Made by a program: the position numbers and the translations under genes. Shown piece after piece: positions 1 through 64,000 of a stretch of 64,000 nucleotides of DNA. Numbering within the stretch: position 1 is the first letter of the stretch; the number at the start of each line of letters is the position of its first letter. The stretch is from a virus: IMG/VR virus record IMGVR_UViG_3300000115_000005. One strand, written 5' to 3'. The notes beneath the pieces are model-generated. The model saw only the letters and a list, made by a program, of their open reading frames with translations. It had not been told where the DNA came from and ran no database searches.

Positions 1-129
1 AATTGCAAATGGTGTGGGTACTTGATGAATGTGGGGATTTTTTTCGAGTAGGGTTTCTCGGCGAGAATTAGATATAAAATCTTCAAAAAATTCGCCGGTA
101 TCTTCATTGTGAAATAGGTATGTTGGCAT
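1..129 (-). CDS. FmdB-like small protein, 5' part only (runs off window start)
   Basis: Manual translation MPTYLFHNEDTGEFFEDFISNSRRETLLEKNPHIHQVPTPFAI; MPTY start typical of T4-like FmdB-family ORFs. Confidence 0.55.
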   Translation of the reverse strand, partial: MPTYLFHNEDTGEFFEDFISNSRRETLLEKNPHIHQVPTPFAI

Positions 130-679
130 TATATTTATTTAGTCCTTCAGTATACCAAGATGGTATTTCTCTTTTAGTCCACTTGGCGAAATAATTTTTC
201 TTCTCTATGTAATACTTATGATACGATCCTAGAGAATCACCGGTAATTTTACACTCTTCTGGCATCGCTGGTGTAGGCGGTGTAAATTTACCCTTTGGTA
301 TATTCTTTGGTGCCTCTACTAAATCCATCAACAATCTCATGCAAGAATGTATCTTACCATATCTATATGTATATTCTCTATTTAAGTGATACCACATTTT
401 CCAGAGCCACATATAATTTTCTCTTGATTTTCTTAACCAAATATTTGATGGGTGATTTTCATGAACAGCCAACATAAGTTTCTGGTCTCTTTCATCAAGT
501 AATTTAAACCTTCTTAATTTACGACCATTTTTAGACTTATCAAAAAACAACTCACCATCTAATACTCGGTGAGTTGTTGATAAGAGTTGAGCATATTCTA
601 TAATCATCTTTACAACGTGCTTATCACAATGTAATCTAGCACACTCTTGAGGATCTTTGTGTAAATAAAATATGTTCAT
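104..679 (-). CDS. Pyrimidine-dimer DNA glycosylase (DenV/Pyr_excise)-like protein
   Basis: MNIFYL...HCDKHVVKMIIEYAQLLST and HPSNIW motifs; start moved to ATG at 679. Confidence 0.7.
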   Translation of the reverse strand: MNIFYLHKDPQECARLHCDKHVVKMIIEYAQLLSTTHRVLDGELFFDKSKNGRKLRRFKLLDERDQKLMLAVHENHPSNIWLRKSRENYMWLWKMWYHLNREYTYRYGKIHSCMRLLMDLVEAPKNIPKGKFTPPTPAMPEECKITGDSLGSYHKYYIEKKNYFAKWTKREIPSWYTEGLNKYNANIPISQ

Positions 680-680
680 T

Positions 681-1274
681 TTATGTAACATCTCCATTAT
701 TGATCTTTTCAATAGAATTTTCTAACTCTTTAAACTTTTCGGTACTTTCAAGCTTAGCCTTGAGTTTCTTATTGCGGTTGATTTGCTGAAGTATGAGTTT
801 ATTCGATAAAGAAGAATTATACTTGAGCTTTACAAAAGCACGATAACCAGCTTTCTCATGTACCACTTTAAAGCCAGTTCTTTGTACACCAACAAGATTA
901 ACTCTTGATATAACCAACTTAGTAGTTCTGTTTATATCATTGGCGGTTGAAATGTCAACATCACCTAACTCTGATGTAAAATCTTTCATCATTGCTTCTA
1001 CATGGGAAGAAAAGTTTGATGCCAGTTCTCGTTTAGCTGATAACATCGCTTTATCTACTGAAAACTGAAAATCATTTGAAAACTCAGTAGCTACTGCATG
1101 GAGATTATCTTCATCTGCTTCGAGTTTGTCGTACCAATCTGGATAGTTTACTTGATCGCCTTGATCACCACCGCCAAACTCTGGCGCTTTGAATTCTAGA
1201 CCTGTATCATACTTTATACTACTACAAGCAGATAGAGCTAGTATTAGGGGTAAAATTATTAATGCTTTATTCAT
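681..1274 (-). CDS. Lipoprotein (LPP20-like)
   Basis: Signal peptide with lipobox LSAC; YPDWY...A...AKRELA pattern. Confidence 0.6.
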   Translation of the reverse strand: MNKALIILPLILALSACSSIKYDTGLEFKAPEFGGGDQGDQVNYPDWYDKLEADEDNLHAVATEFSNDFQFSVDKAMLSAKRELASNFSSHVEAMMKDFTSELGDVDISTANDINRTTKLVISRVNLVGVQRTGFKVVHEKAGYRAFVKLKYNSSLSNKLILQQINRNKKLKAKLESTEKFKELENSIEKINNGDVT

Positions 1275-1432
1275 CTTATATCCTTTCCAAAAAGGGTTAC
1301 ATCTTCCTTACCAATTTCTTTTATATATTTACCAGCTGCATTTAAATCATCGCCAGCACCATCTACTGCACCACCTATTGTGCCACAACCAATTAAGGAT
1401 AGTGAACACAAGATCATCATAATATACTTCAT
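1271..1432 (-). CDS. Entericidin EcnA/B-like small lipoprotein (53 aa, not in ORF track)
   Basis: MKYIMMILCSLSLIGCGTIGGAVDGAGDDLNAAGKYIKE...; lipobox LIGC followed by a T..G...GAGDD...AG pattern; ATGA overlap with the next gene. Confidence 0.6.
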   Translation of the reverse strand: MKYIMMILCSLSLIGCGTIGGAVDGAGDDLNAAGKYIKEIGKEDVTLFGKDIR

Positions 1433-1434
1433 AA

Positions 1435-2196
1435 TTACCTCACAATTTCAGTTGAATGATAAACAACACGCCTTTGTAATACAGGTATATTTTCTACAAA
1501 TTTCTGTATCTCATTATGAGTATATGCCTGTTTTACTGGAATGTCAACCTCTAAAAACAAAAACATCAATCTTTCTTTAGACAAATCTTTACCTTCAGGT
1601 AATTTTGCGATTATTTTTTTACCATTGTTAGGTATTTTGAATTGACTACCTACTTTGTTTACAGTAGTTTCATAAAACTTTGTATAAACGGTGTCAGATT
1701 GATGAAAAACAATAACCTTACCTTTTTTATTTGCAACACCTACAAATTGTATATCTTCATTATTTTTAAATTGAAAAGAATCATTTTGTATATAAAAGAC
1801 TGTTTGATTTCTTACCTCATCAACTTCAGCTTGAATCGTTACAATACAAGATGATTTACCTTGCTCAATAATTCTTTCAATTTTTCTAGAAATAATCTTT
1901 CGTATAGCACCAGTTAGAGTGTTAGCAAAATCTCTGGTCGTATCACAATTTTCATTGTTACAACTTTGTACTTCCATCAGTTCAACAATCTCACCAACTT
2001 TCCCTAAAATGGCAGCTTCTTTAGCTCTTTCTTCGGCTAATGAACAAGCCAAATTTTCTGAAGTTTCAGGACCAAAATAATAAATGCCTTGAGCTTCAAT
2101 AGAATTTTTTGATTTAGCCATTGGCCATTCTGAATATTCAGAGGCAAGAGCACCTGTAGCTATTGTCATAGCCAGAGCAATAGAAGCTAGTTTCAT
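1435..2196 (-). CDS. Secreted hypothetical protein
   Basis: N-terminal signal peptide (ALA), several Cys. Confidence 0.6.
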   Translation of the reverse strand: MKLASIALAMTIATGALASEYSEWPMAKSKNSIEAQGIYYFGPETSENLACSLAEERAKEAAILGKVGEIVELMEVQSCNNENCDTTRDFANTLTGAIRKIISRKIERIIEQGKSSCIVTIQAEVDEVRNQTVFYIQNDSFQFKNNEDIQFVGVANKKGKVIVFHQSDTVYTKFYETTVNKVGSQFKIPNNGKKIIAKLPEGKDLSKERLMFLFLEVDIPVKQAYTHNEIQKFVENIPVLQRRVVYHSTEIVR

Positions 2197-2648
2197 TATA
2201 TAACCCTCTCTTCTACTGTTTCTACTGTTTCATCAGTTTTCAAAGCATCAGTTAATTGAGCATTCAAATCAGTTAATTTTTCAATCTTTGGACTTTTAGT
2301 CTTAGGTCGAAACTTTTTGTTTGTGGTTACTGGTACGTCAATGAAAGTTTGACTAGCATCCATAATACCCATTACTTTGAGTCTGTCCGCAACCTCATTC
2401 ACATTACATAATTCATAAGCAATAACTTTTCGCTTTGTTTCTGGTGTGTCACCACGAATACTTCTTACAACACCATTCACATTCACTTTAATATGCCAAA
2501 TGTATGTTGATAATCTGTACATATGAATTTGATCAGACATAGTAGCTACTATTTCGTCTACTGTAACTCTGGATCTACCTTTTTCGTTTTTGTTATTAAA
2601 AAACAAAATAAGTAGTTTTTGATACGGTTTGTATTTAACTTTCGCCAT
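2196..2648 (-). CDS. Hypothetical protein, possibly DNA-binding
   Basis: ORF with GAGGTGA RBS, directly downstream of an early promoter. Confidence 0.55.
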   Translation of the reverse strand: MAKVKYKPYQKLLILFFNNKNEKGRSRVTVDEIVATMSDQIHMYRLSTYIWHIKVNVNGVVRSIRGDTPETKRKVIAYELCNVNEVADRLKVMGIMDASQTFIDVPVTTNKKFRPKTKSPKIEKLTDLNAQLTDALKTDETVETVEERVI

Positions 2649-2681
2649 TTAAATCACCTCATAGTTATAATGTATTCTTCT

Positions 2682-2710
2682 ATAATGCAGGTATACTGCC
2701 CAATTGTCAA
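2682..2710 (-). promoter_or_regulatory. Early sigma70-type promoter
   Basis: TTGACA-17 nt (ATTGGGCAGT...)-CATTAT. Confidence 0.6.
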
Positions 2711-2713
2711 GCA

Positions 2714-3010
2714 TTATCTTCTCATATTTGCCTGATCTTTTGCTTCTTCATCCGTAAAAATAGGCACAGCGTTGCTTTTATGCAACGTACCAATGCCTTT
2801 CATATTACTACCAGTATAAACTTGATTGTCTTTTTTAACAGCCACACCTGCACCAGAATTGAGAGATGGATGTCTGTAAGTCTGCCTAGGAGGGCAGATT
2901 GATGTATCAATAGGAGATTTACGAGCTATTAATTTGACTTTTTTAGTCTTGTTTTTTAATAACATCTTTCTAGTCTTTTTAGACCATCTTTGACCTGTGT
3001 GAAACATCAT
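2714..3010 (-). CDS. Conserved T4-like phage hypothetical protein
   Basis: GIGTLHKSNAVPIF motif; start reassigned to ATG at 3010 after GAGG. Confidence 0.65.
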   Translation of the reverse strand: MMFHTGQRWSKKTRKMLLKNKTKKVKLIARKSPIDTSICPPRQTYRHPSLNSGAGVAVKKDNQVYTGSNMKGIGTLHKSNAVPIFTDEEAKDQANMRR

Positions 3011-3029
3011 AATATATTTAATCCTCAAT

Positions 3030-3290
3030 AAAAAATAAAATGTTTGTTGGAGGCTCACCAAGACTAAGAATCGTCATTCAACTTGTATTACTACTCCAAC
3101 AAACAAAAAAAAGTTTCGTAGTTAGGTATTGTCTTGGCCTCTTAAGAAGGAGATTTTTCGTCCTCCGCCGACAACTTTTTATCTCAAACAGTTGTTACTA
3201 CTATGTTTCTACCTAACTACCATTTCGATTTATCTGACTTGATATGCTTGATTTAAGACTTACAATCTTTTAGAACTATCTCAACTGTTA
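3030..3290 (-). ncRNA. Candidate structured ncRNA locus 1 (two stem-closed modules)
   Basis: Perfect inverted repeats at 3118-3128/3210-3220 (11 bp) and 3041-3052/3094-3105 (12 bp), each followed by a U-tract on the minus strand; no credible ORF; promoter directly upstream. Confidence 0.55.
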
Positions 3291-3295
3291 AAACC

Positions 3296-3324
3296 ATTTT
3301 ATAGGCATATTGATGAAATGTCAA
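3296..3324 (-). promoter_or_regulatory. Early sigma70-type promoter
   Basis: TTGACA-17-TAAAAT. Confidence 0.8.
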
Positions 3325-3353
3325 CAGCTAATTTATGTTGTATTTTTGCAACA

Positions 3354-3533
3354 TTACCCTTGCAATAAACCTCTATGGTCAGTCTGTTCAAAAATTTGTC
3401 TACCTTTATCATCAAATTTTAATTTTAATAAATCCGATATTTCATTTTGTAACTCACTTACACCAGCTCTTGATGTAGAGATTTGACTATAAAGTTCATT
3501 TATTCTTTGATCGACCTCGGCTTTAGTTTTCAT
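3354..3533 (-). CDS. Small coiled-coil hypothetical protein (59 aa)
   Basis: Manual translation MKTKAEVDQRINELYSQISTSRAGVSELQNEISDLLK...; AGGAGG upstream. Confidence 0.55.
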   Translation of the reverse strand: MKTKAEVDQRINELYSQISTSRAGVSELQNEISDLLKLKFDDKGRQIFEQTDHRGLLQG

Positions 3534-3659
3534 ACCTTACTTCCTCCTTAAAATTTTTGTATGTTGATTTATCATGATGTTTCATTTTCTCATGTTTTAC
3601 AACTTCAGATTTTTGTGTAAGTTTTGTTCTTTTGGTTTTTAATATTTTTTGTTGACTAA

Positions 3660-4220
3660 TCATTTGTGCCTTCCTAAAATGTGATCTATAACTTTATTCT
3701 CAAATGCTTGTTGAGGTGACATATAAAAGTCACTAGGTAATAAAAATTTTTTATTAATTAATGTTTTATCCACACCAGCATTTTCTAGTATATTATATGT
3801 TCGATCTTTAATACTTTCGTTTTCTTTCACCCAAGATTTTATGTCATGATATTTTGCATTGATTTCATTTGAAAATTCATGACACATTAAAGTTGTTAAA
3901 GGACAAGAGTATCTATGGCCTTTGGTACCTGATATAAGAATATAAAAAGCAGCTGAACAAGCTGAACTAACTGCTATGGTCTTTACGTTATGTGGTGATG
4001 TATACATCATATCAATAATACCAAAAGCGTCAATCAAACTACCACCATCTGAGCTAATGTATATCGACAATTCTTTTTTTATTTTTTTATCTGTATTGTG
4101 GTAAATTAACCAGCGTATTAATTCATTTGCTGAATCTGAAGTTATTTCTCCGTTTAGAAAATATATATTTCTTTCTAATAACGTCTTTTCAATGTCATCA
4201 TTATCTTTATCTTTTGACAT
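3660..4220 (-). CDS. clpP: ClpP-like serine protease
   Basis: RNIYFLNGEI, IYISSDGG, ACSAA (Ser), MCHE (His), DFYMSPQQA (Asp). Confidence 0.85.
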   Translation of the reverse strand: MSKDKDNDDIEKTLLERNIYFLNGEITSDSANELIRWLIYHNTDKKIKKELSIYISSDGGSLIDAFGIIDMMYTSPHNVKTIAVSSACSAAFYILISGTKGHRYSCPLTTLMCHEFSNEINAKYHDIKSWVKENESIKDRTYNILENAGVDKTLINKKFLLPSDFYMSPQQAFENKVIDHILGRHK

Positions 4221-5145
4221 TCTTTTTGTGCCAATCGTATGCTGTTCGTATTATCTCAACAATATCATAATTTGGTCGAAAATTTAAAATATCACTAGCC
4301 TTTGAAATATCTGCGACTAAGTTAGATGGGTCACCTTTTCTTTTTTTACCTATTTCGTATCTTATATCTAACCTGCAATAATCTCTAATTAGTGCTATAA
4401 TTTCTTTTATAGAATACCCAGCACCAAACCCTAAATTAAAAGTGTCAGACTTACCACCTTTATTAAGGTAATCTCTAGCACTTAGATGTGCTTTTGCTAT
4501 ATCAGTTACATGAACATAGTCACGAACACAGGTGCCATCAGATGTATTATAGGTATCTCCGTTTATCACAAAGTTATTTATTTTATTAAAAATTACTGGT
4601 ATTAGATGAGTTTCTGGTTCATGACATTCACCCATTTCACCATCTGGATCTGCACCAGCAAGATTGAAAAAACGAAATATTACATGATTCAGCCCAGAAT
4701 CACGAATAAGACTTTCAGCAGCTATTTTGGTATTTGCATATGGATTATTAAACGCTATATCGTCAGTTTCTTTTAGAGGTCTATCTTTTGCCTTATAGAC
4801 ACCAGCACTTGATGAATAAACTATATTTTTTACACCAAATACCTTCATAAACTTAATTAACTGTATAGTACCATTAACATTATCTTCCCAAAATTGTATA
4901 AGTTGGTCATACGATTCACTAATTTCTATTCGACCAGCTAAATGAAAAACCGTATCAACACCAGATCGTAGAATCGGTACTAATTCTCTTGGTTCTTTAC
5001 TAAGGTCTTGAATAACTTTTCTGTGATAGTATTTACAGTCAGTATTTTCCTTATCTAAACATATAACAAAATGACCAGCTTGATTTAATTCTTTTGCTAT
5101 GTGTTTACCAAGATAACCTGCACCACCTGTAACTAAAACTCTCAT
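4207..5145 (-). CDS. galE: UDP-glucose 4-epimerase
   Basis: TGGAGYLG, YANTK, FFNLAGADP, PETHLIP, DGTCVRDYVHV. Confidence 0.92.
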   Translation of the reverse strand: MRVLVTGGAGYLGKHIAKELNQAGHFVICLDKENTDCKYYHRKVIQDLSKEPRELVPILRSGVDTVFHLAGRIEISESYDQLIQFWEDNVNGTIQLIKFMKVFGVKNIVYSSSAGVYKAKDRPLKETDDIAFNNPYANTKIAAESLIRDSGLNHVIFRFFNLAGADPDGEMGECHEPETHLIPVIFNKINNFVINGDTYNTSDGTCVRDYVHVTDIAKAHLSARDYLNKGGKSDTFNLGFGAGYSIKEIIALIRDYCRLDIRYEIGKKRKGDPSNLVADISKASDILNFRPNYDIVEIIRTAYDWHKKNVKR

Positions 5146-5645
5146 GAGTCCCTAAGTGAAGTAATTGGTTTTTTAACTGGCCACCAAATGTTGTGAGCTT
5201 CTTCATCATTCCAACGAATTGTAAATTGATTATTATAATTATGATAAGAGTCTAATTTATAACTAAACACAGCATGGTCAGACATAACAACATGACCATT
5301 ACCAAATTTAGGTGGTATTAGAACCTGTTTTTTATTTGCATCTGATAATGTGAAAGATGCCCATTGTTTATACTGAGGTGACTCTGGATCATTATTTAAA
5401 ACAACAAGGTAAATAGAACCATATAAACATGAAACAAGTTTAGTTGTACAATCATCACCGTGTATACCACGCAAAACGTGTTTTCTTGATGAACTTATAC
5501 TATCAACAACCCAATCTCTTACTACTATGGTTTCTTCATACACCTTTTTATTAAAAGACTCTATATTGTGTCCTCTAAAATCTTCAAATATAGCTGGTGG
5601 TGTAAGTACAAAAACATTATTTAATTCTGTGAAATCAACTTGCAT
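5142..5645 (-). CDS. rmlC: dTDP-4-dehydrorhamnose 3,5-epimerase family protein
   Basis: FEDFRG, VLRGIH, IPPKFGNGH, IRWND. Confidence 0.85.
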   Translation of the reverse strand: MQVDFTELNNVFVLTPPAIFEDFRGHNIESFNKKVYEETIVVRDWVVDSISSSRKHVLRGIHGDDCTTKLVSCLYGSIYLVVLNNDPESPQYKQWASFTLSDANKKQVLIPPKFGNGHVVMSDHAVFSYKLDSYHNYNNQFTIRWNDEEAHNIWWPVKKPITSLRDS

Positions 5646-5654
5646 AATATATTA

Positions 5655-6449
5655 TCACTTTATAATTGATATTTGTGGTCCAATGTGAGCTATTGTATCA
5701 ACTTCTTTTGTCCAAGGATATTTACCATTATATCTTTTTTTGTTTTGAGAGTTACCTTTATCAAAGAAATCTTTACCAACCGAATTGGGATTAGACTCAC
5801 CTTTACCTGTATTATTATCTAAGCGATAGCATAAGGTATGTTTATTCGTACAGGTATAATTTGGATATTGTAACTTCAAGTTGTGGAAAAATTGTCTATC
5901 AGCACCCCATTGCCCGTACCAAGAGTGTCCAATGCTAGTAGCAATATCACGCTTAACAATAAAAGATGAGGTGTCAATGTGATATACTTGATCATCAAAA
6001 TATACAGGCCATTTACCAAGGGATTCGCAATTATCTTCACATACAAACTTTTCATTCTGATCATAAATTTTTCGTAATGAGTACGCCCAATCTGCTCCAT
6101 CTTTTATTTTCTCCACTAATCGTTTTACATGATCTGGTTCAAACCAGTTATCTTCATCAAGATAACATATTAAATCAGCATTTACAAGAAAAGAACAGGC
6201 AGAATACGCTCTATGCCCATACCAACCTTTTCCAACATTATCTTGTAGTGATATTGTTTTAACTGGTATTTTAATTTCTTTTTTTAATCTTTCTCTATTT
6301 CCTATAGCCCATTCACAGGCGGATTTATGTTCTTCACCATCTATAAAAACATAATGAACTATGTCAAGATACTCTTGATTTTGTATTGATTCTAAACACG
6401 TTGTCAAACAATCTTGACCTATCGTTGGTGTAACTACGGCTACTTTCAT
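5655..6449 (-). CDS. Glycosyltransferase family 2
   Basis: VAVVTPT...SIQNQ, YLDEDNW DxD motif, GADR. Confidence 0.85.
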   Translation of the reverse strand: MKVAVVTPTIGQDCLTTCLESIQNQEYLDIVHYVFIDGEEHKSACEWAIGNRERLKKEIKIPVKTISLQDNVGKGWYGHRAYSACSFLVNADLICYLDEDNWFEPDHVKRLVEKIKDGADWAYSLRKIYDQNEKFVCEDNCESLGKWPVYFDDQVYHIDTSSFIVKRDIATSIGHSWYGQWGADRQFFHNLKLQYPNYTCTNKHTLCYRLDNNTGKGESNPNSVGKDFFDKGNSQNKKRYNGKYPWTKEVDTIAHIGPQISIIK

Positions 6450-6763
6450 AAATATTTTTTTCCTTTATCATCAATATAAATGATTTCATCACTTGGATAC
6501 CAACCTCTAACTTTGATTAGCAAATCCGTGACTGAATCATCATCATCATTAAAAAAATTAACCCCATTTACACTATCTATTTCTCTTACCACCTGAGCTC
6601 TATCATCCCACGGTATATGTGAGTGCTTTGAGTTTCTTTTCAACCAATTATCAGAATATATACCAACTATCAAATATTTACCATGTTTAGCAGATTCATC
6701 AAAAAAAGTAATATCAGCTGATGTGAGTGGATTAAATGCACCTGCAACAACAACTATCTTCAT
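6446..6763 (-). CDS. Cytidylyltransferase-like protein (HIGH motif degenerate)
   Basis: GAFNPL...LIVGIYSD...R..VV. Confidence 0.65.
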   Translation of the reverse strand: MKIVVVAGAFNPLTSADITFFDESAKHGKYLIVGIYSDNWLKRNSKHSHIPWDDRAQVVREIDSVNGVNFFNDDDDSVTDLLIKVRGWYPSDEIIYIDDKGKKYL

Positions 6764-7194
6764 ATAAGAATTTCCGGAAAGGCCTCTTGTACAAGTTTTT
6801 TGGTGAGATGTTTTACTTTTAAATCTTTATCAAATAAATGCACAAGGATTCTAGCTTCATCAGCGTGTAAAGATTCAAGAACAACTACTAAAAGTCTCCT
6901 TTGTTTCTCTTCAGTAAGTCCTGGAGCTCTTGATGGGTGGTTCTTTATAAATCTATAAAGTTTTGGTACCTCTAGATTTAAATAACTAAAATTTAAACCA
7001 GCTGGTTCTACTGCCGGTCTATAAGTTGATGGAAAGGACTCTTTATCGAATTCAATGTTAGGATTAAAAGCATATTCTAAAAAGTTAATAAATATTCTAT
7101 CACCAAATTTTCTAAGTAATCCTATTCTTTCTTTTTTAGTTTCACATTTATCAAAATCTTCAAATATCTCGGAATATAATTTTTCAGAACTCAT
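6760..7194 (-). CDS. Conserved T4-like hypothetical protein
   Basis: KLYRF...LESLHADEA...LVQEAFP pattern, typically found next to rnh. Confidence 0.65.
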   Translation of the reverse strand: MSSEKLYSEIFEDFDKCETKKERIGLLRKFGDRIFINFLEYAFNPNIEFDKESFPSTYRPAVEPAGLNFSYLNLEVPKLYRFIKNHPSRAPGLTEEKQRRLLVVVLESLHADEARILVHLFDKDLKVKHLTKKLVQEAFPEILI

Positions 7195-7215
7195 TTAAAC
7201 CTCTCATATTATACT

Positions 7216-8064
7216 TTAAAATTCATCAATAACTTCCAATAAATTTTTAAGTCTTTTCTTTATCATATAATTCATAAAGTGTTGTTTTGTTTTAACTTGA
7301 AATGTATCATAACTATGTAGTATCTTTTCCTTAAGCTCTTCAGGAACTTTTGATAAATCTATTAAAGTTTCATTTCTTGTATAATTACGATACATATCTT
7401 CATTGCAAAAATCTTTAGGATTTTCATTCAACCAATTAATAATCTTTTTATTTGTAATTGGCTTTTGGCGACCACCTGTAACAAATACATCATCAGCTGA
7501 AAGTATATTTGGTATACCATCAGTTTTATCACCACGAATAATCAACTGTTTTAATTGTAACTTAGGTAACTCTTCTTTAATATGTTTTTTTAATATTGGT
7601 GAAAACTGATCGACATTTTTAAATTTCTGTAATTGAGCAAAGTCTTTATCACTTGATAAAATCATGACCTTTTCATTAGATGAATATTTTGTAGCAAGTG
7701 TAGCTATAATATCATCTGCTTCACAGGTATCAATCTCAATTACTTTATATGGTGCATTTTCTTTCAGTTCATCACGAATTTTATTTAAACATTCAAATAT
7801 CATATTCCAATCATGGCCTGATGCTTCTCGAACTTTTTTTCTTGATGCCTTATAATTAGGAAATATTTGTTTACGCCAATAATTTCTATTATCGCAGGCA
7901 ATTATTATTTCAGGTCCATATGTTTTTTTAAATTTTTTCACATAAGTTCTAATTGTATTAAGTATCATGTGTCGGACAAGACCCTCTTCAACTTCTGTTT
8001 TAGAGTATCCTATTTGTTCCATCAAATTAGAGATGGCAACTTGGTTATAGTCGAATATTATCAT
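7216..8064 (-). CDS. rnh: T4-type RNase H (5'-3' exonuclease)
   Basis: YKASR, EADDII, SSDKDFAQL, GDKTDGIPN. Confidence 0.93.
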   Translation of the reverse strand: MIIFDYNQVAISNLMEQIGYSKTEVEEGLVRHMILNTIRTYVKKFKKTYGPEIIIACDNRNYWRKQIFPNYKASRKKVREASGHDWNMIFECLNKIRDELKENAPYKVIEIDTCEADDIIATLATKYSSNEKVMILSSDKDFAQLQKFKNVDQFSPILKKHIKEELPKLQLKQLIIRGDKTDGIPNILSADDVFVTGGRQKPITNKKIINWLNENPKDFCNEDMYRNYTRNETLIDLSKVPEELKEKILHSYDTFQVKTKQHFMNYMIKKRLKNLLEVIDEF

Positions 8065-8066
8065 TC

Positions 8067-8756
8067 TTATACCTTAACATTGGTTTTCTTAATTGTCAAG
8101 CTTTTTATCTTTGAACAATCTTCTATTACCGAATTATAATAGTCGACCATTTTTTTTAACTTTGATTTAGGCAAACCATATGCCTCTGTTAGTATTTCAT
8201 CTTTACCTAATAAAGCTTCTTCCCATTCTTCTTTTTCATTTTCAGCCCATTTCTTAATAAATCTAGTGTGCATGGATTTCATACCAAATTTTTTAAGAAT
8301 CTCTAAAGCAGATGGTTTTACTTGAAAATCAGAGTCCATTACTTCATCTACTTGGCCTTCTAACTCACCAATGCAATCATCAGCTTTCATTCTTAGTCGA
8401 TCTTGAATTGTTATTTTAGGCTTCTCTGGTTCTAGAATGGGATTGTCTTTTATTTTCTGTAAAAGTTCGTTTACATTACTATCATAATACTTCTGCCAAG
8501 AATCTGGTAGTTCTTTTTTATCTTCAAGCATACAACAAATATAGCCAAATCTTGGTGGCATAGTTTTTGCCTGTTCCGAGGCATTAACCTTATATTTTTT
8601 TTTCATATGTCCTTTGATACGATTAAAGGCAAATTTAGACGATTTTTCGGTGCTGTACCAACTCAAAAGTTGGTCCGCTTTTTTATCATCTAATTTACTT
8701 TGGCTTCTAGGTTTAACGATAGATCGTTTAATTTTTTTCATTTTTAGTGTACTCAT
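8067..8756 (-). CDS. Hypothetical protein
   Basis: Long ORF collinear with its neighbours. Confidence 0.6.
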   Translation of the reverse strand: MSTLKMKKIKRSIVKPRSQSKLDDKKADQLLSWYSTEKSSKFAFNRIKGHMKKKYKVNASEQAKTMPPRFGYICCMLEDKKELPDSWQKYYDSNVNELLQKIKDNPILEPEKPKITIQDRLRMKADDCIGELEGQVDEVMDSDFQVKPSALEILKKFGMKSMHTRFIKKWAENEKEEWEEALLGKDEILTEAYGLPKSKLKKMVDYYNSVIEDCSKIKSLTIKKTNVKV

Positions 8757-8781
8757 ATCAGGTATATAGAAAAAATATTAA

Positions 8782-8789
8782 CATAAATA
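8782..8789 (+). promoter_or_regulatory. Late promoter variant CATAAATA for the plus-strand island
   Basis: One mismatch to T4 TATAAATA, in the divergent intergenic gap. Confidence 0.5.
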
Positions 8790-8862
8790 ACAGCGTTGGT
8801 TGGGCAGAAGTGTTTGTCATGGGTTCATAATATATGACCTAAATTATTTTTGAGAGGCAAAC

Positions 8863-9417
8863 ATGATAGATCCGGTATCAGCGTTAGCGCTGGCAGGAGC
8901 TGCTTTTAATGGAGTAAAGAAGGCTGTACAGTTAGGACAAGATGTTCAAAATGTCTACAACCAGTTAAGTAAATGGGCTGGTCATGTGGCAGATGTACAT
9001 GAACATATGAGTCAAAATGAAACGGAGAATAAACCTGGTTTATTCGAGAAAATAGGTTTTGCTAAATCAGCAACTTCTGAAGCATTTGATCATATAATTG
9101 CAAAACAGAAGTTGCAGGAAATGGAGAAAGAAATTAAGCATATGTTTTATTGGGGAGCTTTACAACATTTAGGGGCTGATGGGTATAAGGAATTTATTTT
9201 TAAAAGGCGCCAGATAAAAGCCAGTAGAGAAAAACAAGTTTATGAACAGTTAAGAAGGCGAAAAAAGTTTCTTAGTATGGTTAAACACTCAGTAATTGGA
9301 GGCACAGCTATAATATTAACAGCATGGGCGATGTGGTGGTCAATAGGATTTATATTAAGTGCTCCAGCTTTTCAAGACCAAGAAAACAAAATTGTAGCAA
9401 GTTCGGAGAATAAGTAA
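8863..9417 (+). CDS. Phage protein with C-terminal TM helix
   Basis: MIDPVSALALA start, coiled region, C-terminal hydrophobic segment. Confidence 0.6.
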   Translation: MIDPVSALALAGAAFNGVKKAVQLGQDVQNVYNQLSKWAGHVADVHEHMSQNETENKPGLFEKIGFAKSATSEAFDHIIAKQKLQEMEKEIKHMFYWGALQHLGADGYKEFIFKRRQIKASREKQVYEQLRRRKKFLSMVKHSVIGGTAIILTAWAMWWSIGFILSAPAFQDQENKIVASSENK

Positions 9418-9762
9418 ATGGTAAAAGCCAAAACAACACAAGGAAAAAGATTACAACCAGGATCAGTATTAGAGAAATATGATATTGATGAAGATGGTGA
9501 AATAACAGACGCTGAAATAAAAGATATAAAAGAGATTGAAGATATTGAAAGAGCTAATAGAAGGCAAAAACATCAAAGAATGATGGCGTGGTATGCTTTA
9601 ATTGGAATGATAAGTTATCCAGCTTGTATTATGTTTTGTGAACTTATAGGTCTAACTAAATCAGCTGACTTACTTGCAACTATGGCTCCAACTTATTTTA
9701 TTGCGGCTGCTGGTGTTGCTGGTGCATTTATGGGTGTTACTGCTTGGATGAATAAAAAATGA
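9418..9762 (+). CDS. Membrane protein with EF-hand-like loop (holin-like topology)
   Basis: DIDEDGEITDAE loop, two TM segments. Confidence 0.55.
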   Translation: MVKAKTTQGKRLQPGSVLEKYDIDEDGEITDAEIKDIKEIEDIERANRRQKHQRMMAWYALIGMISYPACIMFCELIGLTKSADLLATMAPTYFIAAAGVAGAFMGVTAWMNKK

Positions 9763-9908
9763 AGAAGTTAAAAGATTTTAAAAAAGAAATTACACAAAGA
9801 AATTTAGTACATTTAAATGCTCCTAAATCGGGTGCAGGTAAACACTCAGATCGTAAAAGACAAACGAAACAAGGTTATATGAAACATAAAGGAAAAATGT
9901 ATGGCTGA
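9759..9908 (+). CDS. Small basic protein (49 aa, not in ORF track)
   Basis: MKKLKDFKKEITQRNLVHLNAPKSGAGKHSDRKRQTKQGYMKHKGKMYG; overlaps both neighbours. Confidence 0.6.
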   Translation: MKKLKDFKKEITQRNLVHLNAPKSGAGKHSDRKRQTKQGYMKHKGKMYG

Positions 9909-12606
9909 TCAATATGGAAATTTTAGTTTATTCTCAAAAAAAAATATAGCTCGGCCAACAGGTTATCAATATCCTGTAGGATTAACTACTTTTTCAGAAG
10001 GCGGCGTTCCAACTGCAAACGCAGCCACAAATTCAACTGGCGGAACTCAAACAGTTAATGGTTCTATTGCTGTTCACACTTTTGATAGTTCAGCCACTTT
10101 TGTTCCTAAATTTGATGGGTTTGTTAATTTTCTTGTAGTTGGCGGAGGTGCTGGAGGTGCAGGTAACTTAGGTGGTGGTGGAGGTGCAGGTGGTGTTAGA
10201 CAAGGTATACTTTATGTAACAGAAGATACAACATACAATGTTTCTGTTGGTGGTGGAGGAGCTGGCGGAGGAACTGGAAGTGATGGAACAAATGGTGCAA
10301 ACGGAACTAATTCTATGTTCGCAACTGTTAGTTCATCAGGTGGAGGGTATGGTGCTCAAGGAGGCGGTGGTTCTCCAAACTCTGAAAACGGAGCTTTAGG
10401 TGGTTCAGGCGGAGGTGCAGGAGGATATGCAGCTGATAGAGATGGTGGTTTCGGTAATAAAGGTCTTATTTTTCCAGTAGAGGGTCATGATGGTGGTAGA
10501 GGTGATTCAGCTGGAGCAGCTCTTGGAGCTGGTGGCGGAGGCGGAGGTGCTGGAGCACCAGGCGGTGATAGTATTGGAGGTAGTCCTGGAGGTTCAGTTC
10601 CAAAAATGGGTTTTTCTCATGGTGGTGCAGGAGTAAATTCAAGTATAGATTTCACATCTACTGCTTATGGAGGTGGAGGTGGCGGAGGAATATATGGTCC
10701 AGCTAGCAGCTCACCGGCTGGACTTCCAGGATTTCCACAAGGCGGAGCCGGTGGTGGCGGTAATGGAGGATATGCTAGTGTAGCAGGTGTTGCAGGCACT
10801 ACGAATCGTGGTGGAGGCGGAGGCGGTGGAGGATATCCTGGTTCTGCTGGAGGTGCAGGCGGTTCAGGACGAATTATTATAAGTTACAATTCAACACAGG
10901 GTACTGGAACTGCAAACGGTTTTCCAGGATCTACTGGCGGTACAAAAACAACATCAAATGCTTATGCTGTTCATAAATTTACATCATCTGGAACTTTTGT
11001 TCCAGATTTTGATGGTTCGCTTGAAGCTTTAATTATTGCAGGAGGTGGAGGTAGTGGAAATGGTAATGGCGGTGGCGGTGGTGCAGGTGGTGTTTTATTA
11101 AAACAAGGAATAGCAGTTACAGATGGAACATCATATACTATAACAGTTGGTGATGGAGGAGCAGGTTCTTCTCCTGCTACAGCTACCTCTGCTGGAGCTA
11201 ACGGTGCTAATTCAGGTTTCGGTGATACTTACTATGCTCAAGGTGGTGGAGGTGGTGGGGGTGGTTATAATCCAGGTACTCACGGACGTGGTATGAGTGG
11301 AGGTTCCGGCGGCGGTGCTGGATATACCGGACCTAATGTTGGTGGTCTTGGTACTGATCATCAAGGAACAGCAGGCGCTAGTGCTCCAGCTTCCAATCGA
11401 CCTGCTGGTGGAGGTGGTGCAACTCAAGCAGGTCATGAGGGATCTGCTGGTACAGGTGGAAAAGGTGGCGATGGATTTTATTCTAATTTTGAAAATGAAG
11501 CTGTTACTGTTGCTTATGCAGGTGGTGGCGGAGGTGGAGCTGCTACACCTGGTGCAGGAGGTATAGGAGGTGGCGGTGCTGGGGGAGCTGCTGGCACAGC
11601 AAATCGTGGTGGCGGAGGCGGAGGCGGTGCGCCCAGTGCTGTTGGCCAAGCTGGCGGTTCAGGTGTTGTAATTGTAAGATACGCTAGAACTAACCAACCA
11701 GGAATTGTGTCACAAGGTGGTTCATCAACTGGCGGAACTATAAGCCTTCCGGGTGATGGTTATAGAGTGCATACTTTTAATAGTCCTGCAACATTTACAC
11801 CTTCAGAAGATATGGAAGTAGATTATCTAATCGTAGGTGGTGGCGGTGGTGGAGGTGGTAATTATAATGGTGGAGGTGGCGGCGCCGGTGGGTTAGTTTA
11901 TAGAGAACAACAATCAGTAACAGGCGGTACAGGATACCCAGTTGTTATTGGTGCTGGTGGAGCTGCAGGAAACGGACCACCAAATACTGCTGGAGCTAAC
12001 GGATCAAACTCTGTTGCATTTTCAGTAACAGCACTCGGAGGTGGAGGCGGTGGTCACTATGATGGACCAGGAGGTAGAGGTGGTGGTTCTGGAGGTGGCG
12101 GTGTTGGAGGACCAGGAGCCTCTAGACCTGGAGCACTTGCAGGATTAAGTTTTCAAGCTGCTACCGGAATTGGAGGAGCAGGTAGTTCAGGAGGTGGTGG
12201 TGTAATCGTAGATTGGGGTGCTTCAGGTGGCGGAGGCGGTGCTGGTGGAAAAGGTAGTACAGGTCATGCCGCTGCCCGTAACGGACCTGGAGGTGGAGGT
12301 TTAGCTTTCAACATATCAGGAGATATGGTAGGTTATGCCGGTGGCGGAGGTGCTGGTTCAACACCGAATGGTGTTACCGGAGGAATAGGTGGTTTCGGAG
12401 GTGGAGCTAATGGCGCCTCTCAAGCTGCAACCGTAGATGCAATTGCGAATCGAGGTGGTGGAGGTGGAGGTGGTTACACACCAGCTTCACCAGCTGGGGG
12501 ATCAGCCGGAGGTTCAGGTGTTGTAATTGTAAGATATAAACAAAGTAAAGTTCAAACAGCAGAAGAAAAATATTCTATTGGCGGTGCAACGGGAGGTCCG
12601 GTATAA
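9901..12606 (+). CDS. Glycine-rich repeat protein (three domains), probable virion fibre/decoration
   Basis: Three units HxF.S..TF.P...L(V/I)(V/I)GGG ... GGSG.(V/I)I(V/I).Y; 26-nt exact DNA repeat at 11656-11681 and 12511-12536. Confidence 0.75.
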   Translation: MADQYGNFSLFSKKNIARPTGYQYPVGLTTFSEGGVPTANAATNSTGGTQTVNGSIAVHTFDSSATFVPKFDGFVNFLVVGGGAGGAGNLGGGGGAGGVRQGILYVTEDTTYNVSVGGGGAGGGTGSDGTNGANGTNSMFATVSSSGGGYGAQGGGGSPNSENGALGGSGGGAGGYAADRDGGFGNKGLIFPVEGHDGGRGDSAGAALGAGGGGGGAGAPGGDSIGGSPGGSVPKMGFSHGGAGVNSSIDFTSTAYGGGGGGGIYGPASSSPAGLPGFPQGGAGGGGNGGYASVAGVAGTTNRGGGGGGGGYPGSAGGAGGSGRIIISYNSTQGTGTANGFPGSTGGTKTTSNAYAVHKFTSSGTFVPDFDGSLEALIIAGGGGSGNGNGGGGGAGGVLLKQGIAVTDGTSYTITVGDGGAGSSPATATSAGANGANSGFGDTYYAQGGGGGGGGYNPGTHGRGMSGGSGGGAGYTGPNVGGLGTDHQGTAGASAPASNRPAGGGGATQAGHEGSAGTGGKGGDGFYSNFENEAVTVAYAGGGGGGAATPGAGGIGGGGAGGAAGTANRGGGGGGGAPSAVGQAGGSGVVIVRYARTNQPGIVSQGGSSTGGTISLPGDGYRVHTFNSPATFTPSEDMEVDYLIVGGGGGGGGNYNGGGGGAGGLVYREQQSVTGGTGYPVVIGAGGAAGNGPPNTAGANGSNSVAFSVTALGGGGGGHYDGPGGRGGGSGGGGVGGPGASRPGALAGLSFQAATGIGGAGSSGGGGVIVDWGASGGGGGAGGKGSTGHAAARNGPGGGGLAFNISGDMVGYAGGGGAGSTPNGVTGGIGGFGGGANGASQAATVDAIANRGGGGGGGYTPASPAGGSAGGSGVVIVRYKQSKVQTAEEKYSIGGATGGPV

Positions 12607-12923
12607 TTAAGAAACTTTTTCTTCTTCTCATAGTCTTAAGCTTTAGTGTAGGTGCGGTACCACCACCAAGAGGTGTTGATCCTGTTGAAGCAAAAAAACG
12701 TGAAAGAATTAATAAGATACAAAGAGAGAAAGATCGTAGAGATGATATGTGGTGTTATATCAAACAGAAAAAGAAATTATCTGATGGTGGGTTTCAATGT
12801 ATATACACTTGTCCAGCTAGATGGAAAAATGGTAAAAGGCCTGAACCACATATAGAAAGTAATAATGTGGGACCAGGTTTTGGTTGCCCTAGTTCAATGA
12901 ATGTTTTAAGGAGAGGTAGATGA
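12606..12923 (+). CDS. Secreted Cys-motif protein with apparent ATT start (105 aa, not in ORF track)
   Basis: (M)KKLFLLLIVLSFSVGA signal peptide, WC...CIYTC...GCP; GGAGG at 12592-12596; fills the gap exactly with overlaps at both ends. Confidence 0.65.
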   Translation: MKKLFLLLIVLSFSVGAVPPPRGVDPVEAKKRERINKIQREKDRRDDMWCYIKQKKKLSDGGFQCIYTCPARWKNGKRPEPHIESNNVGPGFGCPSSMNVLRRGR

Positions 12924-13291
12924 TTAGGATAATAAATGCAATTGTAATACCAATTTGGTTTATACTTTTTATTTGGATCTTTACATCAACACAAGTATTA
13001 GCAAGTAATAGCGTTCAAGATACTAGCATTGGAGACAAAGTAGCTGGTGAAAAAAGATACAATGTAAATTGTAAGAATTGTCATGGACCTGCCGGTAAAG
13101 GTGCAGCCAGTTATCCTAAAATATCAGGTAAAGAAATGTCTTATATAAAAGATAGATTAGAAACATATAGAAGTGGTAAAGAAATAGGACCTAATTCAGC
13201 TTTAATGATAATGATGGCAAAATCATTGACTGATGAAGAAATAAATAATTTAGCTGCGTATCTTAAAGATGCAAAATATATGGTGAAATAA
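12920..13291 (+). CDS. Monoheme class I c-type cytochrome (c553/c4-like)
   Basis: CKNCHG heme motif, YPKISG, axial Met region ALMIMMA, LTDEEINNLAAY; N-terminal signal/TM. Confidence 0.92.
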   Translation: MIRIINAIVIPIWFILFIWIFTSTQVLASNSVQDTSIGDKVAGEKRYNVNCKNCHGPAGKGAASYPKISGKEMSYIKDRLETYRSGKEIGPNSALMIMMAKSLTDEEINNLAAYLKDAKYMVK

Positions 13292-13635
13292 TGAAACAAT
13301 TATTAGTAATGTTTACAATGTGGTTTGTATTATGTAGTGGTTTAATTTTTATTGCTAATGAAGCAACAGCGGCTTCATGTGGAAGTCCTTTTAGTGGTAA
13401 TCCACAAGCACCAAGATGGGATTTAATTAAAGCAGAAATTGACAAAGCAAATAAACATGAATATTATAGACCAGTACAAGTAAGAGAAAATATATTAGTT
13501 CATGTTTTATATGATGAAGAAAGAGAATATATTGTAATAAGTAAAACTGCTTCAATGTTAGTTCCTGAAGCTAGAGAACAATTCAAAATAGCTGTAAGAG
13601 AATGGATAAAAAAAGGAATCGAATATGGAAGTTAA
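13291..13635 (+). CDS. Secreted hypothetical protein
   Basis: Signal-peptide-like N-terminus; coupled ORF. Confidence 0.55.
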
Positions 13636-14029
13636 TCAAGAAACATTACAATTGATGGATCCTTTAGCAAAAATGCCAGAACAAGAAATGCCGGTTCCAT
13701 TTGTACTTGCTGAGAGTGCAGCTAAAAAAGTAAAAGAATTAATTAGGGAAAGTGGTGAAGAAGCTTCTCGAATGATGTTAAGAGTATTTGTACAAGGAGG
13801 AGGATGTTCTGGATTTCAATATGGCTTTTCTTTTGCTGAAGAGATAGAAGAAGATGATACTAAAGTAGAAAAGTTTGGTGTCACTATGTTAGTAGATAGT
13901 ATGAGTTATGGTTACTTGGTTGGTTCAGAAATCTATTATAAAGATGATCTTAATGGGTCACAATTTGTAATAAGAAATCCAAACGCCAAAGCAACTTGTG
14001 GGTGTGGTTCTAGTTTCGCTGCCGGTTAA
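13625..14029 (+). CDS. erpA: A-type Fe-S carrier ErpA/IscA
   Basis: [17 protein letters not shown] and [14 protein letters not shown]. Confidence 0.93.
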
Positions 14030-14249
14030 CAACTTTTAGAACATCTCTGTATTGGGTGAAGTGTAATTCATTCTCAACAAAATCTAAGAACTCACCAACA
14101 GTCCAATGGCTTATTGACTCACATTGTTTTTTATAATGCACAAATACAGTTAAGTTTTCTATATCTGAGATTGTTCTACTTATAGTAATCTTATCGTCAC
14201 CGTTTAAATTATTTTTAAGTATTGTAATATTTCTATCTCTAATGTTCAT
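14010..14249 (-). CDS. Hypothetical protein
   Basis: ORF coupled to the upstream gene. Confidence 0.45.
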
Positions 14250-15208
14250 TAAAATCCATTCGGTACTATTATGTAATGTATTGAAAGAACTATGCCTACT
14301 GAAGCACCTAATCCAATCATCATCTTAAAAAAATCTTTAGTGATAATAGGAAAGACTACTTTAAATTTACCATTACCTGTAACTGTAGCCATTGCAAGTT
14401 CACGACCACAAAGTAACCCAACAAATACCCATGTTGTTGACATTGGTATATCGTTTAGCTCTTTGAAAAACCATAATATAATAAAGTAAACACCATCAAT
14501 GATTGTTGCACTTCTTACATATCTAGTATTATGTTTTGATAATACTATTTGTTGAATTTTACCCCCACCTTCACGAAACATAAAACCTAAACCCATTACA
14601 AATAATAATGATATAGCAACCATTAAGTCCCATGGAATCACTCTAGGAAGGAATACAGCTATGTTTGCCATATCATGACCAAGCCATGTAAACCATAAAC
14701 AACCTGTGGTAAACCATTGGCCTATTCGCCAGTACCTTTTATGTTCTTCCTTGACATGATCAAACTCATTAAGTATTTTTGAAACTATAATCCAAATAAG
14801 ATAGGCTGCTACAGCTGCAACTGCATATCCCATCATAGACTTCATCAACATTTTTTCTAATACAAATGACGAGGCAAAAGCTGACAATACGAGAAAACTT
14901 GTACTAACTGGAATACCTACTCTGGTTAGTATTAATAGGATACCTGGTGCCATTGCATGATACCATTGAATCTCTTGAAAAGGTATTTTGTTTAATCGGC
15001 CATAACTTATATCACCACCATTAGTATACCAACCAAACCATAATGTATAAAGTAATACTGCACTTGCAAATCCCCAAAGAATTTTCCAATTAAATCTTTC
15101 TTTATTAGAAGCAATCCATGTTCCAAGTGTTTGAACAGAATCATTTGCAATTACAGCGTAACCAGCAAAAATAAAACCTACTGCCATCCAGAGAGTCATA
15201 ACGTCCAT
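14249..15208 (-). CDS. Polytopic membrane protein, PiT/PHO4 phosphate-permease-like
   Basis: About 9-10 TM segments; internally duplicated motifs IANDSVQTLG...PVSTS and HDMANIAV...PMSTT resemble the PiT signatures. Confidence 0.6.
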   Translation of the reverse strand: MDVMTLWMAVGFIFAGYAVIANDSVQTLGTWIASNKERFNWKILWGFASAVLLYTLWFGWYTNGGDISYGRLNKIPFQEIQWYHAMAPGILLILTRVGIPVSTSFLVLSAFASSFVLEKMLMKSMMGYAVAAVAAYLIWIIVSKILNEFDHVKEEHKRYWRIGQWFTTGCLWFTWLGHDMANIAVFLPRVIPWDLMVAISLLFVMGLGFMFREGGGKIQQIVLSKHNTRYVRSATIIDGVYFIILWFFKELNDIPMSTTWVFVGLLCGRELAMATVTGNGKFKVVFPIITKDFFKMMIGLGASVGIVLSIHYIIVPNGF

Positions 15209-15222
15209 ATTGTTTCTATCCC

Positions 15223-15246
15223 AAAAAAAACCCCGCCTAAGCGGGG
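15223..15246 (-). terminator. Rho-independent terminator of pqqA
   Basis: CCCCGC-TTAG-GCGGGG followed by T8. Confidence 0.9.
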
Positions 15247-15264
15247 TATCGTTAGCTAATAATA

Positions 15265-15342
15265 CTACTTAGATGCAACGTACATTGTGATTTCAAATCC
15301 AAATCTTAAATCAGTCGCTGCTGGCTTAGTCCATTTATTCAT
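15265..15342 (-). CDS. pqqA: PQQ precursor peptide PqqA (25 aa, not in ORF track)
   Basis: [25 protein letters not shown]: W-x-K-P leader, R-F-G-F and E-x-x-x-Y core; AGGAGG RBS upstream; terminator downstream. Confidence 0.96.
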
Positions 15343-15442
15343 AATGCCTCCTATATTAAATGGGTTATATAATAATTTAGTAAATGTTAGTGATATATGA
15401 TATAAAGAAAATCATGAGTTTCATATGATCTTAGTATAAACA

Positions 15443-15757
15443 CTAATCCTCTTTATTTTCTAATTTAGTGTCGTATGAATCTTCCCTACTATAATTTGTC
15501 TTTTTATTTAACTCATACATAGTATCTATACCTGTTTTTTCATCAACTTTTGTATAAACATCATTCCAAAATTGTTTTTTTGACAAATAACGAATTTGAT
15601 TCTCATCCATTTCTGAGCAGTTCACTAAAACCGTTGGTAATTGTTCATGCCAGTTGTCCATACCAACTTTTGATGCTTCAATTGCTTGCTTTTCACTATC
15701 AGCTTCAATTACATAGTAGTTTCTTGTGATCTCAAGCGTTTCGATCACATATTTCAT
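15443..15757 (-). CDS. Hypothetical protein
   Basis: ORF in operon. Confidence 0.55.
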   Translation of the reverse strand: MKYVIETLEITRNYYVIEADSEKQAIEASKVGMDNWHEQLPTVLVNCSEMDENQIRYLSKKQFWNDVYTKVDEKTGIDTMYELNKKTNYSREDSYDTKLENKED

Positions 15758-16038
15758 GCTGTTTCCTTTTCTGTAAGTGTAGCTGTAGTGTAATTTCTAA
15801 CAGAATCCCAACGAAATGAGCGCCATTCTTGCTTTTCTAGATCAAGAACGGGTTGAGCTTTCGTATTTGCATCAAATTTTGGCTCAGTTTTCATTTTTGT
15901 GCCAAATTTTGCTACAAGAGCACCCGGATTTAGCGTACATATCATTTTTCTACGCTCTTTATTTAATTTTTCAAAAATAATTTCGACTTTGCCTTCTTCA
16001 AGGTCGTTAAATAGTTTCTTTTTGTTATTTGGACTCAT
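15754..16038 (-). CDS. SH3/WYL-like beta-barrel phage protein
   Basis: F.K...E.R.M.CTL...DLEKQEWRSFR motif. Confidence 0.7.
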   Translation of the reverse strand: MSPNNKKKLFNDLEEGKVEIIFEKLNKERRKMICTLNPGALVAKFGTKMKTEPKFDANTKAQPVLDLEKQEWRSFRWDSVRNYTTATLTEKETA

Positions 16039-16486
16039 TTATTTTATCTCCAAGAATTGATTTCAACATATTTGTTACTTTTTTATTATACATTCTTAGT
16101 TTAATGTTTGTCAAGTAGGTTTCAAACCATTTGCCTGAAGTTTTTGTCTTACGAATGATTGCTCCGTAGACTCCGTGACCTGTAAGATTCATTATATAGC
16201 CCACAGGGTCGCCTAAAATTGCTTCAAATGAGCAATCAAACTCTGGATTATTCATTTTACTCGTTTTTAGCAAACAAATGTGATACTTATCGCCTAGTTT
16301 TGTGTTTTCGATTGGTTCGTGCGAGGCGTTTTTTTCAGTTACACTAAAATATTTGAAATCAAAGCCTTCTTCTTCATCATCTATTATTGGTAAAAAATAG
16401 AATCCATCATATTTCTCTGGAGCATCACTTTTATTCATCATATAATTTTTCTTATAAAGCTTTTTTGTAAAAAATGTGTGTGTCAA
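16025..16486 (-). CDS. Hypothetical protein
   Basis: ORF in operon; true start may be internal. Confidence 0.55.
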   Translation of the reverse strand: MTHTFFTKKLYKKNYMMNKSDAPEKYDGFYFLPIIDDEEEGFDFKYFSVTEKNASHEPIENTKLGDKYHICLLKTSKMNNPEFDCSFEAILGDPVGYIMNLTGHGVYGAIIRKTKTSGKWFETYLTNIKLRMYNKKVTNMLKSILGDKINESK

Positions 16487-17078
16487 TTTTATCTATTCTA
16501 TATTTTGGCGCCGCCCAATTTGGACTTACATAATCAGCGTGATAATATAGTGCGTGTTGAAAGTTTTTCAACTCAAGACCACGGCTTAAAATTTTATATG
16601 CCATTTGTTTCGATTTTTTCCAAAGAGGACCTTTAGGATGTTTCCAACGAATTGAACGATTATTTGCCCATGAGAATTGATGGTGAGCCATAACAACTTT
16701 ACAGATTGAATCGCCCCAACGTCCACTTCTAAGTCTATTAAGAGTAACTTGTGCTACAGCTATTTTACCAAAGTCACTTTCTACGCCTGCTTCATGGTAA
16801 ATATTTTTTGCTAAACAGAATAAATCAATTGATTTGTATGTTACTGGATCTGGAACTGTGATCAACTCGTACTTGTCTTTTAAATCATCTATTTTATCTT
16901 GTTGTTCAATATTCAGCTCTTTGATTTTAACAATACTCTCTCTAATCTGATTTATTTCAACAAAGACTTGTTTGTCTCTTTGATATTTTATATCAAAATA
17001 AAGATAAAAAATTAAAATAGTAAGTAGGCTTAGAGATATAACTGCACCTAAGATTGTATGATACTGTTTCTTTTCCAT
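16452..17078 (-). CDS. SleB/Hydrolase_2 cell-wall hydrolase with N-terminal TM anchor
   Basis: CLAKNIYHEA, AVAQVTLNR, QFSW, YYHADYV.P.W, IDTHIFY. Confidence 0.9.
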   Translation of the reverse strand: MEKKQYHTILGAVISLSLLTILIFYLYFDIKYQRDKQVFVEINQIRESIVKIKELNIEQQDKIDDLKDKYELITVPDPVTYKSIDLFCLAKNIYHEAGVESDFGKIAVAQVTLNRLRSGRWGDSICKVVMAHHQFSWANNRSIRWKHPKGPLWKKSKQMAYKILSRGLELKNFQHALYYHADYVSPNWAAPKYRIDKIDTHIFYKKAL

Positions 17079-17079
17079 A

Positions 17080-17295
17080 TTAGACCCTTATGAAAACTCC
17101 TACACCATAAACTAAAAACAAAAACATATTCATAATAAACAATGCCCAATCTTTTACGATATAAGCATATATCAAATATAAGAATGTTCCTAAACTAAGA
17201 AAAATAACACTAAAAGGTTGTATGTTGAAGGTAACAAATGTTGCACCTAACATAATGCAAAAGACACCACCCCAACGTAGTATTATATTTATCAC
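17080..17295 (-). CDS. Small three-TM membrane protein
   Basis: Hydrophobic; KD.AL..MN pattern. Confidence 0.55.
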   Translation of the reverse strand: MINIILRWGGVFCIMLGATFVTFNIQPFSVIFLSLGTFLYLIYAYIVKDWALFIMNMFLFLVYGVGVFIRV

Positions 17296-18518
17296 GCAAT
17301 CTTTTTCTGTATTTCAATCACATTATCTAAAGGATGAACTTTATTGAAAGAGTGGCCTTTCTGGTACTTTTTATATTGTCTGTCAACCTCAGAAGCAGAG
17401 ATAAACTTAGATACATCATCAAACTCTGTATCTTGCACAAAAAAATTGATACTGATAATCATATCCCAAAGACCATTAGTTGTATTCCATTTACATCTAT
17501 TTTTATTACCTAATTTATTCCTGTTTAATGACATCCTGTCTAGTGCTTTATGAATTGATTCCAAAAGATTGTATCTTTTTTTCACTAAATCATCATTATT
17601 TTTAGGCCTCTCACCTAAATGAACATACAATCTACTTCTACAACCAAATTGAAATTCATTTCTGGCAACAGCTGCAATTACATCTCTATCAATCATATTA
17701 CCTCTCATGACAATATTGACTATTCTTTCACCATTTGGATAATCTCTCGTTTTAACAACATCTGTCGAATTCTCGGGTTTACCATTAACCCACTCAGGTG
17801 CATTTGTATATCTTTTACCTGCTTTGTTAGGACCCTCACCATATAAGTGTTGTTTGATTAATTTTGCATCTAAGAGTTCAAACTTTACTTTTTTATTTAA
17901 CGCACCAAAAACTCTTTTTAAAATTTTGGTTCTACCAGCTTCTTTAGAAGAGGGACTCATATCTTTGATAATTTTAAGTACGTCATTTTCATCATTGGGT
18001 AATTTACCTTGAATATGTAAATCAATCAAACAAGATTCGATATCCTTTTCTTCTTGTTTAACATGAGGTTTTTCATCATTAGTTCGACCTCCAACAACAG
18101 CTTTTGCTACTGCATTATCGAACTCAAAAACCTCAAACCAAAACTCAAAATCTGGATTGTCCTCTATGTACATTGTGTATAGAGCATCTATTCTGTGGTG
18201 CCCTGCTACTAAACACCACCTCTTACTTGATTCACACCAATGTATGATTGGTAATTTCTCAGCTGTGTCCCAACCATGCTGTTCAAGATAGTCTTTCAAC
18301 TTTTGTCTATCTGAAGGTGAAATGACTTTTTCTCTATTGTGATTACCATCTTTATCAGATGATGGATTGTAAACATCACTAAGTTTTAATTTTTTACGCC
18401 CTACAAAATGAATTGCAGCTGCGTGTTCTGTATTTACGAAATCTAAATTAGAAGATGGTGTTAATTCATTTATCTTCTTCAACTTATATTGCGAATATTC
18501 TATTGGTGGTAAAAACAT
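17292..18518 (-). CDS. ParB/Srx N-terminal-like domain protein
   Basis: LPII...LVAGHHRIDA motif; has its own early promoter. Confidence 0.6.
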   Translation of the reverse strand: MFLPPIEYSQYKLKKINELTPSSNLDFVNTEHAAAIHFVGRKKLKLSDVYNPSSDKDGNHNREKVISPSDRQKLKDYLEQHGWDTAEKLPIIHWCESSKRWCLVAGHHRIDALYTMYIEDNPDFEFWFEVFEFDNAVAKAVVGGRTNDEKPHVKQEEKDIESCLIDLHIQGKLPNDENDVLKIIKDMSPSSKEAGRTKILKRVFGALNKKVKFELLDAKLIKQHLYGEGPNKAGKRYTNAPEWVNGKPENSTDVVKTRDYPNGERIVNIVMRGNMIDRDVIAAVARNEFQFGCRSRLYVHLGERPKNNDDLVKKRYNLLESIHKALDRMSLNRNKLGNKNRCKWNTTNGLWDMIISINFFVQDTEFDDVSKFISASEVDRQYKKYQKGHSFNKVHPLDNVIEIQKKIA

Positions 18519-18549
18519 AAAAACCTCATAATTTAATTAATATAATATC

Positions 18550-18578
18550 ATTTTAACAAGTAAACACTCAAATGTCAA
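18550..18578 (-). promoter_or_regulatory. Early sigma70-type promoter with adjacent palindrome at 18582-18599
   Basis: TTGACA-17-TAAAAT; TGTTG-N8-CAACA. Confidence 0.8.
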
Positions 18579-18599
18579 GCCTGTTGTTTTTATACAACA

Positions 18600-19085
18600 T
18601 TAATAATAATTGAAATTCATCACGATTCGAGGCAAATCTGTGCTTTCAATAGCTGCGTGTTTTAAATGTGATGGGAAAGTTACCAATCTATTTTCAACTG
18701 ACTCGATCTTTTGCCCACTCTCTTCAAATATTGTATAACCATTATTTGTATTCATATAAAGTATAGATGTTGTATGACCTGGATATAAAGCCATATCATT
18801 ATGAAATCCAGATTGAGCACCACGATTAATATCTGGTTGTAGATTGACTTTTATACGAACATATATTGGATTTTTATTTGCTAGAACTTTAGCTACATTA
18901 GGAAACCAATTAGACGTTGGCACATTTATTTCATATAAAACATGAACAAACTGGTAAAGACCATCATCTGGTTGAGTAGTTTTATTTTCATGATAGTACC
19001 ATGGGAAATAGTTGTCTGCAAATATTTTTTTTAAATCTTTTAAAACTTCTTCACTACAATAATTATCTTCAATTTTTATATTCAT
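18600..19085 (-). CDS. 2OG-Fe(II) oxygenase family protein
   Basis: FHND, ILYMNTNNGYT, ENRLVTF...H, RIVMNFNY. Confidence 0.8.
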   Translation of the reverse strand: MNIKIEDNYCSEEVLKDLKKIFADNYFPWYYHENKTTQPDDGLYQFVHVLYEINVPTSNWFPNVAKVLANKNPIYVRIKVNLQPDINRGAQSGFHNDMALYPGHTTSILYMNTNNGYTIFEESGQKIESVENRLVTFPSHLKHAAIESTDLPRIVMNFNYY

Positions 19086-19366
19086 TATGCGTATTGATCA
19101 AATCTGCCTTTTGGTTGACGTTTTGTTTTCTTTTCAATTGGTGTTACTTTTTTCATCTTCTGTGAATACTTTGTTGAGTATTTTGGATCAGTTGTAGAAA
19201 CTGGTGATGGAAAGAATTTGAAAGGTATCATTTTAAGACCACACATTTATAAGAATGATACCGATTAAACCAATAGTAATTGAATTAAAAATAATTGTGC
19301 CCCATACTAATCTATCAATTTGTTTAATACATTCTTTGTATGAATCAATTGGTGGTATTACTGTTT

Positions 19367-19798
19367 TCATATTGAGTTCCTTTTCTTCTCTGGATTTTTT
19401 TCATAATAATCATTTAATCTTTTTAAGTAAATTGGATCTTCAAATGGGTCACGATTTTCATCAAATGCTTTTATTATTTCTTCATCAGTAGGGTATGGCA
19501 ATTCCATTTGATCATCCATCCATTTCGCTATCATTCTACGTTCACCAGCTTTATCAAACTTTTTCAAATGTATTGAAGCTTCTGGAAACTCTTCCTTTTC
19601 TTCCAGTTTCCATTTGTCTTCCATAGATTCTAGGTGTAAAAGTAAAAGTATACTATCAGCGACTTCTTGATCACTTTTTGGCAAGTTTGATATGAACATT
19701 GCCATCTCTTCAGCATTCACGCAACTAATTAGAATGTTTAATATCGAAGCCTGTTTTATCGAGAGCCCTTGCATCAATTTCCTTTTTTGCTTCTTCAT
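19367..19798 (-). CDS. Hypothetical protein
   Basis: ORF. Confidence 0.5.
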   Translation of the reverse strand: MKKQKRKLMQGLSIKQASILNILISCVNAEEMAMFISNLPKSDQEVADSILLLLHLESMEDKWKLEEKEEFPEASIHLKKFDKAGERRMIAKWMDDQMELPYPTDEEIIKAFDENRDPFEDPIYLKRLNDYYEKNPEKKRNSI

Positions 19799-19957
19799 AA
19801 CTTTTAAATTCCCTTACTAAACTGTGATTAGGTATTTCGTTCAAATCAGTTGTAATTGCTAAACCGTTATACCGACTTGTGTAAACCATAAAAATTCCAG
19901 AATCTTTTGAAATTTTCCTTTTGTTTTCCATATAGAGTATCTATAAGAATAGTGTAT

Positions 19958-20034
19958 TGGTCGGAGTGAAATGATTTGAACATTTGATCTCCTGCTCCCA
20001 AAGCAGGCGCCTTACCAGACTAGGCCACACTCCG
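19958..20034 (-). tRNA. tRNA-Pro(TGG)
   Basis: CGGAGTG...CCTGC-TTTGGGA-GCAGG...TTCAAAT...CACTCCG-A-CCA; complete cloverleaf with encoded CCA. Confidence 0.93.
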
Positions 20035-20204
20035 TATTATACTAAGTAAAAAGATTAAATAAAACTATACAAAAGCAAAACCAATAAAAAGCAATCCATA
20101 TAAAAACTTTTTCAGTTCTCCATGGGTGTACCAACAATAATAAAAAGTTTGTTCTTTTGTAAAAATTAAATAAACGAATTTTGTTTCTCAAATCAATCTC
20201 CTAA

Positions 20205-20675
20205 TTAACATCTTTCAGCATTTGCATAGTATTGAATAATAGACTTTTTCATCCAATGGCTTATATTTTTAGAGTCATCTGATGGTATCAAAGAACCTCG
20301 TATTGTTATTCCTTTAAAATGCCTCATTGCAATTAAATAGTCCCAACCAAAACGTGTTGCAGCTACCAGTTTTTCATCTTCAACCCATTGCCTAATAAAT
20401 TCTTCAAATATTATATATTCTTTTGAATCGAAAGACTTGGGTAATTTAAAATATGGTTGTAACACCAAGAAATCATAATCTTTAAAAGTCGGTAGTTCTT
20501 CATACTCACTCATAGGTAAACGAATTACATCATCAGTTTCCTCTTGAAGCCTATAATAAGGGTAGTGAACAAGTTCATCATAGTCAGTTCGATCCGCTCT
20601 TTTTCTTTTCAACTTCTTTGAAAAATCACTAGGCGTAAGTATTAAAGCTTTCATCTGGCCATTATCTATTTTCAT
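20205..20675 (-). CDS. Hypothetical protein
   Basis: ORF coupled by ATGA overlap. Confidence 0.55.
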   Translation of the reverse strand: MKIDNGQMKALILTPSDFSKKLKRKRADRTDYDELVHYPYYRLQEETDDVIRLPMSEYEELPTFKDYDFLVLQPYFKLPKSFDSKEYIIFEEFIRQWVEDEKLVAATRFGWDYLIAMRHFKGITIRGSLIPSDDSKNISHWMKKSIIQYYANAERC

Positions 20676-20947
20676 CTATCTATCTCCGTAAAATCTTTTT
20701 CGCCCAGCAAGTAAACGATAGAGTTTGTTTCGAGCCATACATGAGCTCCACATGATAAAGGTTTTTTCGGATTATACACCAATTCACTTGGCCCATCTAT
20801 AATGACCTTTTTCGCATAACGATTACTCTTACCTTGCTTGACTGTAAAAACTGGTTCTTCCAAACCTTTCTTTTTATTTGATCGAATGATATGTTGATTA
20901 ACGTGTATTTTAGTTTTCATATTCCGCATCCCAATCATAATCTTCAA
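20672..20947 (-). CDS. Conserved phage hypothetical protein
   Basis: IHVNQHII...TVK...PLSCGA.VW.ET motif; true start probably near 20920. Confidence 0.65.
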   Translation of the reverse strand: MKIMIGMRNMKTKIHVNQHIIRSNKKKGLEEPVFTVKQGKSNRYAKKVIIDGPSELVYNPKKPLSCGAHVWLETNSIVYLLGEKDFTEIDR

Positions 20948-21245
20948 CTATACTACACCCACACCATGGATCGCCCCATTTACAATCGGGAGTCTCTTCA
21001 TGATCCGGATACCAATTTTCCCAACCTTCTTCAGCTGGAGGTATTTCTGATCTTTTAGGATTCATAAACCATTCTTCATACCAATCATGATGTCTATCGA
21101 GCCTGCTATCATATAAAAGATATTCTATTTCAGAAGCCTTGGCTTTACCTTCATTCACCATTTCACAGAATAGAATATCATCATCAGTTAAGTTAGCTAT
21201 ATCTCTACTTCTCATTTTCCATTCTTTCATTAATCCATTTTTCAC
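20910..21245 (-). CDS. Acidic Trp-rich hypothetical protein
   Basis: ORF. Confidence 0.5.
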   Translation of the reverse strand: MKNGLMKEWKMRSRDIANLTDDDILFCEMVNEGKAKASEIEYLLYDSRLDRHHDWYEEWFMNPKRSEIPPAEEGWENWYPDHEETPDCKWGDPWCGCSIVEDYDWDAEYEN

Positions 21246-21355
21246 AATTCTTTATCTCATCACTTTCGTATAAAGAACCAGCTTCTGTATTTTCATATTC
21301 CCATACATGAAAAGTATTATCATATTTTGCAATGAAGTATTTAACTCCATTAAAA

Positions 21356-21610
21356 TCACCTACGGTTGCTGGGATCTCTTCTCGACTCATGTACTATCTC
21401 ACCTCTTATAAATTTAATTGTAAACTCTATACCAATCGCCGCAAAAATGGCTATGACAGTTGCCAGAATAAATGTAAACCAATACATAAAAGTATCTAAC
21501 CAATCACTTGGTGATGATCCAACACCCACTATATCTATCTTTAAAGATTGATTCGCTATATCATAAGAATGATCCACTATGATCGGTAAAAAATTCAGTA
21601 TCAATTCCAT
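21356..21610 (-). CDS. Single-TM hypothetical protein
   Basis: Hydrophobic segment. Confidence 0.5.
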   Translation of the reverse strand: MELILNFLPIIVDHSYDIANQSLKIDIVGVGSSPSDWLDTFMYWFTFILATVIAIFAAIGIEFTIKFIRGEIVHESRRDPSNRR

Positions 21611-21613
21611 AAT

Positions 21614-21724
21614 TTAAAAAATCCCATAAGTTTTCAACATAATTAAAGTAGTGCTTGTTGCAATTGTACTAATCGCAATTGTATGAACTATTTGACAGAT
21701 TTTATCTCTCGTATCCTTCTTCAT
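21614..21724 (-). CDS. Small TM peptide B (36 aa)
   Basis: MKKDTRDKICQIVHTIAISTIATSTTLIMLKTYGIF; GGAG RBS; paralog of the upstream peptide. Confidence 0.65.
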   Translation of the reverse strand: MKKDTRDKICQIVHTIAISTIATSTTLIMLKTYGIF

Positions 21725-21819
21725 AAAACTCCATAAGTCCTTAACATAATGAGTGATGTATTGATAGCCACACAGGTGACTGAAAATGCACTAATTGTTA
21801 AACATATTTTCTGATACAT
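21721..21819 (-). CDS. Small TM peptide A (32 aa)
   Basis: MYQKICLTISAFSVTCVAINTSLIMLRTYGVL; GGAGA RBS. Confidence 0.65.
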   Translation of the reverse strand: MYQKICLTISAFSVTCVAINTSLIMLRTYGVL

Positions 21820-21836
21820 AATTTCTCCAAAATAAG

Positions 21837-21876
21837 TGAGAGTTTTATTTAAAAAGTCCACTACTCTCAAAGGACT
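21837..21876 (-). ncRNA. H-type RNA pseudoknot
   Basis: Stem 1 AGUCC/GGACU and stem 2 UGAGAGU/ACUCUCA are interleaved, with an A/U-rich last loop. Confidence 0.65.
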
Positions 21877-22091
21877 CGCACATTTGGTTTTTTAAAGAAA
21901 CCGACCACGCACCGTGGGAAAACTTCTTGTTATTAGAGTTTATTCTTTCTGAAGAAAAACCCTGCCATGATAGGCTAAAAACGACAATAGGCTTGAGTTG
22001 TTACTACTGTTCTGCATTTGCGTTTTACAGAAGCTCTTTGTATCAAGGTATCTCGGATATCGCACATTACCTCTGACCCTTAAAATTAGAT

Positions 22092-22208
22092 TCGTCTATA
22101 AGGGGATTTGAACCCCCATCTTCAAAGCGATCAACTTTGACGTTTTAATAGCTAAAGAACCACTATTCTAGGAAGTATTACTACTTCATCATTAAACTAT
22201 ATACAACG
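22092..22208 (-). ncRNA. tRNA-like RNA (GAU anticodon loop) with 48-nt D-loop
   Basis: T arm GGGGG-UUCAAAU-CCCCU; anticodon arm UCAAAG-UUGAUCG-CUUUGA; D stem GUUU/AAAC; imperfect acceptor stem; no encoded CCA. Confidence 0.65.
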
Positions 22209-22368
22209 TTTTTTTACACCGAGTTTTCCCTATCATGTTTCGGATAGATGCTTGATGCTGAATCTAATACAATCATAACAACTCAAATTCTTAAAATCTT
22301 TATAAATTAAGACTGATGCACCAGTTCTATTCTCTTACGAGGTAGACGTTTTCTTAATCTATGAGTCC

Positions 22369-22397
22369 ATTCTATATGAGTATGTATAAAATGTCAA
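22369..22397 (-). promoter_or_regulatory. Early sigma70-type promoter
   Basis: TTGACA-17-TAGAAT-GGACTCATAG. Confidence 0.85.
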
Positions 22398-22734
22398 CAG
22401 CTAATTTCAATTACTTCTAGTACCTGTTGTTGTTGTAAAAGTACTACAAGTACCACGAAAACCATGAAGTACCATCATAACATAGAGTGGCCTAAGTGTG
22501 AGGTAAAGTCCCAAAGATACTACGAAAAAAGGTACCGAGTGATTTTTCCACCGGAAAAAAATTAAGTGGTGCTTTAGTGGAGGGAATCAATTTTCGACCA
22601 GAGTAAAACAAAATCTAAGGATCACTAGGGGGTCTGTCGTGCTGGGGTGGGTAACTCTGCCAACTGTATATGGGGGGCTGCAGCGACCATGTAGCTTGCC
22701 TACCGACCGAAAAAAGACTCTTCGGCCGAAGTAT

Positions 22735-23007
22735 TCAGGATCTATTTTGAACACCGTAGTCCATGAATCCGTTTGTACCACACCACCAGTCCCAAGCTTG
22801 GGTCTGTGTCTTGAATGGGCCATGTGGACCTGGATCGGCATCTTGACCGGCATCTATGATCCAATAATCGCCGACCGCATGGTCTTGGACAATGATTGGA
22901 TTCCATGGACCGGAATCTTTAGATGGTTGGTAGACCACATCATGGTCACCTAGTTGATCTTGAATGAAACCACTGGTAGGTAATGTTGGATGGTTAATCT
23001 GTATCAT
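22735..23007 (-). CDS. Hypothetical early protein (GC-richer segment)
   Basis: AGGA RBS; HGPF.T...A motif. Confidence 0.55.
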   Translation of the reverse strand: MIQINHPTLPTSGFIQDQLGDHDVVYQPSKDSGPWNPIIVQDHAVGDYWIIDAGQDADPGPHGPFKTQTQAWDWWCGTNGFMDYGVQNRS

Positions 23008-23082
23008 TATATCTGTCCTAGTAAAATTAAGAGAGCCTGTAAGGCATCGGTGTTTTGTATAATTAAATCCATGTTTATCTCC

Positions 23083-23415
23083 TCAAGCGCTAACTATGGC
23101 TTCCCTATAAGTACATCTTTCAAGTATTTCACAAAATCTATCATAGCGGATTAGATTTTCATCATCCGTATCAGCACGGAAATCTTCCGCATTTAAAGCT
23201 CTAGGGTCAATTAAATCAAATAAAAAGTCCTCAAGGCCTCTGAGGGTCAAGCAAGTGATTTCATCTTCGGTATAAATTGCCTCTCCGGATCCTTCTGCAA
23301 ATACATTTACAACATCAAGTGATTCAGCAATAATATCACCCAACATTGTGGCATCATTTAATGGAAGATTTCTAATTAAGTAATCTACGGAGGTGAGGTT
23401 TGTAACTGTAAGCAT
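23083..23415 (-). CDS. Acidic early hypothetical protein
   Basis: AAGGA RBS, own promoter. Confidence 0.65.
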   Translation of the reverse strand: MLTVTNLTSVDYLIRNLPLNDATMLGDIIAESLDVVNVFAEGSGEAIYTEDEITCLTLRGLEDFLFDLIDPRALNAEDFRADTDDENLIRYDRFCEILERCTYREAIVSA

Positions 23416-23448
23416 TTAGTGTTTCCTTTTATGTTTGACTATGATTCC

Positions 23449-23477
23449 ATCCTAATGGACATTGCCCCAATTGTCAA
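23449..23477 (-). promoter_or_regulatory. Early promoter
   Basis: TTGACA-17-TAGGAT-GGAATCATAGTCAAAC. Confidence 0.85.
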
Positions 23478-23482
23478 GCGTT

Positions 23483-23587
23483 TTATACTATAATAAGAGC
23501 ATATAAAAAGCTTAATACTGTAACATATACAGGCCAATAAAAATAAAGGGAAGCACAGAATGTAGCAAATACAATTAACTTAAACAT
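23483..23587 (-). CDS. Hydrophobic 34-aa peptide with its own promoter
   Basis: MFKLIVFATFCASLYFYWPVYVTVLSFLYALIIV; GGAG RBS. Confidence 0.6.
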   Translation of the reverse strand: MFKLIVFATFCASLYFYWPVYVTVLSFLYALIIV

Positions 23588-23619
23588 TTAAAACTCCATA
23601 TTTGTTTGACTATGGGTCC

Positions 23620-23648
23620 ATCCTAGAGGACATTGCCTGAAATGTCAA
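23620..23648 (-). promoter_or_regulatory. Early promoter
   Basis: TTGACA-17-TAGGAT-GGACCCATAGTCAAAC. Confidence 0.85.
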
Positions 23649-23651
23649 GCA

Positions 23652-24110
23652 TTAACCTCCTTTTTGGTCGAACTTATAATCAACAATATCATGGAATGCT
23701 TCTCGCATCACATCAAGTTGTTGGCCAAAAAATTCACGCTGTTTGGTTAAACGGGTGAGCCTCTTTTGGTCTTTTACAGAATAACGAGAGCGGCCGCTAT
23801 AACAATCATCAATTCGTTTAGTGAGGCGGTTATAGTTAGCCTCTAAATGGTCGACCACATCATCCCATGTAGCTTTATAAAAACTAGCTTTAGGCTCTGG
23901 AAAACCATTGTCTACTCCATGAACCACTTGGCTGGCGATTTGTGCTACAGCTGTTGATCTTTCACGGATTTGAGTCAAATGACCATTATATGGCAAAGCA
24001 ACTATAGCATTAGCTGTGTCAGTATGCTCACGAATGAAGTTGCTAATTGTTGATGTACCAACCTCTACCGAGAGATTGTCCAAGATTTGATCGTTAACAG
24101 AATGACTCAT
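23652..24110 (-). CDS. Early hypothetical protein
   Basis: AAGGAG RBS. Confidence 0.65.
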   Translation of the reverse strand: MSHSVNDQILDNLSVEVGTSTISNFIREHTDTANAIVALPYNGHLTQIRERSTAVAQIASQVVHGVDNGFPEPKASFYKATWDDVVDHLEANYNRLTKRIDDCYSGRSRYSVKDQKRLTRLTKQREFFGQQLDVMREAFHDIVDYKFDQKGG

Positions 24111-24124
24111 TTATTGCTCCTTAA

Positions 24125-24258
24125 AATAAAAAAATGAGAGAAAGTGCCAGTTTAAATTCCAGTTGATGTTTCCAGATATCCTAAGATAAGCAGTTAATCT
24201 AAACATCATTCAGTTAAATTCTAATCTAATTCAGTTAATCTAACTTTCTCTCTACTGT
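24125..24258 (-). ncRNA. Candidate sRNA locus 3 with five AACUG repeats
   Basis: 10-bp closing stem 24136-24145/24243-24252, U-tract, promoter immediately upstream. Confidence 0.6.
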
Positions 24259-24264
24259 GGAACC

Positions 24265-24293
24265 ATTGTATCTGAGTATTGCCCAATTGTCAA
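24265..24293 (-). promoter_or_regulatory. Early promoter
   Basis: TTGACA-17-TACAAT-GGTTCCACAG. Confidence 0.85.
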
Positions 24294-24406
24294 CCACTAT
24301 TTTAATCTTTTTTGCCTCTGTTGTAAAATAACAACGCAGTCAGTAAACACTAACACCAACACTCAATGACACCCGCCACATTAGTGCGATTCCCCACGAA
24401 TAAACA

Positions 24407-24601
24407 CTATACCCCACAAGCATCTAATCTATCACGATTTAAGAACTTAATTTGTTTTTTTAGCTTCTTCTTAATTTGATTATGACTATTTCTCACAATA
24501 GAATATCTAATGACCCTTACTTCTTCTTCATAGTATATTTTTTTAAATTTTTTAATAAAATTTTGATCTCTGATTCTACTAAACATGAATTGCCCTTTCA
24601 A
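24407..24601 (-). CDS. Small basic hypothetical protein
   Basis: ORF. Confidence 0.45.
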   Translation of the reverse strand: MKGQFMFSRIRDQNFIKKFKKIYYEEEVRVIRYSIVRNSHNQIKKKLKKQIKFLNRDRLDACGV

Positions 24602-24606
24602 GGTAA

Positions 24607-24978
24607 TTAATATGGGTAAATAGTGAAATTCGTAGCATTATGAATTGTGCAATGTTGAGGTGCTCTCGAAACGGATTTTGTTTTTCCACGATAACGAATA
24701 CGAGCACGGCCTCTTGTAAAACTTATCACTCTTTTAGAGAATCGAGCAAAGATGGAAATATGTTCTAATTCAAATTGACTTTTTAATTTAGGTTTTGTCT
24801 CAAAATGCTCTTGATACTCTTTTGAAAATCCAAAGATTTCTACATTTGCTCTAACAGCTTGAGCAATATTTTTGAATAACTCAAACTCTGACTTATTTAA
24901 ATAATCTAGATCAACATCAAAGCGATCATCACATTTAATGCCTGCTTTGTGTACACTTGAATATAAAATTTTGTTCAT
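24607..24978 (-). CDS. Early hypothetical protein
   Basis: AAGGA RBS, own promoter; RIRYRG motif. Confidence 0.6.
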   Translation of the reverse strand: MNKILYSSVHKAGIKCDDRFDVDLDYLNKSEFELFKNIAQAVRANVEIFGFSKEYQEHFETKPKLKSQFELEHISIFARFSKRVISFTRGRARIRYRGKTKSVSRAPQHCTIHNATNFTIYPY

Positions 24979-25008
24979 TTCTGTCCTTGTTTATTTGACT
25001 ATGAAACC

Positions 25009-25037
25009 ATTATATGGGCACATTGCCCAAATGTCAA
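25009..25037 (-). promoter_or_regulatory. Early promoter (perfect consensus)
   Basis: TTGACA-17-TATAAT-GGTTTCATAGTCAAA. Confidence 0.92.
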
Positions 25038-25040
25038 GCT

Positions 25041-25271
25041 CTATCGAGCCTTCTTATAAAAGAGTTTACGAACGGTGCCAATTTTAACATGGCCCACTTT
25101 TTTTACAGCCTTTACCTGTGCCTTAGATGTAACAGATCCACCAAAAGCAATAGCTTTAATAATGTCATTACTACCAGCATTTTCCAACTTACGAACCATC
25201 TGAATTAAGAGTTTCTCTCTTAATGTTACCTCAAATTTCAAGGTGTTGTTTAAATTTCCTGTTCTTTTCAT
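25041..25271 (-). CDS. Small basic early protein
   Basis: ORF behind promoter. Confidence 0.55.
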   Translation of the reverse strand: MKRTGNLNNTLKFEVTLREKLLIQMVRKLENAGSNDIIKAIAFGGSVTSKAQVKAVKKVGHVKIGTVRKLFYKKAR

Positions 25272-25302
25272 AATTTCTTTCTATTTGATTAACTATGAAA
25301 CC

Positions 25303-25331
25303 ATTGTATAAGTTGGTTGCCTAAAAGTCAA
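25303..25331 (-). promoter_or_regulatory. Early promoter
   Basis: TTGACT-17-TACAAT-GGTTTCATAG. Confidence 0.85.
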
Positions 25332-25353
25332 GCGTGTTGTGAAAATGTTACAC

Positions 25354-25389
25354 AAAAAAAATGCTTGACAATTCAGTAACTGTCAAGCA
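25354..25389 (-). terminator. Terminator-like hairpin whose arms are TTGACA boxes
   Basis: TGCTTGACA-N10-TGTCAAGCA followed by T8. Confidence 0.6.
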
Positions 25390-25411
25390 AGATGGTAGTG
25401 TATTAGCAGTA

Positions 25412-26346
25412 TTATACTTTTGTATTATATCTTTGAGTAGTTTGAGTATTTGGTATTTCTCTTTCAGTTGTCATAAAAGGAATATCTAAAGGTGCATCCC
25501 TATCACGTTTTCTACGCCATAAAAAATATGTAATGATTGCTGATAGAATACTAAGGCATACTAATACAATTACGATTGTATAATCCAGAGTAAAATCATA
25601 ATCAGTAAGTAATGAATTCATGACATTTCCATTTCTTGTTGATCGGCATCATTTGCCATTTGTTGTAGGGTTAATTCAAATTCTTCATTTCGGATAAATT
25701 CTATTTCAGCAATCATTGTGGCGAAATCAGCCTCAATTTGATCCGTACGATTTTCTTCCGCAATTACATTCAGTTCCTGATTAATCTTGGATATGTCAAG
25801 GGATTTCTTTTGAGGAGTTTCAACATTTTCGCTGGTTCTCGCTTTTTGTATTTTCATGGTTCTCACTTTTTACTGGTTCTCACTTTCTTCCACCACTCTG
25901 CATTTTCCTGACCTATTTCGCTGAGCTTATAATTTCTAGTTATCATTTTACCATTAAAATCCACATAAGAAATGGTTTCATATTCTTGCTCTGGCTCGGT
26001 TCTCGCTTTTTGTGAGTTCTCACTTTTTGTATTACCTGTATTCTCGCTCATTGTACAAATTTCTTATCAATGGCTGAAATATCTACCCAAGCGTGGAACA
26101 ATTCAATTGCTTCTCTTAATGGCATATTAAAAGCATTTGATACTGTAGCTGGTGTCTTAGCTAAATGAATCTCACCGAGATCATCTACCTTGTTTAAAAA
26201 CTGAAATACATCATTTACGGTGTAATGATTGTTAGATTTACTGATCATTTTTTCTCCTGAGTAATGAAAAATGTTAAACATAATGATATGAAAACAATTG
26301 CAAATCCTACGATCAATCCTGATAATGCGGAAAATAAAAATTCCAT
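25412..26346 (-). other. Run of small early ORFs (25412-25621 TM, 25618-25866, 25863-26051, 26048-26248, 26245-26346 TM)
   Basis: Chain of ATGA-coupled ORFs. Confidence 0.55.
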
Positions 26347-26355
26347 TTTAACTCC

Positions 26356-26739
26356 TTATCTTAAATAAGCTGGGCCAGTCCAGCGAACACCATTAAAATT
26401 ACCATCAAGAACATTTCCTCGTGGTGCGTTTCTAGCTGGTTTTGACCAACCTGCGGCTTTGAGAATGTCACCTTTTTTGAATAGTTTATCATCACCTGTA
26501 GCAACAATAAAACCCCAGCAAGAATGGCCTGCGATAATTTTCCAATACTTCTTGCCTTTTGCAACTGATAGTCTGCTTTTAAATTCTGCTCTTTTATCTT
26601 CGATTTGATCATCATGAATGTCATATCTATTTGTCCAACCAACATAATCATCAGCAATTACGTCTTTAAGATTTTCAACAGCACCATCTAAAAGACCTTT
26701 TGCTACTTCATTTAATTCAGCTTCATTTATTATCTTCAA
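26356..26739 (-). CDS. Conserved phage early protein
   Basis: GDILKAAGWSKPARNAPRGNV motif, widespread in phages; GGGAG RBS and TTG start. Confidence 0.7.
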   Translation of the reverse strand: MKIINEAELNEVAKGLLDGAVENLKDVIADDYVGWTNRYDIHDDQIEDKRAEFKSRLSVAKGKKYWKIIAGHSCWGFIVATGDDKLFKKGDILKAAGWSKPARNAPRGNVLDGNFNGVRWTGPAYLR

Positions 26740-26772
26740 TTTAAAACTCCCGTTTGTTTAGTCTATGAAACC

Positions 26773-26801
26773 ATTGTATAAGCTGGTTGCCCAAATGTCA
26801 A
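26773..26801 (-). promoter_or_regulatory. Early promoter
   Basis: TTGACA-17-TACAAT-GGTTTCATAG. Confidence 0.88.
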
Positions 26802-26820
26802 GCACAAAAAAAAGACTGTA

Positions 26821-26946
26821 TCATTTATGCAACACAGCCTTTCTTAATCTCTTATTTGATTGCCTTTTCAGACATTTTTTCCATTTTCTCGATAATGTAT
26901 CGGTAACCACTTTTGTCCATCTGCGACTCGAAAAATTCTTTTTCAT
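26821..26946 (-). CDS. 41-aa highly basic peptide with its own promoter
   Basis: MKKNFSSRRWTKVVTDTLSRKWKKCLKRQSNKRLRKAVLHK; GGGAG RBS; terminator-like hairpin over the stop codon. Confidence 0.6.
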   Translation of the reverse strand: MKKNFSSRRWTKVVTDTLSRKWKKCLKRQSNKRLRKAVLHK

Positions 26947-26972
26947 AAAAACTCCCGATTGACTATGATACC

Positions 26973-27001
26973 ATCTTATAGATTGATTACCGAATTGTCA
27001 A
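26973..27001 (-). promoter_or_regulatory. Early promoter
   Basis: TTGACA-17-TAAGAT-GGTATCATAGTCAA. Confidence 0.85.
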
Positions 27002-27006
27002 GCATT

Positions 27007-27330
27007 TTATGGTAGTTTATTTGCTTGAATAAAAAAACCATAAATTTGTTCTGCCTTCTCTACTACTTTTGGATCTTTTAATGGTAAAGCACAACCAGTA
27101 TCTCCGGTCCAATCTGCGAACTCCTTATCATAAAAACCTATTTCACAATGTCCTACATTTTCTTTTTGTAAAACAGCTAATTCATCAGCCCAGCGTTGCC
27201 ATTTAAAATCATCAATGATAGGTTCATCTTTTTCGTAATACAAGTATGAATGAACCAACATTTGACTTCGCCTTTGTCTAATCTTCTCCTTAATTGTTTG
27301 AATTGGATTTATAAATTTCTCTAAACTCAT
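27007..27330 (-). CDS. Stand-alone NAD-dependent DNA ligase subdomain Ia-like protein
   Basis: HSYLYYEKDEPIIDDFKW...EL..LQ resembles LigA H..YY..D.P.ISD.EYD..L. Confidence 0.6.
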   Translation of the reverse strand: MSLEKFINPIQTIKEKIRQRRSQMLVHSYLYYEKDEPIIDDFKWQRWADELAVLQKENVGHCEIGFYDKEFADWTGDTGCALPLKDPKVVEKAEQIYGFFIQANKLP

Positions 27331-28627
27331 TTAGCTTTCACTTTCTTTTTAGGTAGTTGAGGGTATGTTCCCCATGGTTCTTTTAAAAAACAGGGAACTT
27401 CATCAGGTAGCCCGTTCTCAATCCATTTTGCAACCATCATATGCTCACATACTCCCATATAATAGTGGATTCTCATTCCACCAAGATTTCCACCAGTAAA
27501 TTCAACATCATCAAATACACCATGTGTTAAATCACCATTCTCATTATATCTCGGTTTTCCTCGCCATCTTTTTATTCTAGGAAACCAGTTCTCAATATTC
27601 ATAGAATGATGCCAATTAGAAAACCAATGTTAAACGGTATGAAAAATAATATTAAAAGTATCCAAACAGGTAATAAATCAACCCATATTTTTGTTTCCAT
27701 AAAATGTTTAATTAAAAAACATTTCATTTTAATGTAAAGAGAATATTTATTATTCATAATAAATACACCGCCATTTGCTACATTTTTTTTATTTGACATA
27801 ACCATTATCCCATTTATCTGGACCTGTGTATTGGTCCTCATTACTCATTTTAAAAAACTTACCAAAGAGGCGGTCGCTTATTCTTTTACGTTCAATATTT
27901 AACCTTCTATAAAAGGCATGATATCCATCCCAGTTCTCCCAATCATCTGTATCACCTTTTAATGATTTTAAATTAAAAAGGCGTAAAAGTAAATCATCTA
28001 TGGTTTTAAGCCACTCACGGTGAGCTAATTCATTAAACTTACCATCAATATATAACAATCGTTTTAACTTAATCCATTCATATTCCAATTTAAAAGCTTG
28101 CCATGTATCAACTCCATAACCATTTTGCATATAAGCCTCTTTTCTTATTTCCCACTCACTTGTAAATTCTTTAATCACCGCTATGAATTTCCTCTAATAG
28201 ACTCCATACTCTCCACCACTTCTTAAAATCTGGATTTTCATCAAACATTTTTTTTATGTCATTTTCACTCATATTAGGTATTTCTTTGCTTATGTTCACA
28301 TATGCTTTAGGTTTAATGTGACCTCCACACCAAGTTGTTACAGTTTTATTTCTAAGCTGTTCAGAAAAGTCTAAAGCATCTTTATCATCCATTTTTTCTA
28401 GTCAAACTTCCGTTCTTATCTGTTTTGTAATATTCTTGATATCCATCATCAGCTAAAAGATCCAGAGCTTCGACTTGTTTAAGTAAATGCACATAGTTTA
28501 CAATTAGTTTTTGAGCTGACTTGGCTATCATTTGACCGGTCAATCCTAATGTTTGGTGCCTTATATCGGAATCAACGTGTACTAAAAACTTTTCAGCTTT
28601 TTCAAGTTCAGTTTCTTTTTCTACCAT
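27327..28627 (-). other. Run of small hypothetical ORFs (27327-27602, 27599-27841, 27789-28178, 28171-28392, 28385-28627)
   Basis: Overlapping, coupled ORFs. Confidence 0.55.
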
Positions 28628-28935
28628 TTTTCAATCCTTTCAAAATTGTCAAACATTTCATAATCTTCAATATCACCCATTACTGTTGGTATCTCTACTG
28701 CGTAATCTTCTTGACCAACTTCATTGTATTCTAAACCTTTATTGTATGCTGTTCTACTGCGTGATGCTTTCTCTCTCGTAGCGGCCGATTCGGGTGTCTT
28801 ATGATAATCTAAAAGCTTCTCTCTGCGAATATCTTTGTCTGCTTGTGTATGAGTTCTCACATTTGCACAGGATCGGGAACAATAAGTACCTTTCTTTCGG
28901 TGATCTTTTTGACACCTAGGGCACTTTTTAATCAT
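28621..28935 (-). CDS. Zn-finger protein
   Basis: CPRC...YCSRSCAN. Confidence 0.65.
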   Translation of the reverse strand: MIKKCPRCQKDHRKKGTYCSRSCANVRTHTQADKDIRREKLLDYHKTPESAATREKASRSRTAYNKGLEYNEVGQEDYAVEIPTVMGDIEDYEMFDNFERIEKW

Positions 28936-29174
28936 TGTAGGGTGGACTTTTTCTCAAAATCACCTGAGATAACATCATTTAAAAATTCTTTGAATTCTTT
29001 TTCTTGATTGTTAGCTTTGGAGTGCATCATTAATCTTCCCATCATTATGGCATTTACCATTGTCATGGGTATTGATTCATATAGATCCATTAGAAAATTG
29101 TCTGTCTGACTCACTAATTGTTCTATCTCTTCTAATTGTTTAGACGATATTTCTTCATCATTCTTTTTTTTCAT
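28932..29174 (-). CDS. Hypothetical protein
   Basis: ORF. Confidence 0.5.
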   Translation of the reverse strand: MKKKNDEEISSKQLEEIEQLVSQTDNFLMDLYESIPMTMVNAIMMGRLMMHSKANNQEKEFKEFLNDVISGDFEKKSTLQ

Positions 29175-29583
29175 TTTTCACCCTAATATTATTTAATTCT
29201 GAATAAACATTTATAGCAAAATCTTCTGCCTCTATTTCCCAAGGTTCATCTTTTACATAAATGCCACGCCAAGTATTTAGAGAGGCGGTTATTTCATGAT
29301 TTACATATTGTTTTATATGGCACATTTCATGAGCTATAGTTTCTAATAGTGATTGATTGTCTTGACCTGTTTTTAATTGAACACAATAAATTGGCACTCT
29401 GGAAAATATACTTTCATCACTTTCCCAACAATGACCTAGCATAGGTATCTTTCTCGAATATGAGAATTCAAGTATAATATCTTTTGGTAATTTTAACTTA
29501 TCACCGAAATAATCTATAGCTTTAAAATACTTTTGGCTAATACCATGAATTATCATTTTCAAGATCCACCATAATTTTTTCAT
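29158..29583 (-). CDS. Zincin metallopeptidase-like protein
   Basis: TIAHEMCHIKQY and PWEIEA. Confidence 0.75.
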   Translation of the reverse strand: MKKLWWILKMIIHGISQKYFKAIDYFGDKLKLPKDIILEFSYSRKIPMLGHCWESDESIFSRVPIYCVQLKTGQDNQSLLETIAHEMCHIKQYVNHEITASLNTWRGIYVKDEPWEIEAEDFAINVYSELNNIRVKNEKKE

Positions 29584-30298
29584 ATTTGTTGGTGATAACC
29601 CGTAGACTCATAATAGTAGAATTATATCCTTCTTCTCGGTATAAATCTTTATCCATACTCTCTTCAGTATCTTTTACCCAGAGTCTACAGCCATCAGGAG
29701 TTATTTCATCAGCGATTAATATTCGGCCTTCTGAATCGAATCCAAATTCTAATTTAAAATCAATTAAGTTAAGGCCGATATTACTAAAAACTTTTTCTAT
29801 AACTTTATTTACATTTAATGCTTGAACTTTTAAAAAACTGGTTGCATACCTCTCCTCAAAACCCATCAATGATAATCTTTCTTGAGTTAAAAGAGGATCA
29901 TTTTTACTATCATCTTTCAAATAAAATTCTACTATTGGTCTAGAAAACTTATAACCTTTCTCTATGTTAGTTTCTCTAACAATTGAGCCAGCGGCTACAT
30001 TTCTTACAACAACTTCGAGAGGTATAATATCTACTTTTTTACACCTCATAATATTCCAAGGATTACTTTCATCTAATTCTATAAAATGTGTGCTTAAGCC
30101 AGCTTCCTCTAAATGCTTAAACATAATAGAGGAAATCTTGGCATTAATATTACCTTTACCCAACATACAGTCTTTATAAAGACCGTTGCCTGCTGTTACC
30201 TTGTCTTGGTGATTAATCAAAACTTCATTTGTTTTCTCACTTTGATAAACTTTTTTTACTTTGCCTTCAATAATAAGATTTTTAGCTGGTAAATTCAT
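29537..30298 (-). CDS. purC: SAICAR synthase
   Basis: EGKVKKVY, IPLEVVVRNVAAGS, LIDFKLEFG, ADEITPDGCRLW, DKD. Confidence 0.93.
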   Translation of the reverse strand: MNLPAKNLIIEGKVKKVYQSEKTNEVLINHQDKVTAGNGLYKDCMLGKGNINAKISSIMFKHLEEAGLSTHFIELDESNPWNIMRCKKVDIIPLEVVVRNVAAGSIVRETNIEKGYKFSRPIVEFYLKDDSKNDPLLTQERLSLMGFEERYATSFLKVQALNVNKVIEKVFSNIGLNLIDFKLEFGFDSEGRILIADEITPDGCRLWVKDTEESMDKDLYREEGYNSTIMSLRVITNKYEKIMVDLENDNSWY

Positions 30299-30328
30299 TT
30301 AATTTTTTTCCCATTTAATATTACTATT

Positions 30329-31375
30329 CTACTTTATAATGTCTAAAAAGTCAAGCATTGAGCTCTCCCATGTCCACTTTATTGCCGATTTACGGGTAGC
30401 TTCTCTTGAAACTTCTAGTACCTTTTTAATTTTAGTATCTAATGTATTATCAAAACCATAGGTTTTATCATTATGTACAATACATCCATTGATATTTTCT
30501 ATTATCACCTCTTTTGGTCCAGGTTGATCATATGCCAATACAGGTGTACCACATGAAATACTTTCAAGTAATGTGATACCAAAAGTATCACTTTTTGATG
30601 GAAATATAAAAGCATCAGCACTTGCAAAATATCTGGCTAATTCGAGACCTTCTAAACTACCAGTAAATTTTATAAATGGATATTTTTGCTTCAGTTCTTC
30701 CAAATATGGCCCATCACCAACAAAAACTTTATTTGGAAATTGTAAATTACAAAATTCATCTACGTTTTTTTCTTTTGAAGCTCTAGATACACAAAGAATA
30801 AAACCTTGACCCCATGGCTTTCTATATTTGGGACTGAATAATGCTTGATTTACACCTTTTTTCCAAACTTTTACATTTTTAAAACCTTTATCAACCAAAA
30901 GGTTTTTAGTGCCTTCAGTTGATACCATCACACTCTTTGATTTACGGTGAAACCACTTAAAATACTTATACAATAATTTTGATGAAAATCCTGTATATGA
31001 TTCAAATAATTCTGGAAACTTAGTGTGATATGATGTTGTATAAGAGAATTTGCGTTTGTCTAAAATATATTTCGCATATAATCCTAGAGGGCCTTCTGTT
31101 GTAATATGTATTTTATAATTCAGAAAAGCAAAAGAGTCGATTAAGTCTTTATAGAGCCATGGATTTACAATTACTTTTATATCTCTGTAAAATGGTAGTT
31201 TAATCATACACCATTTTGGTAATGGCGACCTATCATTATAATGTAGATAGGTCGGGTGTAATATTGTTACATCATAGTCTTTTTTTTCTAGTTCCTTTTT
31301 AAGATTTTGGTATGTTCTTACTATGCCGTTGGCCTGTGGCTCCCAGGAATCTGTTATGATTACTATTTTTTGCAT
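30329..31375 (-). CDS. GT4 glycosyltransferase (Agt-like glycolipid synthase type)
   Basis: ITDSWEPQANGIVRT, HITTEGPLG, YHTKFPE, FPSKSDTFG..LE...CGTPV. Confidence 0.8.
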   Translation of the reverse strand: MQKIVIITDSWEPQANGIVRTYQNLKKELEKKDYDVTILHPTYLHYNDRSPLPKWCMIKLPFYRDIKVIVNPWLYKDLIDSFAFLNYKIHITTEGPLGLYAKYILDKRKFSYTTSYHTKFPELFESYTGFSSKLLYKYFKWFHRKSKSVMVSTEGTKNLLVDKGFKNVKVWKKGVNQALFSPKYRKPWGQGFILCVSRASKEKNVDEFCNLQFPNKVFVGDGPYLEELKQKYPFIKFTGSLEGLELARYFASADAFIFPSKSDTFGITLLESISCGTPVLAYDQPGPKEVIIENINGCIVHNDKTYGFDNTLDTKIKKVLEVSREATRKSAIKWTWESSMLDFLDIIK

Positions 31376-31384
31376 TTGTCTTTT

Positions 31385-31771
31385 TCATGGGGTGCAATCA
31401 CATTTAAATATTTTAGATTCGACCTTATCGGTGTGTACACGATATTTTTTTTCGGGAATCTTTTCTAGGTGAGTACCCCATATCTCCGTTTGGTAGATTG
31501 TTCGATTATACTTACAACCCTTTACCTCTTCTATCTCGGCTATGTACTCGATTGAATTACTGCATTTATAAACGCAATAATTTTTTAATGGTTTTTTGCG
31601 ATCTGATTTTATGAAATCTAACCAATTTTCTTGAATTCCTATCAAGTGACATTCAAGGGTTGGATCTTTTAATACTTTTTGATTAGCGTGTAGAGGAGAC
31701 CACCATAGTAACCCTGCTATGAGGGTCACTAGAGTAATTTTAATTATAAAAATATATCTCATTTCATCCAT
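31385..31771 (-). CDS. Secreted Cys-motif protein
   Basis: Signal/TM then C...CVYKC...GC. Confidence 0.6.
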   Translation of the reverse strand: MDEMRYIFIIKITLVTLIAGLLWWSPLHANQKVLKDPTLECHLIGIQENWLDFIKSDRKKPLKNYCVYKCSNSIEYIAEIEEVKGCKYNRTIYQTEIWGTHLEKIPEKKYRVHTDKVESKIFKCDCTP

Positions 31772-31888
31772 TTAGATGCAACGCAAAAGGCTATTACTGG
31801 TGGTAAACTTAATAATAAGTATAAAGCTAAACCCATTTTTTTCTCCTAAAAGTATTATACTTTGATAATCTATTTAGGAGTTCTGTGT

Positions 31889-32143
31889 TTAGACCTTCTC
31901 TTGAAAAGTATTTGAATCTAATTCTATTATAAGATTTAAAAAAGAGCAAGCTAAATCTTCATTCTTAAAAAATCTTATGAGAGTCTGGCCTGTGTCTTTT
32001 GATATAACGATCAATAAAATTTCTCTTCTATTGTAAATGGAGAATTTTATTGTCCAGTTATTTTTTTCTACGGCACTCCAAGTTCTTACTTTACTTGCTG
32101 TTGTTAAATAGTTTGATGTTAGTTTCAAGAATCTCTTTTGCAT
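31889..32143 (-). CDS. Hypothetical protein
   Basis: ORF. Confidence 0.5.
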   Translation of the reverse strand: MQKRFLKLTSNYLTTASKVRTWSAVEKNNWTIKFSIYNRREILLIVISKDTGQTLIRFFKNEDLACSFLNLIIELDSNTFQEKV

Positions 32144-32297
32144 ATTTGGACATTTCTGTTACAGTTTCAACGGTCTTATCCATGTATGTATGTAATTCTT
32201 TAACTGAATTCTTTTTAGCAATATCATTTAATTGATTTAAAAACTTGACTTGGCTATCAATTGTTGTTGATACTAAGTTGATTGGATTAATAAACAT
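32091..32297 (-). CDS. Amphipathic helical small protein (phasin-like?)
   Basis: AAGGAG RBS; late promoter upstream. Confidence 0.5.
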   Translation of the reverse strand: MFINPINLVSTTIDSQVKFLNQLNDIAKKNSVKELHTYMDKTVETVTEMSKYAKEILETNIKLFNNSK

Positions 32298-32317
32298 ATA
32301 AATCTCCTTAAAATAAT

Positions 32318-32325
32318 TATTTATA
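32318..32325 (-). promoter_or_regulatory. T4-type late promoter
   Basis: TATAAATA. Confidence 0.7.
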
Positions 32326-32430
32326 AATTTTATATTGTGCGTTGCAATAATTGGGGCAAATCTATTAAATTACTACCCATATTAAAGTAAACTCATTATA
32401 CATATTGGTGTGCTTTTTCAGGTGTTACTA

Positions 32431-32859
32431 TTATAGATCACCTTCTTTTCTATTTTCACTATAATGAGCATCAAACTTACCTCCAGGATATCTACTCTCG
32501 AGCTTTTCAATATTTTCTTGTATTACTTCATCTGGTTTTAGTCCCATTGCGGTACATGAATTTACCCAATACCAAATAATATCACCTAACTCTCTCTTGA
32601 TATGAAATTGTGTTTTTTCACTCATAGGTTTATCTTGAAATAAACACTTCTTTACAATTTCAGCTAATTCACCACCTTCTGATGCAATACCAATGGCACC
32701 TGTTAATAATCTGGCTGTATTCACACCACTTTTAGAATCAATTGCAGCCATTCTTTCATGTAACTTATTTGTTGAGCCAGAGGTTTCAGAGGTCACCTTA
32801 GTAACAAACTCTTGATATTTTTTTAAATCTATCAATTTATCACCCTTTCTTATTTTCAT
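32431..32859 (-). CDS. mazG: MazG-like nucleoside triphosphate pyrophosphohydrolase
   Basis: GIASEGGELAEIVKK, RELGDIIWY, NIEKLESRYP. Confidence 0.88.
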   Translation of the reverse strand: MKIRKGDKLIDLKKYQEFVTKVTSETSGSTNKLHERMAAIDSKSGVNTARLLTGAIGIASEGGELAEIVKKCLFQDKPMSEKTQFHIKRELGDIIWYWVNSCTAMGLKPDEVIQENIEKLESRYPGGKFDAHYSENRKEGDL

Positions 32860-33259
32860 TTAAAATTCTTATGTTTTTACCTGATACTTTTACCATAATC
32901 CAGTCATTGTAATAGTCCTCCCGTTCAAGGACACGCCTCTCCATCTGTTCCTTCAACTCTAAGTAAGCACAATCAGACCTATTAGAGCAAAGATATAATA
33001 TCTCTCTAATAAATTTATCTTCTCCGTGTTTTTTGACATCATCAATAAGAGTATTGTTTGAGCCCCAATACTTTTTCCAATCTGATGGTTTTCTAATCTT
33101 CTTTTTTTTACCTTTTACTTGTTTGTAACCGGCTTTAGTGAAGAATTTCTTTCCAATGTATCGTTTTTTATCTACAAGATTATGTATGCAATAAACGAAA
33201 CCAAAAGAATTGCCAATATCTGATTCATTAAATTCATGTCCATTGTAAGTCCAATTCAT
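32840..33259 (-). CDS. GIY-YIG nuclease family protein
   Basis: GFVYCI.N...RYIGKK, SDWKKYWGS, LE, YYN. Confidence 0.75.
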   Translation of the reverse strand: MNWTYNGHEFNESDIGNSFGFVYCIHNLVDKKRYIGKKFFTKAGYKQVKGKKKKIRKPSDWKKYWGSNNTLIDDVKKHGEDKFIREILYLCSNRSDCAYLELKEQMERRVLEREDYYNDWIMVKVSGKNIRILNENKKG

Positions 33260-33402
33260 TCATCTCCAATCTTCGCTTCTTCTAAATCAATGTAACTGGA
33301 ACAGAAAGGACAATACATAGGGTCCGTTTCTGTTCCTTCTACGTCATATTCTATTGTATATGATGATTCACAAGTATCACAAGTATATTGTATAGTTTTC
33401 AA
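33256..33402 (-). CDS. Small Zn-ribbon protein (48 aa, TTG start, not in ORF track)
   Basis: CDTC...YCPFC. Confidence 0.65.
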   Translation of the reverse strand: MKTIQYTCDTCESSYTIEYDVEGTETDPMYCPFCSSYIDLEEAKIGDE

Positions 33403-34374
33403 TTAGGCAGCTTTTCCCCACACATCTCCCCATTTTCCTTTCATAGCACCTTTAGCATAATCAGTTGCTCTGTTTTCAAAAAAGTTCGTGTGTGTGGGTG
33501 CATTAATCATACCTTCGACCCATAATAATGGATTTCTTTTCACCTTAAATATACCTTTTAGTCCTAAGCTGATTAATCTTCTATCAGCTATGTACCGTAT
33601 ATATTGTTTTACATCTTCTGGTTTAAGATCATCCATTGGCCCCATTTTAAAAGCTAAGTCAATAAATTTATCTTCTAGTTCGACCATCTTTGTTGCAATC
33701 GTATAAATTTTACCTTTCAGATCATCATTCCAGATTTCTCTGTTTTCTTCTATGTATGTTCTGAATAATTTAATCATTGATTCGGCGTGTTGTGTTTCAT
33801 CAACAATTGACCAAGTAACGATTTGACCCATACCAACCATTTTACCATGTCTTGGAAAATTTAATAACATAATGAATGACGAAAATAATTGCATACCTTC
33901 AGTAAAAGCTGAGAACACAGCAATATGTGTTGCTGTTGATTCTTTTGTACCATTCTTTGATGATAACTCCATTACATAATCATGTTTAGCTCTCATCTCT
34001 TCATAGTCGGCAAATTCTGAATATGTTGATTCAGGCATACCAAGTGTTTCAATCAAATGAGAATAAGCTGCGATATGTAATGCTTCACGAGCCGCAAACC
34101 CAGCTAACATCATTCTTACTTCTGGTTGTGGGAAATGTGGTAAATAATTCTTTACATAACCACCTGCAACATCAATATCACCTTGAGTGAAAAATCTAAA
34201 AATATTTGTAAGAAAAGCTTTTTCTTCTTCAGAAAGCTTATTCTTCCAATCTTTTACATCTTCATTCATTGGCACTTCTGTGTGCATCCAATGTGATTGT
34301 TCATGTTTCAGCCACGCATCATAAGCCCATGGATAATTAAATGGTTTATAATATGTTCTTTCGTCTTTTAGCAT
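33403..34374 (-). CDS. nrdB: Ribonucleotide reductase class Ia beta subunit
   Basis: FFTQGD, EALHIAAYS, TEGMQLFSSF, DETQH, NFFE. Confidence 0.96.
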   Translation of the reverse strand: MLKDERTYYKPFNYPWAYDAWLKHEQSHWMHTEVPMNEDVKDWKNKLSEEEKAFLTNIFRFFTQGDIDVAGGYVKNYLPHFPQPEVRMMLAGFAAREALHIAAYSHLIETLGMPESTYSEFADYEEMRAKHDYVMELSSKNGTKESTATHIAVFSAFTEGMQLFSSFIMLLNFPRHGKMVGMGQIVTWSIVDETQHAESMIKLFRTYIEENREIWNDDLKGKIYTIATKMVELEDKFIDLAFKMGPMDDLKPEDVKQYIRYIADRRLISLGLKGIFKVKRNPLLWVEGMINAPTHTNFFENRATDYAKGAMKGKWGDVWGKAA

Positions 34375-34497
34375 TTATACTTCCTTCTTTTGAAATAGTC
34401 CTGAAATCTTTGATTGTATCACTTTCGCCCACCAAGGTTGAGGAAAGTTCCAACCAATTAAAGCACCTAAAAATAACCATAAAAGTGTATCAAACAT
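34375..34497 (-). CDS. Small membrane peptide (40 aa)
   Basis: MFDTLLWLFLGALIGWNFPQPWWAK...; AAGGA RBS. Confidence 0.55.
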   Translation of the reverse strand: MFDTLLWLFLGALIGWNFPQPWWAKVIQSKISGLFQKKEV

Positions 34498-34511
34498 TTA
34501 TTTTTCCTTTT

Positions 34512-35708
34512 TTAAGCCTTATACTCGGCAGCTTCCTCTGAACCGCTTGTTGCTGAACCTTCAGTATAAGAATGTTTACCTGTTCCTGCTAATGCACCAT
34601 CTTTAACAATAGTGTATTCAGTTCTTTGCTCTTCACCATCAAATAATTTTTCAAGTATTTCTCTCGTACCAGCTGCGTATCTAGCTTGAGCTGTGAGTGA
34701 GGTACCTGATGTATGAGGTGTCATACCATGATGAGGCATACTTCTCCAAGAATGGTCATTTGGTGCAGGTTGTGGGAACCAAACATCACCGGCATAACCA
34801 GCTAATTGACCTGATTCAAGTGCATCAACAATTGCTTGTCTATCACAAATCTTACCACGAGCCGTGTTTACTATGTATGCACCTTTTTTCATTTTTGAAA
34901 TTAATTCTGCATTAAATAGATTTTCGGTTTCAGGGTGTAGTGGGCAATTAATTGTTACAACATCTACCGTGGAAACTAAAGATTCGACATTATCATGATA
35001 AACTAAATTTAACTCTTCTTCTACTTCATCTGATAATTTATGCTTATCAAAATAATGCAATTCAACATCAAAAGCTTTTAGTTTTCTAAGTGCATCTAAT
35101 CCAATACGACCAGCTGCAACTGTACCAACTTTCATACCCTCTAAATCATAAGACCTTGAAACTGCATCAGCAATGTTCCAACCACCTTCATTTACAATCT
35201 TATGTTGAGTATGATAATCTCTAACCAATGCAAGAACCATCATTACAATATGTTCTGCAACTGACCTTGAATTACAGTATGTTACTTCCATCACGTCCAC
35301 GCCATTGTCCATGGCGGCCTGCAAGTCAACGTGATCTGAACCTATACCTGCTGTAATCGCCATTTTTAAGTTTGGTGCTGATTCCATTTTTTCTCTTGTG
35401 AGATAATATGGCCAGAATGGTTGAGATATAACAACATCTGCATCAACTAATTCTTTGTCTGCTGTACAACCTTCTCCATCTTTATCTGAGGTAACGACCA
35501 ACTCATGGCCATTTGATTCTAAAAATTCTCTAAGACCCAATTCACCTGATACACAACCAAGTAATTCACCGGGATTAAAATCAATAGCTTTTGGTGATGG
35601 TAATGTTTGACCATCAGGATATTTTTCAATTACTGGTAGATTTTCTATTGCATAATCTTTTGGCATACCACCAGTTGGATCGTCATATAAAATACATAAA
35701 ACTTTCAT
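34512..35708 (-). CDS. fdh: NAD-dependent formate dehydrogenase (metal-independent)
   Basis: KVLCILYDDP, LLGCVSGELGL, ISQPFWPYY, AGIGSDHVD, AAGRIG, NTARG, GDVWFPQPAP, PHTSG; Asp in YFDKH indicates NAD preference. Confidence 0.96.
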   Translation of the reverse strand: MKVLCILYDDPTGGMPKDYAIENLPVIEKYPDGQTLPSPKAIDFNPGELLGCVSGELGLREFLESNGHELVVTSDKDGEGCTADKELVDADVVISQPFWPYYLTREKMESAPNLKMAITAGIGSDHVDLQAAMDNGVDVMEVTYCNSRSVAEHIVMMVLALVRDYHTQHKIVNEGGWNIADAVSRSYDLEGMKVGTVAAGRIGLDALRKLKAFDVELHYFDKHKLSDEVEEELNLVYHDNVESLVSTVDVVTINCPLHPETENLFNAELISKMKKGAYIVNTARGKICDRQAIVDALESGQLAGYAGDVWFPQPAPNDHSWRSMPHHGMTPHTSGTSLTAQARYAAGTREILEKLFDGEEQRTEYTIVKDGALAGTGKHSYTEGSATSGSEEAAEYKA

Positions 35709-35729
35709 TAGTTTTCCTTTCTTATTGGT

Positions 35730-35936
35730 TTATTTTACAATACATAAATCTTTTGAGGCATCTAGAATATCTCTACCATCATAGAACCAAACATAACTTG
35801 TAATTAAAACACCATTGTCTGTTACATCACATTTTTTACCTAATGATATAGCCAAATGGCCTTTAAACATTTCTGGTACTGATGCACAACCAATTAAAAA
35901 AATTGGCATTAATAATAATAATAATCTTTTAAACAT
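35730..35936 (-). CDS. Small lipoprotein
   Basis: Lipobox LIGC; start reassigned to 35936. Confidence 0.6.
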   Translation of the reverse strand: MFKRLLLLLMPIFLIGCASVPEMFKGHLAISLGKKCDVTDNGVLITSYVWFYDGRDILDASKDLCIVK

Positions 35937-35940
35937 TTCA

Positions 35941-36735
35941 TTAGCCTCTTGTTGTATTTGCAAGGTCTTCCATCATCTCTTTTTGTTTTAGATCAAGACT
36001 TGCAAGTTTCTTTTCATATTCACCGATAGGGTGATCATATACACCTCTAAAAAATTGAAGTTTTTTAAAAGCGGTAAATCTACCTCTTAAACCATCTTTA
36101 ATTCTTTGCCATGGGCTTAAACCATCACGAATATTTCCATAATAGTTTAAATATTCCAATGTACCATGGTGCTTGAAAAACAAGAAAGATGGGGGTACTT
36201 TTGTAACAGCATCATTGTTGTTTACCCAACGGTGATGATCGAAGCTAAGACTATTTACAAATCTTTTATTACCAACTCTAGGTGAACCAAAAGTGTATAG
36301 TGTTAATGATTTAAAAATGCCTTGTAATCTGGCGGCACAAATAGTGGCCATTGCGGCTCCTAAACTATGACCAGTTATAGTACAAACTTTACCTTTATGC
36401 TCATCAACATAAGTTTCAATTTGATCCCATAATTTTTCAAGTTCACCATAAAATCCATCATGAACTCTACCAGCAACCTGACTCTTTTGTTTCCATGCCT
36501 TTAAGTCAGCAACAACATCACTTGCTACATCAGGTTCAGTACCTCTGAATACAAATGTTATCTCATTATCACTTGTGCAAACATAAGCTTGAGCACCATC
36601 GTGGTCAAGAAAGTCAACTGTTTTATAGTTCATTTCTTTCATAATTTGACTTTGTATATTAGTAGTCAAATCTTCATAAACGAGGCTAGATAATTCACAA
36701 TATTTTAAATCGTTATATCTCAAATCGGTTTTCAT
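35941..36735 (-). CDS. Lipase class 3 (alpha/beta hydrolase)
   Basis: FRGTE, VHDGF, TGHSLGAA, TFGSPRVGN, D.V..VP, DH..EY. Confidence 0.9.
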   Translation of the reverse strand: MKTDLRYNDLKYCELSSLVYEDLTTNIQSQIMKEMNYKTVDFLDHDGAQAYVCTSDNEITFVFRGTEPDVASDVVADLKAWKQKSQVAGRVHDGFYGELEKLWDQIETYVDEHKGKVCTITGHSLGAAMATICAARLQGIFKSLTLYTFGSPRVGNKRFVNSLSFDHHRWVNNNDAVTKVPPSFLFFKHHGTLEYLNYYGNIRDGLSPWQRIKDGLRGRFTAFKKLQFFRGVYDHPIGEYEKKLASLDLKQKEMMEDLANTTRG

Positions 36736-36742
36736 AATACTC

Positions 36743-37153
36743 CTAATTTAGTTTTTCAATTCTAACTTTTACATCATTAGTTTTATCTTTATAGTTCTGA
36801 ACAGCAGCTTTGATGGCATCTTCAGCTAAAATTGAGCAATGTATTTTTACTGGTGGTAAACATAGTTCTTTTGCAATCTCAACATTCTTAATTGATTCTG
36901 CATCATCAATCGTTCTACCTTTTACCCATTCAGTCATTAAACTACTGCTTGCTATGGCTGAACCACAGCCATATGTTTTAAATTTTGCATCTGTAATGAT
37001 ACCATCATCATTTACTTTTATTTGTAATTTCATTACATCACCACAGGCCGGTGCACCGACCATACCCGTACCAACATCTGAGTCATTCTTATTCATTGAT
37101 CCTACATTTCTAGGATTTTCATAATGATCTATAACTTTTTCGCTATATGCCAT
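36743..37153 (-). CDS. iscU: Fe-S cluster scaffold IscU
   Basis: MAYSEKVIDHYENPRNVG, APACGDVM, FKTYGCGSAIASSS, LPPVKIHC. Confidence 0.96.
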   Translation of the reverse strand: MAYSEKVIDHYENPRNVGSMNKNDSDVGTGMVGAPACGDVMKLQIKVNDDGIITDAKFKTYGCGSAIASSSLMTEWVKGRTIDDAESIKNVEIAKELCLPPVKIHCSILAEDAIKAAVQNYKDKTNDVKVRIEKLN

Positions 37154-37294
37154 CTTCTTTCTCCCATTTTTCTTTTAAATAATGTCTATATTTTTGAGCA
37201 TCTATATCGGTATTAAAAGGTCCACCAAAAACTTTGATGTAACCAATAACCCAGTAACCTGTTTTACCTTCTATAATTTCTAACCAGTCATACA

Positions 37295-39316
37295 TTAACC
37301 TTCACAAGCGGTACATTCATCTGATTCTGGCTGTTGGTTGAGGTGTATCATCAACTCACTATATCCTCCAATATATTCATTCTCCAGATAAATCTGTGGT
37401 ACTGTTGTAACAGGTCGACCTGTTACTTCAGCTGCTGTTTTACCTAGTTCTTTAATATTAACAAAATCAAAAGTAATACCTCTTTCAGAAAACTCATCTT
37501 TAGTTTTTTGACACCAACCGCAAGTTAAAGTTCCATAAATGATTGCTTGTGTCCTTGTTTCACCTTCTGCGATTGCTTTTAAATCTAAACCTTTAATTAC
37601 ATCTCTTTCAACTTTTCTTGATATTTTATCGGCTTTACCAATCTTTTCTGAACGACAATAGTAAAGAGTTTTAAGCCCTTGCTTCCATGCCATAAAATGT
37701 GTTGCGTGTAAATATTTTACATTTACGTCCGGCCGAAAGAATAGGTTAACGGATTGAGCCTGGTCAATGTAATTTTGTCGGTCAGCTGCGTGCTCCACAA
37801 CCCATCTTTGGTCAATTTCCATACTCGTTTTGAAGATGTCCTTTTCCCGGTCATTGAGTAAATTAAGGTGTTGTACGGATCCATCGGTAGCGATAATGTT
37901 GCTCCAGATTTTCTGATAGTCAAGATCATTTTTTGCTCTTTCTGTAATTATTTTATCAAGAAATTTGTTTTTATGTAGATATGCACCAGATAAAGTATCT
38001 TGCCTATAAGCATTTGCACGATATGGTTCTATACTAGGGCTTGTATTACCCATAATAATACTACTAGAAGCATTGGGAGCAATAGCCATAAGGTGAGAAA
38101 ACCTACGGCCAGTACCAGCAGCATCAGGAGCTTCTCCTCTAATTTTACCGAGATCCAAATTTGCTTCATCTAATCCCCTCCTAATATGTCTAAAGATTTC
38201 CACGTTTCTTGACTTTGCAAGTGCGGATTCATAAGGTATTCCATGATCTTGTAAATGAGCATGGAAACCAAGAGCACCAATACCAATGCTACGTTCATTT
38301 ATAGCACTATATTTTGCACGGTGTACAGCATCAGGACTATTATCAATAAAATACTGAAGCACATTATCTAGCATCTCCGCTACGTCTTTAAGAAAAAGAG
38401 TATTATCTTTCCATTTATCAAAATATTCTAGATTGAGTGAAGATAAACAACATACAGCTGTTCTTTCTTCGTTAGTAGGTAATATAATTTCTGAACAAAG
38501 ATTTGATTGTCTAATACTTAATCCTTTTTTCTTTTGAAACTCTGGCATTTCTCTATTACTCGTATCAATAAAATGTAAGTATGGTTCGCCAGTCATCATT
38601 CGTATTTCAAGTATTTTTTGCCATAACTTTTTAGCCGATATTTTTTCTTTTATTTCTCCCGAATGTGGATCTATTAGTTCCCATGTATCATCAAATTCTT
38701 CATCAACCATGGCATTTTCAATAAGATTCATAAATTTATCGGTAATGTTAATACCATGATGCAAATTCATTGTTCTCATATTAGGATCGCCAGTTGGCTT
38801 TCTTATATCTAAAAACTGTATAATATCAGGATGAGATACATCAAGATAAGCTGCATAAGAACCTCTGCGAGTTCTACCTTGTCTATATGCTAAACTTGAA
38901 GCATCATATGTTTTTAAGTGTGGCATTACACCAGTTGATTTATCATCGCTGGAACGTATTCCTAGACCAATCCCGACACCACCACCTAACATTGATAACC
39001 AGTTCACCTCGGAGAGAGTGTCAACCAAACCTTCTCTACTATCATGAAGATAAGGGAGGAAACAAGAAATAGGAAGGCCACGCTTACTACGACCAAAAGA
39101 TAAGATAGGAGTAGAATAAGACAACCAATGACTACTAGAATATTCATATAGACGTTGTGCATGAGCATCATCAGTTCCGAAAGCTTTTGATACATAAGCA
39201 AATCTCTCCTGTGGTGAAACTTCTTCCTCTTTCATGTAAGATTCTTTTAATCTTCTTAAACCTAGAGTATCGAATAGTTTATCTTTTTCTACATCTATTG
39301 AAATTTTGTGATTCAT
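37295..39316 (-). CDS. nrdA: Ribonucleotide reductase class Ia alpha subunit (no ATP cone) with glutaredoxin domain in the C-terminal tail
   Basis: PISCF, SNLCSEI, VCCLSSLN, APNASSS, KTLYY; then IYG...CGWC...TVPQIY...YIGGY, then terminal CTACEG; start may be 39316 or 39355. Confidence 0.95.
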   Translation of the reverse strand: MNHKISIDVEKDKLFDTLGLRRLKESYMKEEEVSPQERFAYVSKAFGTDDAHAQRLYEYSSSHWLSYSTPILSFGRSKRGLPISCFLPYLHDSREGLVDTLSEVNWLSMLGGGVGIGLGIRSSDDKSTGVMPHLKTYDASSLAYRQGRTRRGSYAAYLDVSHPDIIQFLDIRKPTGDPNMRTMNLHHGINITDKFMNLIENAMVDEEFDDTWELIDPHSGEIKEKISAKKLWQKILEIRMMTGEPYLHFIDTSNREMPEFQKKKGLSIRQSNLCSEIILPTNEERTAVCCLSSLNLEYFDKWKDNTLFLKDVAEMLDNVLQYFIDNSPDAVHRAKYSAINERSIGIGALGFHAHLQDHGIPYESALAKSRNVEIFRHIRRGLDEANLDLGKIRGEAPDAAGTGRRFSHLMAIAPNASSSIIMGNTSPSIEPYRANAYRQDTLSGAYLHKNKFLDKIITERAKNDLDYQKIWSNIIATDGSVQHLNLLNDREKDIFKTSMEIDQRWVVEHAADRQNYIDQAQSVNLFFRPDVNVKYLHATHFMAWKQGLKTLYYCRSEKIGKADKISRKVERDVIKGLDLKAIAEGETRTQAIIYGTLTCGWCQKTKDEFSERGITFDFVNIKELGKTAAEVTGRPVTTVPQIYLENEYIGGYSELMIHLNQQPESDECTACEG

Positions 39317-39332
39317 CAGTTTTGTTATCCTA

Positions 39333-40007
39333 TTAATATATTGCTTTAGTAACATTTGGAAAGTTATCTCCTATTATAGACCAGCATTGCTTTGCAATTT
39401 CCATATGCTCTTTTTGCGTGCCATTTGACATTCGCAATCCACAATAATGTATCCATGATCTTAAAGTTCCCGACATATAAAGTTTACTCATCATAAGACC
39501 TTCAGGTAAAATACATCTAGCTTGTTCTTTTGCCATACCCTTATCTACTAAATGTTTATAACTATCAATTGCGAACTCTTTAATTTTTTTCTGCCTTTGT
39601 TCAAAGACATATTGTAAATAACTATGAGCTGGATTTTCTTCGTCCATCATAATACTATTTTGTCTATTTTTAGTATCTTGTAATCTTGATTCTCTTTGTG
39701 CAAATTCCAACTCTTTTGTTGGATCTGCGTATCTCTGACTAAACTCTTGAAAAGAAAATGATCTATGTCTCAATATTTGTCTTCCAATATCTCTTGTAGT
39801 GTTTATTTCTAACACAATATGCACCATCTCAAAAGGAGACCAATGTTTGTTATCAATTAAATATTTTATTAATTTGTCAGAACTTTCAAAATTATTTTGA
39901 TTACTTGGATTAGATACTCTAGCCATATAGATTATTGCATCTTCTGGAGTTTTACCTTTCAAATCGCCAAAGAATGACGAAATGCCAACTAAATGTACAT
40001 TTTTCAT
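39333..40007 (-). CDS. thyX: Flavin-dependent thymidylate synthase
   Basis: HWSPFE, QILRHRSFSFQEFSQRY, KEQAR. Confidence 0.95.
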   Translation of the reverse strand: MKNVHLVGISSFFGDLKGKTPEDAIIYMARVSNPSNQNNFESSDKLIKYLIDNKHWSPFEMVHIVLEINTTRDIGRQILRHRSFSFQEFSQRYADPTKELEFAQRESRLQDTKNRQNSIMMDEENPAHSYLQYVFEQRQKKIKEFAIDSYKHLVDKGMAKEQARCILPEGLMMSKLYMSGTLRSWIHYCGLRMSNGTQKEHMEIAKQCWSIIGDNFPNVTKAIY

Positions 40008-40008
40008 A

Positions 40009-41049
40009 TTATACTTTCTTCCAGAATGTTAATTTACTAAGAGCTCTTAAGCAACAAAACGTATTTGTACTTATAATCTTCTTGAGTTCGTTTTGCGTAT
40101 ATCCAGATAAAATCATCTCATTTATATCTTTTTCTTTTATTGATTGCGGCCAAATAACAATGTGATGTCCACGCTTCACAGCATCATACATTAGTTTACA
40201 TACCTCTACATTTCTTGGTTCATTGTCAAAGATTAGTATTTTATCTTGTTTATCTACATTTGTCAAGTCCTCCGCAATAATTGATAAATTAGCATCGCCT
40301 GATGCAATACAATTGTCTAAGAACAACGAATCAAGAGGACCTTCAACAATATAAACTATATCATCTAAATCCACACGGTCAAGCCCATAAACTAATTTAT
40401 TTTCAGATTTATTTGTTCTTAGTGTTACATATCTTAATCTACTATCACCTGATTCAAGAGCTCTTCCTGAGATCGCAAAAATCTCATCATTCTCATCATA
40501 GAATGGTATTACAAGCCTTGCATCTGGTGTGAGTTTCATATCATTATCTGGCATCATACTCTGAACAAACATTTTATAATCAGGTGTAAACAATAATTTA
40601 CTAAAATACTTGTTCGGTATTTTTCTTTGCTTTGCATATGACTTACAAAAGTGATTATCTGGTAAATCTGATAACCACTCACCATGTTCAAAGTTTTGTT
40701 TTTTTACTTTTCCAAATTTTGGTGGCTTGATATTTTCAAATTTCGGCTTCTGGTAATTTGAAAATCCCGACTCACCTGACTTATATCGCTCGAGTATGAA
40801 CTCTTTGTATATCTCTGCATCAAACTGTTTAATGAAATTGCCAAGACTGAGGCTAGAGCCACAGTTATGACAACGGTAGAATAAATTATTTCCTTTAGAA
40901 TAGACATAGCCCCTTGCTTTTAATAAATTTTTCTTACTATCACCACAAATTGGGCAAGAAAAATTCCACAAGTAGTCTTTCTTCTGTTTGAAGTTTCTTA
41001 ATCTATGTGATAGTAAACGGATGTATTTTGATTCAACTGATAATGACAT
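40009..41049 (-). CDS. gp61: DNA primase (T4 gp61)
   Basis: CPICGDS...CHNC Zn finger, VEGPLDS, FDNEPRN, KDINEM. Confidence 0.95.
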   Translation of the reverse strand: MSLSVESKYIRLLSHRLRNFKQKKDYLWNFSCPICGDSKKNLLKARGYVYSKGNNLFYRCHNCGSSLSLGNFIKQFDAEIYKEFILERYKSGESGFSNYQKPKFENIKPPKFGKVKKQNFEHGEWLSDLPDNHFCKSYAKQRKIPNKYFSKLLFTPDYKMFVQSMMPDNDMKLTPDARLVIPFYDENDEIFAISGRALESGDSRLRYVTLRTNKSENKLVYGLDRVDLDDIVYIVEGPLDSLFLDNCIASGDANLSIIAEDLTNVDKQDKILIFDNEPRNVEVCKLMYDAVKRGHHIVIWPQSIKEKDINEMILSGYTQNELKKIISTNTFCCLRALSKLTFWKKV

Positions 41050-41074
41050 AGTTACTACTATATCATGTATAAAA

Positions 41075-41584
41075 CTATATTACAAGTGATAATATGGTGG
41101 ATAAGTCTAGTTTACCCAAGAAAAATGAAGCCGTAACTGCTACACCTAAAACAAGCCATTTATATTTTTCTATTTCACCTACAGCTTTAGACCACCTACT
41201 TTTATCTATTTTTTTATGGTCTAATAAATCTTTTCTGAGAGAATCGAGTCTTAAATTAATAGATGATTCTATTTGATCTATTCTCTCATGTACAGATGTG
41301 ATTTGAATAGGCACTTGGTCTATTCTATCATGAACTTCTCTTGAAACTGAGGTAACTCTAGAATGTAATTCTTTTATGTCATTCTTTACATTACCTTTTT
41401 GCTTCTCATTTTGATCTAGCTTTTCTTCATGTAGTGATAACATTTGTAAAACATTGACGTTTAACTCCTGTATCTTATCAATGGATATGGATAGTTTTTC
41501 TAATAGTTTATTGGTTTGATTTATATCTCTTTTCAATAAACCAACATCAAGCTTTAGTTCTTGTATTTCTCTAGTGTCTGGCAT
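41075..41584 (-). CDS. Coiled-coil protein with C-terminal TM
   Basis: Heptad pattern, hydrophobic C-terminus. Confidence 0.6.
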   Translation of the reverse strand: MPDTREIQELKLDVGLLKRDINQTNKLLEKLSISIDKIQELNVNVLQMLSLHEEKLDQNEKQKGNVKNDIKELHSRVTSVSREVHDRIDQVPIQITSVHERIDQIESSINLRLDSLRKDLLDHKKIDKSRWSKAVGEIEKYKWLVLGVAVTASFFLGKLDLSTILSLVI

Positions 41585-41859
41585 TACAAAATCGCTGAAA
41601 TTGTTGCAATGGATTTCTCTATTGTCCTTTGTAGTTCTTGTTTACGAAATAACTCATCAGATGTTTTAGTTATGGCATTAGAAGCTTCCAAGCCCTCTAA
41701 AAGGTCTTTATATTCAGATGGACTAATATTACCATCTACATATTCTTTTTCTATTTCTTTAAATGCAATTTCAGCTTCTGTAAGAGTAATTGTATCTTCT
41801 TTCATCTTCATATTTTCCTTAACTGAGTTTAATTGGTGCAAATGCCCAAGCACCCGCAA
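41584..41859 (-). CDS. Hypothetical protein
   Basis: ORF; start probably internal. Confidence 0.5.
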   Translation of the reverse strand: MRVLGHLHQLNSVKENMKMKEDTITLTEAEIAFKEIEKEYVDGNISPSEYKDLLEGLEASNAITKTSDELFRKQELQRTIEKSIATISAIL

Positions 41860-41979
41860 CTATTAAGAGTATGGTCAAAATAGCTATACCATATATCCAA
41901 AATTTAATTATTGGTCCCCATTCTGCACTTCCTGATTGCTTTTTGGGATCTTTTTCCCAACTCAACCATTTTAGCCATT

Positions 41980-42387
41980 TCATCTGGTTTTGCTCCCGAT
42001 AACTCGTTGCATTTGTTCAGCAGCTGCTGAAATTTGTTTCAATTTTAATCTACAATAGGTATTTGAAACATTACCTCCGGTATCATATCGAGATTTAAAA
42101 TCCAAAATTAAATTATGTAAATCTACTAAAAGATTATGTGTATCTTCATTTCTTGGTATGTGCTGTGTATAATTAACAGCAAACATTGAACTATTATATA
42201 GTTGATCAACAAGTGCATAATTAAAAACTCTAGCATCACAAAATGGTATTGAAATCTGTGATATAGTTTTAATTTGAGTAACACTCATATATTCATTATT
42301 ATCATATTTTGATGTTCTATAAGCATCAATCACACTACAACCAGATAAGATTAATATTACACTAATTAACGCTATCGTCTTTTTCAT
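41980..42387 (-). CDS. Lipoprotein
   Basis: Lipobox LSGC. Confidence 0.65.
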   Translation of the reverse strand: MKKTIALISVILILSGCSVIDAYRTSKYDNNEYMSVTQIKTISQISIPFCDARVFNYALVDQLYNSSMFAVNYTQHIPRNEDTHNLLVDLHNLILDFKSRYDTGGNVSNTYCRLKLKQISAAAEQMQRVIGSKTR

Positions 42388-42745
42388 AGTAACCCTTATA
42401 CTTTAATATAATTATTCTTTGTGTATTAATAAAGTTTCTTATTTCAGCCATATTGATTGATAATTTTTCATAACCTTCATCTGTAAGGCCGAATAAAACT
42501 AAATCTTCATTTTTCTTTTTTAGTTTCTTCCAAACTTTATCAACATTATCTGGTGTAATTACAACCCATTCTATTTTTTCAGGTTGTAATGGTTTTGGTG
42601 ACTCTATATTTAGTTTAATTCTTTCAACGGCCACCTCTTTTACTTCAATGGGTTGTACATCATCTTCCCAAAATTTAGGTAGTATTGAACACCCGTTAAT
42701 GAAAAATAGGGATGTAAGAAGGATTAGCGATAGTTGGACATTCAC
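42362..42745 (-). CDS. Putative o-spanin lipoprotein
   Basis: Lipobox INGC, Pro-rich linker, overlaps the upstream TM/coiled-coil gene. Confidence 0.55.
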   Translation of the reverse strand: MNVQLSLILLTSLFFINGCSILPKFWEDDVQPIEVKEVAVERIKLNIESPKPLQPEKIEWVVITPDNVDKVWKKLKKKNEDLVLFGLTDEGYEKLSINMAEIRNFINTQRIIILKYKGYYEKDDSVN

Positions 42746-43193
42746 GATTTATTGTACTTTCTGTTTTTGCATTTCGTTCTTTTTCTGTGATAGTTGCACC
42801 TGAAGCTATTTCTAGGCATCTAAGTGCGTTTCTTGTGCCACGATTAATAAGTCTTTCCATTGCTCTAGGTTTTCTCATGGCTATTTTTCCAATATCTCTA
42901 GATTCACCTTTTGCATTTACATTAAACTTATCAAAAAGATTTTTTACTTCATTTCTTTGTCTTTCTAATTCATCACTCACCTCTTGATTGATTTCTTTTA
43001 TCATGTCAATATCATACATCATCTGGTCAATTACATCATTTTGATTAGACAAGGATTCTTCTAGTATTTTATTATTTGATTCAGATGTGGCTAACTGTGC
43101 CTTGAGATTTGTAACATACCAAAGTCCACCTGCAATTATAATAACAATACCAAGATAACATAAAACTTTTATCACACTTAAAACATTAAACAT
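42696..43193 (-). CDS. Putative i-spanin
   Basis: N-terminal TM, long coiled coil, C-terminal Cys residues. Confidence 0.55.
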   Translation of the reverse strand: MFNVLSVIKVLCYLGIVIIIAGGLWYVTNLKAQLATSESNNKILEESLSNQNDVIDQMMYDIDMIKEINQEVSDELERQRNEVKNLFDKFNVNAKGESRDIGKIAMRKPRAMERLINRGTRNALRCLEIASGATITEKERNAKTESTINRECPTIANPSYIPIFH

Positions 43194-43647
43194 TTTTCCT
43201 CTTCATATACATTATGAATGGCATCAATTTTTTCTTTTTTCTTTTTACTGGAACTCCTGGTTCACCTTGAGGGCCAACACCAAGACCTGCGACTTTTCCA
43301 CCACCTACACTATTTACTGGTGCATCTTCGTTTCTTGGTACACAATTAGGCACCCTTTTACCCTTTTTCATTTTAAAACCAACTTGTTTATGTGAATCCC
43401 AACAAGCTTCCTTTTTAAGTGTTTCTTCGTCCATGAAATGTCCACTTTTTGGTATTTTTACGTTTACTGTGTCTGCTGTTTTACCTTGACCAGCCTTTAA
43501 AAGTTCTTTCATATATTTTGCACTATATGGCCTACCAGCTTCTTTCAATGATCTTTTTTTACGACCAGCACAATGAGCCTTTTGACTAAAGCCTTTGGGG
43601 TTGCTACAATCAATACTTCTTTTGTACTTGTCCGACCAACTACTCAT
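43186..43647 (-). CDS. Basic modular phage protein
   Basis: WSDKYKRSIDCSNPKGFSQKAHC and CW...K.K.GKRVPNCVP modules common in T4-like aquatic phages. Confidence 0.65.
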   Translation of the reverse strand: MSSWSDKYKRSIDCSNPKGFSQKAHCAGRKKRSLKEAGRPYSAKYMKELLKAGQGKTADTVNVKIPKSGHFMDEETLKKEACWDSHKQVGFKMKKGKRVPNCVPRNEDAPVNSVGGGKVAGLGVGPQGEPGVPVKRKKKKLMPFIMYMKRKNV

Positions 43648-44035
43648 CTATTTTCCTTAGTTTTTCTGCTGTACTCATATCAATTGATATTGATGATGAA
43701 TATAAATTATTATTTTTTATACCTAATATCTTATCTGGCATAATATTTAAAAATGTTAGATAAGTTTTTAATATAGAATAATCTTCTTTATCTACTTTAA
43801 AAAATAATAATCTACTTGTTACTGATGGTCCAAATACATTAACTAAAACTGTTAAGTGATTTAAAACCAACCTTTCTTTTATATCACTTGGTTTTCTGTG
43901 CCTACGAAAGAGTCTTTTTAAATAATTTATTCTTTTTAAATCATCTTTAAATTCACTCATTACATAGTTTGGTTTCTCATAAGCTTTTATAGCATATAAA
44001 ATCCAGTTTTCATTATTTAAATTTTCAAAAGACAA
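43640..44035 (-). CDS. Conserved T4-like hypothetical protein
   Basis: EF.DDLKRINYLKRLF...ERLVLNHL...NVFG. Confidence 0.7.
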   Translation of the reverse strand: MSFENLNNENWILYAIKAYEKPNYVMSEFKDDLKRINYLKRLFRRHRKPSDIKERLVLNHLTVLVNVFGPSVTSRLLFFKVDKEDYSILKTYLTFLNIMPDKILGIKNNNLYSSSISIDMSTAEKLRKIDE

Positions 44036-44044
44036 ATTATTTTC

Positions 44045-44479
44045 CTATACTCTTTTTCCCTCATCTAATAAAAGTTCAGCTATTCGTTTTTCATCACCAA
44101 CTTCAGCGTAAAACTCAAAGCGACCACTTTCATGAGAGAGATCGAAAATTATGTAAATTTTATATCCTGAATCTTGTCCGTATTGTAGTAAATCAATACC
44201 AAGTTCTTCACCTTCTTGATCTGGCCTATATGTAACTGGTAAATAAGAACCGAATCTTTCAAGTGCTTTATTGATTGATGATATACCTTCCTCTGGCACT
44301 CGAAACCCTACTCGTAAGTAATTAAGTAAATAATAATTGACTTGCGATCTAATTTTAGGGTTGCGGAAAAGTGAGGAGTTCTCACCCCAATCCTTTGCAG
44401 GAAGGTCGTGGAACTCCTCGGCTTGGTCAACTTCCACAGTTGTGGTAGTTTCTTTGAGGAAATCTCTATACTTTTTCAT
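44045..44479 (-). CDS. Hypothetical protein with capsid-targeting-like N-terminus
   Basis: MKKYRDFLKE. Confidence 0.55.
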   Translation of the reverse strand: MKKYRDFLKETTTTVEVDQAEEFHDLPAKDWGENSSLFRNPKIRSQVNYYLLNYLRVGFRVPEEGISSINKALERFGSYLPVTYRPDQEGEELGIDLLQYGQDSGYKIYIIFDLSHESGRFEFYAEVGDEKRIAELLLDEGKRV

Positions 44480-45132
44480 TAACTCTTATCGAAAACCGCA
44501 TTACTAGCAGCTGAATCACCAGACATAGAACCCATTGCAACTAAGGTTTCAGTCTGTATTCTACCTGCACGACCACCAACTGTAATTGAAAACACAGCAT
44601 TTGTGACTGCCTTACCTGTTAGCACAGCGGTATTTTGTTTAAAGTGTGTATCAGTATATACATTAGCGATAGCTGGTGTGTTAGCATATAAACCAAAACT
44701 ATTACCAATTATAATTCCATCAATAAATCCAGTTGTATTGACTGTAATTTCAACATTAGCGGCTATTTGTCCTGAACCACCTTTGCCTCCACCACCAGTA
44801 AAGATTTTAACAAAAGAGTTAACACCTTTTGCACCGGCATTTGCTGTGATAGATGTGATTGGACCTACACCAACTTTACGAGTTATCCAACCAGCGTGTG
44901 TTGGTATTCCAGTACCATCTCCAGTAGCTACATTTGCAACTGCTGATGATGTTTCAACTGTACTTAGACCGAAAATACCTAAAGCGGCTTTATCAATAAA
45001 ATCTCCGATTGCTGTGTTAGCGTAATAGACCTGACCATTACTAGTTACCTGAGGTGTATCACCACCATAACCAGTTGTGTCTGTCTGTTTTGGCGCATTG
45101 TTCCCTGCGTTTAAATTTCCCCAAAGCGACAT
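44479..45132 (-). CDS. Putative virion structural protein
   Basis: MSLWG..., HAGW, GRIQTETLVAM; late promoter upstream. Confidence 0.65.
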   Translation of the reverse strand: MSLWGNLNAGNNAPKQTDTTGYGGDTPQVTSNGQVYYANTAIGDFIDKAALGIFGLSTVETSSAVANVATGDGTGIPTHAGWITRKVGVGPITSITANAGAKGVNSFVKIFTGGGGKGGSGQIAANVEITVNTTGFIDGIIIGNSFGLYANTPAIANVYTDTHFKQNTAVLTGKAVTNAVFSITVGGRAGRIQTETLVAMGSMSGDSAASNAVFDKS

Positions 45133-45160
45133 TTTTTTCTCCTTTTAAAATGTTATATAC

Positions 45161-45168
45161 TATTTATA
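45161..45168 (-). promoter_or_regulatory. T4-type late promoter
   Basis: TATAAATA upstream of an AAGGAG RBS. Confidence 0.8.
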
Positions 45169-46714
45169 TCTTATTATCGTTGTCATTGGAAGGATTATCA
45201 GGTCTCATGATCTGACTTGTTAAGGTCGGATCTGATTCAAATTTATCTTTAACAACTAAATTATTTTCTTTCTTTTTTCTAACTTTTTTAACTTTTTCAA
45301 AAATGCTTGTATTTTCATCTTGCATCGCTAACTTTGTTGCTGTTGCATACATTACATTTTTAGCATCATCACCATATCTGTCTTTAAAACCTTTCATTTT
45401 AGGTTTCATAGACATTACAATTTTTTCACGTTTTTTCATTTGACCATCAGTCATATGACCTTCACTTACACCCATCTTTTGACGTTGCAATATTTTTTTA
45501 GTTTGTATCTTATCATCAGCTTTTTGAATACCTTGCATCCTTTTTTTTGCTTCTGGACTTGTTAATTTTCTACCTTTTCTAGGATCAATTTTATCCTCAT
45601 AATCATCCATTGCTTTATCTCTATAACTTCTTAATGTTCTTACATTAAGTTCATCAATCTGTTCAACTTCTTCATTTGTAGGGTATAAAAGGTAATCTCT
45701 CATACTATCCATATATGCAGCTGCAACGGCAAGTTTATTTGTCCACCAACTTGGTAATGACTCAACTGAACCCATCATAGCTAATCTAGTTTGTATATCA
45801 CCTGCATCTTCCATAATTGTTTTACATTTTCTCATAGCTGATGCTACATCTGTATGTCCATCTTCAAGTATTTCTGTTTCTTCATATTGGCCACTACCTT
45901 GAAAACCACCTTTTTGTATAGCTGTTGACATATCACCAAGTGTTGCTTGATCTTTTGTCATTTTTAAATTTCTTAAAAATTTCTTTTTACCTTTTTTTTC
46001 TGTTCCGCAATGACCTTCACTTACTGATTCAGATGGTGTCATTGTTACGGTTCTACCATAACTATCTTTACCAACTACTTTGGTATTTGGATTCTTTTTG
46101 CCTTGGTGATCATCATATCCTTTATTATAATCAGAAGCGTAAGGCCCGTAGTTGTCAGATGTTTCCCCTCTTTTATCTCCAGCTAATGCTTTTTTCTTGC
46201 CTAAGTTGTAGTGATATTTTGCTTCAGATTCATCAATATATTCTACTGACTCTGGAACTCCACCTTTCATTTTACGGCCTTTATCAACTAACTTACGAGC
46301 AGCTTTTGCTAAACCAGTTTGACGATTGCTGACCTTTCTAAAATCTTTTTTATCATCATATTCATTTTTACTCATGCTTTTGGCACCCATCTTATACGAT
46401 CTTCTAGCCAAATCACCACCAGCTTTTGTTGCGTAGTTACCCAAAGTCTTTGGTGATAGTTCATCAATCTGCTCTATATCTTCATTGGTTTTTTGTGTAA
46501 GTTTATTTGCAGCTCTACCAATACCAACTACTCTTTTCCGCATCTTCTGGCTTCTTTTCTCCCTGTCTGGGTCATTTTTTTTCGCATCACCACCTTTAAC
46601 CACAGACTGTACTATTTTTGCACCATGGTCCACACCTTTATCTCTAAGGTTATCTGCAGCTCCCATTTGATAACGAGCGAGAGTGTATTTACTGAGTTCT
46701 TTTAAAGTTTTCAT
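45164..46714 (-). CDS. Modular internal-head-like protein with EQIDEL repeats
   Basis: Basic modules separated by acidic E.(I/V)E.(I/L)(D/E)E linkers. Confidence 0.65.
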   Translation of the reverse strand: MKTLKELSKYTLARYQMGAADNLRDKGVDHGAKIVQSVVKGGDAKKNDPDREKRSQKMRKRVVGIGRAANKLTQKTNEDIEQIDELSPKTLGNYATKAGGDLARRSYKMGAKSMSKNEYDDKKDFRKVSNRQTGLAKAARKLVDKGRKMKGGVPESVEYIDESEAKYHYNLGKKKALAGDKRGETSDNYGPYASDYNKGYDDHQGKKNPNTKVVGKDSYGRTVTMTPSESVSEGHCGTEKKGKKKFLRNLKMTKDQATLGDMSTAIQKGGFQGSGQYEETEILEDGHTDVASAMRKCKTIMEDAGDIQTRLAMMGSVESLPSWWTNKLAVAAAYMDSMRDYLLYPTNEEVEQIDELNVRTLRSYRDKAMDDYEDKIDPRKGRKLTSPEAKKRMQGIQKADDKIQTKKILQRQKMGVSEGHMTDGQMKKREKIVMSMKPKMKGFKDRYGDDAKNVMYATATKLAMQDENTSIFEKVKKVRKKKENNLVVKDKFESDPTLTSQIMRPDNPSNDNDNKI

Positions 46715-47091
46715 CCTTTTCTCCAGCTTCCGCCTTTTGATTTATACCACTTAGAAGCCCAACCATTTGCATAAGCTGATGGATAAACATCAAACTTTGA
46801 TTTTGCTAATGATTTTGCTCTTGACCATAATTTAGGATTAGTTGGTACATTTTTTTCTTCTATGTACTCAACTTCTTCTTTATAAGAGGATTGACCTGGA
46901 CGACCACCATATAACTGAGCCTTCATTTGAAGTCTACCTTTAGCTTTGTCTATACCCATTGCTCTTTTTTTGGCCTTAGGTGTATTACCTTTCATATCCA
47001 TGGCTCGGTCAACTTGGTCATCTTCAGCTTTACTTTTATAACTTCTTAAAGTTTTAGTATCGAGTTCATCAATCTGCTCTATATCTTCATT
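45648..47091. repeat. Dispersed 29-nt repeat encoding NE(D/E)(I/V)EQIDEL
   Basis: agttcatcaatctgctctatatcttcatt at 46458-46486 and 47063-47091; variant copy at 45648-45676. Confidence 0.8.
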
Positions 47092-48645
47092 TTGTTTTCT
47101 TAACTCTTTTGATACAGCAGGGTGTTGGGCGAGACCTTTATTGACCTTATCCATAGTCTTTACAGCACCGGTCATATTACCTTTTGCGAATCTCTTATCA
47201 CGAGCTATCCCAATAGCCTGCTTAACTTGCTTTTTTGAGGGGGTGCCCTCCTCTAACTGCTCAACTTCCTCATTAGTGGCTTTCTTAACTTCCATATACT
47301 CTATTGCTTCAGCAGTTTGCGGTCTTTTGAATGCTTGATACCCTGCTTTTATTTTTTTACCCAACTTTTTAATACCTTGTTGAGCTTTGTGACCAACTAA
47401 TCCTCCAACAGCTGCACCAACTGGTCCAGCCATCATTGCACCGCCAACTGCCCCAGCAGTAGCACCTAAAGCACCTTCATCTATCTCTTCATTTGCTTTT
47501 TGTTTGCTTAAAGGTAATGACATCTGTTTTGGTTTTGGTTTTTTTATCTTATTCATATCAGCCTGTGCTTTCTTCACAGCTGTATCAAAATCATGGCCAG
47601 CGTCCATGTGACCTGTAACCATATCTTTCATTCTACCTTCTTGAAGAGAAACACTTATTGCCTCTAATGGCGCCTCTTCAAGCATTGTTAGTTTATCAAA
47701 GAAAGAAGCTGACTCATTTACGTCTTTACCACTTACTTTGGTACCACGAACTATGTTTTGTCTAGCGCCATAACTACCTCTTTTCTTTGGCTCAGATTTT
47801 CTTGTCATTGCTTTTTTCATTGTTTGCTCTTCTTCACCACCTCTACCATAATCACTCGCACCATATTTGGCACCTTGAGCTAGTTTAGCCTTGTGTCTGG
47901 TAACTCCTTTTGGTAATACTTCAACTTCATTGACATATTCAACAGCTTCTTTAGAAACTTTCATACTGACTAAACGATCAGGTTTATCCATGGTCACGGT
48001 GCGTTTTGCAGGTTTTTTCTTTGCACGAAGCATCTTTAAATCTTCGGCATCTACTTTATTATTTTTATTCATGTCTAGTTTCTTTTGACCTCCGTGTAAT
48101 TCACCATGAGCCTCATCTACTGATTTGACATCTGGTAACATTTTTTCTATTCTTTCAGATTGGCTTTTGTGCATCTTTGAAGCACCAGCCAGTTCTTTAG
48201 AAATCTTTTTAAGTTTTTCTTTATCTTCACCTATTTGATTTCTATTATTTAAAGTTTGTAAAGGTACCATTCCATATTTTTCACGAATCACATTAATTTT
48301 TTCAACTATATCCGATTGTTCATTGGATAAAGGGGTGGATTGCATAGCATCTTGTGTTAGAGATTTGAGAGATTCGACATCTTCTTCACTCATAGTGTCT
48401 AAGGGTAGATCAAACACGTTTACATTTTCAACTTTAACTGCTTGTTGAAGTCCTTTAGCAACACCAGCTTCCTCTTCAGGTGTTTTCTTTTTTGAGGCTT
48501 TAGTTTGTGTTTTTTTCAACTCTTGGTCAAATTCTGTATTAGTAGGTTCTTCACTAAGCACTTGTGATACTGGTTGAACACCATACATAATCTTATTGAC
48601 CTCGTCTGTGACACTTTTAAGTGCCTCCGAATCTTTCGATTTCAT
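46711..48645 (-). CDS. Modular internal-head-like protein with EQIDEL repeats
   Basis: Same linkers; EF-hand-like DMNKNNKVDAED; C-terminal KFDVYPSAYANGW module. Confidence 0.65.
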   Translation of the reverse strand: MKSKDSEALKSVTDEVNKIMYGVQPVSQVLSEEPTNTEFDQELKKTQTKASKKKTPEEEAGVAKGLQQAVKVENVNVFDLPLDTMSEEDVESLKSLTQDAMQSTPLSNEQSDIVEKINVIREKYGMVPLQTLNNRNQIGEDKEKLKKISKELAGASKMHKSQSERIEKMLPDVKSVDEAHGELHGGQKKLDMNKNNKVDAEDLKMLRAKKKPAKRTVTMDKPDRLVSMKVSKEAVEYVNEVEVLPKGVTRHKAKLAQGAKYGASDYGRGGEEEQTMKKAMTRKSEPKKRGSYGARQNIVRGTKVSGKDVNESASFFDKLTMLEEAPLEAISVSLQEGRMKDMVTGHMDAGHDFDTAVKKAQADMNKIKKPKPKQMSLPLSKQKANEEIDEGALGATAGAVGGAMMAGPVGAAVGGLVGHKAQQGIKKLGKKIKAGYQAFKRPQTAEAIEYMEVKKATNEEVEQLEEGTPSKKQVKQAIGIARDKRFAKGNMTGAVKTMDKVNKGLAQHPAVSKELRKQNEDIEQIDELDTKTLRSYKSKAEDDQVDRAMDMKGNTPKAKKRAMGIDKAKGRLQMKAQLYGGRPGQSSYKEEVEYIEEKNVPTNPKLWSRAKSLAKSKFDVYPSAYANGWASKWYKSKGGSWRKG

Positions 48646-48661
48646 TTCTTTTTCTCCTTGT

Positions 48662-48970
48662 TTAGCAGTTCCATTTTCTTAAAGCTTTATTAATTCGGCT
48701 ATCTGGATCTCTAGCTGTTTTAGCTGAGGTTAGCTTCTTTTTCATGCCTTTCATTCTCCGGCAGAATGATAATCTTCTCTTAGCAGACTTTGAACCTTTT
48801 TTTAATTTACTTGGTTTTGTTGTAACTGCTGTTTGTAACTTTGATCCTGGATTTTCACGGCGATATGAGTCAACACCTTTTTGGTTTAAACCACCATCTG
48901 GATCTTTGCCAGCGGACCTTGTCCATGCAGGTGATTTATCTTCCTCTATAAACTGTATAAATTTTTTCAT
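48662..48970 (-). CDS. Conserved basic phage protein with capsid-targeting-like N-terminus
   Basis: MKKFIQFIEE; KSPAW.R..GK...GGLN.KG...RRLSFC.RM...ALRKWNC. Confidence 0.7.
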   Translation of the reverse strand: MKKFIQFIEEDKSPAWTRSAGKDPDGGLNQKGVDSYRRENPGSKLQTAVTTKPSKLKKGSKSAKRRLSFCRRMKGMKKKLTSAKTARDPDSRINKALRKWNC

Positions 48971-50853
48971 TACCCTGTTCCTGGAAATCGTTTTGCTCTA
49001 AAAGTTTTTAAATTAATACCAACTTTTTTAAGTTCATCTTCCTTTTGTGCTGAAATAGAAGCCGTAGTAGTATCACCTGTAAGTTCTTTAAACGGTATTA
49101 CTACACCTTTTTTTAATCGACCTTTATTGGTCAAACTATTATATTCTTTAGAATATGAATTAAGAGCCATTCCAGGTTCTATACCTTTGTCTATGGATTC
49201 ATATTGCGTGGTTTTCTCGGACGCCTTCTTTTCCGAGAGTTCGTTTGGTTTGTAGTATTCGCTATCTTGTGACCCGAAGTACCATGCGTTAAATGTGTTG
49301 TTGACATTCTTGGTTCCGAGTTTGCTCTTTTTTGTTTTATGTGATACTGCCTCGGAAAATTCTCTCTCAAGAACTCGTCCAAAGCTTTGTCTATTTCCTC
49401 TTTGATCACTTTCCTTATCATATTTCCAATCATATTCATTACTTAAATCCTCCTTCGTTATTTTACCTTTACCAAAATTAGAGACCATTACAGGTTTACC
49501 ACCTTTTCCTGGTCTATTTGCAACTGGGTCATGTTTACGCTTCACACGAACAGCAGCTGCACGTTCTTTTTTAGAAAGCTTAGCTCTCTTTTCTTTTGAC
49601 ATACATTTTGGTTTTGGCTCACCTGGCTTTCTTGCACATGGTCCAGCTACATTACCTTTTGAGTCGATTCTTTTCCAATCACCTTGTGGATGATCTTTAG
49701 AAAACCATTGCCTCAAATCTTCATCAAATGTATCTTCAAATAATTCATCAATACCTTTTATGTTATTGGACATTTTATCCTCTAACCATTCTTTTAAATC
49801 AAATATTCTTTGTTGAAAGTGGTACTCTGTTAAATCTTCTGAGTTATCAAATTCAATGTAATCTTCTTTAAAAACATCTTCAAAATATGGCTTCACCATA
49901 TTTACTAATTCCCATTTTTGATGTCTTAGTTCCTCGTTCATGACTCTTTTTCTAGACTCATTTCTTAATTTTGAAACGTCATTTGTTGTAGAAACAAGAA
50001 CCATTGTTGTTTTATAATTTTGTTCTTCTAATTTTTCTTTTATTTTACTTAAAGTTTTAATCTCATGAGCATTACCATTAATTACAAGGTTTGATCTTTC
50101 ATGAGTATCATATCTTTTTTCCATGATATATTCAAAAGCTTTATCCGTATTCACTTCTCTAAGATTAAAATCTTCTAATACACTTTTGAATATGTAATCT
50201 TTACCAGAACCAGGACCACCAATTAAAAATACTGCAACATCTTCTGCAATCTTCATGCCTTTGCGAGTATCATTGTACATATGTTTTACATGAGAATCAC
50301 TCATTTTTGATGGAGCCCCTGATTTAAATGACTTGTAATCACCTTTAACTGCGTGTCCTCTCATCTTAGTGCCTGACATACCAGATGTAGTTTGACTATC
50401 TGGATCTCTATCACCAGATGAATGTATTGTTATCTTTTTAAAGTTGTATAATGCTTTTGAATGTGTACCATTATATCTATCGAGAGTGTTTTTAAACTCT
50501 GAGACACGGTCTGAACCTGCAACAACGTGTAGGTGTGATACACCTTTTTTATGTAACTTAGCTGCTTGTTTTAAATAATTTGGATTTTCTTTATCTGAAG
50601 TGGATAAATTGGCACGTGGAAATGCCTTCTTAGCGTGTTTTAACTTATCAGTTGGTGAAAGTGGATTTTTATTTTTGTCTTGACTATGAGATAATACAAC
50701 ATGGTGTGAACCACCAACTTGTCTTGCGACTTGTTGCACTTTATTTACAAGTTTTTCATGGCCTTTTGTAATCGGGTTCATTCTACCGAATGACATTACG
50801 GCATGATTATCTTTTTTTGATAGATTTTCATCTATGTAGTCTAGAAATTTCAT
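48970..50853 (-). CDS. HxGH-type nucleotidyltransferase fused to a P-loop kinase and basic C-terminal modules
   Basis: FGRMNPITKGH, VAGSDR, MSGTKMR; IGGPGSGKD Walker A. Confidence 0.75.
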   Translation of the reverse strand: MKFLDYIDENLSKKDNHAVMSFGRMNPITKGHEKLVNKVQQVARQVGGSHHVVLSHSQDKNKNPLSPTDKLKHAKKAFPRANLSTSDKENPNYLKQAAKLHKKGVSHLHVVAGSDRVSEFKNTLDRYNGTHSKALYNFKKITIHSSGDRDPDSQTTSGMSGTKMRGHAVKGDYKSFKSGAPSKMSDSHVKHMYNDTRKGMKIAEDVAVFLIGGPGSGKDYIFKSVLEDFNLREVNTDKAFEYIMEKRYDTHERSNLVINGNAHEIKTLSKIKEKLEEQNYKTTMVLVSTTNDVSKLRNESRKRVMNEELRHQKWELVNMVKPYFEDVFKEDYIEFDNSEDLTEYHFQQRIFDLKEWLEDKMSNNIKGIDELFEDTFDEDLRQWFSKDHPQGDWKRIDSKGNVAGPCARKPGEPKPKCMSKEKRAKLSKKERAAAVRVKRKHDPVANRPGKGGKPVMVSNFGKGKITKEDLSNEYDWKYDKESDQRGNRQSFGRVLEREFSEAVSHKTKKSKLGTKNVNNTFNAWYFGSQDSEYYKPNELSEKKASEKTTQYESIDKGIEPGMALNSYSKEYNSLTNKGRLKKGVVIPFKELTGDTTTASISAQKEDELKKVGINLKTFRAKRFPGTG

Positions 50854-50887
50854 AAGCCTCTGCAGCTAATAAGTTAATTATTTCTGT

Positions 50888-50895
50888 TATTTATA
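50888..50895 (-). promoter_or_regulatory. T4-type late promoter
   Basis: TATAAATA. Confidence 0.75.
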
Positions 50896-50898
50896 CAT

Positions 50899-51657
50899 TT
50901 AAGTTTTTATGGTTAGCACATCTCCATCAACAAATTGTTCTACTCCTGCTTTTTCATCAACTGGTCTAGATGCAGGTACAAATGGTGTATTATCAGAACT
51001 TCCACCACCTTGATTTCTGCCAAACTCTAAAGGTTGTTTCCAATGTATTTCACCTCTTTCAAATACAATTACACTATCATAAAATGTAATTGATTGTGTG
51101 GATCTAGTGAAATCATCTGGTTCTACCTGACCTTTTGTATGATCTGCATTGAGTTTATCAACCAAGTTTTTAGATACATTTACAATTGATTCTGGTTCAT
51201 TTAGACCACCACCATGAGTATCTTTCCAATAAGCTGCGTGTGTATCTTCAACAAGATAAACTCCGTTCTTAGACATCTTTGAGTACAAATACTGGAATGT
51301 TTTGTTTACATGAGCGACTTGATGACTACCATCATCTATGATAATATCAAATTCACCAAATTCATCTACTAACTCTTGTAAAAATTTTTCATCTGATTGA
51401 TCACCGATACGAATAATAGTACCTGGTATTTCATAGTTTGAACAAGATGGTGTTATATCAATTGCAACTATCTTTGAAAGTGGGCCAAAATATTTCTGCC
51501 ACATAGGTAGAGAACCACCATTTAAAACACCAATCTCTAATATCTTTACTGGTTTATTTCTAAACCTTTCAAAATGTTTTTCATATATTGGAAAGTAATG
51601 TGTCCATCTTGTAATTTTATTACCATCATTCTCTAAAAAGTATTTCCATAAATTCAT
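50899..51657 (-). CDS. Class I SAM-dependent (sugar O-)methyltransferase
   Basis: LEIGVLNGGSL, IGDQSD, DIIIDDGSH, YLVED. Confidence 0.85.
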   Translation of the reverse strand: MNLWKYFLENDGNKITRWTHYFPIYEKHFERFRNKPVKILEIGVLNGGSLPMWQKYFGPLSKIVAIDITPSCSNYEIPGTIIRIGDQSDEKFLQELVDEFGEFDIIIDDGSHQVAHVNKTFQYLYSKMSKNGVYLVEDTHAAYWKDTHGGGLNEPESIVNVSKNLVDKLNADHTKGQVEPDDFTRSTQSITFYDSVIVFERGEIHWKQPLEFGRNQGGGSSDNTPFVPASRPVDEKAGVEQFVDGDVLTIKT

Positions 51658-51658
51658 A

Positions 51659-52363
51659 TCAATATTCCTCTGTTTTTCCTGTTCCAGCCATAATACCTTC
51701 AACATACAATCTTTTAAGTTCTACCACATATTTTTTATTCAATTCTCTAAAATGTGCGTGTTCTGTATCTATATTATAAGCCATGCAAGAGTTTAGTGCT
51801 TTGTTTAAAGTTCTAATATAATCATCAATCAAAGAAGGACAAAGTGAAAAAAATCTAGTAATAAACAAGTGATCTGTTACACTTTTATCTGGCATCCAAG
51901 TTTCAATTCTTTCTTTAAAAACGTATTTACCAAATAAATTAGAGTTGTCATATATTCCAATATTAAACTTATCTTGTAATAACGATCTAGCTGAATATTT
52001 GAAAATTCTTTTTACAGAGTATAACAGTTTAGCTAATTCTGGGTGTTGTTTCAATAAAAAAAGTGTCTTAAGCAACAAAGTAATTTCAGCTTCACTCTTT
52101 CTACCAGTCTTAGATAATTCTCTCACTTGTTCATCATGAGCCCAATATACTTGTCCATTAACTAACTTGTCTATTTGATTACTTTTTTCATCTTCTATCC
52201 CTCCAGGTGATCCATCAGAGAGTAGAATATAAGCATTAGGTAGTTTTTCTCTCAGGTTTTTAAGACCATCTAAAGTTTGTTTAAGTCTATCATCTTTACT
52301 AATTACACCGATTGTAGGCTCTAAAGCTGATGTTACAATAAATAAATTTTTATCGGGTATCAT
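51659..52363 (-). CDS. Glycosyltransferase-like hypothetical protein
   Basis: FIVTSA...R..QT, IFKYSAR motif; located in glycan cluster. Confidence 0.5.
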   Translation of the reverse strand: MIPDKNLFIVTSALEPTIGVISKDDRLKQTLDGLKNLREKLPNAYILLSDGSPGGIEDEKSNQIDKLVNGQVYWAHDEQVRELSKTGRKSEAEITLLLKTLFLLKQHPELAKLLYSVKRIFKYSARSLLQDKFNIGIYDNSNLFGKYVFKERIETWMPDKSVTDHLFITRFFSLCPSLIDDYIRTLNKALNSCMAYNIDTEHAHFRELNKKYVVELKRLYVEGIMAGTGKTEEY

Positions 52364-53415
52364 TTACCACTCTTCAACAATGTTAAGTATTGGTCTAAGT
52401 CATCTTTATCTCTTTTAAGATTGATTGCTGTTGCTCTAGGGTATGGGTTTTGATTGTGAAAATCATTTATTAATATCCTATCTGCATTTGGTAACCCAAT
52501 CAATAATTCATAATCTTTAAATCCTAAATTATCAAGTGTAGCTCGTGTATATTCTTCAACTTCTTTTTCTCTTGCTGTAGTAAAAACAAACTTAGATCCA
52601 TTTTTCTGTAAGTCTAAAAGTACCTTTACATTTTTTTCAAGAGGCTTACCTAGTACAGACATTGCATTATTACCGACTCTGCTCTGCGATTTCACAACGG
52701 TGCCATCTATATCACAAAATATAACTGGTTTATTATTCCATTCAAACCAATCATTAGCAGTTCCAACATCTACATAATCTTCCACATATTTTGTGTAGAA
52801 TACTTCTTCGTTATATAAAGCTCTTGCAATTACATCTGATACAAATATTTCACCATCAGTAAGAATTTCTCTATAATTATCTAAGAATACTTTGGCTGAT
52901 TCAAACTTATAACCACCAACACAAAATATATCAGATACAACTTTCTTTTCTATAATTTGGTTTATGATACCTTGTTCATTTGAAATGATAAAACTTTTAG
53001 AGGATAACTTTTTCAATACTTCATGAAATGATATATTAGAAACACAAACATAGTTACCCTCAGTACATTTATGTTTGAAAAAACTATCACAATCCTTGAT
53101 AAAAATTTCATCATTTTCATCTATGGGCATTTTTTCTAATATTTGATAAACAGTTTCAGCAGGTCCTCTTGTAGGATTATCTAAGATTACAATGTTTATT
53201 CTAAATCCATATTGTTCACGAATAAACTCTGAAGCTTGATATGCCTTATCATGTTCTTTTAAAATACCAATTGTAATATTATATTTCTCATCATCTAAGA
53301 ATTGTTCTATCGCATTATGAAACATCATCTTATTGTGTCGGCCAAATAAAAGAAATTTTGGTTTCATATTAGGAAATCTGGAAGAAGCCCCAGCGGCTGG
53401 TATAATTATTTCCAT
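52360..53415 (-). CDS. Sugar nucleotidyltransferase fused to a HAD phosphatase
   Basis: IIPAAGASSRF..KP, DCD; FCDIDGTV, TTAR, LIND. Confidence 0.8.
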   Translation of the reverse strand: MEIIIPAAGASSRFPNMKPKFLLFGRHNKMMFHNAIEQFLDDEKYNITIGILKEHDKAYQASEFIREQYGFRINIVILDNPTRGPAETVYQILEKMPIDENDEIFIKDCDSFFKHKCTEGNYVCVSNISFHEVLKKLSSKSFIISNEQGIINQIIEKKVVSDIFCVGGYKFESAKVFLDNYREILTDGEIFVSDVIARALYNEEVFYTKYVEDYVDVGTANDWFEWNNKPVIFCDIDGTVVKSQSRVGNNAMSVLGKPLEKNVKVLLDLQKNGSKFVFTTAREKEVEEYTRATLDNLGFKDYELLIGLPNADRILINDFHNQNPYPRATAINLKRDKDDLDQYLTLLKSGK

Positions 53416-54152
53416 AAACGATTTATCTCCTTCAATATAAACTTTCTATTACTATCTCCATTTTCAGTATGTAAATAAACTCTTAACAACATAAGAATTA
53501 AAAGATAATCATTTTTTGCAAAACCAAATTTACTAAAAACTTGGTCTTCCAGATTTTGTAACTTAACATCTAACTTAATATTTTTGTTTCTTAAAAACCA
53601 CCTACAAGTTAAATCTTGCCTTAATTTGGCTAGGTCGAATACATACGAATCATATTCAATTGTAACTGGATCTATCATTGTAAAGGATTCTTCATTAAAA
53701 ATCAAGTTTTCTAGGGTAAAGTCGCCATGATATGTTGACCTTGGCAAGTGACTTGGCAATCTATCAATGAGTTCCTTTTTTATAAAAGGTAAATCATCTA
53801 CTGAATCAATCCAATCAAGCTTTGTGTCATAGACATTACTATAATCCACTTTTATAGCGTCTTTAGCAAATGAATCTATTGTTTGAATTATAAAATTACC
53901 TAATCTCTTTGTACTTCTAGTTTTTAGGTACTCCAAAATATCAAGACCATGAATATACTCCATCTCAATATAGTTTTCAGATGAGTCATATATTGCTGGA
54001 ACATTGTAACCTTTTTCATTTAGACCTATTAACCTTTCAATATTTCTTTCCACATTGCCATTCTTTCTTACAAAAAATTCTTTATCGTCTTTTATAAGTA
54101 ATATTTCAGAACCCGAATGTCCAATAAATTCTTTTACTATCTTTTTTTCCAT
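53406..54152 (-). CDS. APH/choline-kinase-like phosphotransferase
   Basis: GHSGS, HGDFTLEN, MIDP, DLAKLRQD. Confidence 0.8.
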   Translation of the reverse strand: MEKKIVKEFIGHSGSEILLIKDDKEFFVRKNGNVERNIERLIGLNEKGYNVPAIYDSSENYIEMEYIHGLDILEYLKTRSTKRLGNFIIQTIDSFAKDAIKVDYSNVYDTKLDWIDSVDDLPFIKKELIDRLPSHLPRSTYHGDFTLENLIFNEESFTMIDPVTIEYDSYVFDLAKLRQDLTCRWFLRNKNIKLDVKLQNLEDQVFSKFGFAKNDYLLILMLLRVYLHTENGDSNRKFILKEINRLWK

Positions 54153-54835
54153 TTAGCACAATCATCACGAATTAAACTATGCCAGGTTCCATTAAAATCA
54201 CCTGGAGGGAATGGATTATTCATATCCACATATGTCAAAAATTTACCATGTAACCCATACTCATGTAAATGGGCTTTCATCATATCTTCACCGATCATTG
54301 AAACCTTTTGATCGTAATAGTGGTTCATATTATTGTAAATAGTCATTCTCTTATTCATAATATTAGATGAGCTAAATGCAAATTGATCGTTACCAAAATC
54401 TTTTTCTGGAACCATTCTACAATTTGGTATATAAAGTACCCATGGATTCATTTTATAGAATGGTATAACAATATTTAAAGCATAATCAGGCCTCGATTTA
54501 ATCACCCAATCATAATTCTTTTTTAATTCCATTTCTTTTTTAATTTTTAATTCACAGGACCTCTGCATACTATAAAGCATTGACACCGTAAAACGAGGTG
54601 GGTGGTTTATAGCATCTGGAGTATTTTTATATCTTTCATCATAATCACCTTTAAGTTCATTTTCTAGAAGAGATGAAACTGGTTTATATAATTTTATATA
54701 CTCTTCAGCTTCATCAGAATTCCATGAATGTATAAATGTATCAACATCATAGTGATCTAGTAAATTCTTCTTGTGATATTCATAACCTTTTTCAAAACTT
54801 CTAGGTTGACCGGATAAACATAGGGCTATTTTCAT
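54137..54835 (-). CDS. Putative glycosyltransferase
   Basis: KIALCLSGQPR, YDWVIKSRPD, NDQFA. Confidence 0.65.
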   Translation of the reverse strand: MKIALCLSGQPRSFEKGYEYHKKNLLDHYDVDTFIHSWNSDEAEEYIKLYKPVSSLLENELKGDYDERYKNTPDAINHPPRFTVSMLYSMQRSCELKIKKEMELKKNYDWVIKSRPDYALNIVIPFYKMNPWVLYIPNCRMVPEKDFGNDQFAFSSSNIMNKRMTIYNNMNHYYDQKVSMIGEDMMKAHLHEYGLHGKFLTYVDMNNPFPPGDFNGTWHSLIRDDCAKWKKR

Positions 54836-55407
54836 TTTGAATACTTTAAATTAATTTTAGAGTGGTGTTGTTCATCAGCTCTAACTTTTTTAATTAAATC
54901 AGAAAGTTTAGCATCTTCTTGCATTTGATAATACTCAATTGCTCTTTTAGGTGCAGGCACGTTTTCAATTTGTCCATTCTCAACCATATAGAGGTATTCT
55001 GTGTAAGACTTAACTGCTTCACGTTCAAAATAAAAAATCATTTTGTGTGCGGTTTTAGGAAAAAATACATAAAGAAAAAAATAAAAGACCCAAAAAGTTG
55101 CCTGTGAAAAAATAACTAACCATCTTTCAAAGAAATTAGGTCTAGCTATTTCTATAAAAAACATTAAATGTTGTCTTTCATTTTCGGCTTCTGCAATTAA
55201 TTCTCTAATCATAGGTCCATGGCCAGTTTCCATTTTTCTTAAACTTCTCAAATGAATCCACATTCCTGCAACAATACCAGGAACTCCAGCTACAGTTTCT
55301 AGAACTACAGCTCTATGACCATATCTCTTAGCAAAAAAAGTGTCTGCCAAAAATCTAAAAAACTTTGTCATTGATTTAGCAAACCAATCTGATATTTTTC
55401 TTTTCAT
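54832..55407 (-). CDS. aox: Alternative oxidase (di-iron ubiquinol oxidase)
   Basis: LETVAGVPG, EAENERQHL, FEREAVKSY, RADEQHH; start reassigned to 55407. Confidence 0.92.
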   Translation of the reverse strand: MKRKISDWFAKSMTKFFRFLADTFFAKRYGHRAVVLETVAGVPGIVAGMWIHLRSLRKMETGHGPMIRELIAEAENERQHLMFFIEIARPNFFERWLVIFSQATFWVFYFFLYVFFPKTAHKMIFYFEREAVKSYTEYLYMVENGQIENVPAPKRAIEYYQMQEDAKLSDLIKKVRADEQHHSKINLKYSK

Positions 55408-56276
55408 GTAGAATACTTCATTTGTATGATGTGTCGCCAAGCAGGAACTCTATCGTATTGGTGTACAATACAAAAGTCTTTACTACCATCAGATGTTTTA
55501 ACAGATCCACTTTCCATAATAGGGCTTGATTCTAACAAGTGTGACTTAAATTCTTGTATCTTAGCTGGATCTGCCGTTGTACCTAATTGACAAGCCCAGC
55601 CATCTTCTGACTTAAAATATTTTGATTTTTGTTTGTAGGGGGATTGTGAAACCATAAAGTTAAATGTAGATTGGTCACATATTGGTATAGGTTTACCCAT
55701 GCAAGATGAAAATATATTAATCATTAGAGATTTCATAGCATAACCTGTGCCAGCTAAAACACCTACATTATAGATTTCATTTTCTTTGAAAATTTCATGT
55801 ACATATGGTCCATAAGTTTCAAGAAGATTTTGATTACCCCATGGTTCATTTTTATATAAAATACTTTCAGAGGAGAAAAAATAGTCATAATGATCATTAT
55901 TATTAAAGTAAAAACAATGTTTCTCTTTATACTCTTCTATCCATTTAACTGGATCTTTTTGGAATATAACGTCTTTAACATCTGTTGTAATAACCCAATC
56001 ATACTCTGGTGATTTTTTTAAATAATCATATATGTGTATAAATCTTTCAACATGAGGTGGCATTTTTGAATCATGAACTAAATTACCCTCATCATCTTTA
56101 TTGAAACCTATGATTTTAAAACCAGCTTGTTCAACTTTGATAACTGTTTCTTTATCACAATTTAATAATATTAAAACTTTATCACCTTCAAATCCACTTT
56201 GATTAATTGAATTACACCAATATTGTAGTGTATTCCAATCATAATTACTAGCACATCCTATAATCAAGTTACGCAT
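55404..56276 (-). CDS. GT-A fold glycosyltransferase-like protein
   Basis: TDVKDVIFQKDP, NVGV..G, DQ..FN, IVHQYDR. Confidence 0.7.
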   Translation of the reverse strand: MRNLIIGCASNYDWNTLQYWCNSINQSGFEGDKVLILLNCDKETVIKVEQAGFKIIGFNKDDEGNLVHDSKMPPHVERFIHIYDYLKKSPEYDWVITTDVKDVIFQKDPVKWIEEYKEKHCFYFNNNDHYDYFFSSESILYKNEPWGNQNLLETYGPYVHEIFKENEIYNVGVLAGTGYAMKSLMINIFSSCMGKPIPICDQSTFNFMVSQSPYKQKSKYFKSEDGWACQLGTTADPAKIQEFKSHLLESSPIMESGSVKTSDGSKDFCIVHQYDRVPAWRHIIQMKYST

Positions 56277-56297
56277 TATTTACTCCAATTTAAGTTA

Positions 56298-57386
56298 CTA
56301 TCCTTTTATATATTGTTTAAATTTAACCAGTTGTCCTGGTGTCATTCTCTTATAATTTTTTACTACTTTATCCGTGCCCTCTTCTCCAGCTCCGTATTCT
56401 TCTTCAACACTACCTTTTTTATAATATGGATTTTTTGGGTTAGCATCTTCACTTTCATCTGGCCACCAATCATTAGTGTAAGTTTTACCAGATTCATTCA
56501 TCTTAATCATGTCTTTTATTCTTTTTTCATATTCATCTTTACTAGGTTTCACCCTCTTTGCAACAACATCAAGAACATAATTAAGTGTTACTGCATTTGC
56601 TGTAAGTGAACCACATCTAGCACCAACTTGATTTTTTAGAAAGTCAATTAAAATACTTTCACTACTATTTGCCAAAGGGTCAGCTAAATCATGTGGCACT
56701 TTTAAGTCAACATAACTATACACGAAATCATAGTGTGGTGCAGGTGATCCATGTAAGATGTATTCATCTTTTACAACTATTCTTTGAAAGCCATCTTTTG
56801 CATACCAAACAGCTCTATGATCTGTAAGTTCATCTGGTTGACCAAAAGTTTTTGTTAAATGTTTTGTGTACTTTACTGGTTCTTCATTTTTCCAGTTTTC
56901 TAATGGTGAATTTTTCATTTCGTTTACGCTCTTGTGTAGTTTAACTCCTGTAACATTATGAATCAAATCACGAAATTCTTTATGATTTTTATTTTTAATA
57001 TGTGAATTCAATTTTCTTTTTTGGTTAGGTGTAGCTTTTGAATGAAACTTCACTAACTCCATAACTCCAAGATTACCAGAATATGCAGCTTCATTCATTT
57101 TCTTTGTTTTCTTTTTCATAACATTAATAAAACTACGATACACAGCGGCTGCACCTGTTTTACCCATTACTCTAGCTCTTTGTTCCATAGCTATCGCTGC
57201 TTGAATCTTATGGGCGTGTGATCGTCCGCTTGACTTAATTTTTCGTACTGAAGCTTCTGCATCAGACTTACTTGCGAATTTGAGCCCGTGAATGGTTCCT
57301 TTCGGATCCTCGTCTGTGTAGAGGTCTGAGTGCTTTTTAGATTTTGCTGGTTGACCCGATTTTCTTGAGATTCTTGGATTACTCAT
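56298..57386 (-). CDS. Modular phage protein
   Basis: KHSDLYTDEDPKGTIHGL module plus further modules joined at MNE/VNE/VEE. Confidence 0.6.
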   Translation of the reverse strand: MSNPRISRKSGQPAKSKKHSDLYTDEDPKGTIHGLKFASKSDAEASVRKIKSSGRSHAHKIQAAIAMEQRARVMGKTGAAAVYRSFINVMKKKTKKMNEAAYSGNLGVMELVKFHSKATPNQKRKLNSHIKNKNHKEFRDLIHNVTGVKLHKSVNEMKNSPLENWKNEEPVKYTKHLTKTFGQPDELTDHRAVWYAKDGFQRIVVKDEYILHGSPAPHYDFVYSYVDLKVPHDLADPLANSSESILIDFLKNQVGARCGSLTANAVTLNYVLDVVAKRVKPSKDEYEKRIKDMIKMNESGKTYTNDWWPDESEDANPKNPYYKKGSVEEEYGAGEEGTDKVVKNYKRMTPGQLVKFKQYIKG

Positions 57387-57679
57387 TGACCTCTCGTTAA
57401 TTTTAAAACTCTTTGCATTTGTTTTTCTAATAAATTACCACGATTGGGCCAATGGATATAGGCCTGCTCTCTGGATTTATATAGGTTAGTTAAGAAAGGC
57501 ATAATTAATTGTTCTAGCTCTTTCAGCCTATCTTTGTATGATTCTACTGTTAAATCTTTTTGATAATTAGTTTTTTCTAATTCGTCTTTGACTTTTTCAT
57601 ATTCTGTTTCATCAACAGCAGTAAATCCAAAATCAATGTCTCCATACTCTTGTAATATTTTATCTATATCGTATGCCAT
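57383..57679 (-). CDS. Conserved T4-like hypothetical protein
   Basis: DFGFTAVDE...PFL.NL....YIHWPNR. Confidence 0.65.
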   Translation of the reverse strand: MAYDIDKILQEYGDIDFGFTAVDETEYEKVKDELEKTNYQKDLTVESYKDRLKELEQLIMPFLTNLYKSREQAYIHWPNRGNLLEKQMQRVLKLTRGQ

Positions 57680-57680
57680 T

Positions 57681-58910
57681 TTACTTGTCCCAAGTTTTTT
57701 TAGCCGTGAAATTCTGATGTGAAAATTCTAGTCGATCAACAAGTTTCAATGCACCACCAGATAGCTTATCTACGGCAACAAAACCCTCTGGATTGGTGAT
57801 TCTAAATCCATCATCTGTTCTGACAAATGTATTTGTAACTTGTCGCATCTCTTGTAACTTACGAATGATGATTGTTTTTGATTCAACAATTGAGTTCATC
57901 AAGTTAAATATTTCAATTAGTTGTCTAGCTGAACCTCTTAAAAATCTCATCACTTCATTTTTTTCTTTTTGCCTTTTCTTTTTTGTATCTTCTCTTTTAG
58001 CTTTAATTATTTCTTTGTTCAATTTATTTTCTACATATCTAATTAAGTTTACAGTATGTGTAGAGGTGTTTCTAATCTTTTGGCCTTGTCTGACCATTTG
58101 ATTATTAAATATCTTTATTTCACCAAGTATTTTATCATTAACTGATAGACGATTCAATACTAATGAGTTTATCTTCTGTAATGTTTTACCTGCTTGTGAA
58201 AGTATATTGGTTATTTGTTTTGTTTCTGCTTCTGTAAATGTTGCTGTGCCAGAGGCATTGACAAAAGAAGCATCACGAAACCAAATATCTTTTGTTGGTT
58301 TTAATCTACCAATATCAATATTAAAAGATGGCTTCATTGTGTCTAAACTTCTACCTGAATATGAAGTATGAAAAACAATACCAAGTTGAGCTGCTTGCAT
58401 AGTTTTAGCAAGTGGTGTTGATTCTGGTACAGCGTAGACAATAGTGTTTGGTTGAAATGTGATGTATTTCTCTCCATCTATTTGTTCTTTTTTTATATCA
58501 CCTTTTGTAAACATCATATCGCCTTGCAATACACCTTTGATACCAAGTTTTGGTAAAAATGCCAAGGCTACTTTTAGTTTTTCATTTAAGCCACCACTTG
58601 GGTGATTTCTATCTATGTCTCTATCTGTATAGTTTAATTTTGGTGCTCTGTTAAAAACAGATTTAGTACCAACAAAAAACTTACCATTCTTTGGATTGAT
58701 ACCTGCGAAAACAGCTGGGGCACCATCCCATTTTGTTGTGACATTTATTTTTGATGTTGAACTACCTGCAAGCATATCTCTCAATGATTGTAGAAAGTTA
58801 ATTGATTCTCTGGCGCCAGTAACACCACGATTTAAAACATTATCTTCTAAATGTTCTAAATGAAGATTTTTATCTTGTCTGGCTTCTTCTAAAAATTCTG
58901 TGAAATTCAT
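57681..58910 (-). CDS. Conserved T4-like protein with ligase-type nucleotidyltransferase motifs
   Basis: KNLHLEHLED; TKWDG (KxDG), LQGD, EGFV, LKLV; N-terminus MNFTEFLEE. Confidence 0.6.
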   Translation of the reverse strand: MNFTEFLEEARQDKNLHLEHLEDNVLNRGVTGARESINFLQSLRDMLAGSSTSKINVTTKWDGAPAVFAGINPKNGKFFVGTKSVFNRAPKLNYTDRDIDRNHPSGGLNEKLKVALAFLPKLGIKGVLQGDMMFTKGDIKKEQIDGEKYITFQPNTIVYAVPESTPLAKTMQAAQLGIVFHTSYSGRSLDTMKPSFNIDIGRLKPTKDIWFRDASFVNASGTATFTEAETKQITNILSQAGKTLQKINSLVLNRLSVNDKILGEIKIFNNQMVRQGQKIRNTSTHTVNLIRYVENKLNKEIIKAKREDTKKKRQKEKNEVMRFLRGSARQLIEIFNLMNSIVESKTIIIRKLQEMRQVTNTFVRTDDGFRITNPEGFVAVDKLSGGALKLVDRLEFSHQNFTAKKTWDK

Positions 58911-59998
58911 TTTTTTACACCTGCGTATTGTAACTTTAACATAACTAGTTTACCTAGTTTACCTTTTGGACTACTTCTTCTAAAACCTGCATCACTCCTG
59001 GTTGTCATTTTAAGAGTGAGTTTTTTATTTGCTTTATCCATTAAATCAATAAACCACTCTTGAACAGAATTTTTATTCAAATAAGCTTTAACTTTAGTAA
59101 CTTTATCTATAAAATTAACTAATGGGTCGCCTTTTTCTTCAGCTTTTGCACCAACAGCTTTAACTAAAATTAAAGGTATCTCACCTTTTTGTGGAGCTTT
59201 TTGTAATCTAAATTCAGTCATAATCCATTCTTTGGTAGTTTTTACATCTTTATTTACTATTTTTACTAATTGTTCTCTGCTTATTTTATTTTGTTCAATA
59301 TATAATTCGTCAAATTTTCTAAGATTATTTTCATATAATTTGATTAAAGATTCTTTAAGAGTATCATTCATTTTTATACTCTTACCTCTATATTCATAAT
59401 AATTTTTTTCAGTAACACTTTTTGGAGCACCAACTTTTGAGTAAACATTTTCCCAAAGTCTTTTTTTTAATTTATCTTCTGCTTTAGAATCTATTTTTTC
59501 ATAGTAAGGCTGTTTTAAAGTTGTTCTAACATATGTATTTAATAAAGGTTCAGCTGATTTTTCTGTTCCAGCTTTTAAACTAATACCACTAATTGAGCTA
59601 TCTTTAAACATAAAAAAAATATCACCGGGATGATTAGATGGCACACCTTTTGGTTTAATTCTATAACCCCAAAAAACATTTTTTATTGGATTTGAGTCGT
59701 TTGTTTCATAGATATAATTTGTAATAGCAAAAGCATTATCTAATTTTTCCTTTAACAATCTAGGTTGTATTCTACTAAACGCATCTAATATAAATTTTTC
59801 AGCATTTGGTACATCACCCGGTGTGGTAAAACTTTTTTTAGATTTAGTGCTAGATAGATTTACAGTCTTAATAAATTCACCTAAATCCTCACCATTTTTC
59901 GGTTTAAACCCATTATTAAAAGCTAAAGCTGGGAATAATTCCGTAATCGTAGAATTTATTGTAGTCTGTTGACCGCCTGTTAAATATTTTGCCATCAT
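58907..59998 (-). CDS. PD-(D/E)xK nuclease-like protein
   Basis: TE, PGDIF...GISLK; CATAAATA at 60000-60007 upstream. Confidence 0.55.
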   Translation of the reverse strand: MMAKYLTGGQQTTINSTITELFPALAFNNGFKPKNGEDLGEFIKTVNLSSTKSKKSFTTPGDVPNAEKFILDAFSRIQPRLLKEKLDNAFAITNYIYETNDSNPIKNVFWGYRIKPKGVPSNHPGDIFFMFKDSSISGISLKAGTEKSAEPLLNTYVRTTLKQPYYEKIDSKAEDKLKKRLWENVYSKVGAPKSVTEKNYYEYRGKSIKMNDTLKESLIKLYENNLRKFDELYIEQNKISREQLVKIVNKDVKTTKEWIMTEFRLQKAPQKGEIPLILVKAVGAKAEEKGDPLVNFIDKVTKVKAYLNKNSVQEWFIDLMDKANKKLTLKMTTRSDAGFRRSSPKGKLGKLVMLKLQYAGVKK

Positions 59999-60016
59999 GT
60001 ATTTATGATAACACGA

Positions 60017-61135
60017 TTATCGAATTATGTCAATCTCTTTATCACCTGTCCATACTTCTAAGTCTTTTCTGAGTCTTTTGTCGTTTTTAAGAGACATATA
60101 TCTGCTTGAGGCCTTCTTGACCCACCATTTAAATATATTCTCCAGATAGTGTTTATCGTGGTTATCCTTGTCTGGAATCAACTTATCTGTCTTACCAGTC
60201 ACTACATCAACAAAGTTTGAGAAACCATAATTACAAGCGTAATATCGTTTCTTTTCAGTTAAATTAAGAGCTTTATTGATTGTTTTATTATATCTTTCCA
60301 AATCCTCACCATCTAAATTAGCCTTGATAAGAGCCTGTATTTTTGTAGATATTTTAAGTTTTCTTGATGAGGCATCTTCTGGTACTATCGGTTCACCAAC
60401 AGCTTTTTCCATATAATCTCTTAAATCTTCATATGGTTTGCCGTGCATCAACGGTAAAAAATTAGAATCTGTAAGACCTTTAAATCGTAAAAATGGCTTC
60501 ATGCCATCATACTGTGAACTAGACTTTGATGAACCATACAAACTGGTCGTTTCAAATAAACAAGTATTCATACCTGGATATTTTGTATTCATTCTTTCAC
60601 GAACAAAGTGTGAACAACAAATACCAGCCAATAATTTACCACCAAGGTAATTAAAACCAAATGGTTGTGATGGCACAATTGCAAAACCCATAATTGATGT
60701 TTTATTAAATGATACTGCTGTTTTAGCATCTTGTGTAAAAACACAATCTAATAGTTGATTTCTTGGTTTCATATTAATTACAGGAGAACCAATACGAATA
60801 AAACCAAGCCACTTTTTACTATTCGTTTCTAATACACCTAATCGTAATGATTTTCCTGGAATACTTGTCATATTGGAATGAGATGAAATAATTTTAACAT
60901 AAATGTCCCACATATTTTGGTTCATTTCATGTATTTCTATATTCATATCTTCTGGGTGCATATCAAAGTTATCAAATAAATCTATTTCAGGTCCCATTCC
61001 TGGTAATCCAAAGGACATTTTTTCAACTGTACTTACTTTTTGATCACGAATATAATCTGCAATACCATCAAATTTATCAAAGTAATCTGAGAATACTTTG
61101 GCACCGTGTATAGCTTGTTCTTTAGTTATTTTCAT
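60017..61135 (-). CDS. DUF4338/DruA-like conserved phage protein
   Basis: GFNYLGGKLLA, ETTSLYG..SQYDG. Confidence 0.6.
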   Translation of the reverse strand: MKITKEQAIHGAKVFSDYFDKFDGIADYIRDQKVSTVEKMSFGLPGMGPEIDLFDNFDMHPEDMNIEIHEMNQNMWDIYVKIISSHSNMTSIPGKSLRLGVLETNSKKWLGFIRIGSPVINMKPRNQLLDCVFTQDAKTAVSFNKTSIMGFAIVPSQPFGFNYLGGKLLAGICCSHFVRERMNTKYPGMNTCLFETTSLYGSSKSSSQYDGMKPFLRFKGLTDSNFLPLMHGKPYEDLRDYMEKAVGEPIVPEDASSRKLKISTKIQALIKANLDGEDLERYNKTINKALNLTEKKRYYACNYGFSNFVDVVTGKTDKLIPDKDNHDKHYLENIFKWWVKKASSRYMSLKNDKRLRKDLEVWTGDKEIDIIR

Positions 61136-62541
61136 ATTTTAAAGTCACCGAATTTGTCATCAAATCTTTTCTCATTCTTACCAAATGAATTTAGAGGTTT
61201 ATCAGGACCTTTGTCATCTTGACCAGATTCTATAATGCCATCTTGACCCGATTGTTCTACATCATATAACTTCATTTTAGCTCTATCAACACCAACGATA
61301 AACTTTTTGAAATAACTTGGATCTGCATAACGATTCTTTTGTTGTTTCACAAGTATTTGATTGAGTTGTTCTAGTTCTTCATTTGATACAATAGAAAACA
61401 TAAAGTCTGCTGTTGCAGGTAAACCAAATGATTCTGAAACATCTTCAAGACCTGGATCTGAGTTTGTATAACCAGACCTAGTTGTTTGTGTTGCTGATAC
61501 AACTGGTAACTCATACTCAACTGCAAGGCCTCTTAATTCTTCTGCAATGGCCTTTATGAATGTATATGAATTAATATTATTACCAGGTTTCATTCTTGCT
61601 GAAGTACAAATATTTAAGTAATCAACAAATATTATATCAGGTTTGAATTGTTTTTTCAATGTTAACTCACTTAATAATGCACGAAAATGTAAAGTAGATG
61701 CAGCTGCTGTTGGATATTCTTTAATGATTAATTGGCCTTGTGTCTTTGCTTTTAATACATTAAACTTAGCTTCGTAATCTTCTTTTGAAACTGATCTCAA
61801 ATCATTCAAACTAATATTTAATAAGTTAGCATCAATTCTTTCTGCAATCTTTTCTTCAGCCATTTCCATGGTAATGTATAAAACATTATTACCTTGAGAT
61901 ATACAAGCTGATGCCATATGACACATAAACAAACTTTTACCAACACCTGTACCTGCCATAATTACATTCAAGGTTTTAATTGGTAAACCACCTTTTGTAA
62001 TCTTATTAAATATATCAAGATCAAAGCTCACTCTATTTTCAACTTTATGATAAAAATCAAATCTTTCACTAAAATCATTTATGTAATCATGACCAATGTG
62101 TGTATCAAAAGAAACACCAAGTGCATCACTTAAAAGTTTTGGTATTTCACCTTTAGATTTTTTTGTATTTTTATCATCAAGAATAGAAACAGAGTTCATG
62201 ATGGCATTGTAAATGGCCTTATCTTGACAAAACTTTTCAGTTTGGTCTATAAGCCAATTCAATTCTACTTCTTCATCTTTACTCTTTTTTATTTCTTGTA
62301 GAAGCTCTATTGATTTAGAAACTTCATCTTCTGTAAGATTTTTCTTTTCTGTAAAATTAATTACAAGAACTTCATGTGTAGGAAGATTTTCATATTCATT
62401 TACAAAATCAAAAATTTCACGAAATACTTTCCTTTCTACTGACTCTGAAAAGTAATCAGGTTGTATAAAAGGTAAAACTTTTCGGGTAAACTCTTCATTG
62501 TAAACTAAGTTTTTCAGTATTGTCTGTTCTAGTCTCATCAT
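61132..62541 (-). CDS. gp41: Replicative helicase (T4 gp41)
   Basis: AGTGVGKS, TMEMAEE, IKEYPT, VDYLNI, SATQTTR, SESFGLPATAD. Confidence 0.96.
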   Translation of the reverse strand: MMRLEQTILKNLVYNEEFTRKVLPFIQPDYFSESVERKVFREIFDFVNEYENLPTHEVLVINFTEKKNLTEDEVSKSIELLQEIKKSKDEEVELNWLIDQTEKFCQDKAIYNAIMNSVSILDDKNTKKSKGEIPKLLSDALGVSFDTHIGHDYINDFSERFDFYHKVENRVSFDLDIFNKITKGGLPIKTLNVIMAGTGVGKSLFMCHMASACISQGNNVLYITMEMAEEKIAERIDANLLNISLNDLRSVSKEDYEAKFNVLKAKTQGQLIIKEYPTAAASTLHFRALLSELTLKKQFKPDIIFVDYLNICTSARMKPGNNINSYTFIKAIAEELRGLAVEYELPVVSATQTTRSGYTNSDPGLEDVSESFGLPATADFMFSIVSNEELEQLNQILVKQQKNRYADPSYFKKFIVGVDRAKMKLYDVEQSGQDGIIESGQDDKGPDKPLNSFGKNEKRFDDKFGDFKI

Positions 62542-63562
62542 TGTCTAATATATTCCCATAACCTATTTGATATTTTTCTTGTACGAATGTTTTAAACTGC
62601 TTGTCATTTAATATATCATACCAGAATTCTTTTGTTTGTGTGGCATCAAAGCGTACTTTATCACCAATTTCGCCTGTTGTTCTATCTACTTTTGCATACC
62701 AACCTGGAGAAGGTTTAGCTACATACTGACCTTCAATTGCAATATCAAGTAATCCAGAATACTTTTGAATACCACCATTAAATGATACTGAAACTGGTAT
62801 CTTAGACTTTTCTTTTACAAATCTAGATTTTTCCACATTAATAATAAAATTATAGCCTGTAATATCTTTACCTGTTTTTTCTTGTTGTCTACCAAGAATC
62901 CAAATTGTATCGGCTGAGTAATAAGATCCTGTGCCACCACCAACAATATCTTTAGGGAACATACCAATTTCTTTGTAAGTATGATTAACAACAACTAAAG
63001 GTATATCTTTGATTGTAAGATGTGGTGTTATCATTCTAAACAGAGATTTAATACTTTTAGCTCTTGTCATATCTGCAACTGATCTACCTTCAAGTGAATC
63101 TTCAATTTCTTTTTTAGATGCAAGATTACCAACAGAATCTAAAATAAAAATAACTTTATCTTCACTTGTAATATCACCCAATTGATTCATAATATCATGT
63201 TTCAATTCTTCAACATTTGTAACAGGTGTATGTAATACTCTTTCCATATCAACATCAAATGTTTCAAAATACTTTTGTGGAGTACCAAACTCTGAATCAT
63301 AAAATATGACCACGGCATCTTTATATTTCTTTAGATATGATGATGCCATCAATAAAGCAAAGGCACTCTTAAAATGTTTTGAAGGCCCAGCTAACATAGT
63401 TAAGCCTGGAACAATGCCACCATCAAGTGAACCTGAAAGTGCAACATTAACTATCGGTACACTTGTTTGTACCATATCTTTTTTATTAAAAAATTTTGAC
63501 TTTGATAATATAGCCGAATCTTTAATTGTAGTATTCTTTTTCAATCTATCTAATAAACTCAT
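62495..63562 (-). CDS. uvsX: RecA-like recombinase
   Basis: AGPSKHFKS, YDSEFG, DSVGNLASKKE, VNHTY. Confidence 0.96.
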   Translation of the reverse strand: MSLLDRLKKNTTIKDSAILSKSKFFNKKDMVQTSVPIVNVALSGSLDGGIVPGLTMLAGPSKHFKSAFALLMASSYLKKYKDAVVIFYDSEFGTPQKYFETFDVDMERVLHTPVTNVEELKHDIMNQLGDITSEDKVIFILDSVGNLASKKEIEDSLEGRSVADMTRAKSIKSLFRMITPHLTIKDIPLVVVNHTYKEIGMFPKDIVGGGTGSYYSADTIWILGRQQEKTGKDITGYNFIINVEKSRFVKEKSKIPVSVSFNGGIQKYSGLLDIAIEGQYVAKPSPGWYAKVDRTTGEIGDKVRFDATQTKEFWYDILNDKQFKTFVQEKYQIGYGNILDNDETRTDNTEKLSLQ

Positions 63563-64000
63563 TTAACTATCCTTCATTTTTGTGATTTGATTTCTTGGCA
63601 CTAGCATTTTATCCTTGTCTATAAAGAAGGAGTCTAAACTAGGACTAGGTGGTAAGTCAAGCTTTTTTTTCTTGTTTACCTTTTTTATTATAGTTTTAGG
63701 TTTTTCATTTTTATATTTTCTGTAAGATTGATTTGCGGCTATGAGTAATAATACCGCAAGAGGATCAAAAACAAATATGATTATAAAAATTACAGTTCTT
63801 ACAGCTTTATCTATAAATTGAGGGTCACCTTCACCATATAAAAACTCGGCGATAAACATAATTGGTCCAACTTCTGCTTTTAATATATTCTCTTGCCTCA
63901 GCAGAGGTAATTTTTCTTTTGTAAGTTCTACCAATTGTGCTTGTGCATTTCGTATTTGTCTATCTGTTGTTCTTGCAACTTTCTCAGGATCATCACCTGC
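63563..64000 (-). CDS. Conserved membrane/coiled-coil protein, 3' part (runs off window end)
   Basis: AEVGPIMFIAE...IFVFDPLAVLLLIAA. Confidence 0.65.
   Translation of the reverse strand, partial: AGDDPEKVARTTDRQIRNAQAQLVELTKEKLPLLRQENILKAEVGPIMFIAEFLYGEGDPQFIDKAVRTVIFIIIFVFDPLAVLLLIAANQSYRKYKNEKPKTIIKKVNKKKKLDLPPSPSLDSFFIDKDKMLVPRNQITKMKDS

Follow-up and report, generated by a model that had tools for sequence, protein, structure and literature searches.

A gene-free stretch in the genome of an uncultured marine T4-like phage appears, as far as sequence comparison can tell, to encode a real, conserved and knotted non-coding RNA that is provided with an early promoter of its own. We analysed 64,000 nucleotides of this phage (IMG/VR record IMGVR_UViG_3300000115_000005), which are called the window here. 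The features of the locus and the surrounding genes in this part of the window all lie on the minus strand (Table 1). It is probable that the locus forms one early transcription unit, in which a consensus sigma-70 promoter is followed by a structured RNA (RNA-1) and by a second stem-closed element (module 2). On balance we also favour the view that RNA-1, in this early and non-coding minus-strand unit, is an autonomous structured RNA gene. A first-pass annotation of the window had placed two stem-closed modules with U-tracts here and had compared them with another locus at about 22 kb. Its coordinates were all exact, the stems and U-tracts are as it described them, and its view that both loci are non-coding was borne out.

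Table 1. Features of the RNA-1 locus and the motif copies at the 22-kb locus, in window coordinates.
Feature	Position	Strand	Description
Upstream gene	ends at 3354		59 aa
Palindrome TGTTG-N8-CAACA	3336..3353	.	just 5' of the promoter
Early sigma-70-type promoter	3296..3324	-	-35 TTGACA at 3319-3324, 17-nt spacer, -10 TAAAAT at 3296-3301
RNA-1	3113..3289	-	177-nt structured non-coding RNA, from predicted +1 (AACAGUUGAG) to GAAAC past the closing stem
P0 5' strand	3282..3289	-	5'-terminal AACAGUUG of RNA-1, exact complement of CAACUGUU
P1 5' strand GUAGUUAGGUA	3210..3220	-	10-11 bp; three positions compensatory in L049 and L051
13-mer AGUAGUAACAACU	3190..3202	-	AGUAGUAA is a variable single-stranded joiner; CAACU (with GUU to 3187) is the P0 3' strand
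Core domain P2', P3, P4	3129..3175	-	RNAalifold consensus
P1 3' strand UACCUAACUAC	3118..3128	-	pairs with 3210-3220
U8 tract	3105..3112	-	3' of RNA-1
Module 2	3042..3104	-	63-nt element, 11-bp closing stem GUUUGUUGGAG/CUCCAACAAAC
Second U-rich tract	3026..3041	-	AUUUUAUUUUUUAUU; followed by tRNA-Met(CAU) in relatives, not in the window
Downstream gene	2714..3010	-	98 aa, phrog_27048, unknown function; ATG at 3010, GAGGA ribosome-binding site
Second 13-mer copy	21996..22008	-	3' strand of a long-range closing helix; partner GAGUUGUUAUGAUUGU (22271-22286); minimum-free-energy fold
Second 11-mer copy	22175..22185	-	hairpin GAAGUA-GUAA-UACUUC in a 44-nt D-loop insertion of a tRNA-like domain (22093-22206)

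No open reading frame is conserved in RNA-1; its sole AUG opens a frame of four codons and is replaced by ACG in two of the relatives (L046 and L047). ARAGORN found no tRNA over positions 2950-3400, and RNA-1 has neither a cloverleaf nor a T-arm. At the gathering threshold of Rfam 15 the whole window gave only two tRNA matches, none of them at RNA-1, and when E values up to 10 were admitted the locus gave only chance snoRNA matches and no match to the tRNA model. A DNA similarity search against 50,697 INPHARED phage records returned nothing for this locus or for the 22-kb locus. The 5' end of RNA-1 was predicted from the promoter spacing and from the point where conservation begins. The palindrome ahead of the promoter is kept in relatives with minor changes (TGTTGTAAAAATACAACA), and it is not a terminator because an A-run, not a U-run, comes next on the transcribed strand.

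Relatives were collected as 40 viral contigs by means of the downstream protein, and more were obtained with a DNA pattern of the RNA core in viral and metagenome collections. A looser version of the core pattern added one true homologue (L051) among the viral contigs, together with five chance matches in coding regions. The 10 distinct variants of RNA-1 fall into three size classes: a short form of 117-119 nt (L049, L051), a medium form of 177 nt (the window, L045, L065, L071) and a long form of 229 nt (L044, L046, L047, L059, L060). The medium and long forms carry a 58-nt insertion past the first 10 nt, and the long form additionally has a 52-nt hairpin in the joiner. A covariance model of the RNA (R1) scores the copy in the window at 226.7 bits; a diverged RNA-1 (118 bits) is found in G086, a 144-kb relative, where it lies elsewhere in the genome, under a promoter of its own, and is not accompanied by a tRNA. 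More distant relatives have no match to R1 and show no gap at the syntenic site. Beyond these phages, the exact core 20-mer was absent from 185,579 species genomes, R1 found nothing in 61 Pelagibacterales genomes in a run that had strict filters and no positive control, and R1 had no match in phage Melnitz. A 26-bit match of R1 in HTVC008M was rejected, as it lies inside an annotated CDS. It appears from these comparisons that RNA-1 is a small uncatalogued family, with no Rfam match and with one covarying core that comprises P1, P2', P3, P4 and P0.

In the core, P1 is followed by GAAAC and U8, and P2' (GUUGUC/GACAAU) is stacked on P1 along one continuous 3' strand, as indicated by RNAalifold and manual inspection. 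P3 is GGC/GCC, and P4 is GGAGGA/UCCUUC with a 9-nt loop, CGAAAAAUC; compensatory changes occur at two positions of P4 (AU to CG and GC to AU). The pseudoknot P0, in which the 5' end AACAGUUG pairs with CAACUGUU (3187-3194) in the large joiner, can form in 10 of 10 variants. In G086 it reads GAUGGUUG/CAACUGUC, with one compensatory change and two wobble changes, and over the eight medium and long variants there is one compensatory change. In alignment A8, 99.4% of the cells are paired and six pairs have changes on both sides, a number reached by none of 500 shuffles and compared with 0-2 in slid controls; the source of this covariation is three diverged sequences only (L049, L051 and G086), the remaining variants being nearly identical. 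Moreover, a local CAACU/AGUUG hairpin competes with P0 and tolerates the same substitutions equally. Because the diverged sequences are few and because of this competing hairpin, P0 is the best-supported pairing and yet is unproven. The unpaired segments of RNA-1 are conserved as strongly as the stems, and the invariant A-rich ones are UGAGAUAAAAA in the joiner and the P4 loop. Since both ends of RNA-1 would be buried in helices, the RNA should be stable. Two other structural readings were discarded. A leader hairpin AAGAUU/AGUCUU is unsupported, in that a pair is broken in L047 and L060 by a change from U to C with no compensation, and a hammerhead-like reading of CUGUUUGAG...CGAAA lacks both a stem II between its elements and an Rfam match.

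Three unrelated genome contexts contain RNA-1. The copies in L065 and L071 match that of the window at 176-177 of 177 positions (99%), and there RNA-1 has another promoter, another upstream gene and another second module, while the tRNA-Met that follows it differs at about 12 of 76 positions (about 84% identical). The identity starts exactly at the predicted +1 and stops at the U-tract, even between unrelated flanks, and the homologues are driven by three other upstream sequences. Among the relatives, no gene for a protein partner travels together with RNA-1. With its core kept, insertions at two fixed sites, and varied promoters and positions, RNA-1 behaves in these comparisons as what seems to be an autonomous and exchangeable RNA gene.

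A tRNA-Met(CAU) lies directly 3' of the RNA region in every RNA-1-bearing relative except G086, with no promoter in between, and the phage of the window has lost this tRNA at this locus. The unit resembles, by analogy of layout, a phage operon of tRNA and stable RNA minus its tRNA. Each of the two stems (that of module 2 pairs 3094-3104 with 3042-3052 and is followed by AUUUUAUUUUUU) encloses 40-80 nt and has a U-tract after it; a terminator scan calls neither, and expression of the downstream tRNA or gene needs read-through. These two elements cannot be sites of efficient termination. Neither the tRNA in the relatives nor the downstream gene here has a promoter to itself, so a longer transcript may be made and then processed. 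A pairing of the joiner with the anticodon loop of tRNA-Met was considered and rejected: it would hit positions 32-35 and not the anticodon, and it is lost in G086.

Module 2 is more changeable. Its closing stem covaries, from GGAG/CUCC to GAAG/CUUC in the L044-type relatives; the module has an extra 28 nt in the L045-type contigs, is missing from L047, L049, L051 and G086, and in L065 and L071 an unrelated stem-closed module takes its place. In L065 (minus strand, 5130-5205 and 4965-5040), the replacement module after RNA-1 has the direct repeat AUUGUAGUCAAGCC twice, and beyond the tRNA-Met there is another stem-closed module with a terminator-like end. In L060 (5453-5534, plus strand) the closing stem of module 2 is duplicated (GUUUGUUGGAGUAGU and GUUGAAGUAGUAAUAC ... 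CUUCAAC and CUUCCAACAAAC), as if by slippage, or by unequal recombination between a GGAG-type and a GAAG-type variant.

Such a layout might suggest that the stems act in cis only, as processing sites, 3'-end stabilisers, leaky terminators or insulators of a tRNA operon that lies amid late genes. Both elements are a stem and then a U-tract, the tRNA in most relatives follows without its own promoter, module 2 is swapped for other stem-closed hairpins, and P1, P2' and P3 together make a helix of about 20 bp, possibly a site for an RNase III-type enzyme. However, the window and G086 both retain RNA-1 in the absence of the tRNA, and the G086 copy has a promoter to itself. The unpaired segments of RNA-1 are conserved like its stems, it has a pseudoknot and takes insertions at fixed sites only, and it is far better conserved than the tRNA that it would supposedly serve. 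We therefore consider a purely cis-acting function unlikely; module 2 is a likelier candidate than RNA-1 for a role in processing or termination.

The first-pass annotation had proposed that the locus belongs with the 22-kb locus, firstly on account of the promoter. Both loci do lie under near-consensus early sigma-70-type promoters (TTGACA-17-TAAAAT and TTGACA-17-TAGAAT). The promoter of RNA-1 has 11 of 12 matches in the promoter scan and is identical at 31 of 41 positions to the one at 22369-22397. The 19-mer AAATTAGCTGTTGACATTT, which spans the -35 box plus 10 nt upstream, occurs at 3316-3334 and 22389-22407, and these are its sole two matches even when three mismatches are allowed. A promoter subtype special to the two loci, on the other hand, could not be upheld, since five further intergenic minus-strand promoters have the same core. 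The class consists of seven intergenic minus-strand promoters of the form TTGACAttt...TAnAATGGttt (at 3324, 18578, 22397, 24293, 25037, 25331 and 26801), and its extended consensus, including the start region, is TTGACAtttgggcaa ... TAnAATggtttcATAG. The shared 19-mer is the -35 and upstream part of this general early promoter class of the phage. Several promoters of the class have a palindrome of the TGTTG-N8-CAACA type on their 5' side, and in the relatives of the RNA-1 locus the palindrome is conserved.

One further promoter of the class (24265-24293) precedes a third, non-coding RNA of about 135 nt (24125-24260, minus strand), which is closed by GAGAGAAAGU/ACUUUCUCUC and a U-tract and has five or six copies of (U)UAACUG or AAACUG in a repetitive, sponge-like layout. 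Directly upstream of the promoter of the 22-kb RNA, about 330 nt (22410-22740, minus strand) are gene-free and relatively GC-rich, with GGUACU words repeated right before the promoter; this region could be an operator array or another structured RNA. Two adjacent paralogous mini-ORFs (21721-21818 and 21614-21724, minus strand) of about 32-36 aa follow the 22-kb RNA directly; they are hydrophobic and end in ...LIML(R/K)TYG(V/I)(L/F). Elsewhere in the window, a 901-aa ORF (9901-12606, plus strand) has a glycine-rich domain (PF21722, E 1e-48); its GC content is 49%, compared to 32% for the genome, and its strand is opposite to that of its neighbours.

The 22-kb RNA itself has a closing helix that encloses a cassette of about 295 nt (21996-22290), and its tRNA-like domain (22093-22206) is an Rfam tRNA match of 30.5 bits. 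This tRNA-mimic cassette and RNA-1 have the same promoter class and both would be early; both use a long-range helix formed by ...CAACU and an AGUUG upstream of it, the two are marginally collinear over their 5' regions (z about 2.8; 20 of 1000 shuffles), and each is present or absent among relatives. RNA-1 is without a tRNA-like domain, unlike the cassette and the bacterial Y RNA YrlA, and nhmmer detected no similarity between the two loci outside the promoter. When the 22-kb locus and the third RNA were compared by nhmmer with all fetched loci, nothing was found outside the promoter either. All 29 hits of the second DNA pattern for the 22-kb locus were chance matches in coding sequence and were discarded.

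The two loci had been linked secondly by shared words. AGTAGTAACAACT occurs at 3190-3202 and 21996-22008, and AGTAGTAATAC at 3085-3095 and 22175-22185, all on the minus strand. AGTAGTAA would be expected 3.0 times in the window but is present in seven copies, each on the minus strand, a number that only 1 of 100 shuffles attained. Four of the seven are inside the two RNA loci, whose combined share of the window is 1.3% (binomial P about 9e-7, in a post hoc test). A shared run of at least 13 bases between the two RNAs was obtained in 4 of 400 dinucleotide shuffles, and two shared runs of at least 11 bases in 1 of 400. By these shuffles the two RNA loci share sequence beyond chance, only moderately so in such AT-rich sequence. 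Conservation of the motif in related phages, by contrast, was not found for the 13-mer, which reads GUGUUAGUAACAACU, AUAGCAGUAACGGCU or CGAGUAGCAACU in the homologues. Its AGUAGUAA half is GUGUUAGUAAC, AUAGCAGUAAC or CGAGUAGC there, with only AGUA[A/G]C kept, and its CAACU is base-paired to the 5' end of RNA-1 in 10 of 10 variants. For CAACU there is an ordinary explanation: in each RNA this end of the 13-mer forms one side of a helix whose other side is an AGUUG further upstream. The 11-mer AGUAGUAAUAC (3085-3095) falls in module 2, where the fold puts it in an internal loop beside the closing stem.

It could be argued that AGUAGUAA(Y)A is a shared site that another factor recognises, for example a defence sensor, an RNase or an RNA-binding protein of the phage, or that it serves pairing between the RNAs. 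The motif sharing exceeds chance, and module 2 of the L044 type has 14 nt (UGAAGUAGUAAUAC) in common with a hairpin of the window's 22-kb locus. The settings of the copies differ (helix strand, hairpin loop, internal loop, joiner), which fits recognition of the primary sequence, and the partner strand in the 22-kb RNA could equally pair with the 13-mer of RNA-1 in trans. However, 7 of 10 variants retain no more than AGUA[A/G]C of the RNA-1 copy, module 2 is dispensable, searches with two flanking proteins and two DNA patterns found no relatives of the 22-kb locus, and no complementary target was found in the window. A common site of this kind is therefore improbable in our opinion.

The shared words had also been interpreted in terms of Hfq, and here the host must be taken into account. 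The formate dehydrogenase of the phage is 78-82% identical to SAR11 copies, which are carried by about half of the SAR11 genomes sampled, and this identity indicates a SAR11 host. One core protein is nearest to that of the OM43 phage Melnitz (49% identity vs 40% for HTVC008M). Judging by the formate dehydrogenase, SAR11 is the likely host, and the Melnitz-like core protein makes this assignment a provisional one. In a distant relative (L030, IMGVR_UViG_3300042987_001940, 133 kb) we observed a two-piece permuted tmRNA of betaproteobacterial type at 5645-6023 on the plus strand (RF04321, 140 bits; RF01850, 116 bits; ARAGORN tag ANESVYKLAA), a hint that the host of the L030 lineage is a betaproteobacterium, possibly one of the OM43 type.

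According to the first-pass annotation, AGU-AGU-AAC-AAC is an (ARN)4 ligand of Hfq. In such a sponge, these tracts would bind the distal face of the host's Hfq and titrate it, as might be expected from four copies of AGUAGUAA across two early RNAs that both end in a stem and a U-tract, and from the three consecutive ARN triplets that are kept in every RNA-1 variant. However, we estimate that three consecutive ARN triplets occur about once by chance per 180-nt AT-rich RNA. The AGUAGUAA 8-mer varies across the 10 homologues, and the AAC-AAC part is paired within P0. Furthermore, a search with PF17209 found Hfq in none of four near-complete genomes and none of 81 Pelagibacterales genomes (G001-G081), nor in five related phage records, while it was positive in five control genomes, including E. 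coli, B. subtilis and Caulobacter; the SAR11 host indicated by the formate dehydrogenase would belong to the Hfq-less side. RNA-1 resembles the phage and prophage RNAs that act as Hfq-binding sponges or anti-sRNAs in being short, phage-encoded and endowed with A-rich tracts and a stem and U-tract at the end. It differs from them in that the likely host order shows no Hfq in the 81 genomes searched and in that its ARN tract is neither conserved nor fully single-stranded. Because no Hfq was found in the genomes searched and the motif is unconserved and partly base-paired, Hfq titration is very unlikely, and AGUAGUAA seems to be lineage-specific and not a conserved Hfq site. The Hfq-sponge annotation was tempting but wrong, and it is removed here.

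A different possibility is that RNA-1 regulates by base pairing, with the joiner UGAGAUAAAAA or the loop as a seed against host or phage mRNAs. Invariant unpaired segments, predicted early expression and a protected 5' end would suit such a regulator, but there is no convincing complementary site on the transcribed strands of the window, and G086 departs from the candidate seed at three positions. We give this possibility only a slim chance.

The reading that we prefer, tentatively and with less than even confidence, is that RNA-1 is a putative stable early RNA that binds or titrates a protein. We prefer it because of the buried ends, the invariant A-rich unpaired segments and the insertions at fixed sites, and because RNA-1 has its own strong early promoter and is conserved far above the adjacent tRNA. 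In this scheme, the host RNA polymerase would start at the near-consensus sigma-70 promoter and transcribe RNA-1 early in infection. The first 8 nt would then fold back on CAACUGUU in the joiner and form P0, so that both ends of RNA-1 become buried. RNA-1 would be followed by the optional stem-closed hairpin module and U-tract and, in relatives, by the tRNA-Met(CAU). The RNA may then bind or titrate a host or phage protein by means of its invariant A-rich segments, UGAGAUAAAAA and CGAAAAAUC.

In genomic role, the nearest known counterpart to RNA-1 comes from T4, although it is not homologous. T4-type phages make small stable RNAs beside their tRNA genes, for which no function has been found (PMC3014915), and the function of T4 RNAC and RNAD is unknown (PMC3014915, PMC9697503). 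Like T4 RNAC (species 1) and RNAD (species 2), RNA-1 would be a non-coding stable-RNA gene that adjoins tRNA genes in T4-like phages; its co-transcription with the tRNA is probable, as judged from the gene order, and a terminal helix closes the ends (PMC3014915, PMC9697503). On the other hand, R1 with its filters off detected nothing at T4 rnaC or rnaD, and local alignments were within the shuffle range. T4 RNAC carries a T-arm of the tRNA type, while nothing in RNA-1 is tRNA-like, and RNA-1 has its own early promoter, whereas T4 RNAC and RNAD are reported as late RNAs (PMC9697503). T4 rnaC contains GAGUAGC twice and has AUGGUUGAGAU in common with the 5' end of the RNA in G086; the scores are within the shuffle range, and we dismissed this likeness as chance.

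The conservation of RNA-1, far tighter than that of the adjacent tRNA, argues for a real trans-acting role. The absence of Hfq from 81 Pelagibacterales genomes bears on any sRNA hypothesis for SAR11 or SAR11 phages; as SAR11 has no detectable Hfq in the genomes searched, the RNAs of phage and host must use other partners. It is conceivable, though doubtful, that RNA-1 and this phage's other early stem-closed RNAs are horizontally exchanged 'takeover' RNAs, each acting as a stable decoy or scaffold for some factor of a regulator-poor, Hfq-less SAR11 host, with the AGUAGUAA-type elements as a handle for a shared binding protein or nuclease. If this were true, they would represent a new class of phage RNA effectors and a route into the 50-year-old question posed by RNAs of the T4 RNAC/RNAD type. 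The locus adds an uncatalogued family of apparently pseudoknotted RNAs from abundant marine phages.

Follow-up and report, generated by a model that had tools for sequence, protein, structure and literature searches.

Genes for a PQQ precursor, cytochrome c553, iron-sulfur assembly and formate oxidation recur as a linked set in marine T4-like phages

Introduction

Viral photosynthesis helper genes are textbook material; viral helper genes for heterotroph respiration are, to our knowledge, poorly charted. The window analyzed here, a 64,000-nucleotide stretch of viral DNA (IMG/VR record IMGVR_UViG_3300000115_000005), carries six genes of host type, encoding PqqA, a cytochrome c, ErpA, an NAD-dependent formate dehydrogenase (FDH), IscU and an alternative oxidase (AOX). 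A first-pass annotation read them as a methanol-oxidation module from a common Methylophilaceae donor. The locus raises the question of whether these genes belong together, where they came from and what they might do for the infected host.

Results

The source of the window is an uncultured marine T4-like (Kyanoviridae-like) phage of ~149 kb with a GC content of 32%. Its T4-like backbone was borne out by the core replication genes, which keep their conserved order: UvsX, gp41, gp61, nrdAB and ThyX lie in the window and gp43, gp44/62, gp45, gp32 and gp59 in its flanks, RegA also being part of the set. DNA searches of the phage collection, at close and at remote similarity, retrieved no relative. 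In metagenomes, the exact FDH protein of the window recurs in 15 contigs with identical neighbors, the stretch from UvsX to AOX recurs in 18 contigs, including TARA scaffold_78 (149,127 bp), and the ErpA–permease–PqqA stretch is 100% identical in the independent JGI contig L331. Two of the independent assemblies with the same gene order are ~149 kb each. Since this order is found in many independent assemblies, the contig is not chimeric, and an objection anticipated at first pass fails.

All six genes are intact, each scoring above the curated cut-off of its family (Table 1), and they contain the motifs of these families. PqqA, a peptide within the family's length range (~23–39 aa), has an E-I-T-M-Y motif corresponding to the conserved E-x-x-x-Y cross-link pair. 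The FDH match, to a model of the D-2-hydroxyacid dehydrogenase superfamily, spans residues 2–384 and includes the Rossmann motif AAGRIG and the motif YFDKH, with the Asp for NAD specificity. ErpA shows the ligand-cysteine motifs GGGCSG and TCGCGSSF (CGCG), while IscU shows ACGD, GCGS and LPPVKIHCS, i.e., three ligand cysteines and the LPPVK chaperone-binding motif. In the putative AOX, the motifs LET, NERQH, FEREA and RADEQHH correspond to the residues E, ExxH, E and ExxH of the four-helix di-iron carboxylate site.

Table 1. Genes of the redox set and their neighbors in the window (bit scores are followed by the model cut-off where available).
Feature	Position	Strand	Evidence and context
Class-I c-type cytochrome, "c553" type, periplasmic, 123 aa	12920..13291	+	PF00034 (47.6 bits)/PF13442; CKNCH motif; signal peptide (signal-like segment at N-terminus)
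Secreted-looking ORF, 114 aa, between cytochrome c and ErpA	13291..13635	+	Conserved in relatives
ErpA, A-type Fe-S cluster carrier	13625..14029	+	NF010147, 167 bits vs 117
Membrane protein, 319 aa, divergent PiT-like phosphate/sulfate permease (lead only)	14249..15208	-	Directly downstream of pqqA
pqqA (PQQ precursor peptide), stand-alone	15265..15342	-	PF08042, 41.9 bits vs 21.1; TIGR02107, 39.6 vs 20; own ribosome-binding site (AGGAGG) and terminator (hairpin and T-run)
NAD-dependent FDH, single-subunit, metal-free	34512..35708	-	NF005750, 655 bits vs 329; between nrdA and nrdB
Class-3 lipase-family protein, between IscU and FDH	35941..36735	-	PF01764, 86.6 bits
IscU, Fe-S cluster scaffold	36743..37153	-	TIGR01999, 232 bits vs 192.4
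AOX, short (191 aa), di-iron quinol oxidase	54832..55407	-	PF01786, 215 bits

Three neighboring genes are conserved along with the set. The 114-aa ORF had no Pfam or NCBIfam match; relatives L156, L297 and L309 have it in synteny, with 87–97% identity. The 319-aa membrane protein has no Pfam match, belongs to Atlas clusters that carry the name "phosphate/sulfate permease family" and, in related phages, is 90–93% identical and adjoins PqqA. The lipase-family protein holds the same position in close relatives L209–L213 and L273. Since the hypervariable islands of T4-like phages accumulate helper genes that have nothing to do with one another, adjacency by itself is no proof of a shared function.

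As for co-occurrence across related phages, five of the six genes are repeatedly linked (pqqA, cytochrome c, ErpA, IscU and FDH), while AOX falls outside the linked set. One relative (G194/L146) has cytochrome c–ErpA–PqqA in synteny with the window, another (G195) has orf114–ErpA–permease–PqqA, and a third (G193) has cytochrome c–ErpA–FDH–PqqA as a contiguous run. A 144-kb genome (G196) contains IscU–ErpA–cytochrome c contiguously, with PqqA 10 kb away. On contig L324, PqqA–FDH–peroxiredoxin is convergent with orf104–cytochrome c–IscU–ErpA, all within 3.5 kb, and the cytochrome c, IscU and ErpA genes overlap stop to start. ErpA adjoins cytochrome c, IscU or PqqA in many related phages, and of the 69 IMG/VR loci with FDH, 16 have IscU immediately upstream of it (FDH identities of 75–96%). 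The five families re-associate in at least four orders at different sites, including the nrd region, downstream of a Gly-rich gene and in convergent cassettes. Each of the six genes had been reported before as a viral helper gene, but only one at a time. What is new is the recurrence of five of them as a cassette, and the cytochrome link.

The FDH gene departs from the expected common Methylophilaceae donor. It is 78–82% identical to SAR11 FDH, and in our tree (FastTree only, as for AOX) it groups with viral sequences in a 25-row clade (local SH-like support of 99%), which itself nests inside a 53-row clade with Pelagibacteraceae and Fonsibacter. Its ancestry is therefore, on this phylogenetic evidence, of SAR11 type, and since it nests in SAR11 diversity the six genes have no common Methylophilaceae donor, although the single-donor comparison was made without named Methylophilaceae sequences. 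IscU is equally close (75–80%) to any gammaproteobacterial IscU, so that a donor among gammaproteobacteria cannot be separated, and AOX belongs to a clade of short metagenomic sequences. Viral metal-free NAD-FDH is present on at least 69 IMG/VR contigs and forms three viral clades interspersed with SAR11, SAR86 and a further streamlined lineage of gammaproteobacteria; the 69 viral loci have only the 1.2-kb FDH gene in common with the SAR11 loci. This interleaving suggests that phages may move FDH between the most abundant bacteria of the ocean. FDH has no need for an Fe-S cluster, so its tight pairing with IscU lacks an explanation.

AOX probably has a history of its own. It is 73–81% identical to ~120 short metagenomic AOX, with which it forms a large clade apart from the six cellular sequences in the tree, and the three short AOX whose contexts were examined are all phage-borne. 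Its position varies: the two short AOX that were sampled, P0188 and P0167, lie in phage-like contigs at genome positions other than that of the window, and AOX sits beside nrdAB/Cpn10/S21 in one phage and among radical-SAM genes in another. Scanning IMG/VR with single-sequence AOX patterns gave no match.

The cytochrome had been read as an electron carrier of methanol oxidation, which its sequence and genomic context do not support. It is not XoxG/cL-like, scoring far below the methanol-pathway models (26.3 bits vs 161.75 for TIGR03874, and 16.9 vs 122 for TIGR04494, PedF c550). In five of five cellular contexts (L184, L185, L186, L187-189 and L190), its relatives, which are 56–82% identical, are encoded directly upstream of a GSDH gene (PF07995), i.e., a PQQ sugar dehydrogenase, and in L186 the cytochrome c–GSDH pair is adjoined by pqqABCDE. 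PqqA and the cytochrome are thus neighbors both in phages and in this cellular operon; unlike the operon, the phages lack the dehydrogenase and pqqB-E. Atlas taxonomy assigns the cytochrome only to "Pseudomonadota," and searches run without a positive control found no relative in 401 sampled Gammaproteobacteria, 201 SAR86-order genomes or 151 SAR11 genomes.

The pqqA gene of the window is an orphan away from its canonical place at the head of an operon, pqqB-E being found neither in the window nor in related phages. Its product is 90% identical to operon-linked PqqA from low-GC marine pqqABCDE contigs, and PqqA of this type heads pqqBCDE in ~10 such contigs. It differs in signature from the EMRFGFEVTMYVMNK type, which is found in all five cultured methylophage copies that we read. 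Of 50,697 phage records, 12 contain pqqA. Cultured phages of Methylophilales/Methylophilaceae account for nine; the other three are an uncultured Caudoviricetes record and a pair of Acinetobacter "phage MD-2021a" contigs that resemble host DNA. In IMG/VR, neither an exact DNA scan nor a strict pattern scan for pqqA gave a match.

Since the phage carries PqqA, a host that makes PQQ is indicated by the gene content. The PqqC of the low-GC pqqABCDE lineage has its best match, at 70% identity, in a genome that is the sole member of its family and order. We also considered as host the lineage of SAG AH-326-M18 (G005), which provides the best cellular matches to AOX (68%) and ErpA (63%), yet rejected it: PqqC and XoxF are missing from its entire order (37 species), and the degree of identity at IscU does not discriminate.

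The methanol entry step proposed at first pass was not found either. No XoxF/MxaF (TIGR03075) was detected in the large ORFs of the window, in the Pfam lists of its ~35 kb flanks or in 10 related viral records; in the phage itself this search covered the ~99 of 149 kb that lie outside the structural module.

Discussion

These results favor a cassette of mixed origin, for PQQ, cytochrome c553, iron-sulfur clusters and formate, over a methanol-oxidation module from one methylotroph donor. What stands of the module is that its genes are phage-borne and intact, that five are linked and that a PQQ-making host is indicated; the single methylotroph donor, the methanol entry step and the XoxG-like cytochrome do not. 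Our best explanation, to which we give an even chance, is a redox set of auxiliary metabolic genes from several donors, in which pqqA, cytochrome c553, ErpA, IscU and metal-free NAD-FDH form a recurrent shuffled cassette serving a host with pqqBCDE and a periplasmic PQQ dehydrogenase.

During infection, phage PqqA would replenish the peptide spent one-for-one in PQQ synthesis, while IscU and ErpA would sustain the flow of Fe-S clusters to PqqE, which is a radical-SAM enzyme, and to further Fe-S enzymes. Electrons from a quinoprotein would reach a terminal oxidase through the c553 cytochrome. This quinoprotein would, judging from cellular gene context, be a GSDH-type sugar/aldose dehydrogenase, XoxF being another possibility. 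The single-subunit FDH would yield NADH from formate without molybdenum or Fe-S cofactors, and the separately acquired AOX would re-oxidize quinol when the cytochrome path is limiting.

The likeness to the cyanophage psbA/petE/PTOX set, drawn at first pass, is apt. In both cases, a T4-like marine phage has, dispersed along its genome, a soluble electron carrier, a di-iron quinol oxidase and enzymes that yield energy, and the common aim would be to keep up host energy flow during infection. The window differs in being a heterotroph respiratory version, with cytochrome c553 for plastocyanin, AOX for PTOX and, in addition, the cofactor-supply genes PqqA, IscU and ErpA. A broader proposal, which we offer only tentatively, is that marine T4-like phages share a mobile "quinoprotein respiration" cassette (PQQ precursor, dedicated c553 acceptor, Fe-S pair and FDH, joined in some cases by a peroxiredoxin and a dihaem cytochrome) that, on infection, would rewire periplasmic oxidation and respiration in a heterotrophic or methylotrophic host. 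Such a cassette would be for respiration what the cyanophage set is for photosynthesis, and its cytochrome would be the first soluble one from a virus to be linked to a particular host enzyme.

Could the phage instead infect Methylophilaceae of the OM43 type, with all six genes drawn from the host lineage and boosting methanol oxidation by supplying PQQ to XoxF, by taking up electrons from XoxF on cytochrome c and by the final, NADH-yielding reaction of FDH? We consider this unlikely, even though the nine Methylophilales phages with pqqA, which infect OM43 or LD28, are the only real phages among the records that name a cultured host, and 32% GC and a marine origin suit a streamlined host. In Lake Baikal, T4-like phages whose predicted hosts are Methylophilaceae encode methanol dehydrogenase (MDH) together with PqqA (Coutinho et al. 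2020, PMC7678222). Like these and the cultured OM43/LD28 phages, in which pqqA is unannotated, the window has a stand-alone pqqA in a T4-like, low-GC aquatic phage, read in all of them as raising PQQ supply for a periplasmic quinoprotein. In OM43, formate oxidation relies on a complex FDH of several subunits (PMC5120137), for which a metal-free enzyme could serve as backup. However, the FDH is of SAR11 type, the cytochrome has GSDH rather than xoxF as cellular partner, and no MDH was found in the ~99 kb surveyed of this phage, in which pqqA travels with cytochrome c553, ErpA, IscU and FDH, or in 10 related viral records. Moreover, cultured OM43 phages all have pqqA, but of a sequence type unlike that of the window. 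The gp41 protein, whose best identities (58–62%) are to cyanomyophages and the OM43 phage Melnitz, is no nearer to Melnitz (57.7%) than to cyanophages.

We likewise see little probability that the six genes are independently selected helper genes, brought together only by a few permissive insertion hot spots of T4-like genomes and sharing no pathway. Heterogeneous donors and the varying position of AOX would fit such a view, as would phage C48C1, which has AOX and IscU only. FDH has been noted alone in one "deep ecotype" pelagimyophage, a marine T4-like phage like ours, and was proposed to supply energy (Zaragoza-Solas et al. 2020, PMC7029224); that report concerns a single genome and refers to the molybdenum enzyme FDH-H, whereas the window encodes a metal-free NAD-FDH that is often found beside IscU. 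Gammaproteobacterial-type IscU and A-type carriers are known from environmental genomes of uncultured marine T4-like phages related to HTVC008M, where the passages concerned read them as a general Fe-S supply and connect them with Fe-S proteins of the phage, radical-SAM proteins among them (Nishimura et al. 2017, PMC5332604). Linkage of these genes to FDH, cytochrome c and PqqA is not described in those passages. Against independence stand the re-association of five families in different orders and sites, the overlapping genes of L324 and the proximity of cytochrome c and pqq genes in cells.

Less probable still is a SAR11 (Pelagibacterales) phage in which FDH and AOX work as host-derived genes and PqqA, cytochrome c, IscU and ErpA are left from an earlier host or serve the phage itself, for instance by providing its own enzymes with Fe-S clusters. 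In favor of this reading, FDH nests in SAR11, AOX occurs in 60 of 151 Pelagibacterales genomes, the GC content is SAR11-like and the phage group of Melnitz can reportedly move between SAR11 and OM43. Against it, SAR11 AOX is only 51–58% identical to the phage AOX, the same 151 genomes have no PqqC above the cut-off and (in the search without positive control) no c553 relative, SAR11 genome G001 lacks ErpA and matches IscU only through a SufU-like protein (45%), the phage has a MazG ORF, which the pelagimyophage survey reports absent from pelagimyophages, and pqqA retains strong expression signals and is conserved in relatives.

Returning to the mixed-origin cassette, its importance lies in the recurrence of five respiration-type helper genes as one shuffled unit in abundant ocean phages, and in a metal-free FDH that is a widespread viral gene. 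The cellular partner of the cytochrome indicates a specific electron path, from a PQQ dehydrogenase via c553 to an oxidase. If the cassette is expressed, infection could change how formate, sugars or alcohols are oxidized in surface seawater and how oxygen is used there.

Intact host-type genes in a T4-like backbone

The six genes that the first-pass annotation assigned to a methanol-oxidation module are, as it had stated, intact ORFs in a T4-like backbone, matching their families and passing family cut-offs wherever curated ones exist. Within the window the backbone is represented by UvsX, gp41, gp61, nrdAB and ThyX; the flanks add gp43, gp44/62, gp45, RegA, gp32, gp59 and genes for the baseplate. 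By gp41, cyanomyophages and Melnitz, a phage of OM43, come closest among deposited phages, at only 58-62% identity, and no DNA-level relatives of the window were found in the phage collection. The interval between nrdA and nrdB holds IscU, a class-3 lipase gene, a 77-aa ORF and FDH, tightly packed and co-directional.

Positions of the features discussed in the window
Feature	Position	Strand	Characteristics
Glycine-rich protein, 901 aa	9901-12606	+	three PF21722 repeats; local GC up to 49%
Class-I cytochrome c	12920-13291	+	CKNCH motif; signal-like N-terminus
ErpA	13625-14029	+	family match above cut-off
319-aa membrane protein	14249-15208	-	directly past the pqqA terminator
PqqA	15265-15342	-	family match above cut-off
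tRNA-Pro (UGG)	19958-20034	-	single copy
MazG	32431-32859	-	
Single-subunit NAD-formate dehydrogenase (FDH)	34512-35708	-	family match above cut-off
Class-3 lipase family	35941-36735	-	in the IscU-FDH gap; retained in the closest relatives, missing from slightly more distant ones
IscU	36743-37153	-	family match above cut-off
Alternative oxidase (AOX), 191 aa	54832-55407	-	family match

GC content is 30-35% except in the glycine-rich protein gene, which lies just 5' of the cytochrome c/ErpA/PqqA island, is conserved in part among relatives and probably encodes a fibre or surface protein. As for MazG, a pelagimyophage survey reported it absent from that group.

A chimeric contig can be discounted, since the relevant stretches recur in other assemblies. 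The identical FDH protein with the same neighbours is found on 15 metagenome contigs, and the FDH region also on a 149,753-bp contig; UvsX with AOX downstream is found on 18 contigs, one of them a 149,127-bp TARA scaffold; and an independent JGI contig (L331) is 100% identical over ErpA, permease and PqqA. The phage genome is ~149 kb.

Five of the six genes are recurrently linked

Among related phages, PqqA, cytochrome c, ErpA, IscU and FDH re-associate in shifting order, and for these five the proposal of a distributed module holds. One related record (G194) carries cytochrome c-ErpA-PqqA in synteny with the window; G195 has orf114 (a 114-aa ORF)-ErpA-permease-PqqA; G193 has a contiguous cytochrome c-ErpA-FDH-PqqA; and the 144-kb G196 has a contiguous IscU-ErpA-cytochrome c, with PqqA at a distance of 10 kb. 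FDH occurs on 69 IMG/VR contigs, which are real viral contexts because what they share with SAR11 loci is limited to the 1.2-kb gene. In 16 of these 69 loci (FDH identity 75-96%), IscU is directly upstream of FDH or one lipase gene off, and three of the 16 have an IscA-like gene after FDH. Among phage-like metagenome contigs, nine have FDH adjoining PqqA, and thirteen contain ErpA. The most compact form seen is that of the related phage contig L324 (VMHT01171994.1, 1635-6099), where PqqA and FDH are flanked by a dihaem cytochrome c of 177 aa and a peroxiredoxin (Redoxin/AhpC-TSA), and convergent with this group are a 104-aa ORF, cytochrome c553, IscU and ErpA; the latter group shows stop-to-start overlaps, and the cassette takes up 3.5 kb in all. 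AOX falls outside this pattern; phage C48C1 has only AOX and IscU of the set.

Cellular relatives of the cytochrome lie beside GSDH-family genes

The window cytochrome scores below cut-off against both the methanol-related cytochrome model and the PedF model, and the protein collection lists its relatives as cytochrome c553. Five cellular contexts were opened, from a 2.85-Mb genome, two further long contigs, marine TARA contigs at 29% GC and one more source. In all of them, a gene of the GSDH family of PQQ sugar/sorbosone dehydrogenases (PF07995) lies directly downstream of the cytochrome gene; in one (L186), a pqqABCDE operon adjoins the pair. Related viral records yielded neither GSDH nor the methanol dehydrogenase XoxF, and Pfam-level content of ~99 kb of the ~149-kb genome revealed no C1-pathway gene other than FDH. 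The methanol-specific part of the proposal is not borne out. A methylotroph can have a GSDH-type enzyme too, since the marine methylotroph TMED127 is reported to transcribe a PQQ glucose dehydrogenase in step with xoxF (PMC12542740).

PqqA and the host

Expression signals of the window pqqA include an AGGAGG ribosome-binding site as well as a GC hairpin with a T-run. Stand-alone true PqqA peptides are present on 35 IMG/VR contigs, and pqqA in 12 of 50,697 phage records: nine cultured phages of OM43/LD28 Methylophilales, one uncultured Caudoviricetes and two Acinetobacter "phage MD-2021a" contigs, which resemble host DNA. Every cultured Methylophilales/Methylophilaceae phage of the collection carries pqqA (MT375522, MZ577095-98, MW452941, OP830906/7, KX815270). 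The five cultured-methylophage copies read, which are either unannotated or overlapped by an opposite-strand "hypothetical protein" call, have EMRFGFEVTMYVMNK in common, from which the 16-residue signature of the window PqqA differs.

A scan for window-type PqqA matched 54 metagenome contigs. About 10 of them are low-GC (0.32-0.39) marine cellular contigs with a 90%-identical PqqA at the head of pqqBCDE, flanked by a two-component system, molybdenum FDH alpha and NuoF-like subunits, and an ABC-2 transporter. PqqC was found above cut-off in none of 151 Pelagibacterales genomes, nor in the order (37 species) of the gammaproteobacterial SAG AH-326-M18. We conclude that the host of the phage is probably a PQQ producer and is unlikely to be SAR11. 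In the SAG AH-326-M18 order, marine gammaproteobacteria with genomes of roughly 1 Mb, 23 of 37 genomes have a GSDH-family PQQ dehydrogenase (loci L191-L194); as PqqC is lacking above cut-off, these bacteria may depend on external PQQ.

The 319-aa membrane protein beside pqqA is 90-93% identical in relatives, in the same place. It has no Pfam match, and its Atlas clusters, some viral, are labelled phosphate/sulfate permease family; PQQ or phosphate transport are possible roles.

The genes probably have several ancestries

A single Methylophilaceae donor, as originally envisaged, is contradicted by the FDH and finds no support in IscU. FDH is 78-82% identical to that of many Pelagibacteraceae single-cell genomes. 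In a tree of 164 sequences (FastTree, as for all trees here), it is one of 25 rows that form a viral clade (local SH-like support 99%), itself nested in a clade of 53 rows that also holds Pelagibacteraceae and Fonsibacter. Two more viral clades adjoin, respectively, a SAR86 single-cell genome and SAG AH-326-M18, whose FDHs (L028, L034) thus do not group together.

IscU is 73-78% identical to that of the SAG AH-326-M18 lineage, with Acinetobacter and Salmonella IscU equally close, so its identity indicates "ISC type" only. In the SAR11 genome searched, the best IscU match was SufU-like (45%), and ErpA was not found.

Of 151 Pelagibacterales genomes, 60 encode an AOX (51-58% identity to the window AOX); the best cellular match to the window AOX is that of SAG AH-326-M18 (68%). 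Some 120 short AOX from metagenomes reach 73-81% identity with it, and the two that were sampled (P0188, P0167) come from phage-like contigs, where their genome positions vary. Among the sampled genomes, G116, G236, G338, G492 and G504 are flagged as unpublished, and the only figure resting on such a genome is an AOX figure of 66% for one SAR11-order genome.

Discussion

Each component was known singly: PqqA in viruses (PMC7678222), IscU together with A-type carriers in T4-like genomes from the sea (PMC5332604), FDH in one pelagimyophage (PMC7029224) and, as the precedent for AOX, the AOX/PTOX of cyanophages (PMC12801897). In the literature searched, we found no description of the five-gene cassette, of a phage c553 cytochrome with GSDH/pqq context or of the breadth of viral NAD-FDH.

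What is observed directly is confined to gene identities, linkage, cellular context and ancestry; the physiology of the cassette is inferred from them. OM43 relies on a multisubunit FDH (PMC5120137). For a host of this kind, substituting the cofactor-free phage enzyme, which needs no metal, would be a plausible benefit. Since the SAR86 and SAG AH-326-M18 FDHs have separate viral neighbours, the tree suggests that phages may spread FDH among streamlined marine bacteria.

Follow-up and report, generated by a model that had tools for sequence, protein, structure and literature searches.

The window, by which the whole analysed stretch of 64,000 nucleotides (64 kb; IMG/VR record IMGVR_UViG_3300000115_000005) is meant, carries a 25-codon open reading frame, pqqA, at 15265..15342 (-), the translation of which matches exactly the peptide given by the first-pass annotation; it contains the cross-link pair Glu17-x3-Tyr21 and a W-T-K-P leader motif. 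A Shine-Dalgarno sequence, AGGAGG, is located at 15347..15352 (-), and the ATG follows 4 nt further on. On the other side, an intrinsic terminator is found at 15222..15247 (-) (7-bp stem with 6 G-C pairs, 4-nt loop, T8); the stem-loop ACCCCGC-TTAG-GCGGGGT occupies 15230-15247 (-), starting 17 bases past the pqqA stop, the T8 then runs to about 15222, and the folding prediction agrees. Terminator scanning of 1.7 kb gave 3 sites vs 0.5 expected from shuffles, the pqqA hairpin being the strongest. Both elements had been pointed out before: the AGGAGG ribosome-binding site was recovered ahead of the ATG, the GC-rich terminator, placed at 15223-15246, is real and its coordinates were correct to within a base or two, and "self-contained cassette" is a fair description of this Shine-Dalgarno sequence, 25-codon ORF and terminator.

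The upstream spacer (90 nt, 15353..15442 (-)) contains one weak sigma-70-like site (ATGAAA-16-TATCAT, 15424-15397) and the block AACTnATGATTTT. Promoter-like sites upstream of the window pqqA were no commoner than in shuffles, and no promoter was established. The block is common to the window and to two further contigs, L020 (spacer at 6830-6925) and L179 (spacer at 8695-8790); it lies some 70-85 nt ahead of the pqqA start codon and might act as a promoter or in regulation. The terminators of the three stand in the same place and have the same architecture (hairpin and T-run); their stem sequences differ.

PqqA is a ribosomal precursor. The radical-SAM enzyme PqqE, assisted by the chaperone PqqD, joins its Glu and Tyr by a cross-link; each PQQ costs one PqqA peptide, and the enzymes are catalytic. 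The window peptide scored about twice the curated cut-off for both PqqA models: Pfam PF08042, 41.9 bits (cut-off 21.1 bits; E 9e-11; model positions 1-19 of 19); NCBIfam TIGR02107, an equivalog model, 39.6 bits (cut-off 20 bits; model positions 1-21 of 21). The earlier assignment to PqqA, put forward for checking by HMM, was thereby upheld. When the window peptide was aligned with six phage copies and the bacterial copy in L007 (eight PqqAs in all), W4, T5, P7, R13, G15, F16, E17, T19, M20 and Y21 were invariant; E17-I-T-M-Y21 of the window peptide is the Glu-x-x-x-Tyr pair that becomes PQQ and is likewise invariant in its two cross-linked residues, and a leader W-x-x-P ... R-x-G, apparently of the kind bound by PqqD, is present. 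Judged by these scores and residues, the window ORF is a genuine PqqA, far beyond chance. The gene does not lie directly upstream of pqqBCDE, the position by which members of the family can be recognised; pqqA standing alone has been described for the family before (PMC4109929).

Among the genes of the window are those for both subunits (large and small) of ribonucleotide reductase (RNR), for a DnaB-type helicase and for a UvsX that bears the T4 C-terminal domain; PHROGs are matched by a glycine-rich protein and by a DUF6267 protein. UvsX has its best relatives among T4-like phages (the nearest, Phage C48C1, is only 62.6% identical), and megablast of 8 kb around pqqA matched no phage record. 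On these grounds the window belongs to a T4-like phage, not Melnitz-like, that has no near relative in culture; it is marine, relatives being present in Tara contigs. The pqqA gene lies inside this bona fide phage genome with phage genes flanking. PqqB, C, D and E as tblastn queries (E<1e-3) gave no match within the 64-kb window; as positive control, they recovered the operon next to pqqA at 44 of 48 bacterial loci; the XoxF of the candidate host lineage (see below) also gave no match within the 64-kb window. The absence of pqqBCDE from the window, as claimed earlier, is therefore borne out, and the accompanying statement that the phage carries only the consumed substrate is shown for these 64 kb of a probably larger genome.

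Beyond the terminator, 14 nt past the T-run, starts a multi-pass membrane protein of 319 aa (14249..15208 (-)), distantly similar to PiT/phosphate-sulfate permeases. Marine metagenomes contain over 7,800 relatives of it; it falls in no Pfam family and is named in the atlas "phosphate/sulfate permease family", in bacteria and viruses alike. Copies 83-85% identical are found on bacterial chromosomes among ordinary genes (hemB/hemE/prs; PEPCK), and the permease was not found in candidate host genomes G001-G003; it is a second host-type gene, possibly from a donor different from that of pqqA. A link between the permease and PQQ was considered and rejected, the gene being absent from the candidate hosts and the contexts of its bacterial homologues being free of pqq genes. 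Further on, a conserved island comprises cytochrome c (12920-13291 (+)), a 114-aa protein with no assigned function (13291-13635 (+)) and an ErpA-type Fe-S carrier (13625-14029 (+)). Cytochrome c is again a host-type gene, and others in the window are IscU (NifU_N; 36743-37153), alternative oxidase (54832-55440), a class-3 lipase (35941-36735) and a protein with a weak DruA-like (Druantia) domain (60017-61135). A D-2-hydroxyacid/formate-dehydrogenase-like protein of 398 aa (34512-35708 (-)) is encoded between the RNR subunits; homologues in the candidate host genomes are only 25-29% identical. The sole tRNA in the window is tRNA-Pro (TGG) (19958-20034 (-)).

The same arrangement was found in six Tara/ENA contigs (L179-L184): cytochrome c, the 114-aa ORF, ErpA, the 319-aa permease and, last, a pqqA that had not been called as a gene, with its own terminator, so that the permease adjoins pqqA in these close relatives too. 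On the 45-kb IMG/VR contig L020, pqqA and its terminator are located directly upstream of a formate-dehydrogenase-like gene (5474-6664), the orthologue of the window gene with 88% aa identity. A further T4-like relative, L075 (UvsX 70% and DnaB 71% identical), has pqqA 4.7 kb from uvsX, vs 47 kb in the window. The allele of L075 is the type carried by Methylophilaceae phages, whereas the window, L020 and L179 share the allele type of the marine bacteria described below. Since the site of pqqA differs between related backbones, the cassette moves; its allele differs between them as well.

A scan of the genome collection for the allele type of the window gave 48 loci, all from Burkholderiales-type bacteria. 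The nearest PqqAs were those of three low-GC (35-40%) marine MAGs, Betaproteobacteria bacterium TMED41, TMED82 and TMED100, identical at 20 of 22 positions to that of the window and at 22 of 22 to that of L020. The variant residues of the window peptide fall within the range of this lineage, with the exception of Ala8, which recurs in higher-GC Burkholderiales copies; one extra pqqA copy in the family ends ...IASK. The three genomes (1.5-1.9 Mb) have pqqABCDE, and a dehydrogenase of the PQQ methanol/ethanol family (TIGR03075) was above cut-off in two of them (687-695 bits), that of the third genome being cut off by a contig end. A close homologue of the phage gene is present, then, in a lineage that holds the rest of the pathway, as is looked for in an auxiliary gene. 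The first-pass annotation, in which comparison with Methylophilaceae PqqA was proposed, needs correction here: the window matches another low-GC marine betaproteobacterial lineage and not the type of Methylophilaceae phages. Only 10 of 59 genomes of the candidate host family have pqqA, and the family is for this reason probably not Methylophilaceae. The lineage carries 2-3 pqqA copies per genome. On TMED41 contig NHCU01000025 (L142), an orphan pqqA stands between a citrate-synthase/PrpD/acyl-CoA-synthetase cluster (methylcitrate cycle) and an MFS transporter; the setting is ordinary chromosomal, and bacteria of this lineage are therefore not strict methylotrophs of the OM43 kind. Judged mainly from one 22-residue peptide, the likely host belongs to the streamlined marine betaproteobacteria of low GC that have pqqABCDE together with a XoxF-type dehydrogenase; ErpA identity, 57-70% over the 121 Burkholderiales genomes compared, gave no discrimination between hosts. 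With the allele and its site both varying among related T4-like backbones, the pqqA allele might serve as a marker of the host lineage, replaced by phages on change of host; this is put forward tentatively, at a little under even odds.

Search of 50,697 phage records with the peptide (tblastn) returned 12 records. Two of these belong to one mislabelled bacterial assembly: "Acinetobacter phage MD-2021a" (L007, CAKLQF020000010.1) was rejected as a viral carrier, the contig being bacterial with ppk, pqqABCDE and a dipeptidase gene. The viral carriers are Venkman, P19250A, MEP301, MEP401, MEP402, four Melnitz genomes and Manatee Spring podovirus; a lone pqqA is accordingly present in every cultured methylophage among the records returned (Venkman, P19250A, MEP301, MEP401/402, Melnitz). 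The six inspected (Venkman, P19250A, one Melnitz genome, Manatee Spring podovirus, MEP402, MEP301) have an intact ORF of 23-24 codons with ATG and an SD-like motif, and span at least three groups that are classified differently in the record taxonomy (Venkman and P19250A siphovirus-type; MEP402 Zobellviridae; Melnitz Kyanoviridae). No PqqB, PqqC or PqqE family match was obtained in the complete genomes of Venkman, P19250A, Melnitz, MEP402 and MEP301. In the phage records inspected, pqqA either carries no annotation or has nothing over it but a "hypothetical protein" of the opposite strand; such a wrong-strand protein is the sole annotation over pqqA in Melnitz MZ577097 (L003:3964-4072) and in the Manatee Spring record MW202481 (L004:2067-2195). 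The Melnitz pqqA is followed by tRNA-Leu 11 nt downstream.

IMG/VR was scanned at the DNA level with the pattern W-T-x-P-x5-R-F-G-F-E-[VI]-T-M-Y, covering only the F-G-F-E-[VI]-T-M-Y type, and at least 120 contigs were found to carry it; in the metagenome contigs examined, pqqA was not called as an ORF. Because hosts have orphan pqqA copies too, the set may include some host fragments. Among the matches listed, pqqB-E were beside none of the 126 other viral copies (0/126), vs 44/48 for the bacterial loci. The 127 viral copies listed comprise 115 distinct nucleotide versions and only 51 peptides; pN/pS on the ten codons not fixed by the pattern was about 0.14, a rough value with synonymous sites near saturation and many copies related, which on this rough estimate suggests purifying selection on the viral peptide. 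ATG with an SD-like 4-mer upstream was present in 126 of 126 scorable viral copies among the matches listed; a hairpin with T-run within 70 nt downstream was present in 52 of 125 viral copies listed vs 12 of 624 random windows of the same loci, and the mean MFE downstream of viral pqqA was -14.3 kcal/mol vs -7.9 kcal/mol in random windows. The cassette form is general among viral pqqA copies. When the 127 viral loci were clustered by tblastx with single linkage, almost all of them merged and no usable number of independent lineages resulted, and the distinctness of the carrier phage groups was for that reason taken from the record taxonomy of the isolates.

The stand-alone pqqA of the window is best read as a host-derived auxiliary metabolic gene of a lytic T4-like marine phage that feeds the consumed substrate to the PqqB-E of the host (probability about 0.72). 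The peptide would be made by the phage during infection and fed to the host's own PqqB-E; as host transcription would be curtailed by the phage, only the consumed part, PqqA, would need resupply, and PQQ-dependent alcohol (methanol) oxidation, hence the energy supply, would be kept running. Expression of the gene, processing to PQQ and benefit to the phage are what we infer from the comparisons above. Since one PqqA is spent per PQQ and the enzymes turn over, PqqA resupply alone could sustain PQQ-dependent oxidation. The genomes of Methylophilaceae, with 3-12 pqqA copies per genome and one pqqBCDEFG (Beck et al. 2014, PMC4109929), suggest in the same sense that precursor supply is what cells scale. 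More speculatively, the neighbouring ErpA, together with IscU, could support Fe-S enzymes such as PqqE; Fe-S carriers have been reported in OM43 phages (PMC10580990).

The gene could instead be a neutral passenger, a tiny host gene acquired through illegitimate recombination, not yet lost and with no role in infection. Its very small size makes it cheap to carry, and its site varies among related phages (beside the permease in the window and L179, beside the formate-dehydrogenase-like gene in L020, near uvsX in L075); a passenger is nevertheless improbable, given that pqqA recurs in every cultured methylophage returned, across unrelated phage types, that selection appears to act on the peptide amid abundant synonymous change, and that the gene has retained its own Shine-Dalgarno sequence and terminator. 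To a similarly low degree it may be supposed that the phage is not limited to the substrate, pqqB-E and/or a PQQ dehydrogenase lying elsewhere in its genome and the cassette being part of a fuller phage PQQ module. Lake Baikal T4-like methylotroph phages do encode methanol dehydrogenase and radical-SAM proteins (PMC7678222), and the window represents 64 kb of a probably larger genome; the five complete methylophage genomes free of PqqB, C and E matches and the 126 other viral loci listed, none with pqqB-E nearby, argue against such a module. Very little can be said for a decoy that titrates host PqqD/PqqE or yields a non-PQQ product and so shuts down or redirects host metabolism: nothing direct favours it, competition for PqqD by a mimic of the leader peptide is conceivable in principle, and the peptide has kept both cross-link residues and, with 20/22 identity to the host-lineage copies, should be a normal substrate. 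Least probable of all is that an RNA element or recombination site (attP-like remnant, terminator, sRNA) and not the peptide was selected: Rfam over the cassette gave nothing above gathering scores, the weak matches, to terminator-bearing RNAs/sRNAs overlapping the hairpin, being all far below them, and some temperate phages do carry gene fragments at attP, yet the ORF has been kept in full, start codon and SD included, the great majority of changes are synonymous and the carriers include lytic T4-like phages.

If the allele does mark the host lineage, phage supply of a consumed cofactor precursor would not be confined to Methylophilaceae and would take in a second, uncultured lineage of streamlined marine PQQ-using betaproteobacteria; the 25-codon gene would then be usable for assigning hosts to uncultured phages. 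PQQ-dependent methanol/alcohol oxidation by streamlined planktonic bacteria ties algal production to CO2. Direct tests are feasible, as cultured phage-host pairs with pqqA exist (Venkman or Melnitz on OM43 strain H5P1); the medium published for such cultures includes 1 nM PQQ. The gene is below ORF-calling thresholds, missing or mis-stranded in the cultured-phage records examined and uncalled in the contigs examined, and surveys of auxiliary metabolic genes therefore undercount it systematically. Viral PqqA as a phage helper gene has been known since 2020; new here are the allele type and probable host lineage, together with the island of pqqA, PiT-like permease, ErpA and cytochrome c, and the added value of this window is modest.

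Viral PqqA was published for Lake Baikal T4-like methylotroph phages, population VP_266, and was proposed there to be an auxiliary gene boosting methanol oxidation (Coutinho et al. 2020, Microbiome 8:163, PMC7678222); the mention of viral pqqA in freshwater viruses that accompanied the first-pass annotation was correct. The Baikal phages resemble the window phage in being T4-like, of roughly 35% GC, with PqqA and a PQQ-dependent methylotroph host. They differ in being freshwater phages with assigned Methylophilaceae hosts and a co-occurring viral methanol dehydrogenase, whereas the window is marine, gave no XoxF match within its 64 kb and has a different PqqA allele type. P19250A is stated in that paper (PMC7678222) to be without these genes, and an intact, unannotated pqqA is present in P19250A. 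The cultured methylophages (Venkman, P19250A, MEP301, MEP401/402, Melnitz) share with the window an orphan pqqA with its own SD (23-24 codons there); their peptides are of the ...TEMRFGFEVTMYVMNK type, and the window allele is of another type. In the isolate papers on these phages, as far as searched, pqq is not mentioned.

Bacterial orphan pqqA copies resemble that of the window in standing alone, at a distance from the one pqqBCDE(FG) cluster, a pattern that speaks for precursor dosage; they are chromosomal and under host control, whereas the window copy is on a lytic phage genome. By analogy, the same logic would apply to cyanophage psbA: D1 protein, a rapidly consumed part of the host energy system, is resupplied by the cyanophage while the remaining machinery persists. 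The protein and pathway are unrelated, and the function of psbA was demonstrated experimentally, whereas that of phage pqqA we infer; a phage gene sustaining PQQ supply would be the cofactor counterpart of psbA.

Follow-up and report, generated by a model that had tools for sequence, protein, structure and literature searches.

What kind of RNA is made from a sequence that keeps all four arms of a tRNA but carries a 48-nt, base-paired segment where a short D-loop is expected? The question is raised by a tRNA-like domain on the minus strand of a 64,000-nt stretch of viral DNA (the window in what follows), where it lies at 22093-22206, within about 1 kb that is poor in ORFs (21610-22587). The window has a G+C content of 32% and encodes UvsX, a gp41-like helicase, a gp61-like primase, T4 RNase H, DenV and ribonucleotide reductase. 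Given these T4-type replication and repair proteins, and a helicase 58-62% identical to those of T4-like cyanophages, it belongs to an uncultured marine T4-like myovirus.

Read as a cloverleaf, the domain (positions 1-73) consists of an acceptor stem (22206-22200 with 22100-22094), U8 and A9, a 4-bp D stem GUUU/AAAC (22197-22194 with 22145-22142) that closes the 48-nt D-loop (22193-22146), an anticodon-like arm with a 6-bp stem and the loop UUGAUCG (22140-22122, loop 22134-22128), a variable region of 4 nt, and a T arm GGGGG-UUCAAAU-CCCCU with the canonical UUCAAAU loop (22117-22101). It thus shares with canonical tRNAs the T-loop, U8, the D stem, the length of the variable region and a 12-bp stack of acceptor and T arms (7+5), and it keeps an anticodon-like arm as well. 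The first-pass annotation, made from the letters of the window, had described most of these elements together with an imperfect acceptor stem, two hairpins in the D-loop and the lack of an encoded CCA, and we find every one of them on the minus strand where it had been placed.

The same annotation proposed searching with Rfam and ARAGORN, and the two programs disagree. The Rfam tRNA model RF00005 spans 22093-22206 (-) end to end with 30.5 bits against a gathering score of 29 (E-value 0.024 for the 64-kb window and 4227 families, or 0.00037 for the local 1 kb), while flagging a 44-nt insertion in the D-loop and two non-standard acceptor pairs. The acceptor mismatches of the window copy are U1xC72 and G3xG70; in the homologues described below, the 1-72 pair alone is mismatched. 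Two homologues also score above the cut-off of 29 (L023 with 35.2 bits and L017 with 32.5 bits), whereas copies of the L001 type fall below it and L007 reaches 26 bits. ARAGORN does not call the domain, its sole call in the window being a normal tRNA-Pro at 19958-20034. It also reports no tmRNA there, and since the anticodon-like arm and the D stem are both present, neither a standard nor a permuted tmRNA describes the domain. Compared with shuffled sequences the window copy gains modestly in folding energy (z = -2.0), and the copy in L023 has the four-arm cloverleaf as its minimum-energy fold (z = -4.0). The likeness to tRNA exceeds chance.

Relatives of the locus were found through its surroundings as well as through the RNA itself. 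A neighbouring 408-aa protein led to contigs L001-L006, each with a 70-76% identical copy of the non-coding region; the flanking genes are only 76-85% identical to those of the homologues. A 21-nt piece of the near-invariant region downstream matched 19 marine metagenome contigs, and a search with a neighbour protein supplied three further contigs that carry the domain (L040, L041 and L043) and added no new haplotype. An 88-aa upstream ORF gave one relative only, and the more distant relatives reached through a 113-aa neighbour protein (L029-L039) have no such RNA at that spot. The 1-kb region had no DNA match in an annotated phage collection, IMG/VR gave none with the two flanking proteins or with three DNA patterns (among them the conserved 3' module and the D-region motif), and species genomes had none to the tRNA-like pattern. 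Two matches to the 21-nt anchor in species genomes were discarded as chance, both lying inside unrelated GC-rich histidine-kinase genes.

A covariance model built on the tRNA-like domain, R1, scores 95-120 bits on every family member, i.e., on the window, L013, L043, L001, L015, L041, L020, L017, L023, L040 and L007 (the copy in L008 is truncated). These sequences represent six distinct haplotypes, which are mosaics of two alleles per arm and so point to recombination. Standard pairs fill 91.7% of the pair cells in the six haplotypes, compared with 45-55% when the 3' partners are slid. Double changes that preserve pairing occur at six pairs: the acceptor and anticodon-like stems contribute two each, the T stem and the first hairpin of the D-loop one each. 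The covariation score of 0.226 was reached by none of 500 column shuffles, whose mean was 0.110. Because the alignment of the haplotypes had been fitted to the model, we recounted the pairs in a plain MAFFT alignment of the whole surrounding RNA cassette, with no fitting to structure, and found 96.7% of cells paired against 38-47% with slid partners. Only one substitution breaks a stem (L020, U27 to G). No variation is seen in the T-loop, in the GUAA loop of the first hairpin, in the UGAUC core of the anticodon-like loop or in the 5' half of the D region. The domain is more conserved in sequence than the neighbouring protein genes, and identical copies of it adjoin neighbour proteins that differ by up to 24%. 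With six haplotypes and two alleles per arm, however, the covariation rests on few independent evolutionary events, and for copies of the L001 type RNAalifold prefers, in place of the acceptor stem, a competing 4-bp hairpin (GCAG/CUGC). A weak match to R1 elsewhere in the window, at 42046-42124 (-) with 23 bits and an E-value of about 0.01, is an AT-rich sequence with a T-arm-like hairpin; it is probably due to chance, and neither Rfam nor ARAGORN has a call there.

Since the acceptor, anticodon-like and T stems and the first hairpin all keep their pairing through six double changes, the domain does not behave like a decaying pseudogene. Homologues without compensatory changes had been named beforehand as the mark of a pseudo-tRNA, and the doubly changed pairs are the opposite of that. 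A functionless tRNA pseudogene that hitch-hikes in a recombination-prone region would fit the rejection by ARAGORN, the acceptor mismatches, the unencoded CCA, the lineage-specific indels of the D region and the many relatives in which the whole cassette is missing. It would fit poorly with the compensatory changes, with a single stem-breaking substitution, with invariant loops and with a conservation above that of the protein genes alongside. Comparison of the copies already disfavours it, and we regard it as very improbable.

The D-loop is where the domain departs most visibly from a tRNA. The first-pass annotation saw there an ordered insertion of two hairpins, one with a GNRA loop, and took it as an argument against simple decay. 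Both hairpins exist in the window, but the homologues separate them. Hairpin 1 (GAAGUA-GUAA-UACUUC, 22172-22187 (-)), a 6-bp stem under a GUAA tetraloop, is conserved and forms the top of an elongated D arm in the homologues; because its stem covaries, with an A-U to G-C double change, below an invariant loop, it is under selection, in line with that argument. Hairpin 2 (AAUAG...CUAUU, 22146-22167 (-)) is a 17-nt insertion present in the window, L013 and L043 only, while L001, L020, L017, L023, L007, L040 and L041 have nothing or a different short segment at that place. As an insertion specific to the window's lineage it lacks comparative support, and the two-hairpin loop is not a conserved design. 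In the minimum-energy folds of L023 and L001 the D stem runs on into hairpin 1 as a rod of approximately 14 bp with the GUAA cap, and the single D-region difference between L017 and L023 turns a U.G pair of this rod into C-G. Measured against the tRNA model, the window carries 44 extra nt here and the homologues 28. Going by these folds, the insert of the homologues is best seen as an elongated, GUAA-capped D arm, to which the window's lineage would have added an extra branch.

It had also been suggested that the tRNA fold serves as a scaffold to display the motif AGUAGUAA. This idea does not survive the comparison: the homologues read GGUAGUAA at that site, the G that they have at its first position is part of a covarying pair, and the second copy of AGUAGUAA in the window (22001-22008) is 3' strand of a long-range helix, P1, and differs in the homologues. 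A K-turn or box C/D reading of a conserved AUGAUGA was dropped by eye, the partner GA being missing in three haplotypes.

The helices around the domain show what it belongs to. A sigma-70-type early promoter with 11 of 12 consensus matches (TTGACA, 17-nt spacer, TAGAAT; 22369-22397 (-)) would start transcription near 22362, and equivalent strong promoters stand ahead of the homologous RNA region in L001, L017, L009 and others. Within the predicted transcript, P1 pairs 22270-22287 with 21992-22009 over 17 bp and closes a cassette, inside which P2 pairs 22260-22268 with 22085-22093 over 8 bp. A linker with a hairpin (22209-22259) separates P2 from the acceptor stem; it is specific to the window's lineage by alignment, and its counterpart in the homologues has about 10 nt. 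Two hairpins, P3 (about 22073-22045) and P4 (about 22032-22010), occupy the 3' part of the cassette fold (22010-22073). In a set of seven sequences P1 has 100% of its cells paired, with two double and four single-sided changes. P2 is 96% paired with one double change, P4 (7 bp) is 100% paired with one double change, and P3 differs in sequence between the lineages and forms a hairpin in both. In the window P2 continues straight into position 73 of the domain, and because its 3' strand directly abuts the 3' strand of the acceptor stem, the domain has no free 3' end. Judged from these pairings, the domain is part of an enclosed, optional cassette rather than a stand-alone gene. The cassette is about 300 nt long in the window, most relatives having a shorter version of about 230 nt, and the whole transcript comes to about 520 nt.

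The cassette has a fixed site, between a 5' module, A, and a 3' module, Z. Module A (22306-22362 (-)) is Y-shaped, with a closing helix, a GUAA-capped hairpin and an ACUG/CAGU hairpin, and occurs in most related loci. Module Z (21840-21989 (-)) ends in two terminator-like hairpins (the first at 21917-21905) and is near-invariant in all 23 related loci; over about 120-150 nt it is the same block in L001-L025, far more conserved than the flanking genes. Between lineages, both strands of its terminator stems have changed without loss of pairing. Module Z is perhaps a conserved small RNA, or else it serves the operon as a regulatory 3' module. What lies between A and Z varies. The cassette is absent from many relatives: in L009, L024 and L025 module A folds alone and is joined directly to Z, in L010, L012, L014, L016 and L019 a different module takes its place, and in L018 and L022 the same P1 helix encloses another RNA module. 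These variants suggest that phages carry a family of interchangeable RNA cassettes, for which P1 looks like a generic closing stem and possibly acts as a processing stem. Several relatives also carry real tRNA genes (Pro, Thr, Gln and His) just upstream of the same conserved 3' module. With modules exchanged at a fixed site and tRNAs upstream, the locus is therefore a modular operon for tRNAs and small RNAs in a recombination-prone early region.

Other features of the locus were seen along the way. Module A (about 57 nt) is the most widespread 5' module of the operon, seen in L002, L009, L010, L014, L016, L017, L024 and L025, and the stem of its GUAA-capped hairpin shows a U-A to C-G change. 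It is the sole difference between L002 and L001 and is flanked there by an 11-nt direct repeat, which suggests insertion or loss by recombination between the repeats. At least three further structured, non-tRNA modules occupy the cassette site in L010, L012, L014, L016, L018, L019, L022, L023 and L008. Just downstream of the RNA operon two ORFs for small hydrophobic peptides (21614-21876 (-)) are conserved in distant relatives that lack the RNA operon there (L029 4630-4830, L035 3950-4150), so that peptides and RNA are separable units.

Could the domain nevertheless decode? As a working tRNA it would read as tRNA-Ile(GAU), or else belong to the frameshift type, whose anticodon loop is expanded. 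For such a function speak the score above the Rfam gathering cut-off, U33, the GAU triplet, the canonical T-loop, the A73 of the homologues, nucleotides able to form U8-A14 and A15-U48, and the loop of the L001 type, which reads as the usual Ile loop with one extra C. However, the 1-72 pair is mismatched in all copies (six of six haplotypes). Where a tRNA has a D-loop of about 7-11 nt whose G18-G19 builds the elbow, the domain has the GUAA-capped arm, an extension of 28-48 nt with no GG at the expected place, and E. coli tRNA-Tyr with an engineered insertion in its D-loop could not be detected in cells (PMC5397188). Instead of a 7-nt loop with U33 and a purine at 37, the window-type loop has C at 37 on a 6-bp stem, and loop length varies with the allele: the L001-type loop counts 8 nt, or 6 nt if closed by a C.A pair. 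In related phages the real genes for tRNA-Thr and tRNA-Pro encode CCA, whereas the domain does not, its 3' flank being paired in P2 and the domain itself locked between P2 and P1; CCA may be added after processing. We consider a decoding tRNA extremely unlikely. The domain derives from a tRNA and has almost certainly lost decoding, and it is very probably a conserved, non-decoding, tRNA-like domain of a larger non-coding RNA.

The closest precedents for such a domain are T4 species 1 RNA (rnaC), the YrlA Y RNAs and the tRNAs found inside GOLLD. T4 rnaC and rnaD are annotated as stable non-coding RNAs at the promoter-distal (3') end of the T4 tRNA cluster, a setting comparable to the operon of the window, and rnaC resembles the present domain in having a perfect T arm followed by an acceptor-like helix. 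The RNA of the window fits the same description: it is non-coding, its T arm and acceptor helix are tRNA-like, and it comes from the tRNA operon of a T4-type phage, the tRNAs lying upstream in relatives. Unlike rnaC, which does not pass the Rfam tRNA cut-off and sits at the end of its transcript, the present domain passes it, keeps four arms and is enclosed by helices in a cassette. Rfam has no family for rnaC and gives it a weak match to tRNA-Sec alone (17.5 bits), and R1 run against T4 (E <= 1) matches tRNA-Pro and tRNA-Gly and neither rnaC nor rnaD. In the T4 sequence itself, the T stem of rnaC (L026 1909-2047 (-)) has 5 bp without a mismatch and a GUUCGAAUC-type loop, and an 8-bp acceptor-like helix comes next.

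In the YrlA Y RNAs, as here, a non-decoding tRNA-like module sits within a larger non-coding RNA (Chen et al. 2014, PMC4201824), and in some species that module is recognized by RNase P, CCA addition, TruB and DusA (PMC4201824). The present domain differs in retaining an anticodon-like arm and in its greatly lengthened D arm, and no Ro-binding helix is recognized in it. In GOLLD and ROOL, two phage RNAs from the vicinity of tRNA islands, the structure is held by kissing loops and GNRA/A-minor contacts, and GOLLD combines a conserved 3' part with a variable part or linker that sometimes holds a tRNA (PMC12286853). Compared with their 600-800 nt or more, the cassette has 230-300 nt, below a size of >500 nt, and the transcript about 520 nt; the region has no Rfam match to either, and the inner domain is a degenerate tRNA mimic rather than the working tRNA of GOLLD. 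By sequence the domain belongs to none of rnaC, YrlA and GOLLD. New here are a D arm that is elongated and ends in a GNRA cap, a non-canonical loop that is nonetheless conserved, long-range helices that enclose the domain and covary, and the exchange of cassettes at a fixed operon site in T4-like phages of the ocean.

As for function, the best explanation overall, which we put forward tentatively, is a tRNA-derived domain under selection, embedded in a cassette, that mimics tRNA for the sake of processing or stability. A 12-bp stack of acceptor and T arms is the minimal substrate of RNase P and of the enzymes that process tRNA 3' ends, and T4 species 1 RNA, like species 2, is matured by host tRNA-processing enzymes; mimicry is favoured because of this minimal substrate and the T4 parallel. 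The acceptor/T minihelix would attract the host's tRNA-processing enzymes, RNase P on the 5' side and a 3' endonuclease such as RNase Z, and possibly modification enzymes too. Their cuts would turn the RNA of the cassette into a stable, nuclease-resistant species, as in T4 species 1 RNA, with the GUAA-capped arm and the UGAUC loop perhaps acting as working surfaces toward a partner. That processing and stabilization are the main role of the domain is possible, though we would stop somewhat short of calling it likely: the D-loop rod removes the elbow that RNase P normally reads, CCA is unencoded, and a pure processing signal would not need a conserved anticodon-like loop and D-arm sequence. The broader explanation by mimicry has against it the competing hairpin in the acceptor region of L001-type copies and the absence of the cassette from many relatives.

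The main rival to mimicry for processing is that the RNA serves as a decoy or sponge, soaking up a tRNA-targeting protein of the host such as a defence system's anticodon nuclease. The anticodon-like stem-loop would then be the bait, and the enlarged D arm would exclude the RNA from translation. An invariant UGAUC loop core above a covarying stem is what a bait might look like, and an optional mosaic cassette in a hyperplastic early region is typical of accessory or counter-defence loci. Elsewhere in the window lie domains like those of RNA end repair (a PNKP-like phosphatase at 52360-53415, a nucleotidyltransferase plus P-loop kinase at 48970-50853), which would suit a host with tRNA as its target, although they are weak hits under the Pfam cut-offs. 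However, the loop copies no canonical 7-nt anticodon loop, given its C37 and, in the L001 type, its 8 nt or its 6 nt with C.A closing; no candidate nuclease or host presents itself, and nothing links the presence of the cassette to any defence gene. On balance a decoy is unlikely.

Apart from processing mimicry and bait, the RNA could be an ornate block that assembles with itself, as GOLLD and ROOL do, forming kissing-loop dimers through UGAUCA/UGAUCG (with G.U) while the GUAA loop docks within the same RNA or in a second one. Either allele has a six-letter loop core that can pair with itself, a property that their G-to-A difference leaves intact; a GNRA-capped rod and long-range helices are at hand, and the contacts and location of GOLLD and ROOL are those cited above. 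Two loop alleles may share a palindrome by chance, though, in a genome with an ordinary frequency of GATC, the cassette is three to four times smaller than GOLLD or ROOL, and no tetraloop receptor is identified, all of which makes self-assembly quite improbable. Still less can be said for a tether of the YrlA type, in which the tRNA-like module and a helix recruit Ro60 (Rsr) and an exonuclease. The architecture is alike, the stem of the tRNA-like module continuing into longer helices (PMC4201824), but Rfam at E <= 10 over 21700-22700 gives, besides RF00005, scattered weak matches with no YrlA or other Y RNA among them, and no TROVE (Ro60) domain is found in the eight ORFs of at least 400 aa in the window (seven by Pfam, the 469-aa helicase by PHROGs only). 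Together with the missing signature of a Ro-binding helix, this renders the tether highly improbable. At the DNA level, avoidance of GATC was rejected as an explanation, GATC being not unusual in the window (163 observed vs 192 expected).

Taken at its most ambitious, the arrangement of P1, P2, tRNA core, P3 and P4 would be a new class of exchangeable RNA module, swapped among marine T4-like phages at a fixed site of an early operon, whose core, with its GNRA-capped rod and self-complementary loop, is a dedicated tRNA mimic that jams tRNA-directed defence or drives an RNA-only assembly. We consider this conjecture unlikely. Phage tRNA clusters are now interpreted as protection from host attack on tRNA, but their non-coding companions (T4 species 1 and 2, GOLLD, ROOL and the Y RNAs) are functionally opaque. 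Here a tRNA has clearly been turned into a constrained, non-decoding domain and packaged in an exchangeable cassette in abundant phages of the ocean. At 100-300 nt and with natural allelic variants, domain and cassette make a small, tractable model for asking how tRNA mimicry benefits a phage and how phage genomes reshuffle RNA modules among themselves.

Elsewhere in the window, a cluster of genes on the minus strand (48970-53415 and 57681-61135) could concern RNA or nucleotide ends or defence, some of its matches lying below the Pfam cut-offs. It includes a 627-aa ORF (48970-50853) with weak matches to a cytidylyltransferase-like domain and a zeta-toxin-like P-loop kinase, a 351-aa ORF (52360-53415) with a weak match to a PNKP-type HAD phosphatase, and weak matches to DUF6267 (409 aa) and a DruA-like protein (372 aa). 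On the opposite strand, a 901-aa ORF (9901-12606 (+)) with the glycine-rich domain PF21722 stands out sharply from its surroundings in composition, with 49% G+C in this genome of 32%.

Follow-up and report, generated by a model that had tools for sequence, protein, structure and literature searches.

A candidate small structured RNA gene behind a repeated early promoter in uncultured marine T4-like phages

Short sequence elements repeated in an RNA and read by a protein are known from the trp and hut leaders of Bacillus, in which TRAP and HutP, respectively, read repeated triplets in an attenuation leader. Among T4-type phages, T4 itself makes the small, stable, non-coding RNAs C and D (species 1 and 2), which are early, have no assigned function and are processed out of the tRNA cluster transcript. 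To our knowledge phage-encoded regulatory RNAs are few, and almost none is known from T4-like phages of the dominant ocean bacteria. T4-type phages also carry a composite promoter/stem-loop arrangement, the PeSL, in which a repeated early promoter and a preceding stem-loop stand at the borders of exchangeable units in the hyperplastic region (PMC2839356; PMC4122927).

The stretch of DNA analysed here (64,000 nucleotides, referred to as the window) is part of a lytic phage with most genes on the minus strand, and its ribonucleotide reductase is nearest to those of Pelagibacter and other marine phages. From 22.4 to 27 kb it contains an early region of small ORFs, each with a promoter of one family, gcTTGACAtttgGGCAA-N-TAnAATGGnnnCATAG. 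Eight early promoters at 22360-27005 share a consensus of about 45 nt that reaches into the beginning of the transcript (GGnnnCATAG); a hairpin of GTTGT/ACAAC type precedes several of them, and the whole is a PeSL-like cassette region as in T4-type phages. One of these hairpins, at about 24336-24314, stands before the promoter of the RNA unit described below, as at the border of a PeSL cassette. That promoter (-35 TTGACA at 24293-24288, spacer of 17 nt, -10 TACAAT at 24270-24265) agrees with the consensus at 11 of 12 positions, and transcription would start near A 24258. In the window the end of the upstream gene and this promoter are about 260 bases further apart than in most relatives (24336-24606), and the additional segment includes a 64-aa lysine-rich ORF (24601-24407) without family; in relatives the promoter lies almost directly behind the upstream gene. 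Elsewhere, a 12-bp terminator-like hairpin with U8 behind it (25362-25389) consists of GCTTGACA, which forms the -35 region in the early promoter family, present twice in inverted orientation, and a 114-nt segment at 22093-22206 matches the Rfam tRNA model with 30.5 bits, where ARAGORN makes no call.

The original prediction, made from the letters of the window, was of a promoter-driven structured RNA unit with a final stem and U-tract, and the analysis supports this. Its components were confirmed: the promoter at 24265-24293, a 10-bp stem (arms 24252-24243 and 24145-24136) around about 97 nt, five copies of AACUG at plus-strand positions 24148, 24160, 24191, 24211 and 24232 (all on the minus strand), the 12-mer CAGTTAATCTAA in two copies (24191-24202 and 24232-24243) and the trailing U-tract. 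An inner helix, which had been offered as possible, proved real by its covariation in relatives. The features of the locus are as follows.

24265-24293, minus strand: early sigma-70-type promoter of the repeated early family gcTTGACAtttgGGCAA ... TAnAATGGnnnCATAG, conserved in all related loci
24243-24252, minus strand: 5' strand of stem P1, GAGAGAAAGU, covarying with the 3' strand in three versions
24209-24242, minus strand: J1/2, 34 nt with no proven partner, carrying two UUAGAUU and two UAACUG (AACUG at 24236-24232 and 24215-24211)
24164-24208, minus strand: P2 domain, in which UGAUGUUU (24208-24201) pairs with AAACAUCA (24171-24164), with the third UAACUG (24195-24191) in an internal loop and a mini-hairpin UAUC-UUAG-GAUA (24188-24177)
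24146-24163, minus strand: J2/1, 18 nt, ACUGG-AAUUUAA-ACUGGC, with the last two motifs at 24164-24160 and 24152-24148
24136-24145, minus strand: 3' strand of P1, ACUUUCUCUC, closing the 97 nt with the 5' arm
24123-24135, minus strand: U-tract A U7 A U4 directly behind P1 (U7 at 24134-24128), a putative intrinsic termination site or small-RNA 3' end
23652-24122, minus strand: ribosome-binding site AAGGAG (24122-24117) and a 152-aa ORF (ORF152) with its ATG at 24110, function not assigned

Taken by itself, the window gives a mixed picture. Five AACTG fall within 89 nt against about 0.1 expected (the 64 kb hold 82 minus-strand copies), and a five-fold cluster was reached in none of 200 shuffles; about ten other 5-mers also form five-fold clusters somewhere in the window, and the AACTG cluster is by itself only moderately significant. 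The single-sequence fold of the unit is no more stable than shuffles (z = -1.13), the region has a G+C content of 28%, and thermodynamic folds of the AU-rich unpaired strands are ambiguous. P1 is likewise AU-rich and encloses 65-145 nt in its different forms, unlike a textbook terminator hairpin, and a terminator scan of the window did not list P1 and the U-tract among its sites. The decisive support for the unit is its conservation and covariation in relatives, since the window alone would not settle the matter.

Relatives were reached through the downstream gene. ORF152 has 50 metagenomic homologues with 56-100% identity, and one metagenome scan yielded 23 loci, 19 of them with enough upstream DNA for the unit to be checked. 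The unit stands upstream of the ORF152 homologue in all 19, with identity of the ORF152 protein dropping to 56-63% across these loci, and it is carried as well by two identical IMG/VR contigs, L144 and L146. The original prediction had staked its reading on the repeats being kept in relatives, and the unit is conserved in the 19 loci and both contigs. Its count of five AACUG holds in part: ACUG after A or U is invariant at four positions in all forms (one of them is UUACUG in the short form described below), and the fifth copy, which lies in the internal loop of P2, occurs in the longer forms and is missing from the short one. The motif-bearing strands are the best-kept part of the unit. J1/2 is identical in 10 loci in which the first 138 bases of the ORF are 74-83% identical and its third positions 59-65%, and identity in J2/1 is 78-100%. 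By a covariance model the unit is single-copy, with one in the window, one per locus and no second copy in either. A variant at L142:113-246, from which the 5' strand of P2 is absent as well as repeats one and two, scores 55 bits against about 100-120 for the other units; the loss apparently occurred through recombination between two copies of UAGAUUAACUG.

Beyond these loci, searches returned nothing related. Cultured-phage records gave no homologue (megablast, tblastn of ORF152, and blastn of the unit with chance matches only), no ORF152 relatives were found in IMG/VR, a gapped pattern of three motifs met only unrelated coding repeats there, and a search of IMG/VR with two conserved words returned only L144 and L146 besides chance matches. 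A 19-mer matched bacterial and archaeal genomes four times, each match being due to chance and none showing the element, and Rfam gave no match for the window at E up to 10 or for the short and long forms up to 1. By these searches the unit belongs to no catalogued RNA family and occurs in neither cultured phages nor bacterial genomes. A likeness to Cas12a-type repeats (AAUUU..ACUG..UAGAU) was considered and dropped, since the hairpin that defines such a repeat cannot form.

Comparison of the loci revealed three forms of the unit's body, a short one of about 95 nt, that of the window (about 130 nt) and a long one of about 175 nt. In the short form P2 is AAAC-GAAA-GUUU, a 4-bp stem with a GAAA cap. 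The P2 helix of the long form has 8 bp and bears an internal loop, in which another UAACUG lies, together with a 13-bp P3 and a small hairpin of CACC/GGUG; the window form corresponds to it, but with P3 trimmed to the UAUC-UUAG-GAUA tetraloop hairpin. The insert of the long form, about 60 nt and richer in G+C, occurs in L127, L136-L138 and L141 (e.g., L138:585-650); it consists of the 13-bp stem and the inner hairpin with a varying loop, has no Rfam match and may be a module of its own. A coding role was considered for a 32-aa ORF within the unit and rejected, the ORF not being conserved: it starts in P2, which the short form replaces.

P1 occurs in three fully complementary versions, that of the window, GAGAUUAGU/ACUAAUCUC in most loci and UUGAGAAAGU/ACUUUCUCAA in L144/L146. 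RNAalifold recovered P1 and P2 unaided, with double-sided changes in 6 of 9 P1 pairs and 3 of 4 P2 pairs. In the full structure as named here, pairing is found in 94.2% of cells, a share that falls to 38-47% once the partners are shifted against each other; 11 pairs show double changes, and the covariation score was reached by none of 500 shuffles. Behind these counts stand only three versions of P1 and three forms of P2, hence few lineages and few independent events, with parts mixed by recombination. G.U pairs arise through C to U changes in P2 of L136 and L137, and occur in P1 of L132 and L141 where the stem runs into the U-tract. A run of U7-U11 lies behind P1 in every locus, including L144/L146, in which the sequence that follows is unrelated. 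The unit shows two features expected of a stand-alone small-RNA gene, namely its own conserved promoter and a conserved structure with compensatory changes, and that the structured RNA is real can be regarded as highly probable.

The same comparison bears on whether the element could act as DNA, either as regulator sites on one face of the helix or as an AT-rich origin or unwinding region like T4 oriF and oriG. In the window successive AACTG copies start at intervals of 21, 20, 31 and 12 bp, which come close to multiples of 10.5 bp, and the low G+C content of the region would suit unwinding; sites two helical turns apart had been put forward in the original prediction. However, the three forms place 18, 51 or 99 bp between the motifs on either side of P2, so that phasing is not kept, and every motif lies on the transcribed strand. 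The tolerance of G.U pairs, the compensatory changes in P1 and P2 and the replacement of P2 by a GNRA-capped hairpin are, as read from the alignment, signatures of RNA and not of DNA. A DNA-level element is therefore very improbable.

The order of promoter, repeats, terminator-like stem with U-tract and ORF mimics that of type III toxin-antitoxin loci, and the RNA might on this ground be one partner of such a pair, or a pseudo-ToxI decoy, directed against an endoribonuclease, which would be either the product of the ORF behind it or an abortive-infection toxin of the host that is like ToxN. The original prediction had raised this possibility, which fails on several points. The repeats are 11-12 nt and irregularly spaced, without an array of tandem units of about 36 nt, and Tandem Repeats Finder reports nothing at 24125-24260. 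ToxN-type toxins are alpha/beta proteins, whereas ORF152 is predicted to be all-helical (five helices, pLDDT 64) and has no Pfam, PHROG, PADLOC or Atlas match; its predicted fold likewise has no match in the PDB. The RNA unit is found without an adjacent ORF152 in L144/L146, where another phage has a different downstream gene. Nor is the motif depleted in phage genes, a depletion that had been proposed as a check: AACTG occurs 157 times in the phage against 152 +/- 12 expected. A type III pair in cis is largely refuted, and the reading in all its versions hardly credible.

Members of the ORF152 family are either about 150 aa or 132-138 aa long, the difference being a basic segment of 20 residues (105-124 in the protein of the window), and their ends are nearly invariant, starting with MSH and ending with DYKFDQ. 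A likeness between the N-terminus of ORF152 and a 119-aa ORF in L146 was set aside as weak and not significant (E = 0.034).

ORF152 has no promoter of its own and would therefore be reached only by read-through of P1 and the U-tract. This arrangement underlies the main rival explanation, that the unit is a factor-dependent, cis-acting attenuator: in a 5' leader that senses a factor, a protein in the manner of TRAP or HutP, or another ligand, bound to the repeated motifs would decide whether P1 forms and so set read-through into the early ORF. It would account for the absence of a promoter from the downstream ORF in both contexts found, with the ribosome-binding site about 5 to 20 nt past the U-tract, for the conservation of P1 followed immediately by U7-U11, and for the invariant unpaired strands, which call for a sequence-specific partner. 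The second of the two contexts speaks against it. L146 is syntenic with the window (nrdA 79% identical), and in L144/L146 the unit, with its promoter and U7, stands before a 135-aa ORF that is unrelated to ORF152 (hhalign probability 0.2%) and homologous to the window ORF at 24607-24978, upstream of the unit (43.5% identity, E = 1e-22). The functionally related downstream genes of riboswitch and attenuator regulons are thus not seen, the genes in the two contexts being unrelated. In addition, no antiterminator pairing is conserved (the option offered by the majority P1 is missing in the window and L144), and the ribosome-binding site is never sequestered. An attenuator private to the 23652-24110 gene, as the original prediction had considered, is unlikely given that the unit also fronts a different gene; the more general factor-sensing leader is a possibility of some weight, which we judge doubtful.

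The unit lies directly behind the conserved CATAG of the promoter, in the 5' leaders of different early genes. With a different gene behind it in the IMG/VR relative, it is best viewed as a portable early RNA unit and not the private leader of one gene, and its changed position would fit cassette exchange at repeated promoters.

A small RNA acting by base pairing was also considered, in which the unpaired strands would serve as seeds for host mRNAs with CAGUUAA-like sequences and P1 with the U-tail as a chaperone-binding module. The 34 letter-perfect nucleotides of J1/2 are what might be expected of a seed facing a conserved target, and the terminal stem and U-tail resemble, by analogy, the terminal stem plus U-tail that make up the 3' module of chaperone-dependent small RNAs. 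Target scans within the 64-kb window, which cover the phage only, nevertheless found nothing better than shuffled queries: J1/2 reached -20.6 kcal/mol against -19 to -25 for shuffles, and J2/1 -19.2 against up to -21.6. A seed repeated four- to five-fold would also be unusual, and base pairing in trans is improbable on these grounds. Within the ORF at 6760-7194, positions 6981-7000 could pair almost perfectly with J2/1 if G.U pairs are allowed; the energy is within the shuffle range and the match is probably due to chance.

The explanation that we favour, with a probability of roughly 0.5, is that the unit encodes a small, structured RNA made early, the first of a family that is not yet catalogued and belongs to uncultured marine T4-like phages, and that the unpaired strands of this RNA bind a factor. 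In the scheme proposed, host RNA polymerase would start at the repeated early promoter, and P1 would form between the 9-10 bases at the start and the 9-10 at the end of the transcribed unit. At the U-tract after P1 some of the transcripts would end, each as a free RNA with its ends locked together, and the remaining transcripts would read through into whichever small early ORF follows. The scaffold of P1 and P2 would display the two nearly invariant unpaired strands with four (in the window, five) UWACUG(R) motifs. The motifs sit in stretches without a partner inside the element, and no complement of ACUG exists within the unit. These strands would be the working part; most likely a factor of host or phage that recognizes RNA by its sequence would attach to them in several copies or through several domains, and a candidate role early in infection is that of a decoy, sponge or scaffold. 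From this architecture we infer an action in trans and the kind of partner, and that the RNA acts in trans through protein binding in one of these roles is proposed tentatively, as a possibility with a fair amount to be said against it. The motifs could instead make tertiary contacts or pair mutually: UUAGAUU, in two or three copies, is complementary to AAUYUAA of J2/1, and the only variation in these segments is C/U opposite G (G-C versus G.U), which is compatible with such pairing and proves nothing.

A bolder version of the favoured explanation may be put forward as a speculation that is on the whole unlikely. The unit would then represent a new class of phage early decoy RNA, spread among the leaders of early genes as a promoter-linked mobile cassette; in the first minutes after an abundant ocean bacterium is infected, its four to five UWACUG(R) motifs would soak up a sequence-specific RNA-binding protein or ribonuclease of that host. 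Its nuclease-decoy form is disfavoured, since AACTG is not avoided in the phage's own genes. Apart from the role assigned to it, the unit is small, with a clear scaffold and an unusually well-kept repeated motif, and so offers a ready bait for a partner search. It also indicates that the promoter-flanked cassette exchange of T4-type phages moves RNA genes besides ORFs.

Compared with known systems, the unit shares with the CsrB/RsmZ/RsmY and CrcZ sponges a helix scaffold, several short unpaired motifs and a self-contained gene from promoter to terminator. Its motif, however, is UWACUG(R) and not GGA or the A-rich CA motif. The many GGA of the CsrA sponges of CsrB/RsmZ type are not found, only the GGA in ACUGGAAU being invariant and the others varying or missing from the short form, and the unit differs further in having only 4-5 motif copies, in being phage-borne and early and in matching no Rfam covariance model. 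With ToxI and pseudo-ToxI, decoys that phages can carry, it has in common the order of promoter, repeats, terminator-like element and ORF, but not the tandem repeats of 34-36 nt. Unlike in ToxIN, CptIN and TenpIN, no gene for an endoribonuclease of ToxN/AbiQ type lies directly downstream, and the RNA is not inherited as a pair with a toxin, its downstream gene being exchangeable. The TRAP and HutP leaders likewise have several short repeats in a 5' leader by a terminator, and UAG triplets are a further likeness, whereas the unit lacks the regular triplet spacing of 2-4 nt and a conserved antiterminator, the genes downstream of it are unrelated to each other, and the organisms are unrelated. 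RNAs C and D of T4, compared by description only, are also small non-coding early RNAs of a T4-type phage; the unit differs from them in having its own promoter and stem with U-tract, among small early ORFs. Its closest parallel in genome organization is with PeSL cassettes, in that it shifts relative to the neighbour gene as PeSL shuffling predicts. PeSLs have been described as flanking ORFs, and the cargo here appears to be an RNA with its own closing stem and U-tract.
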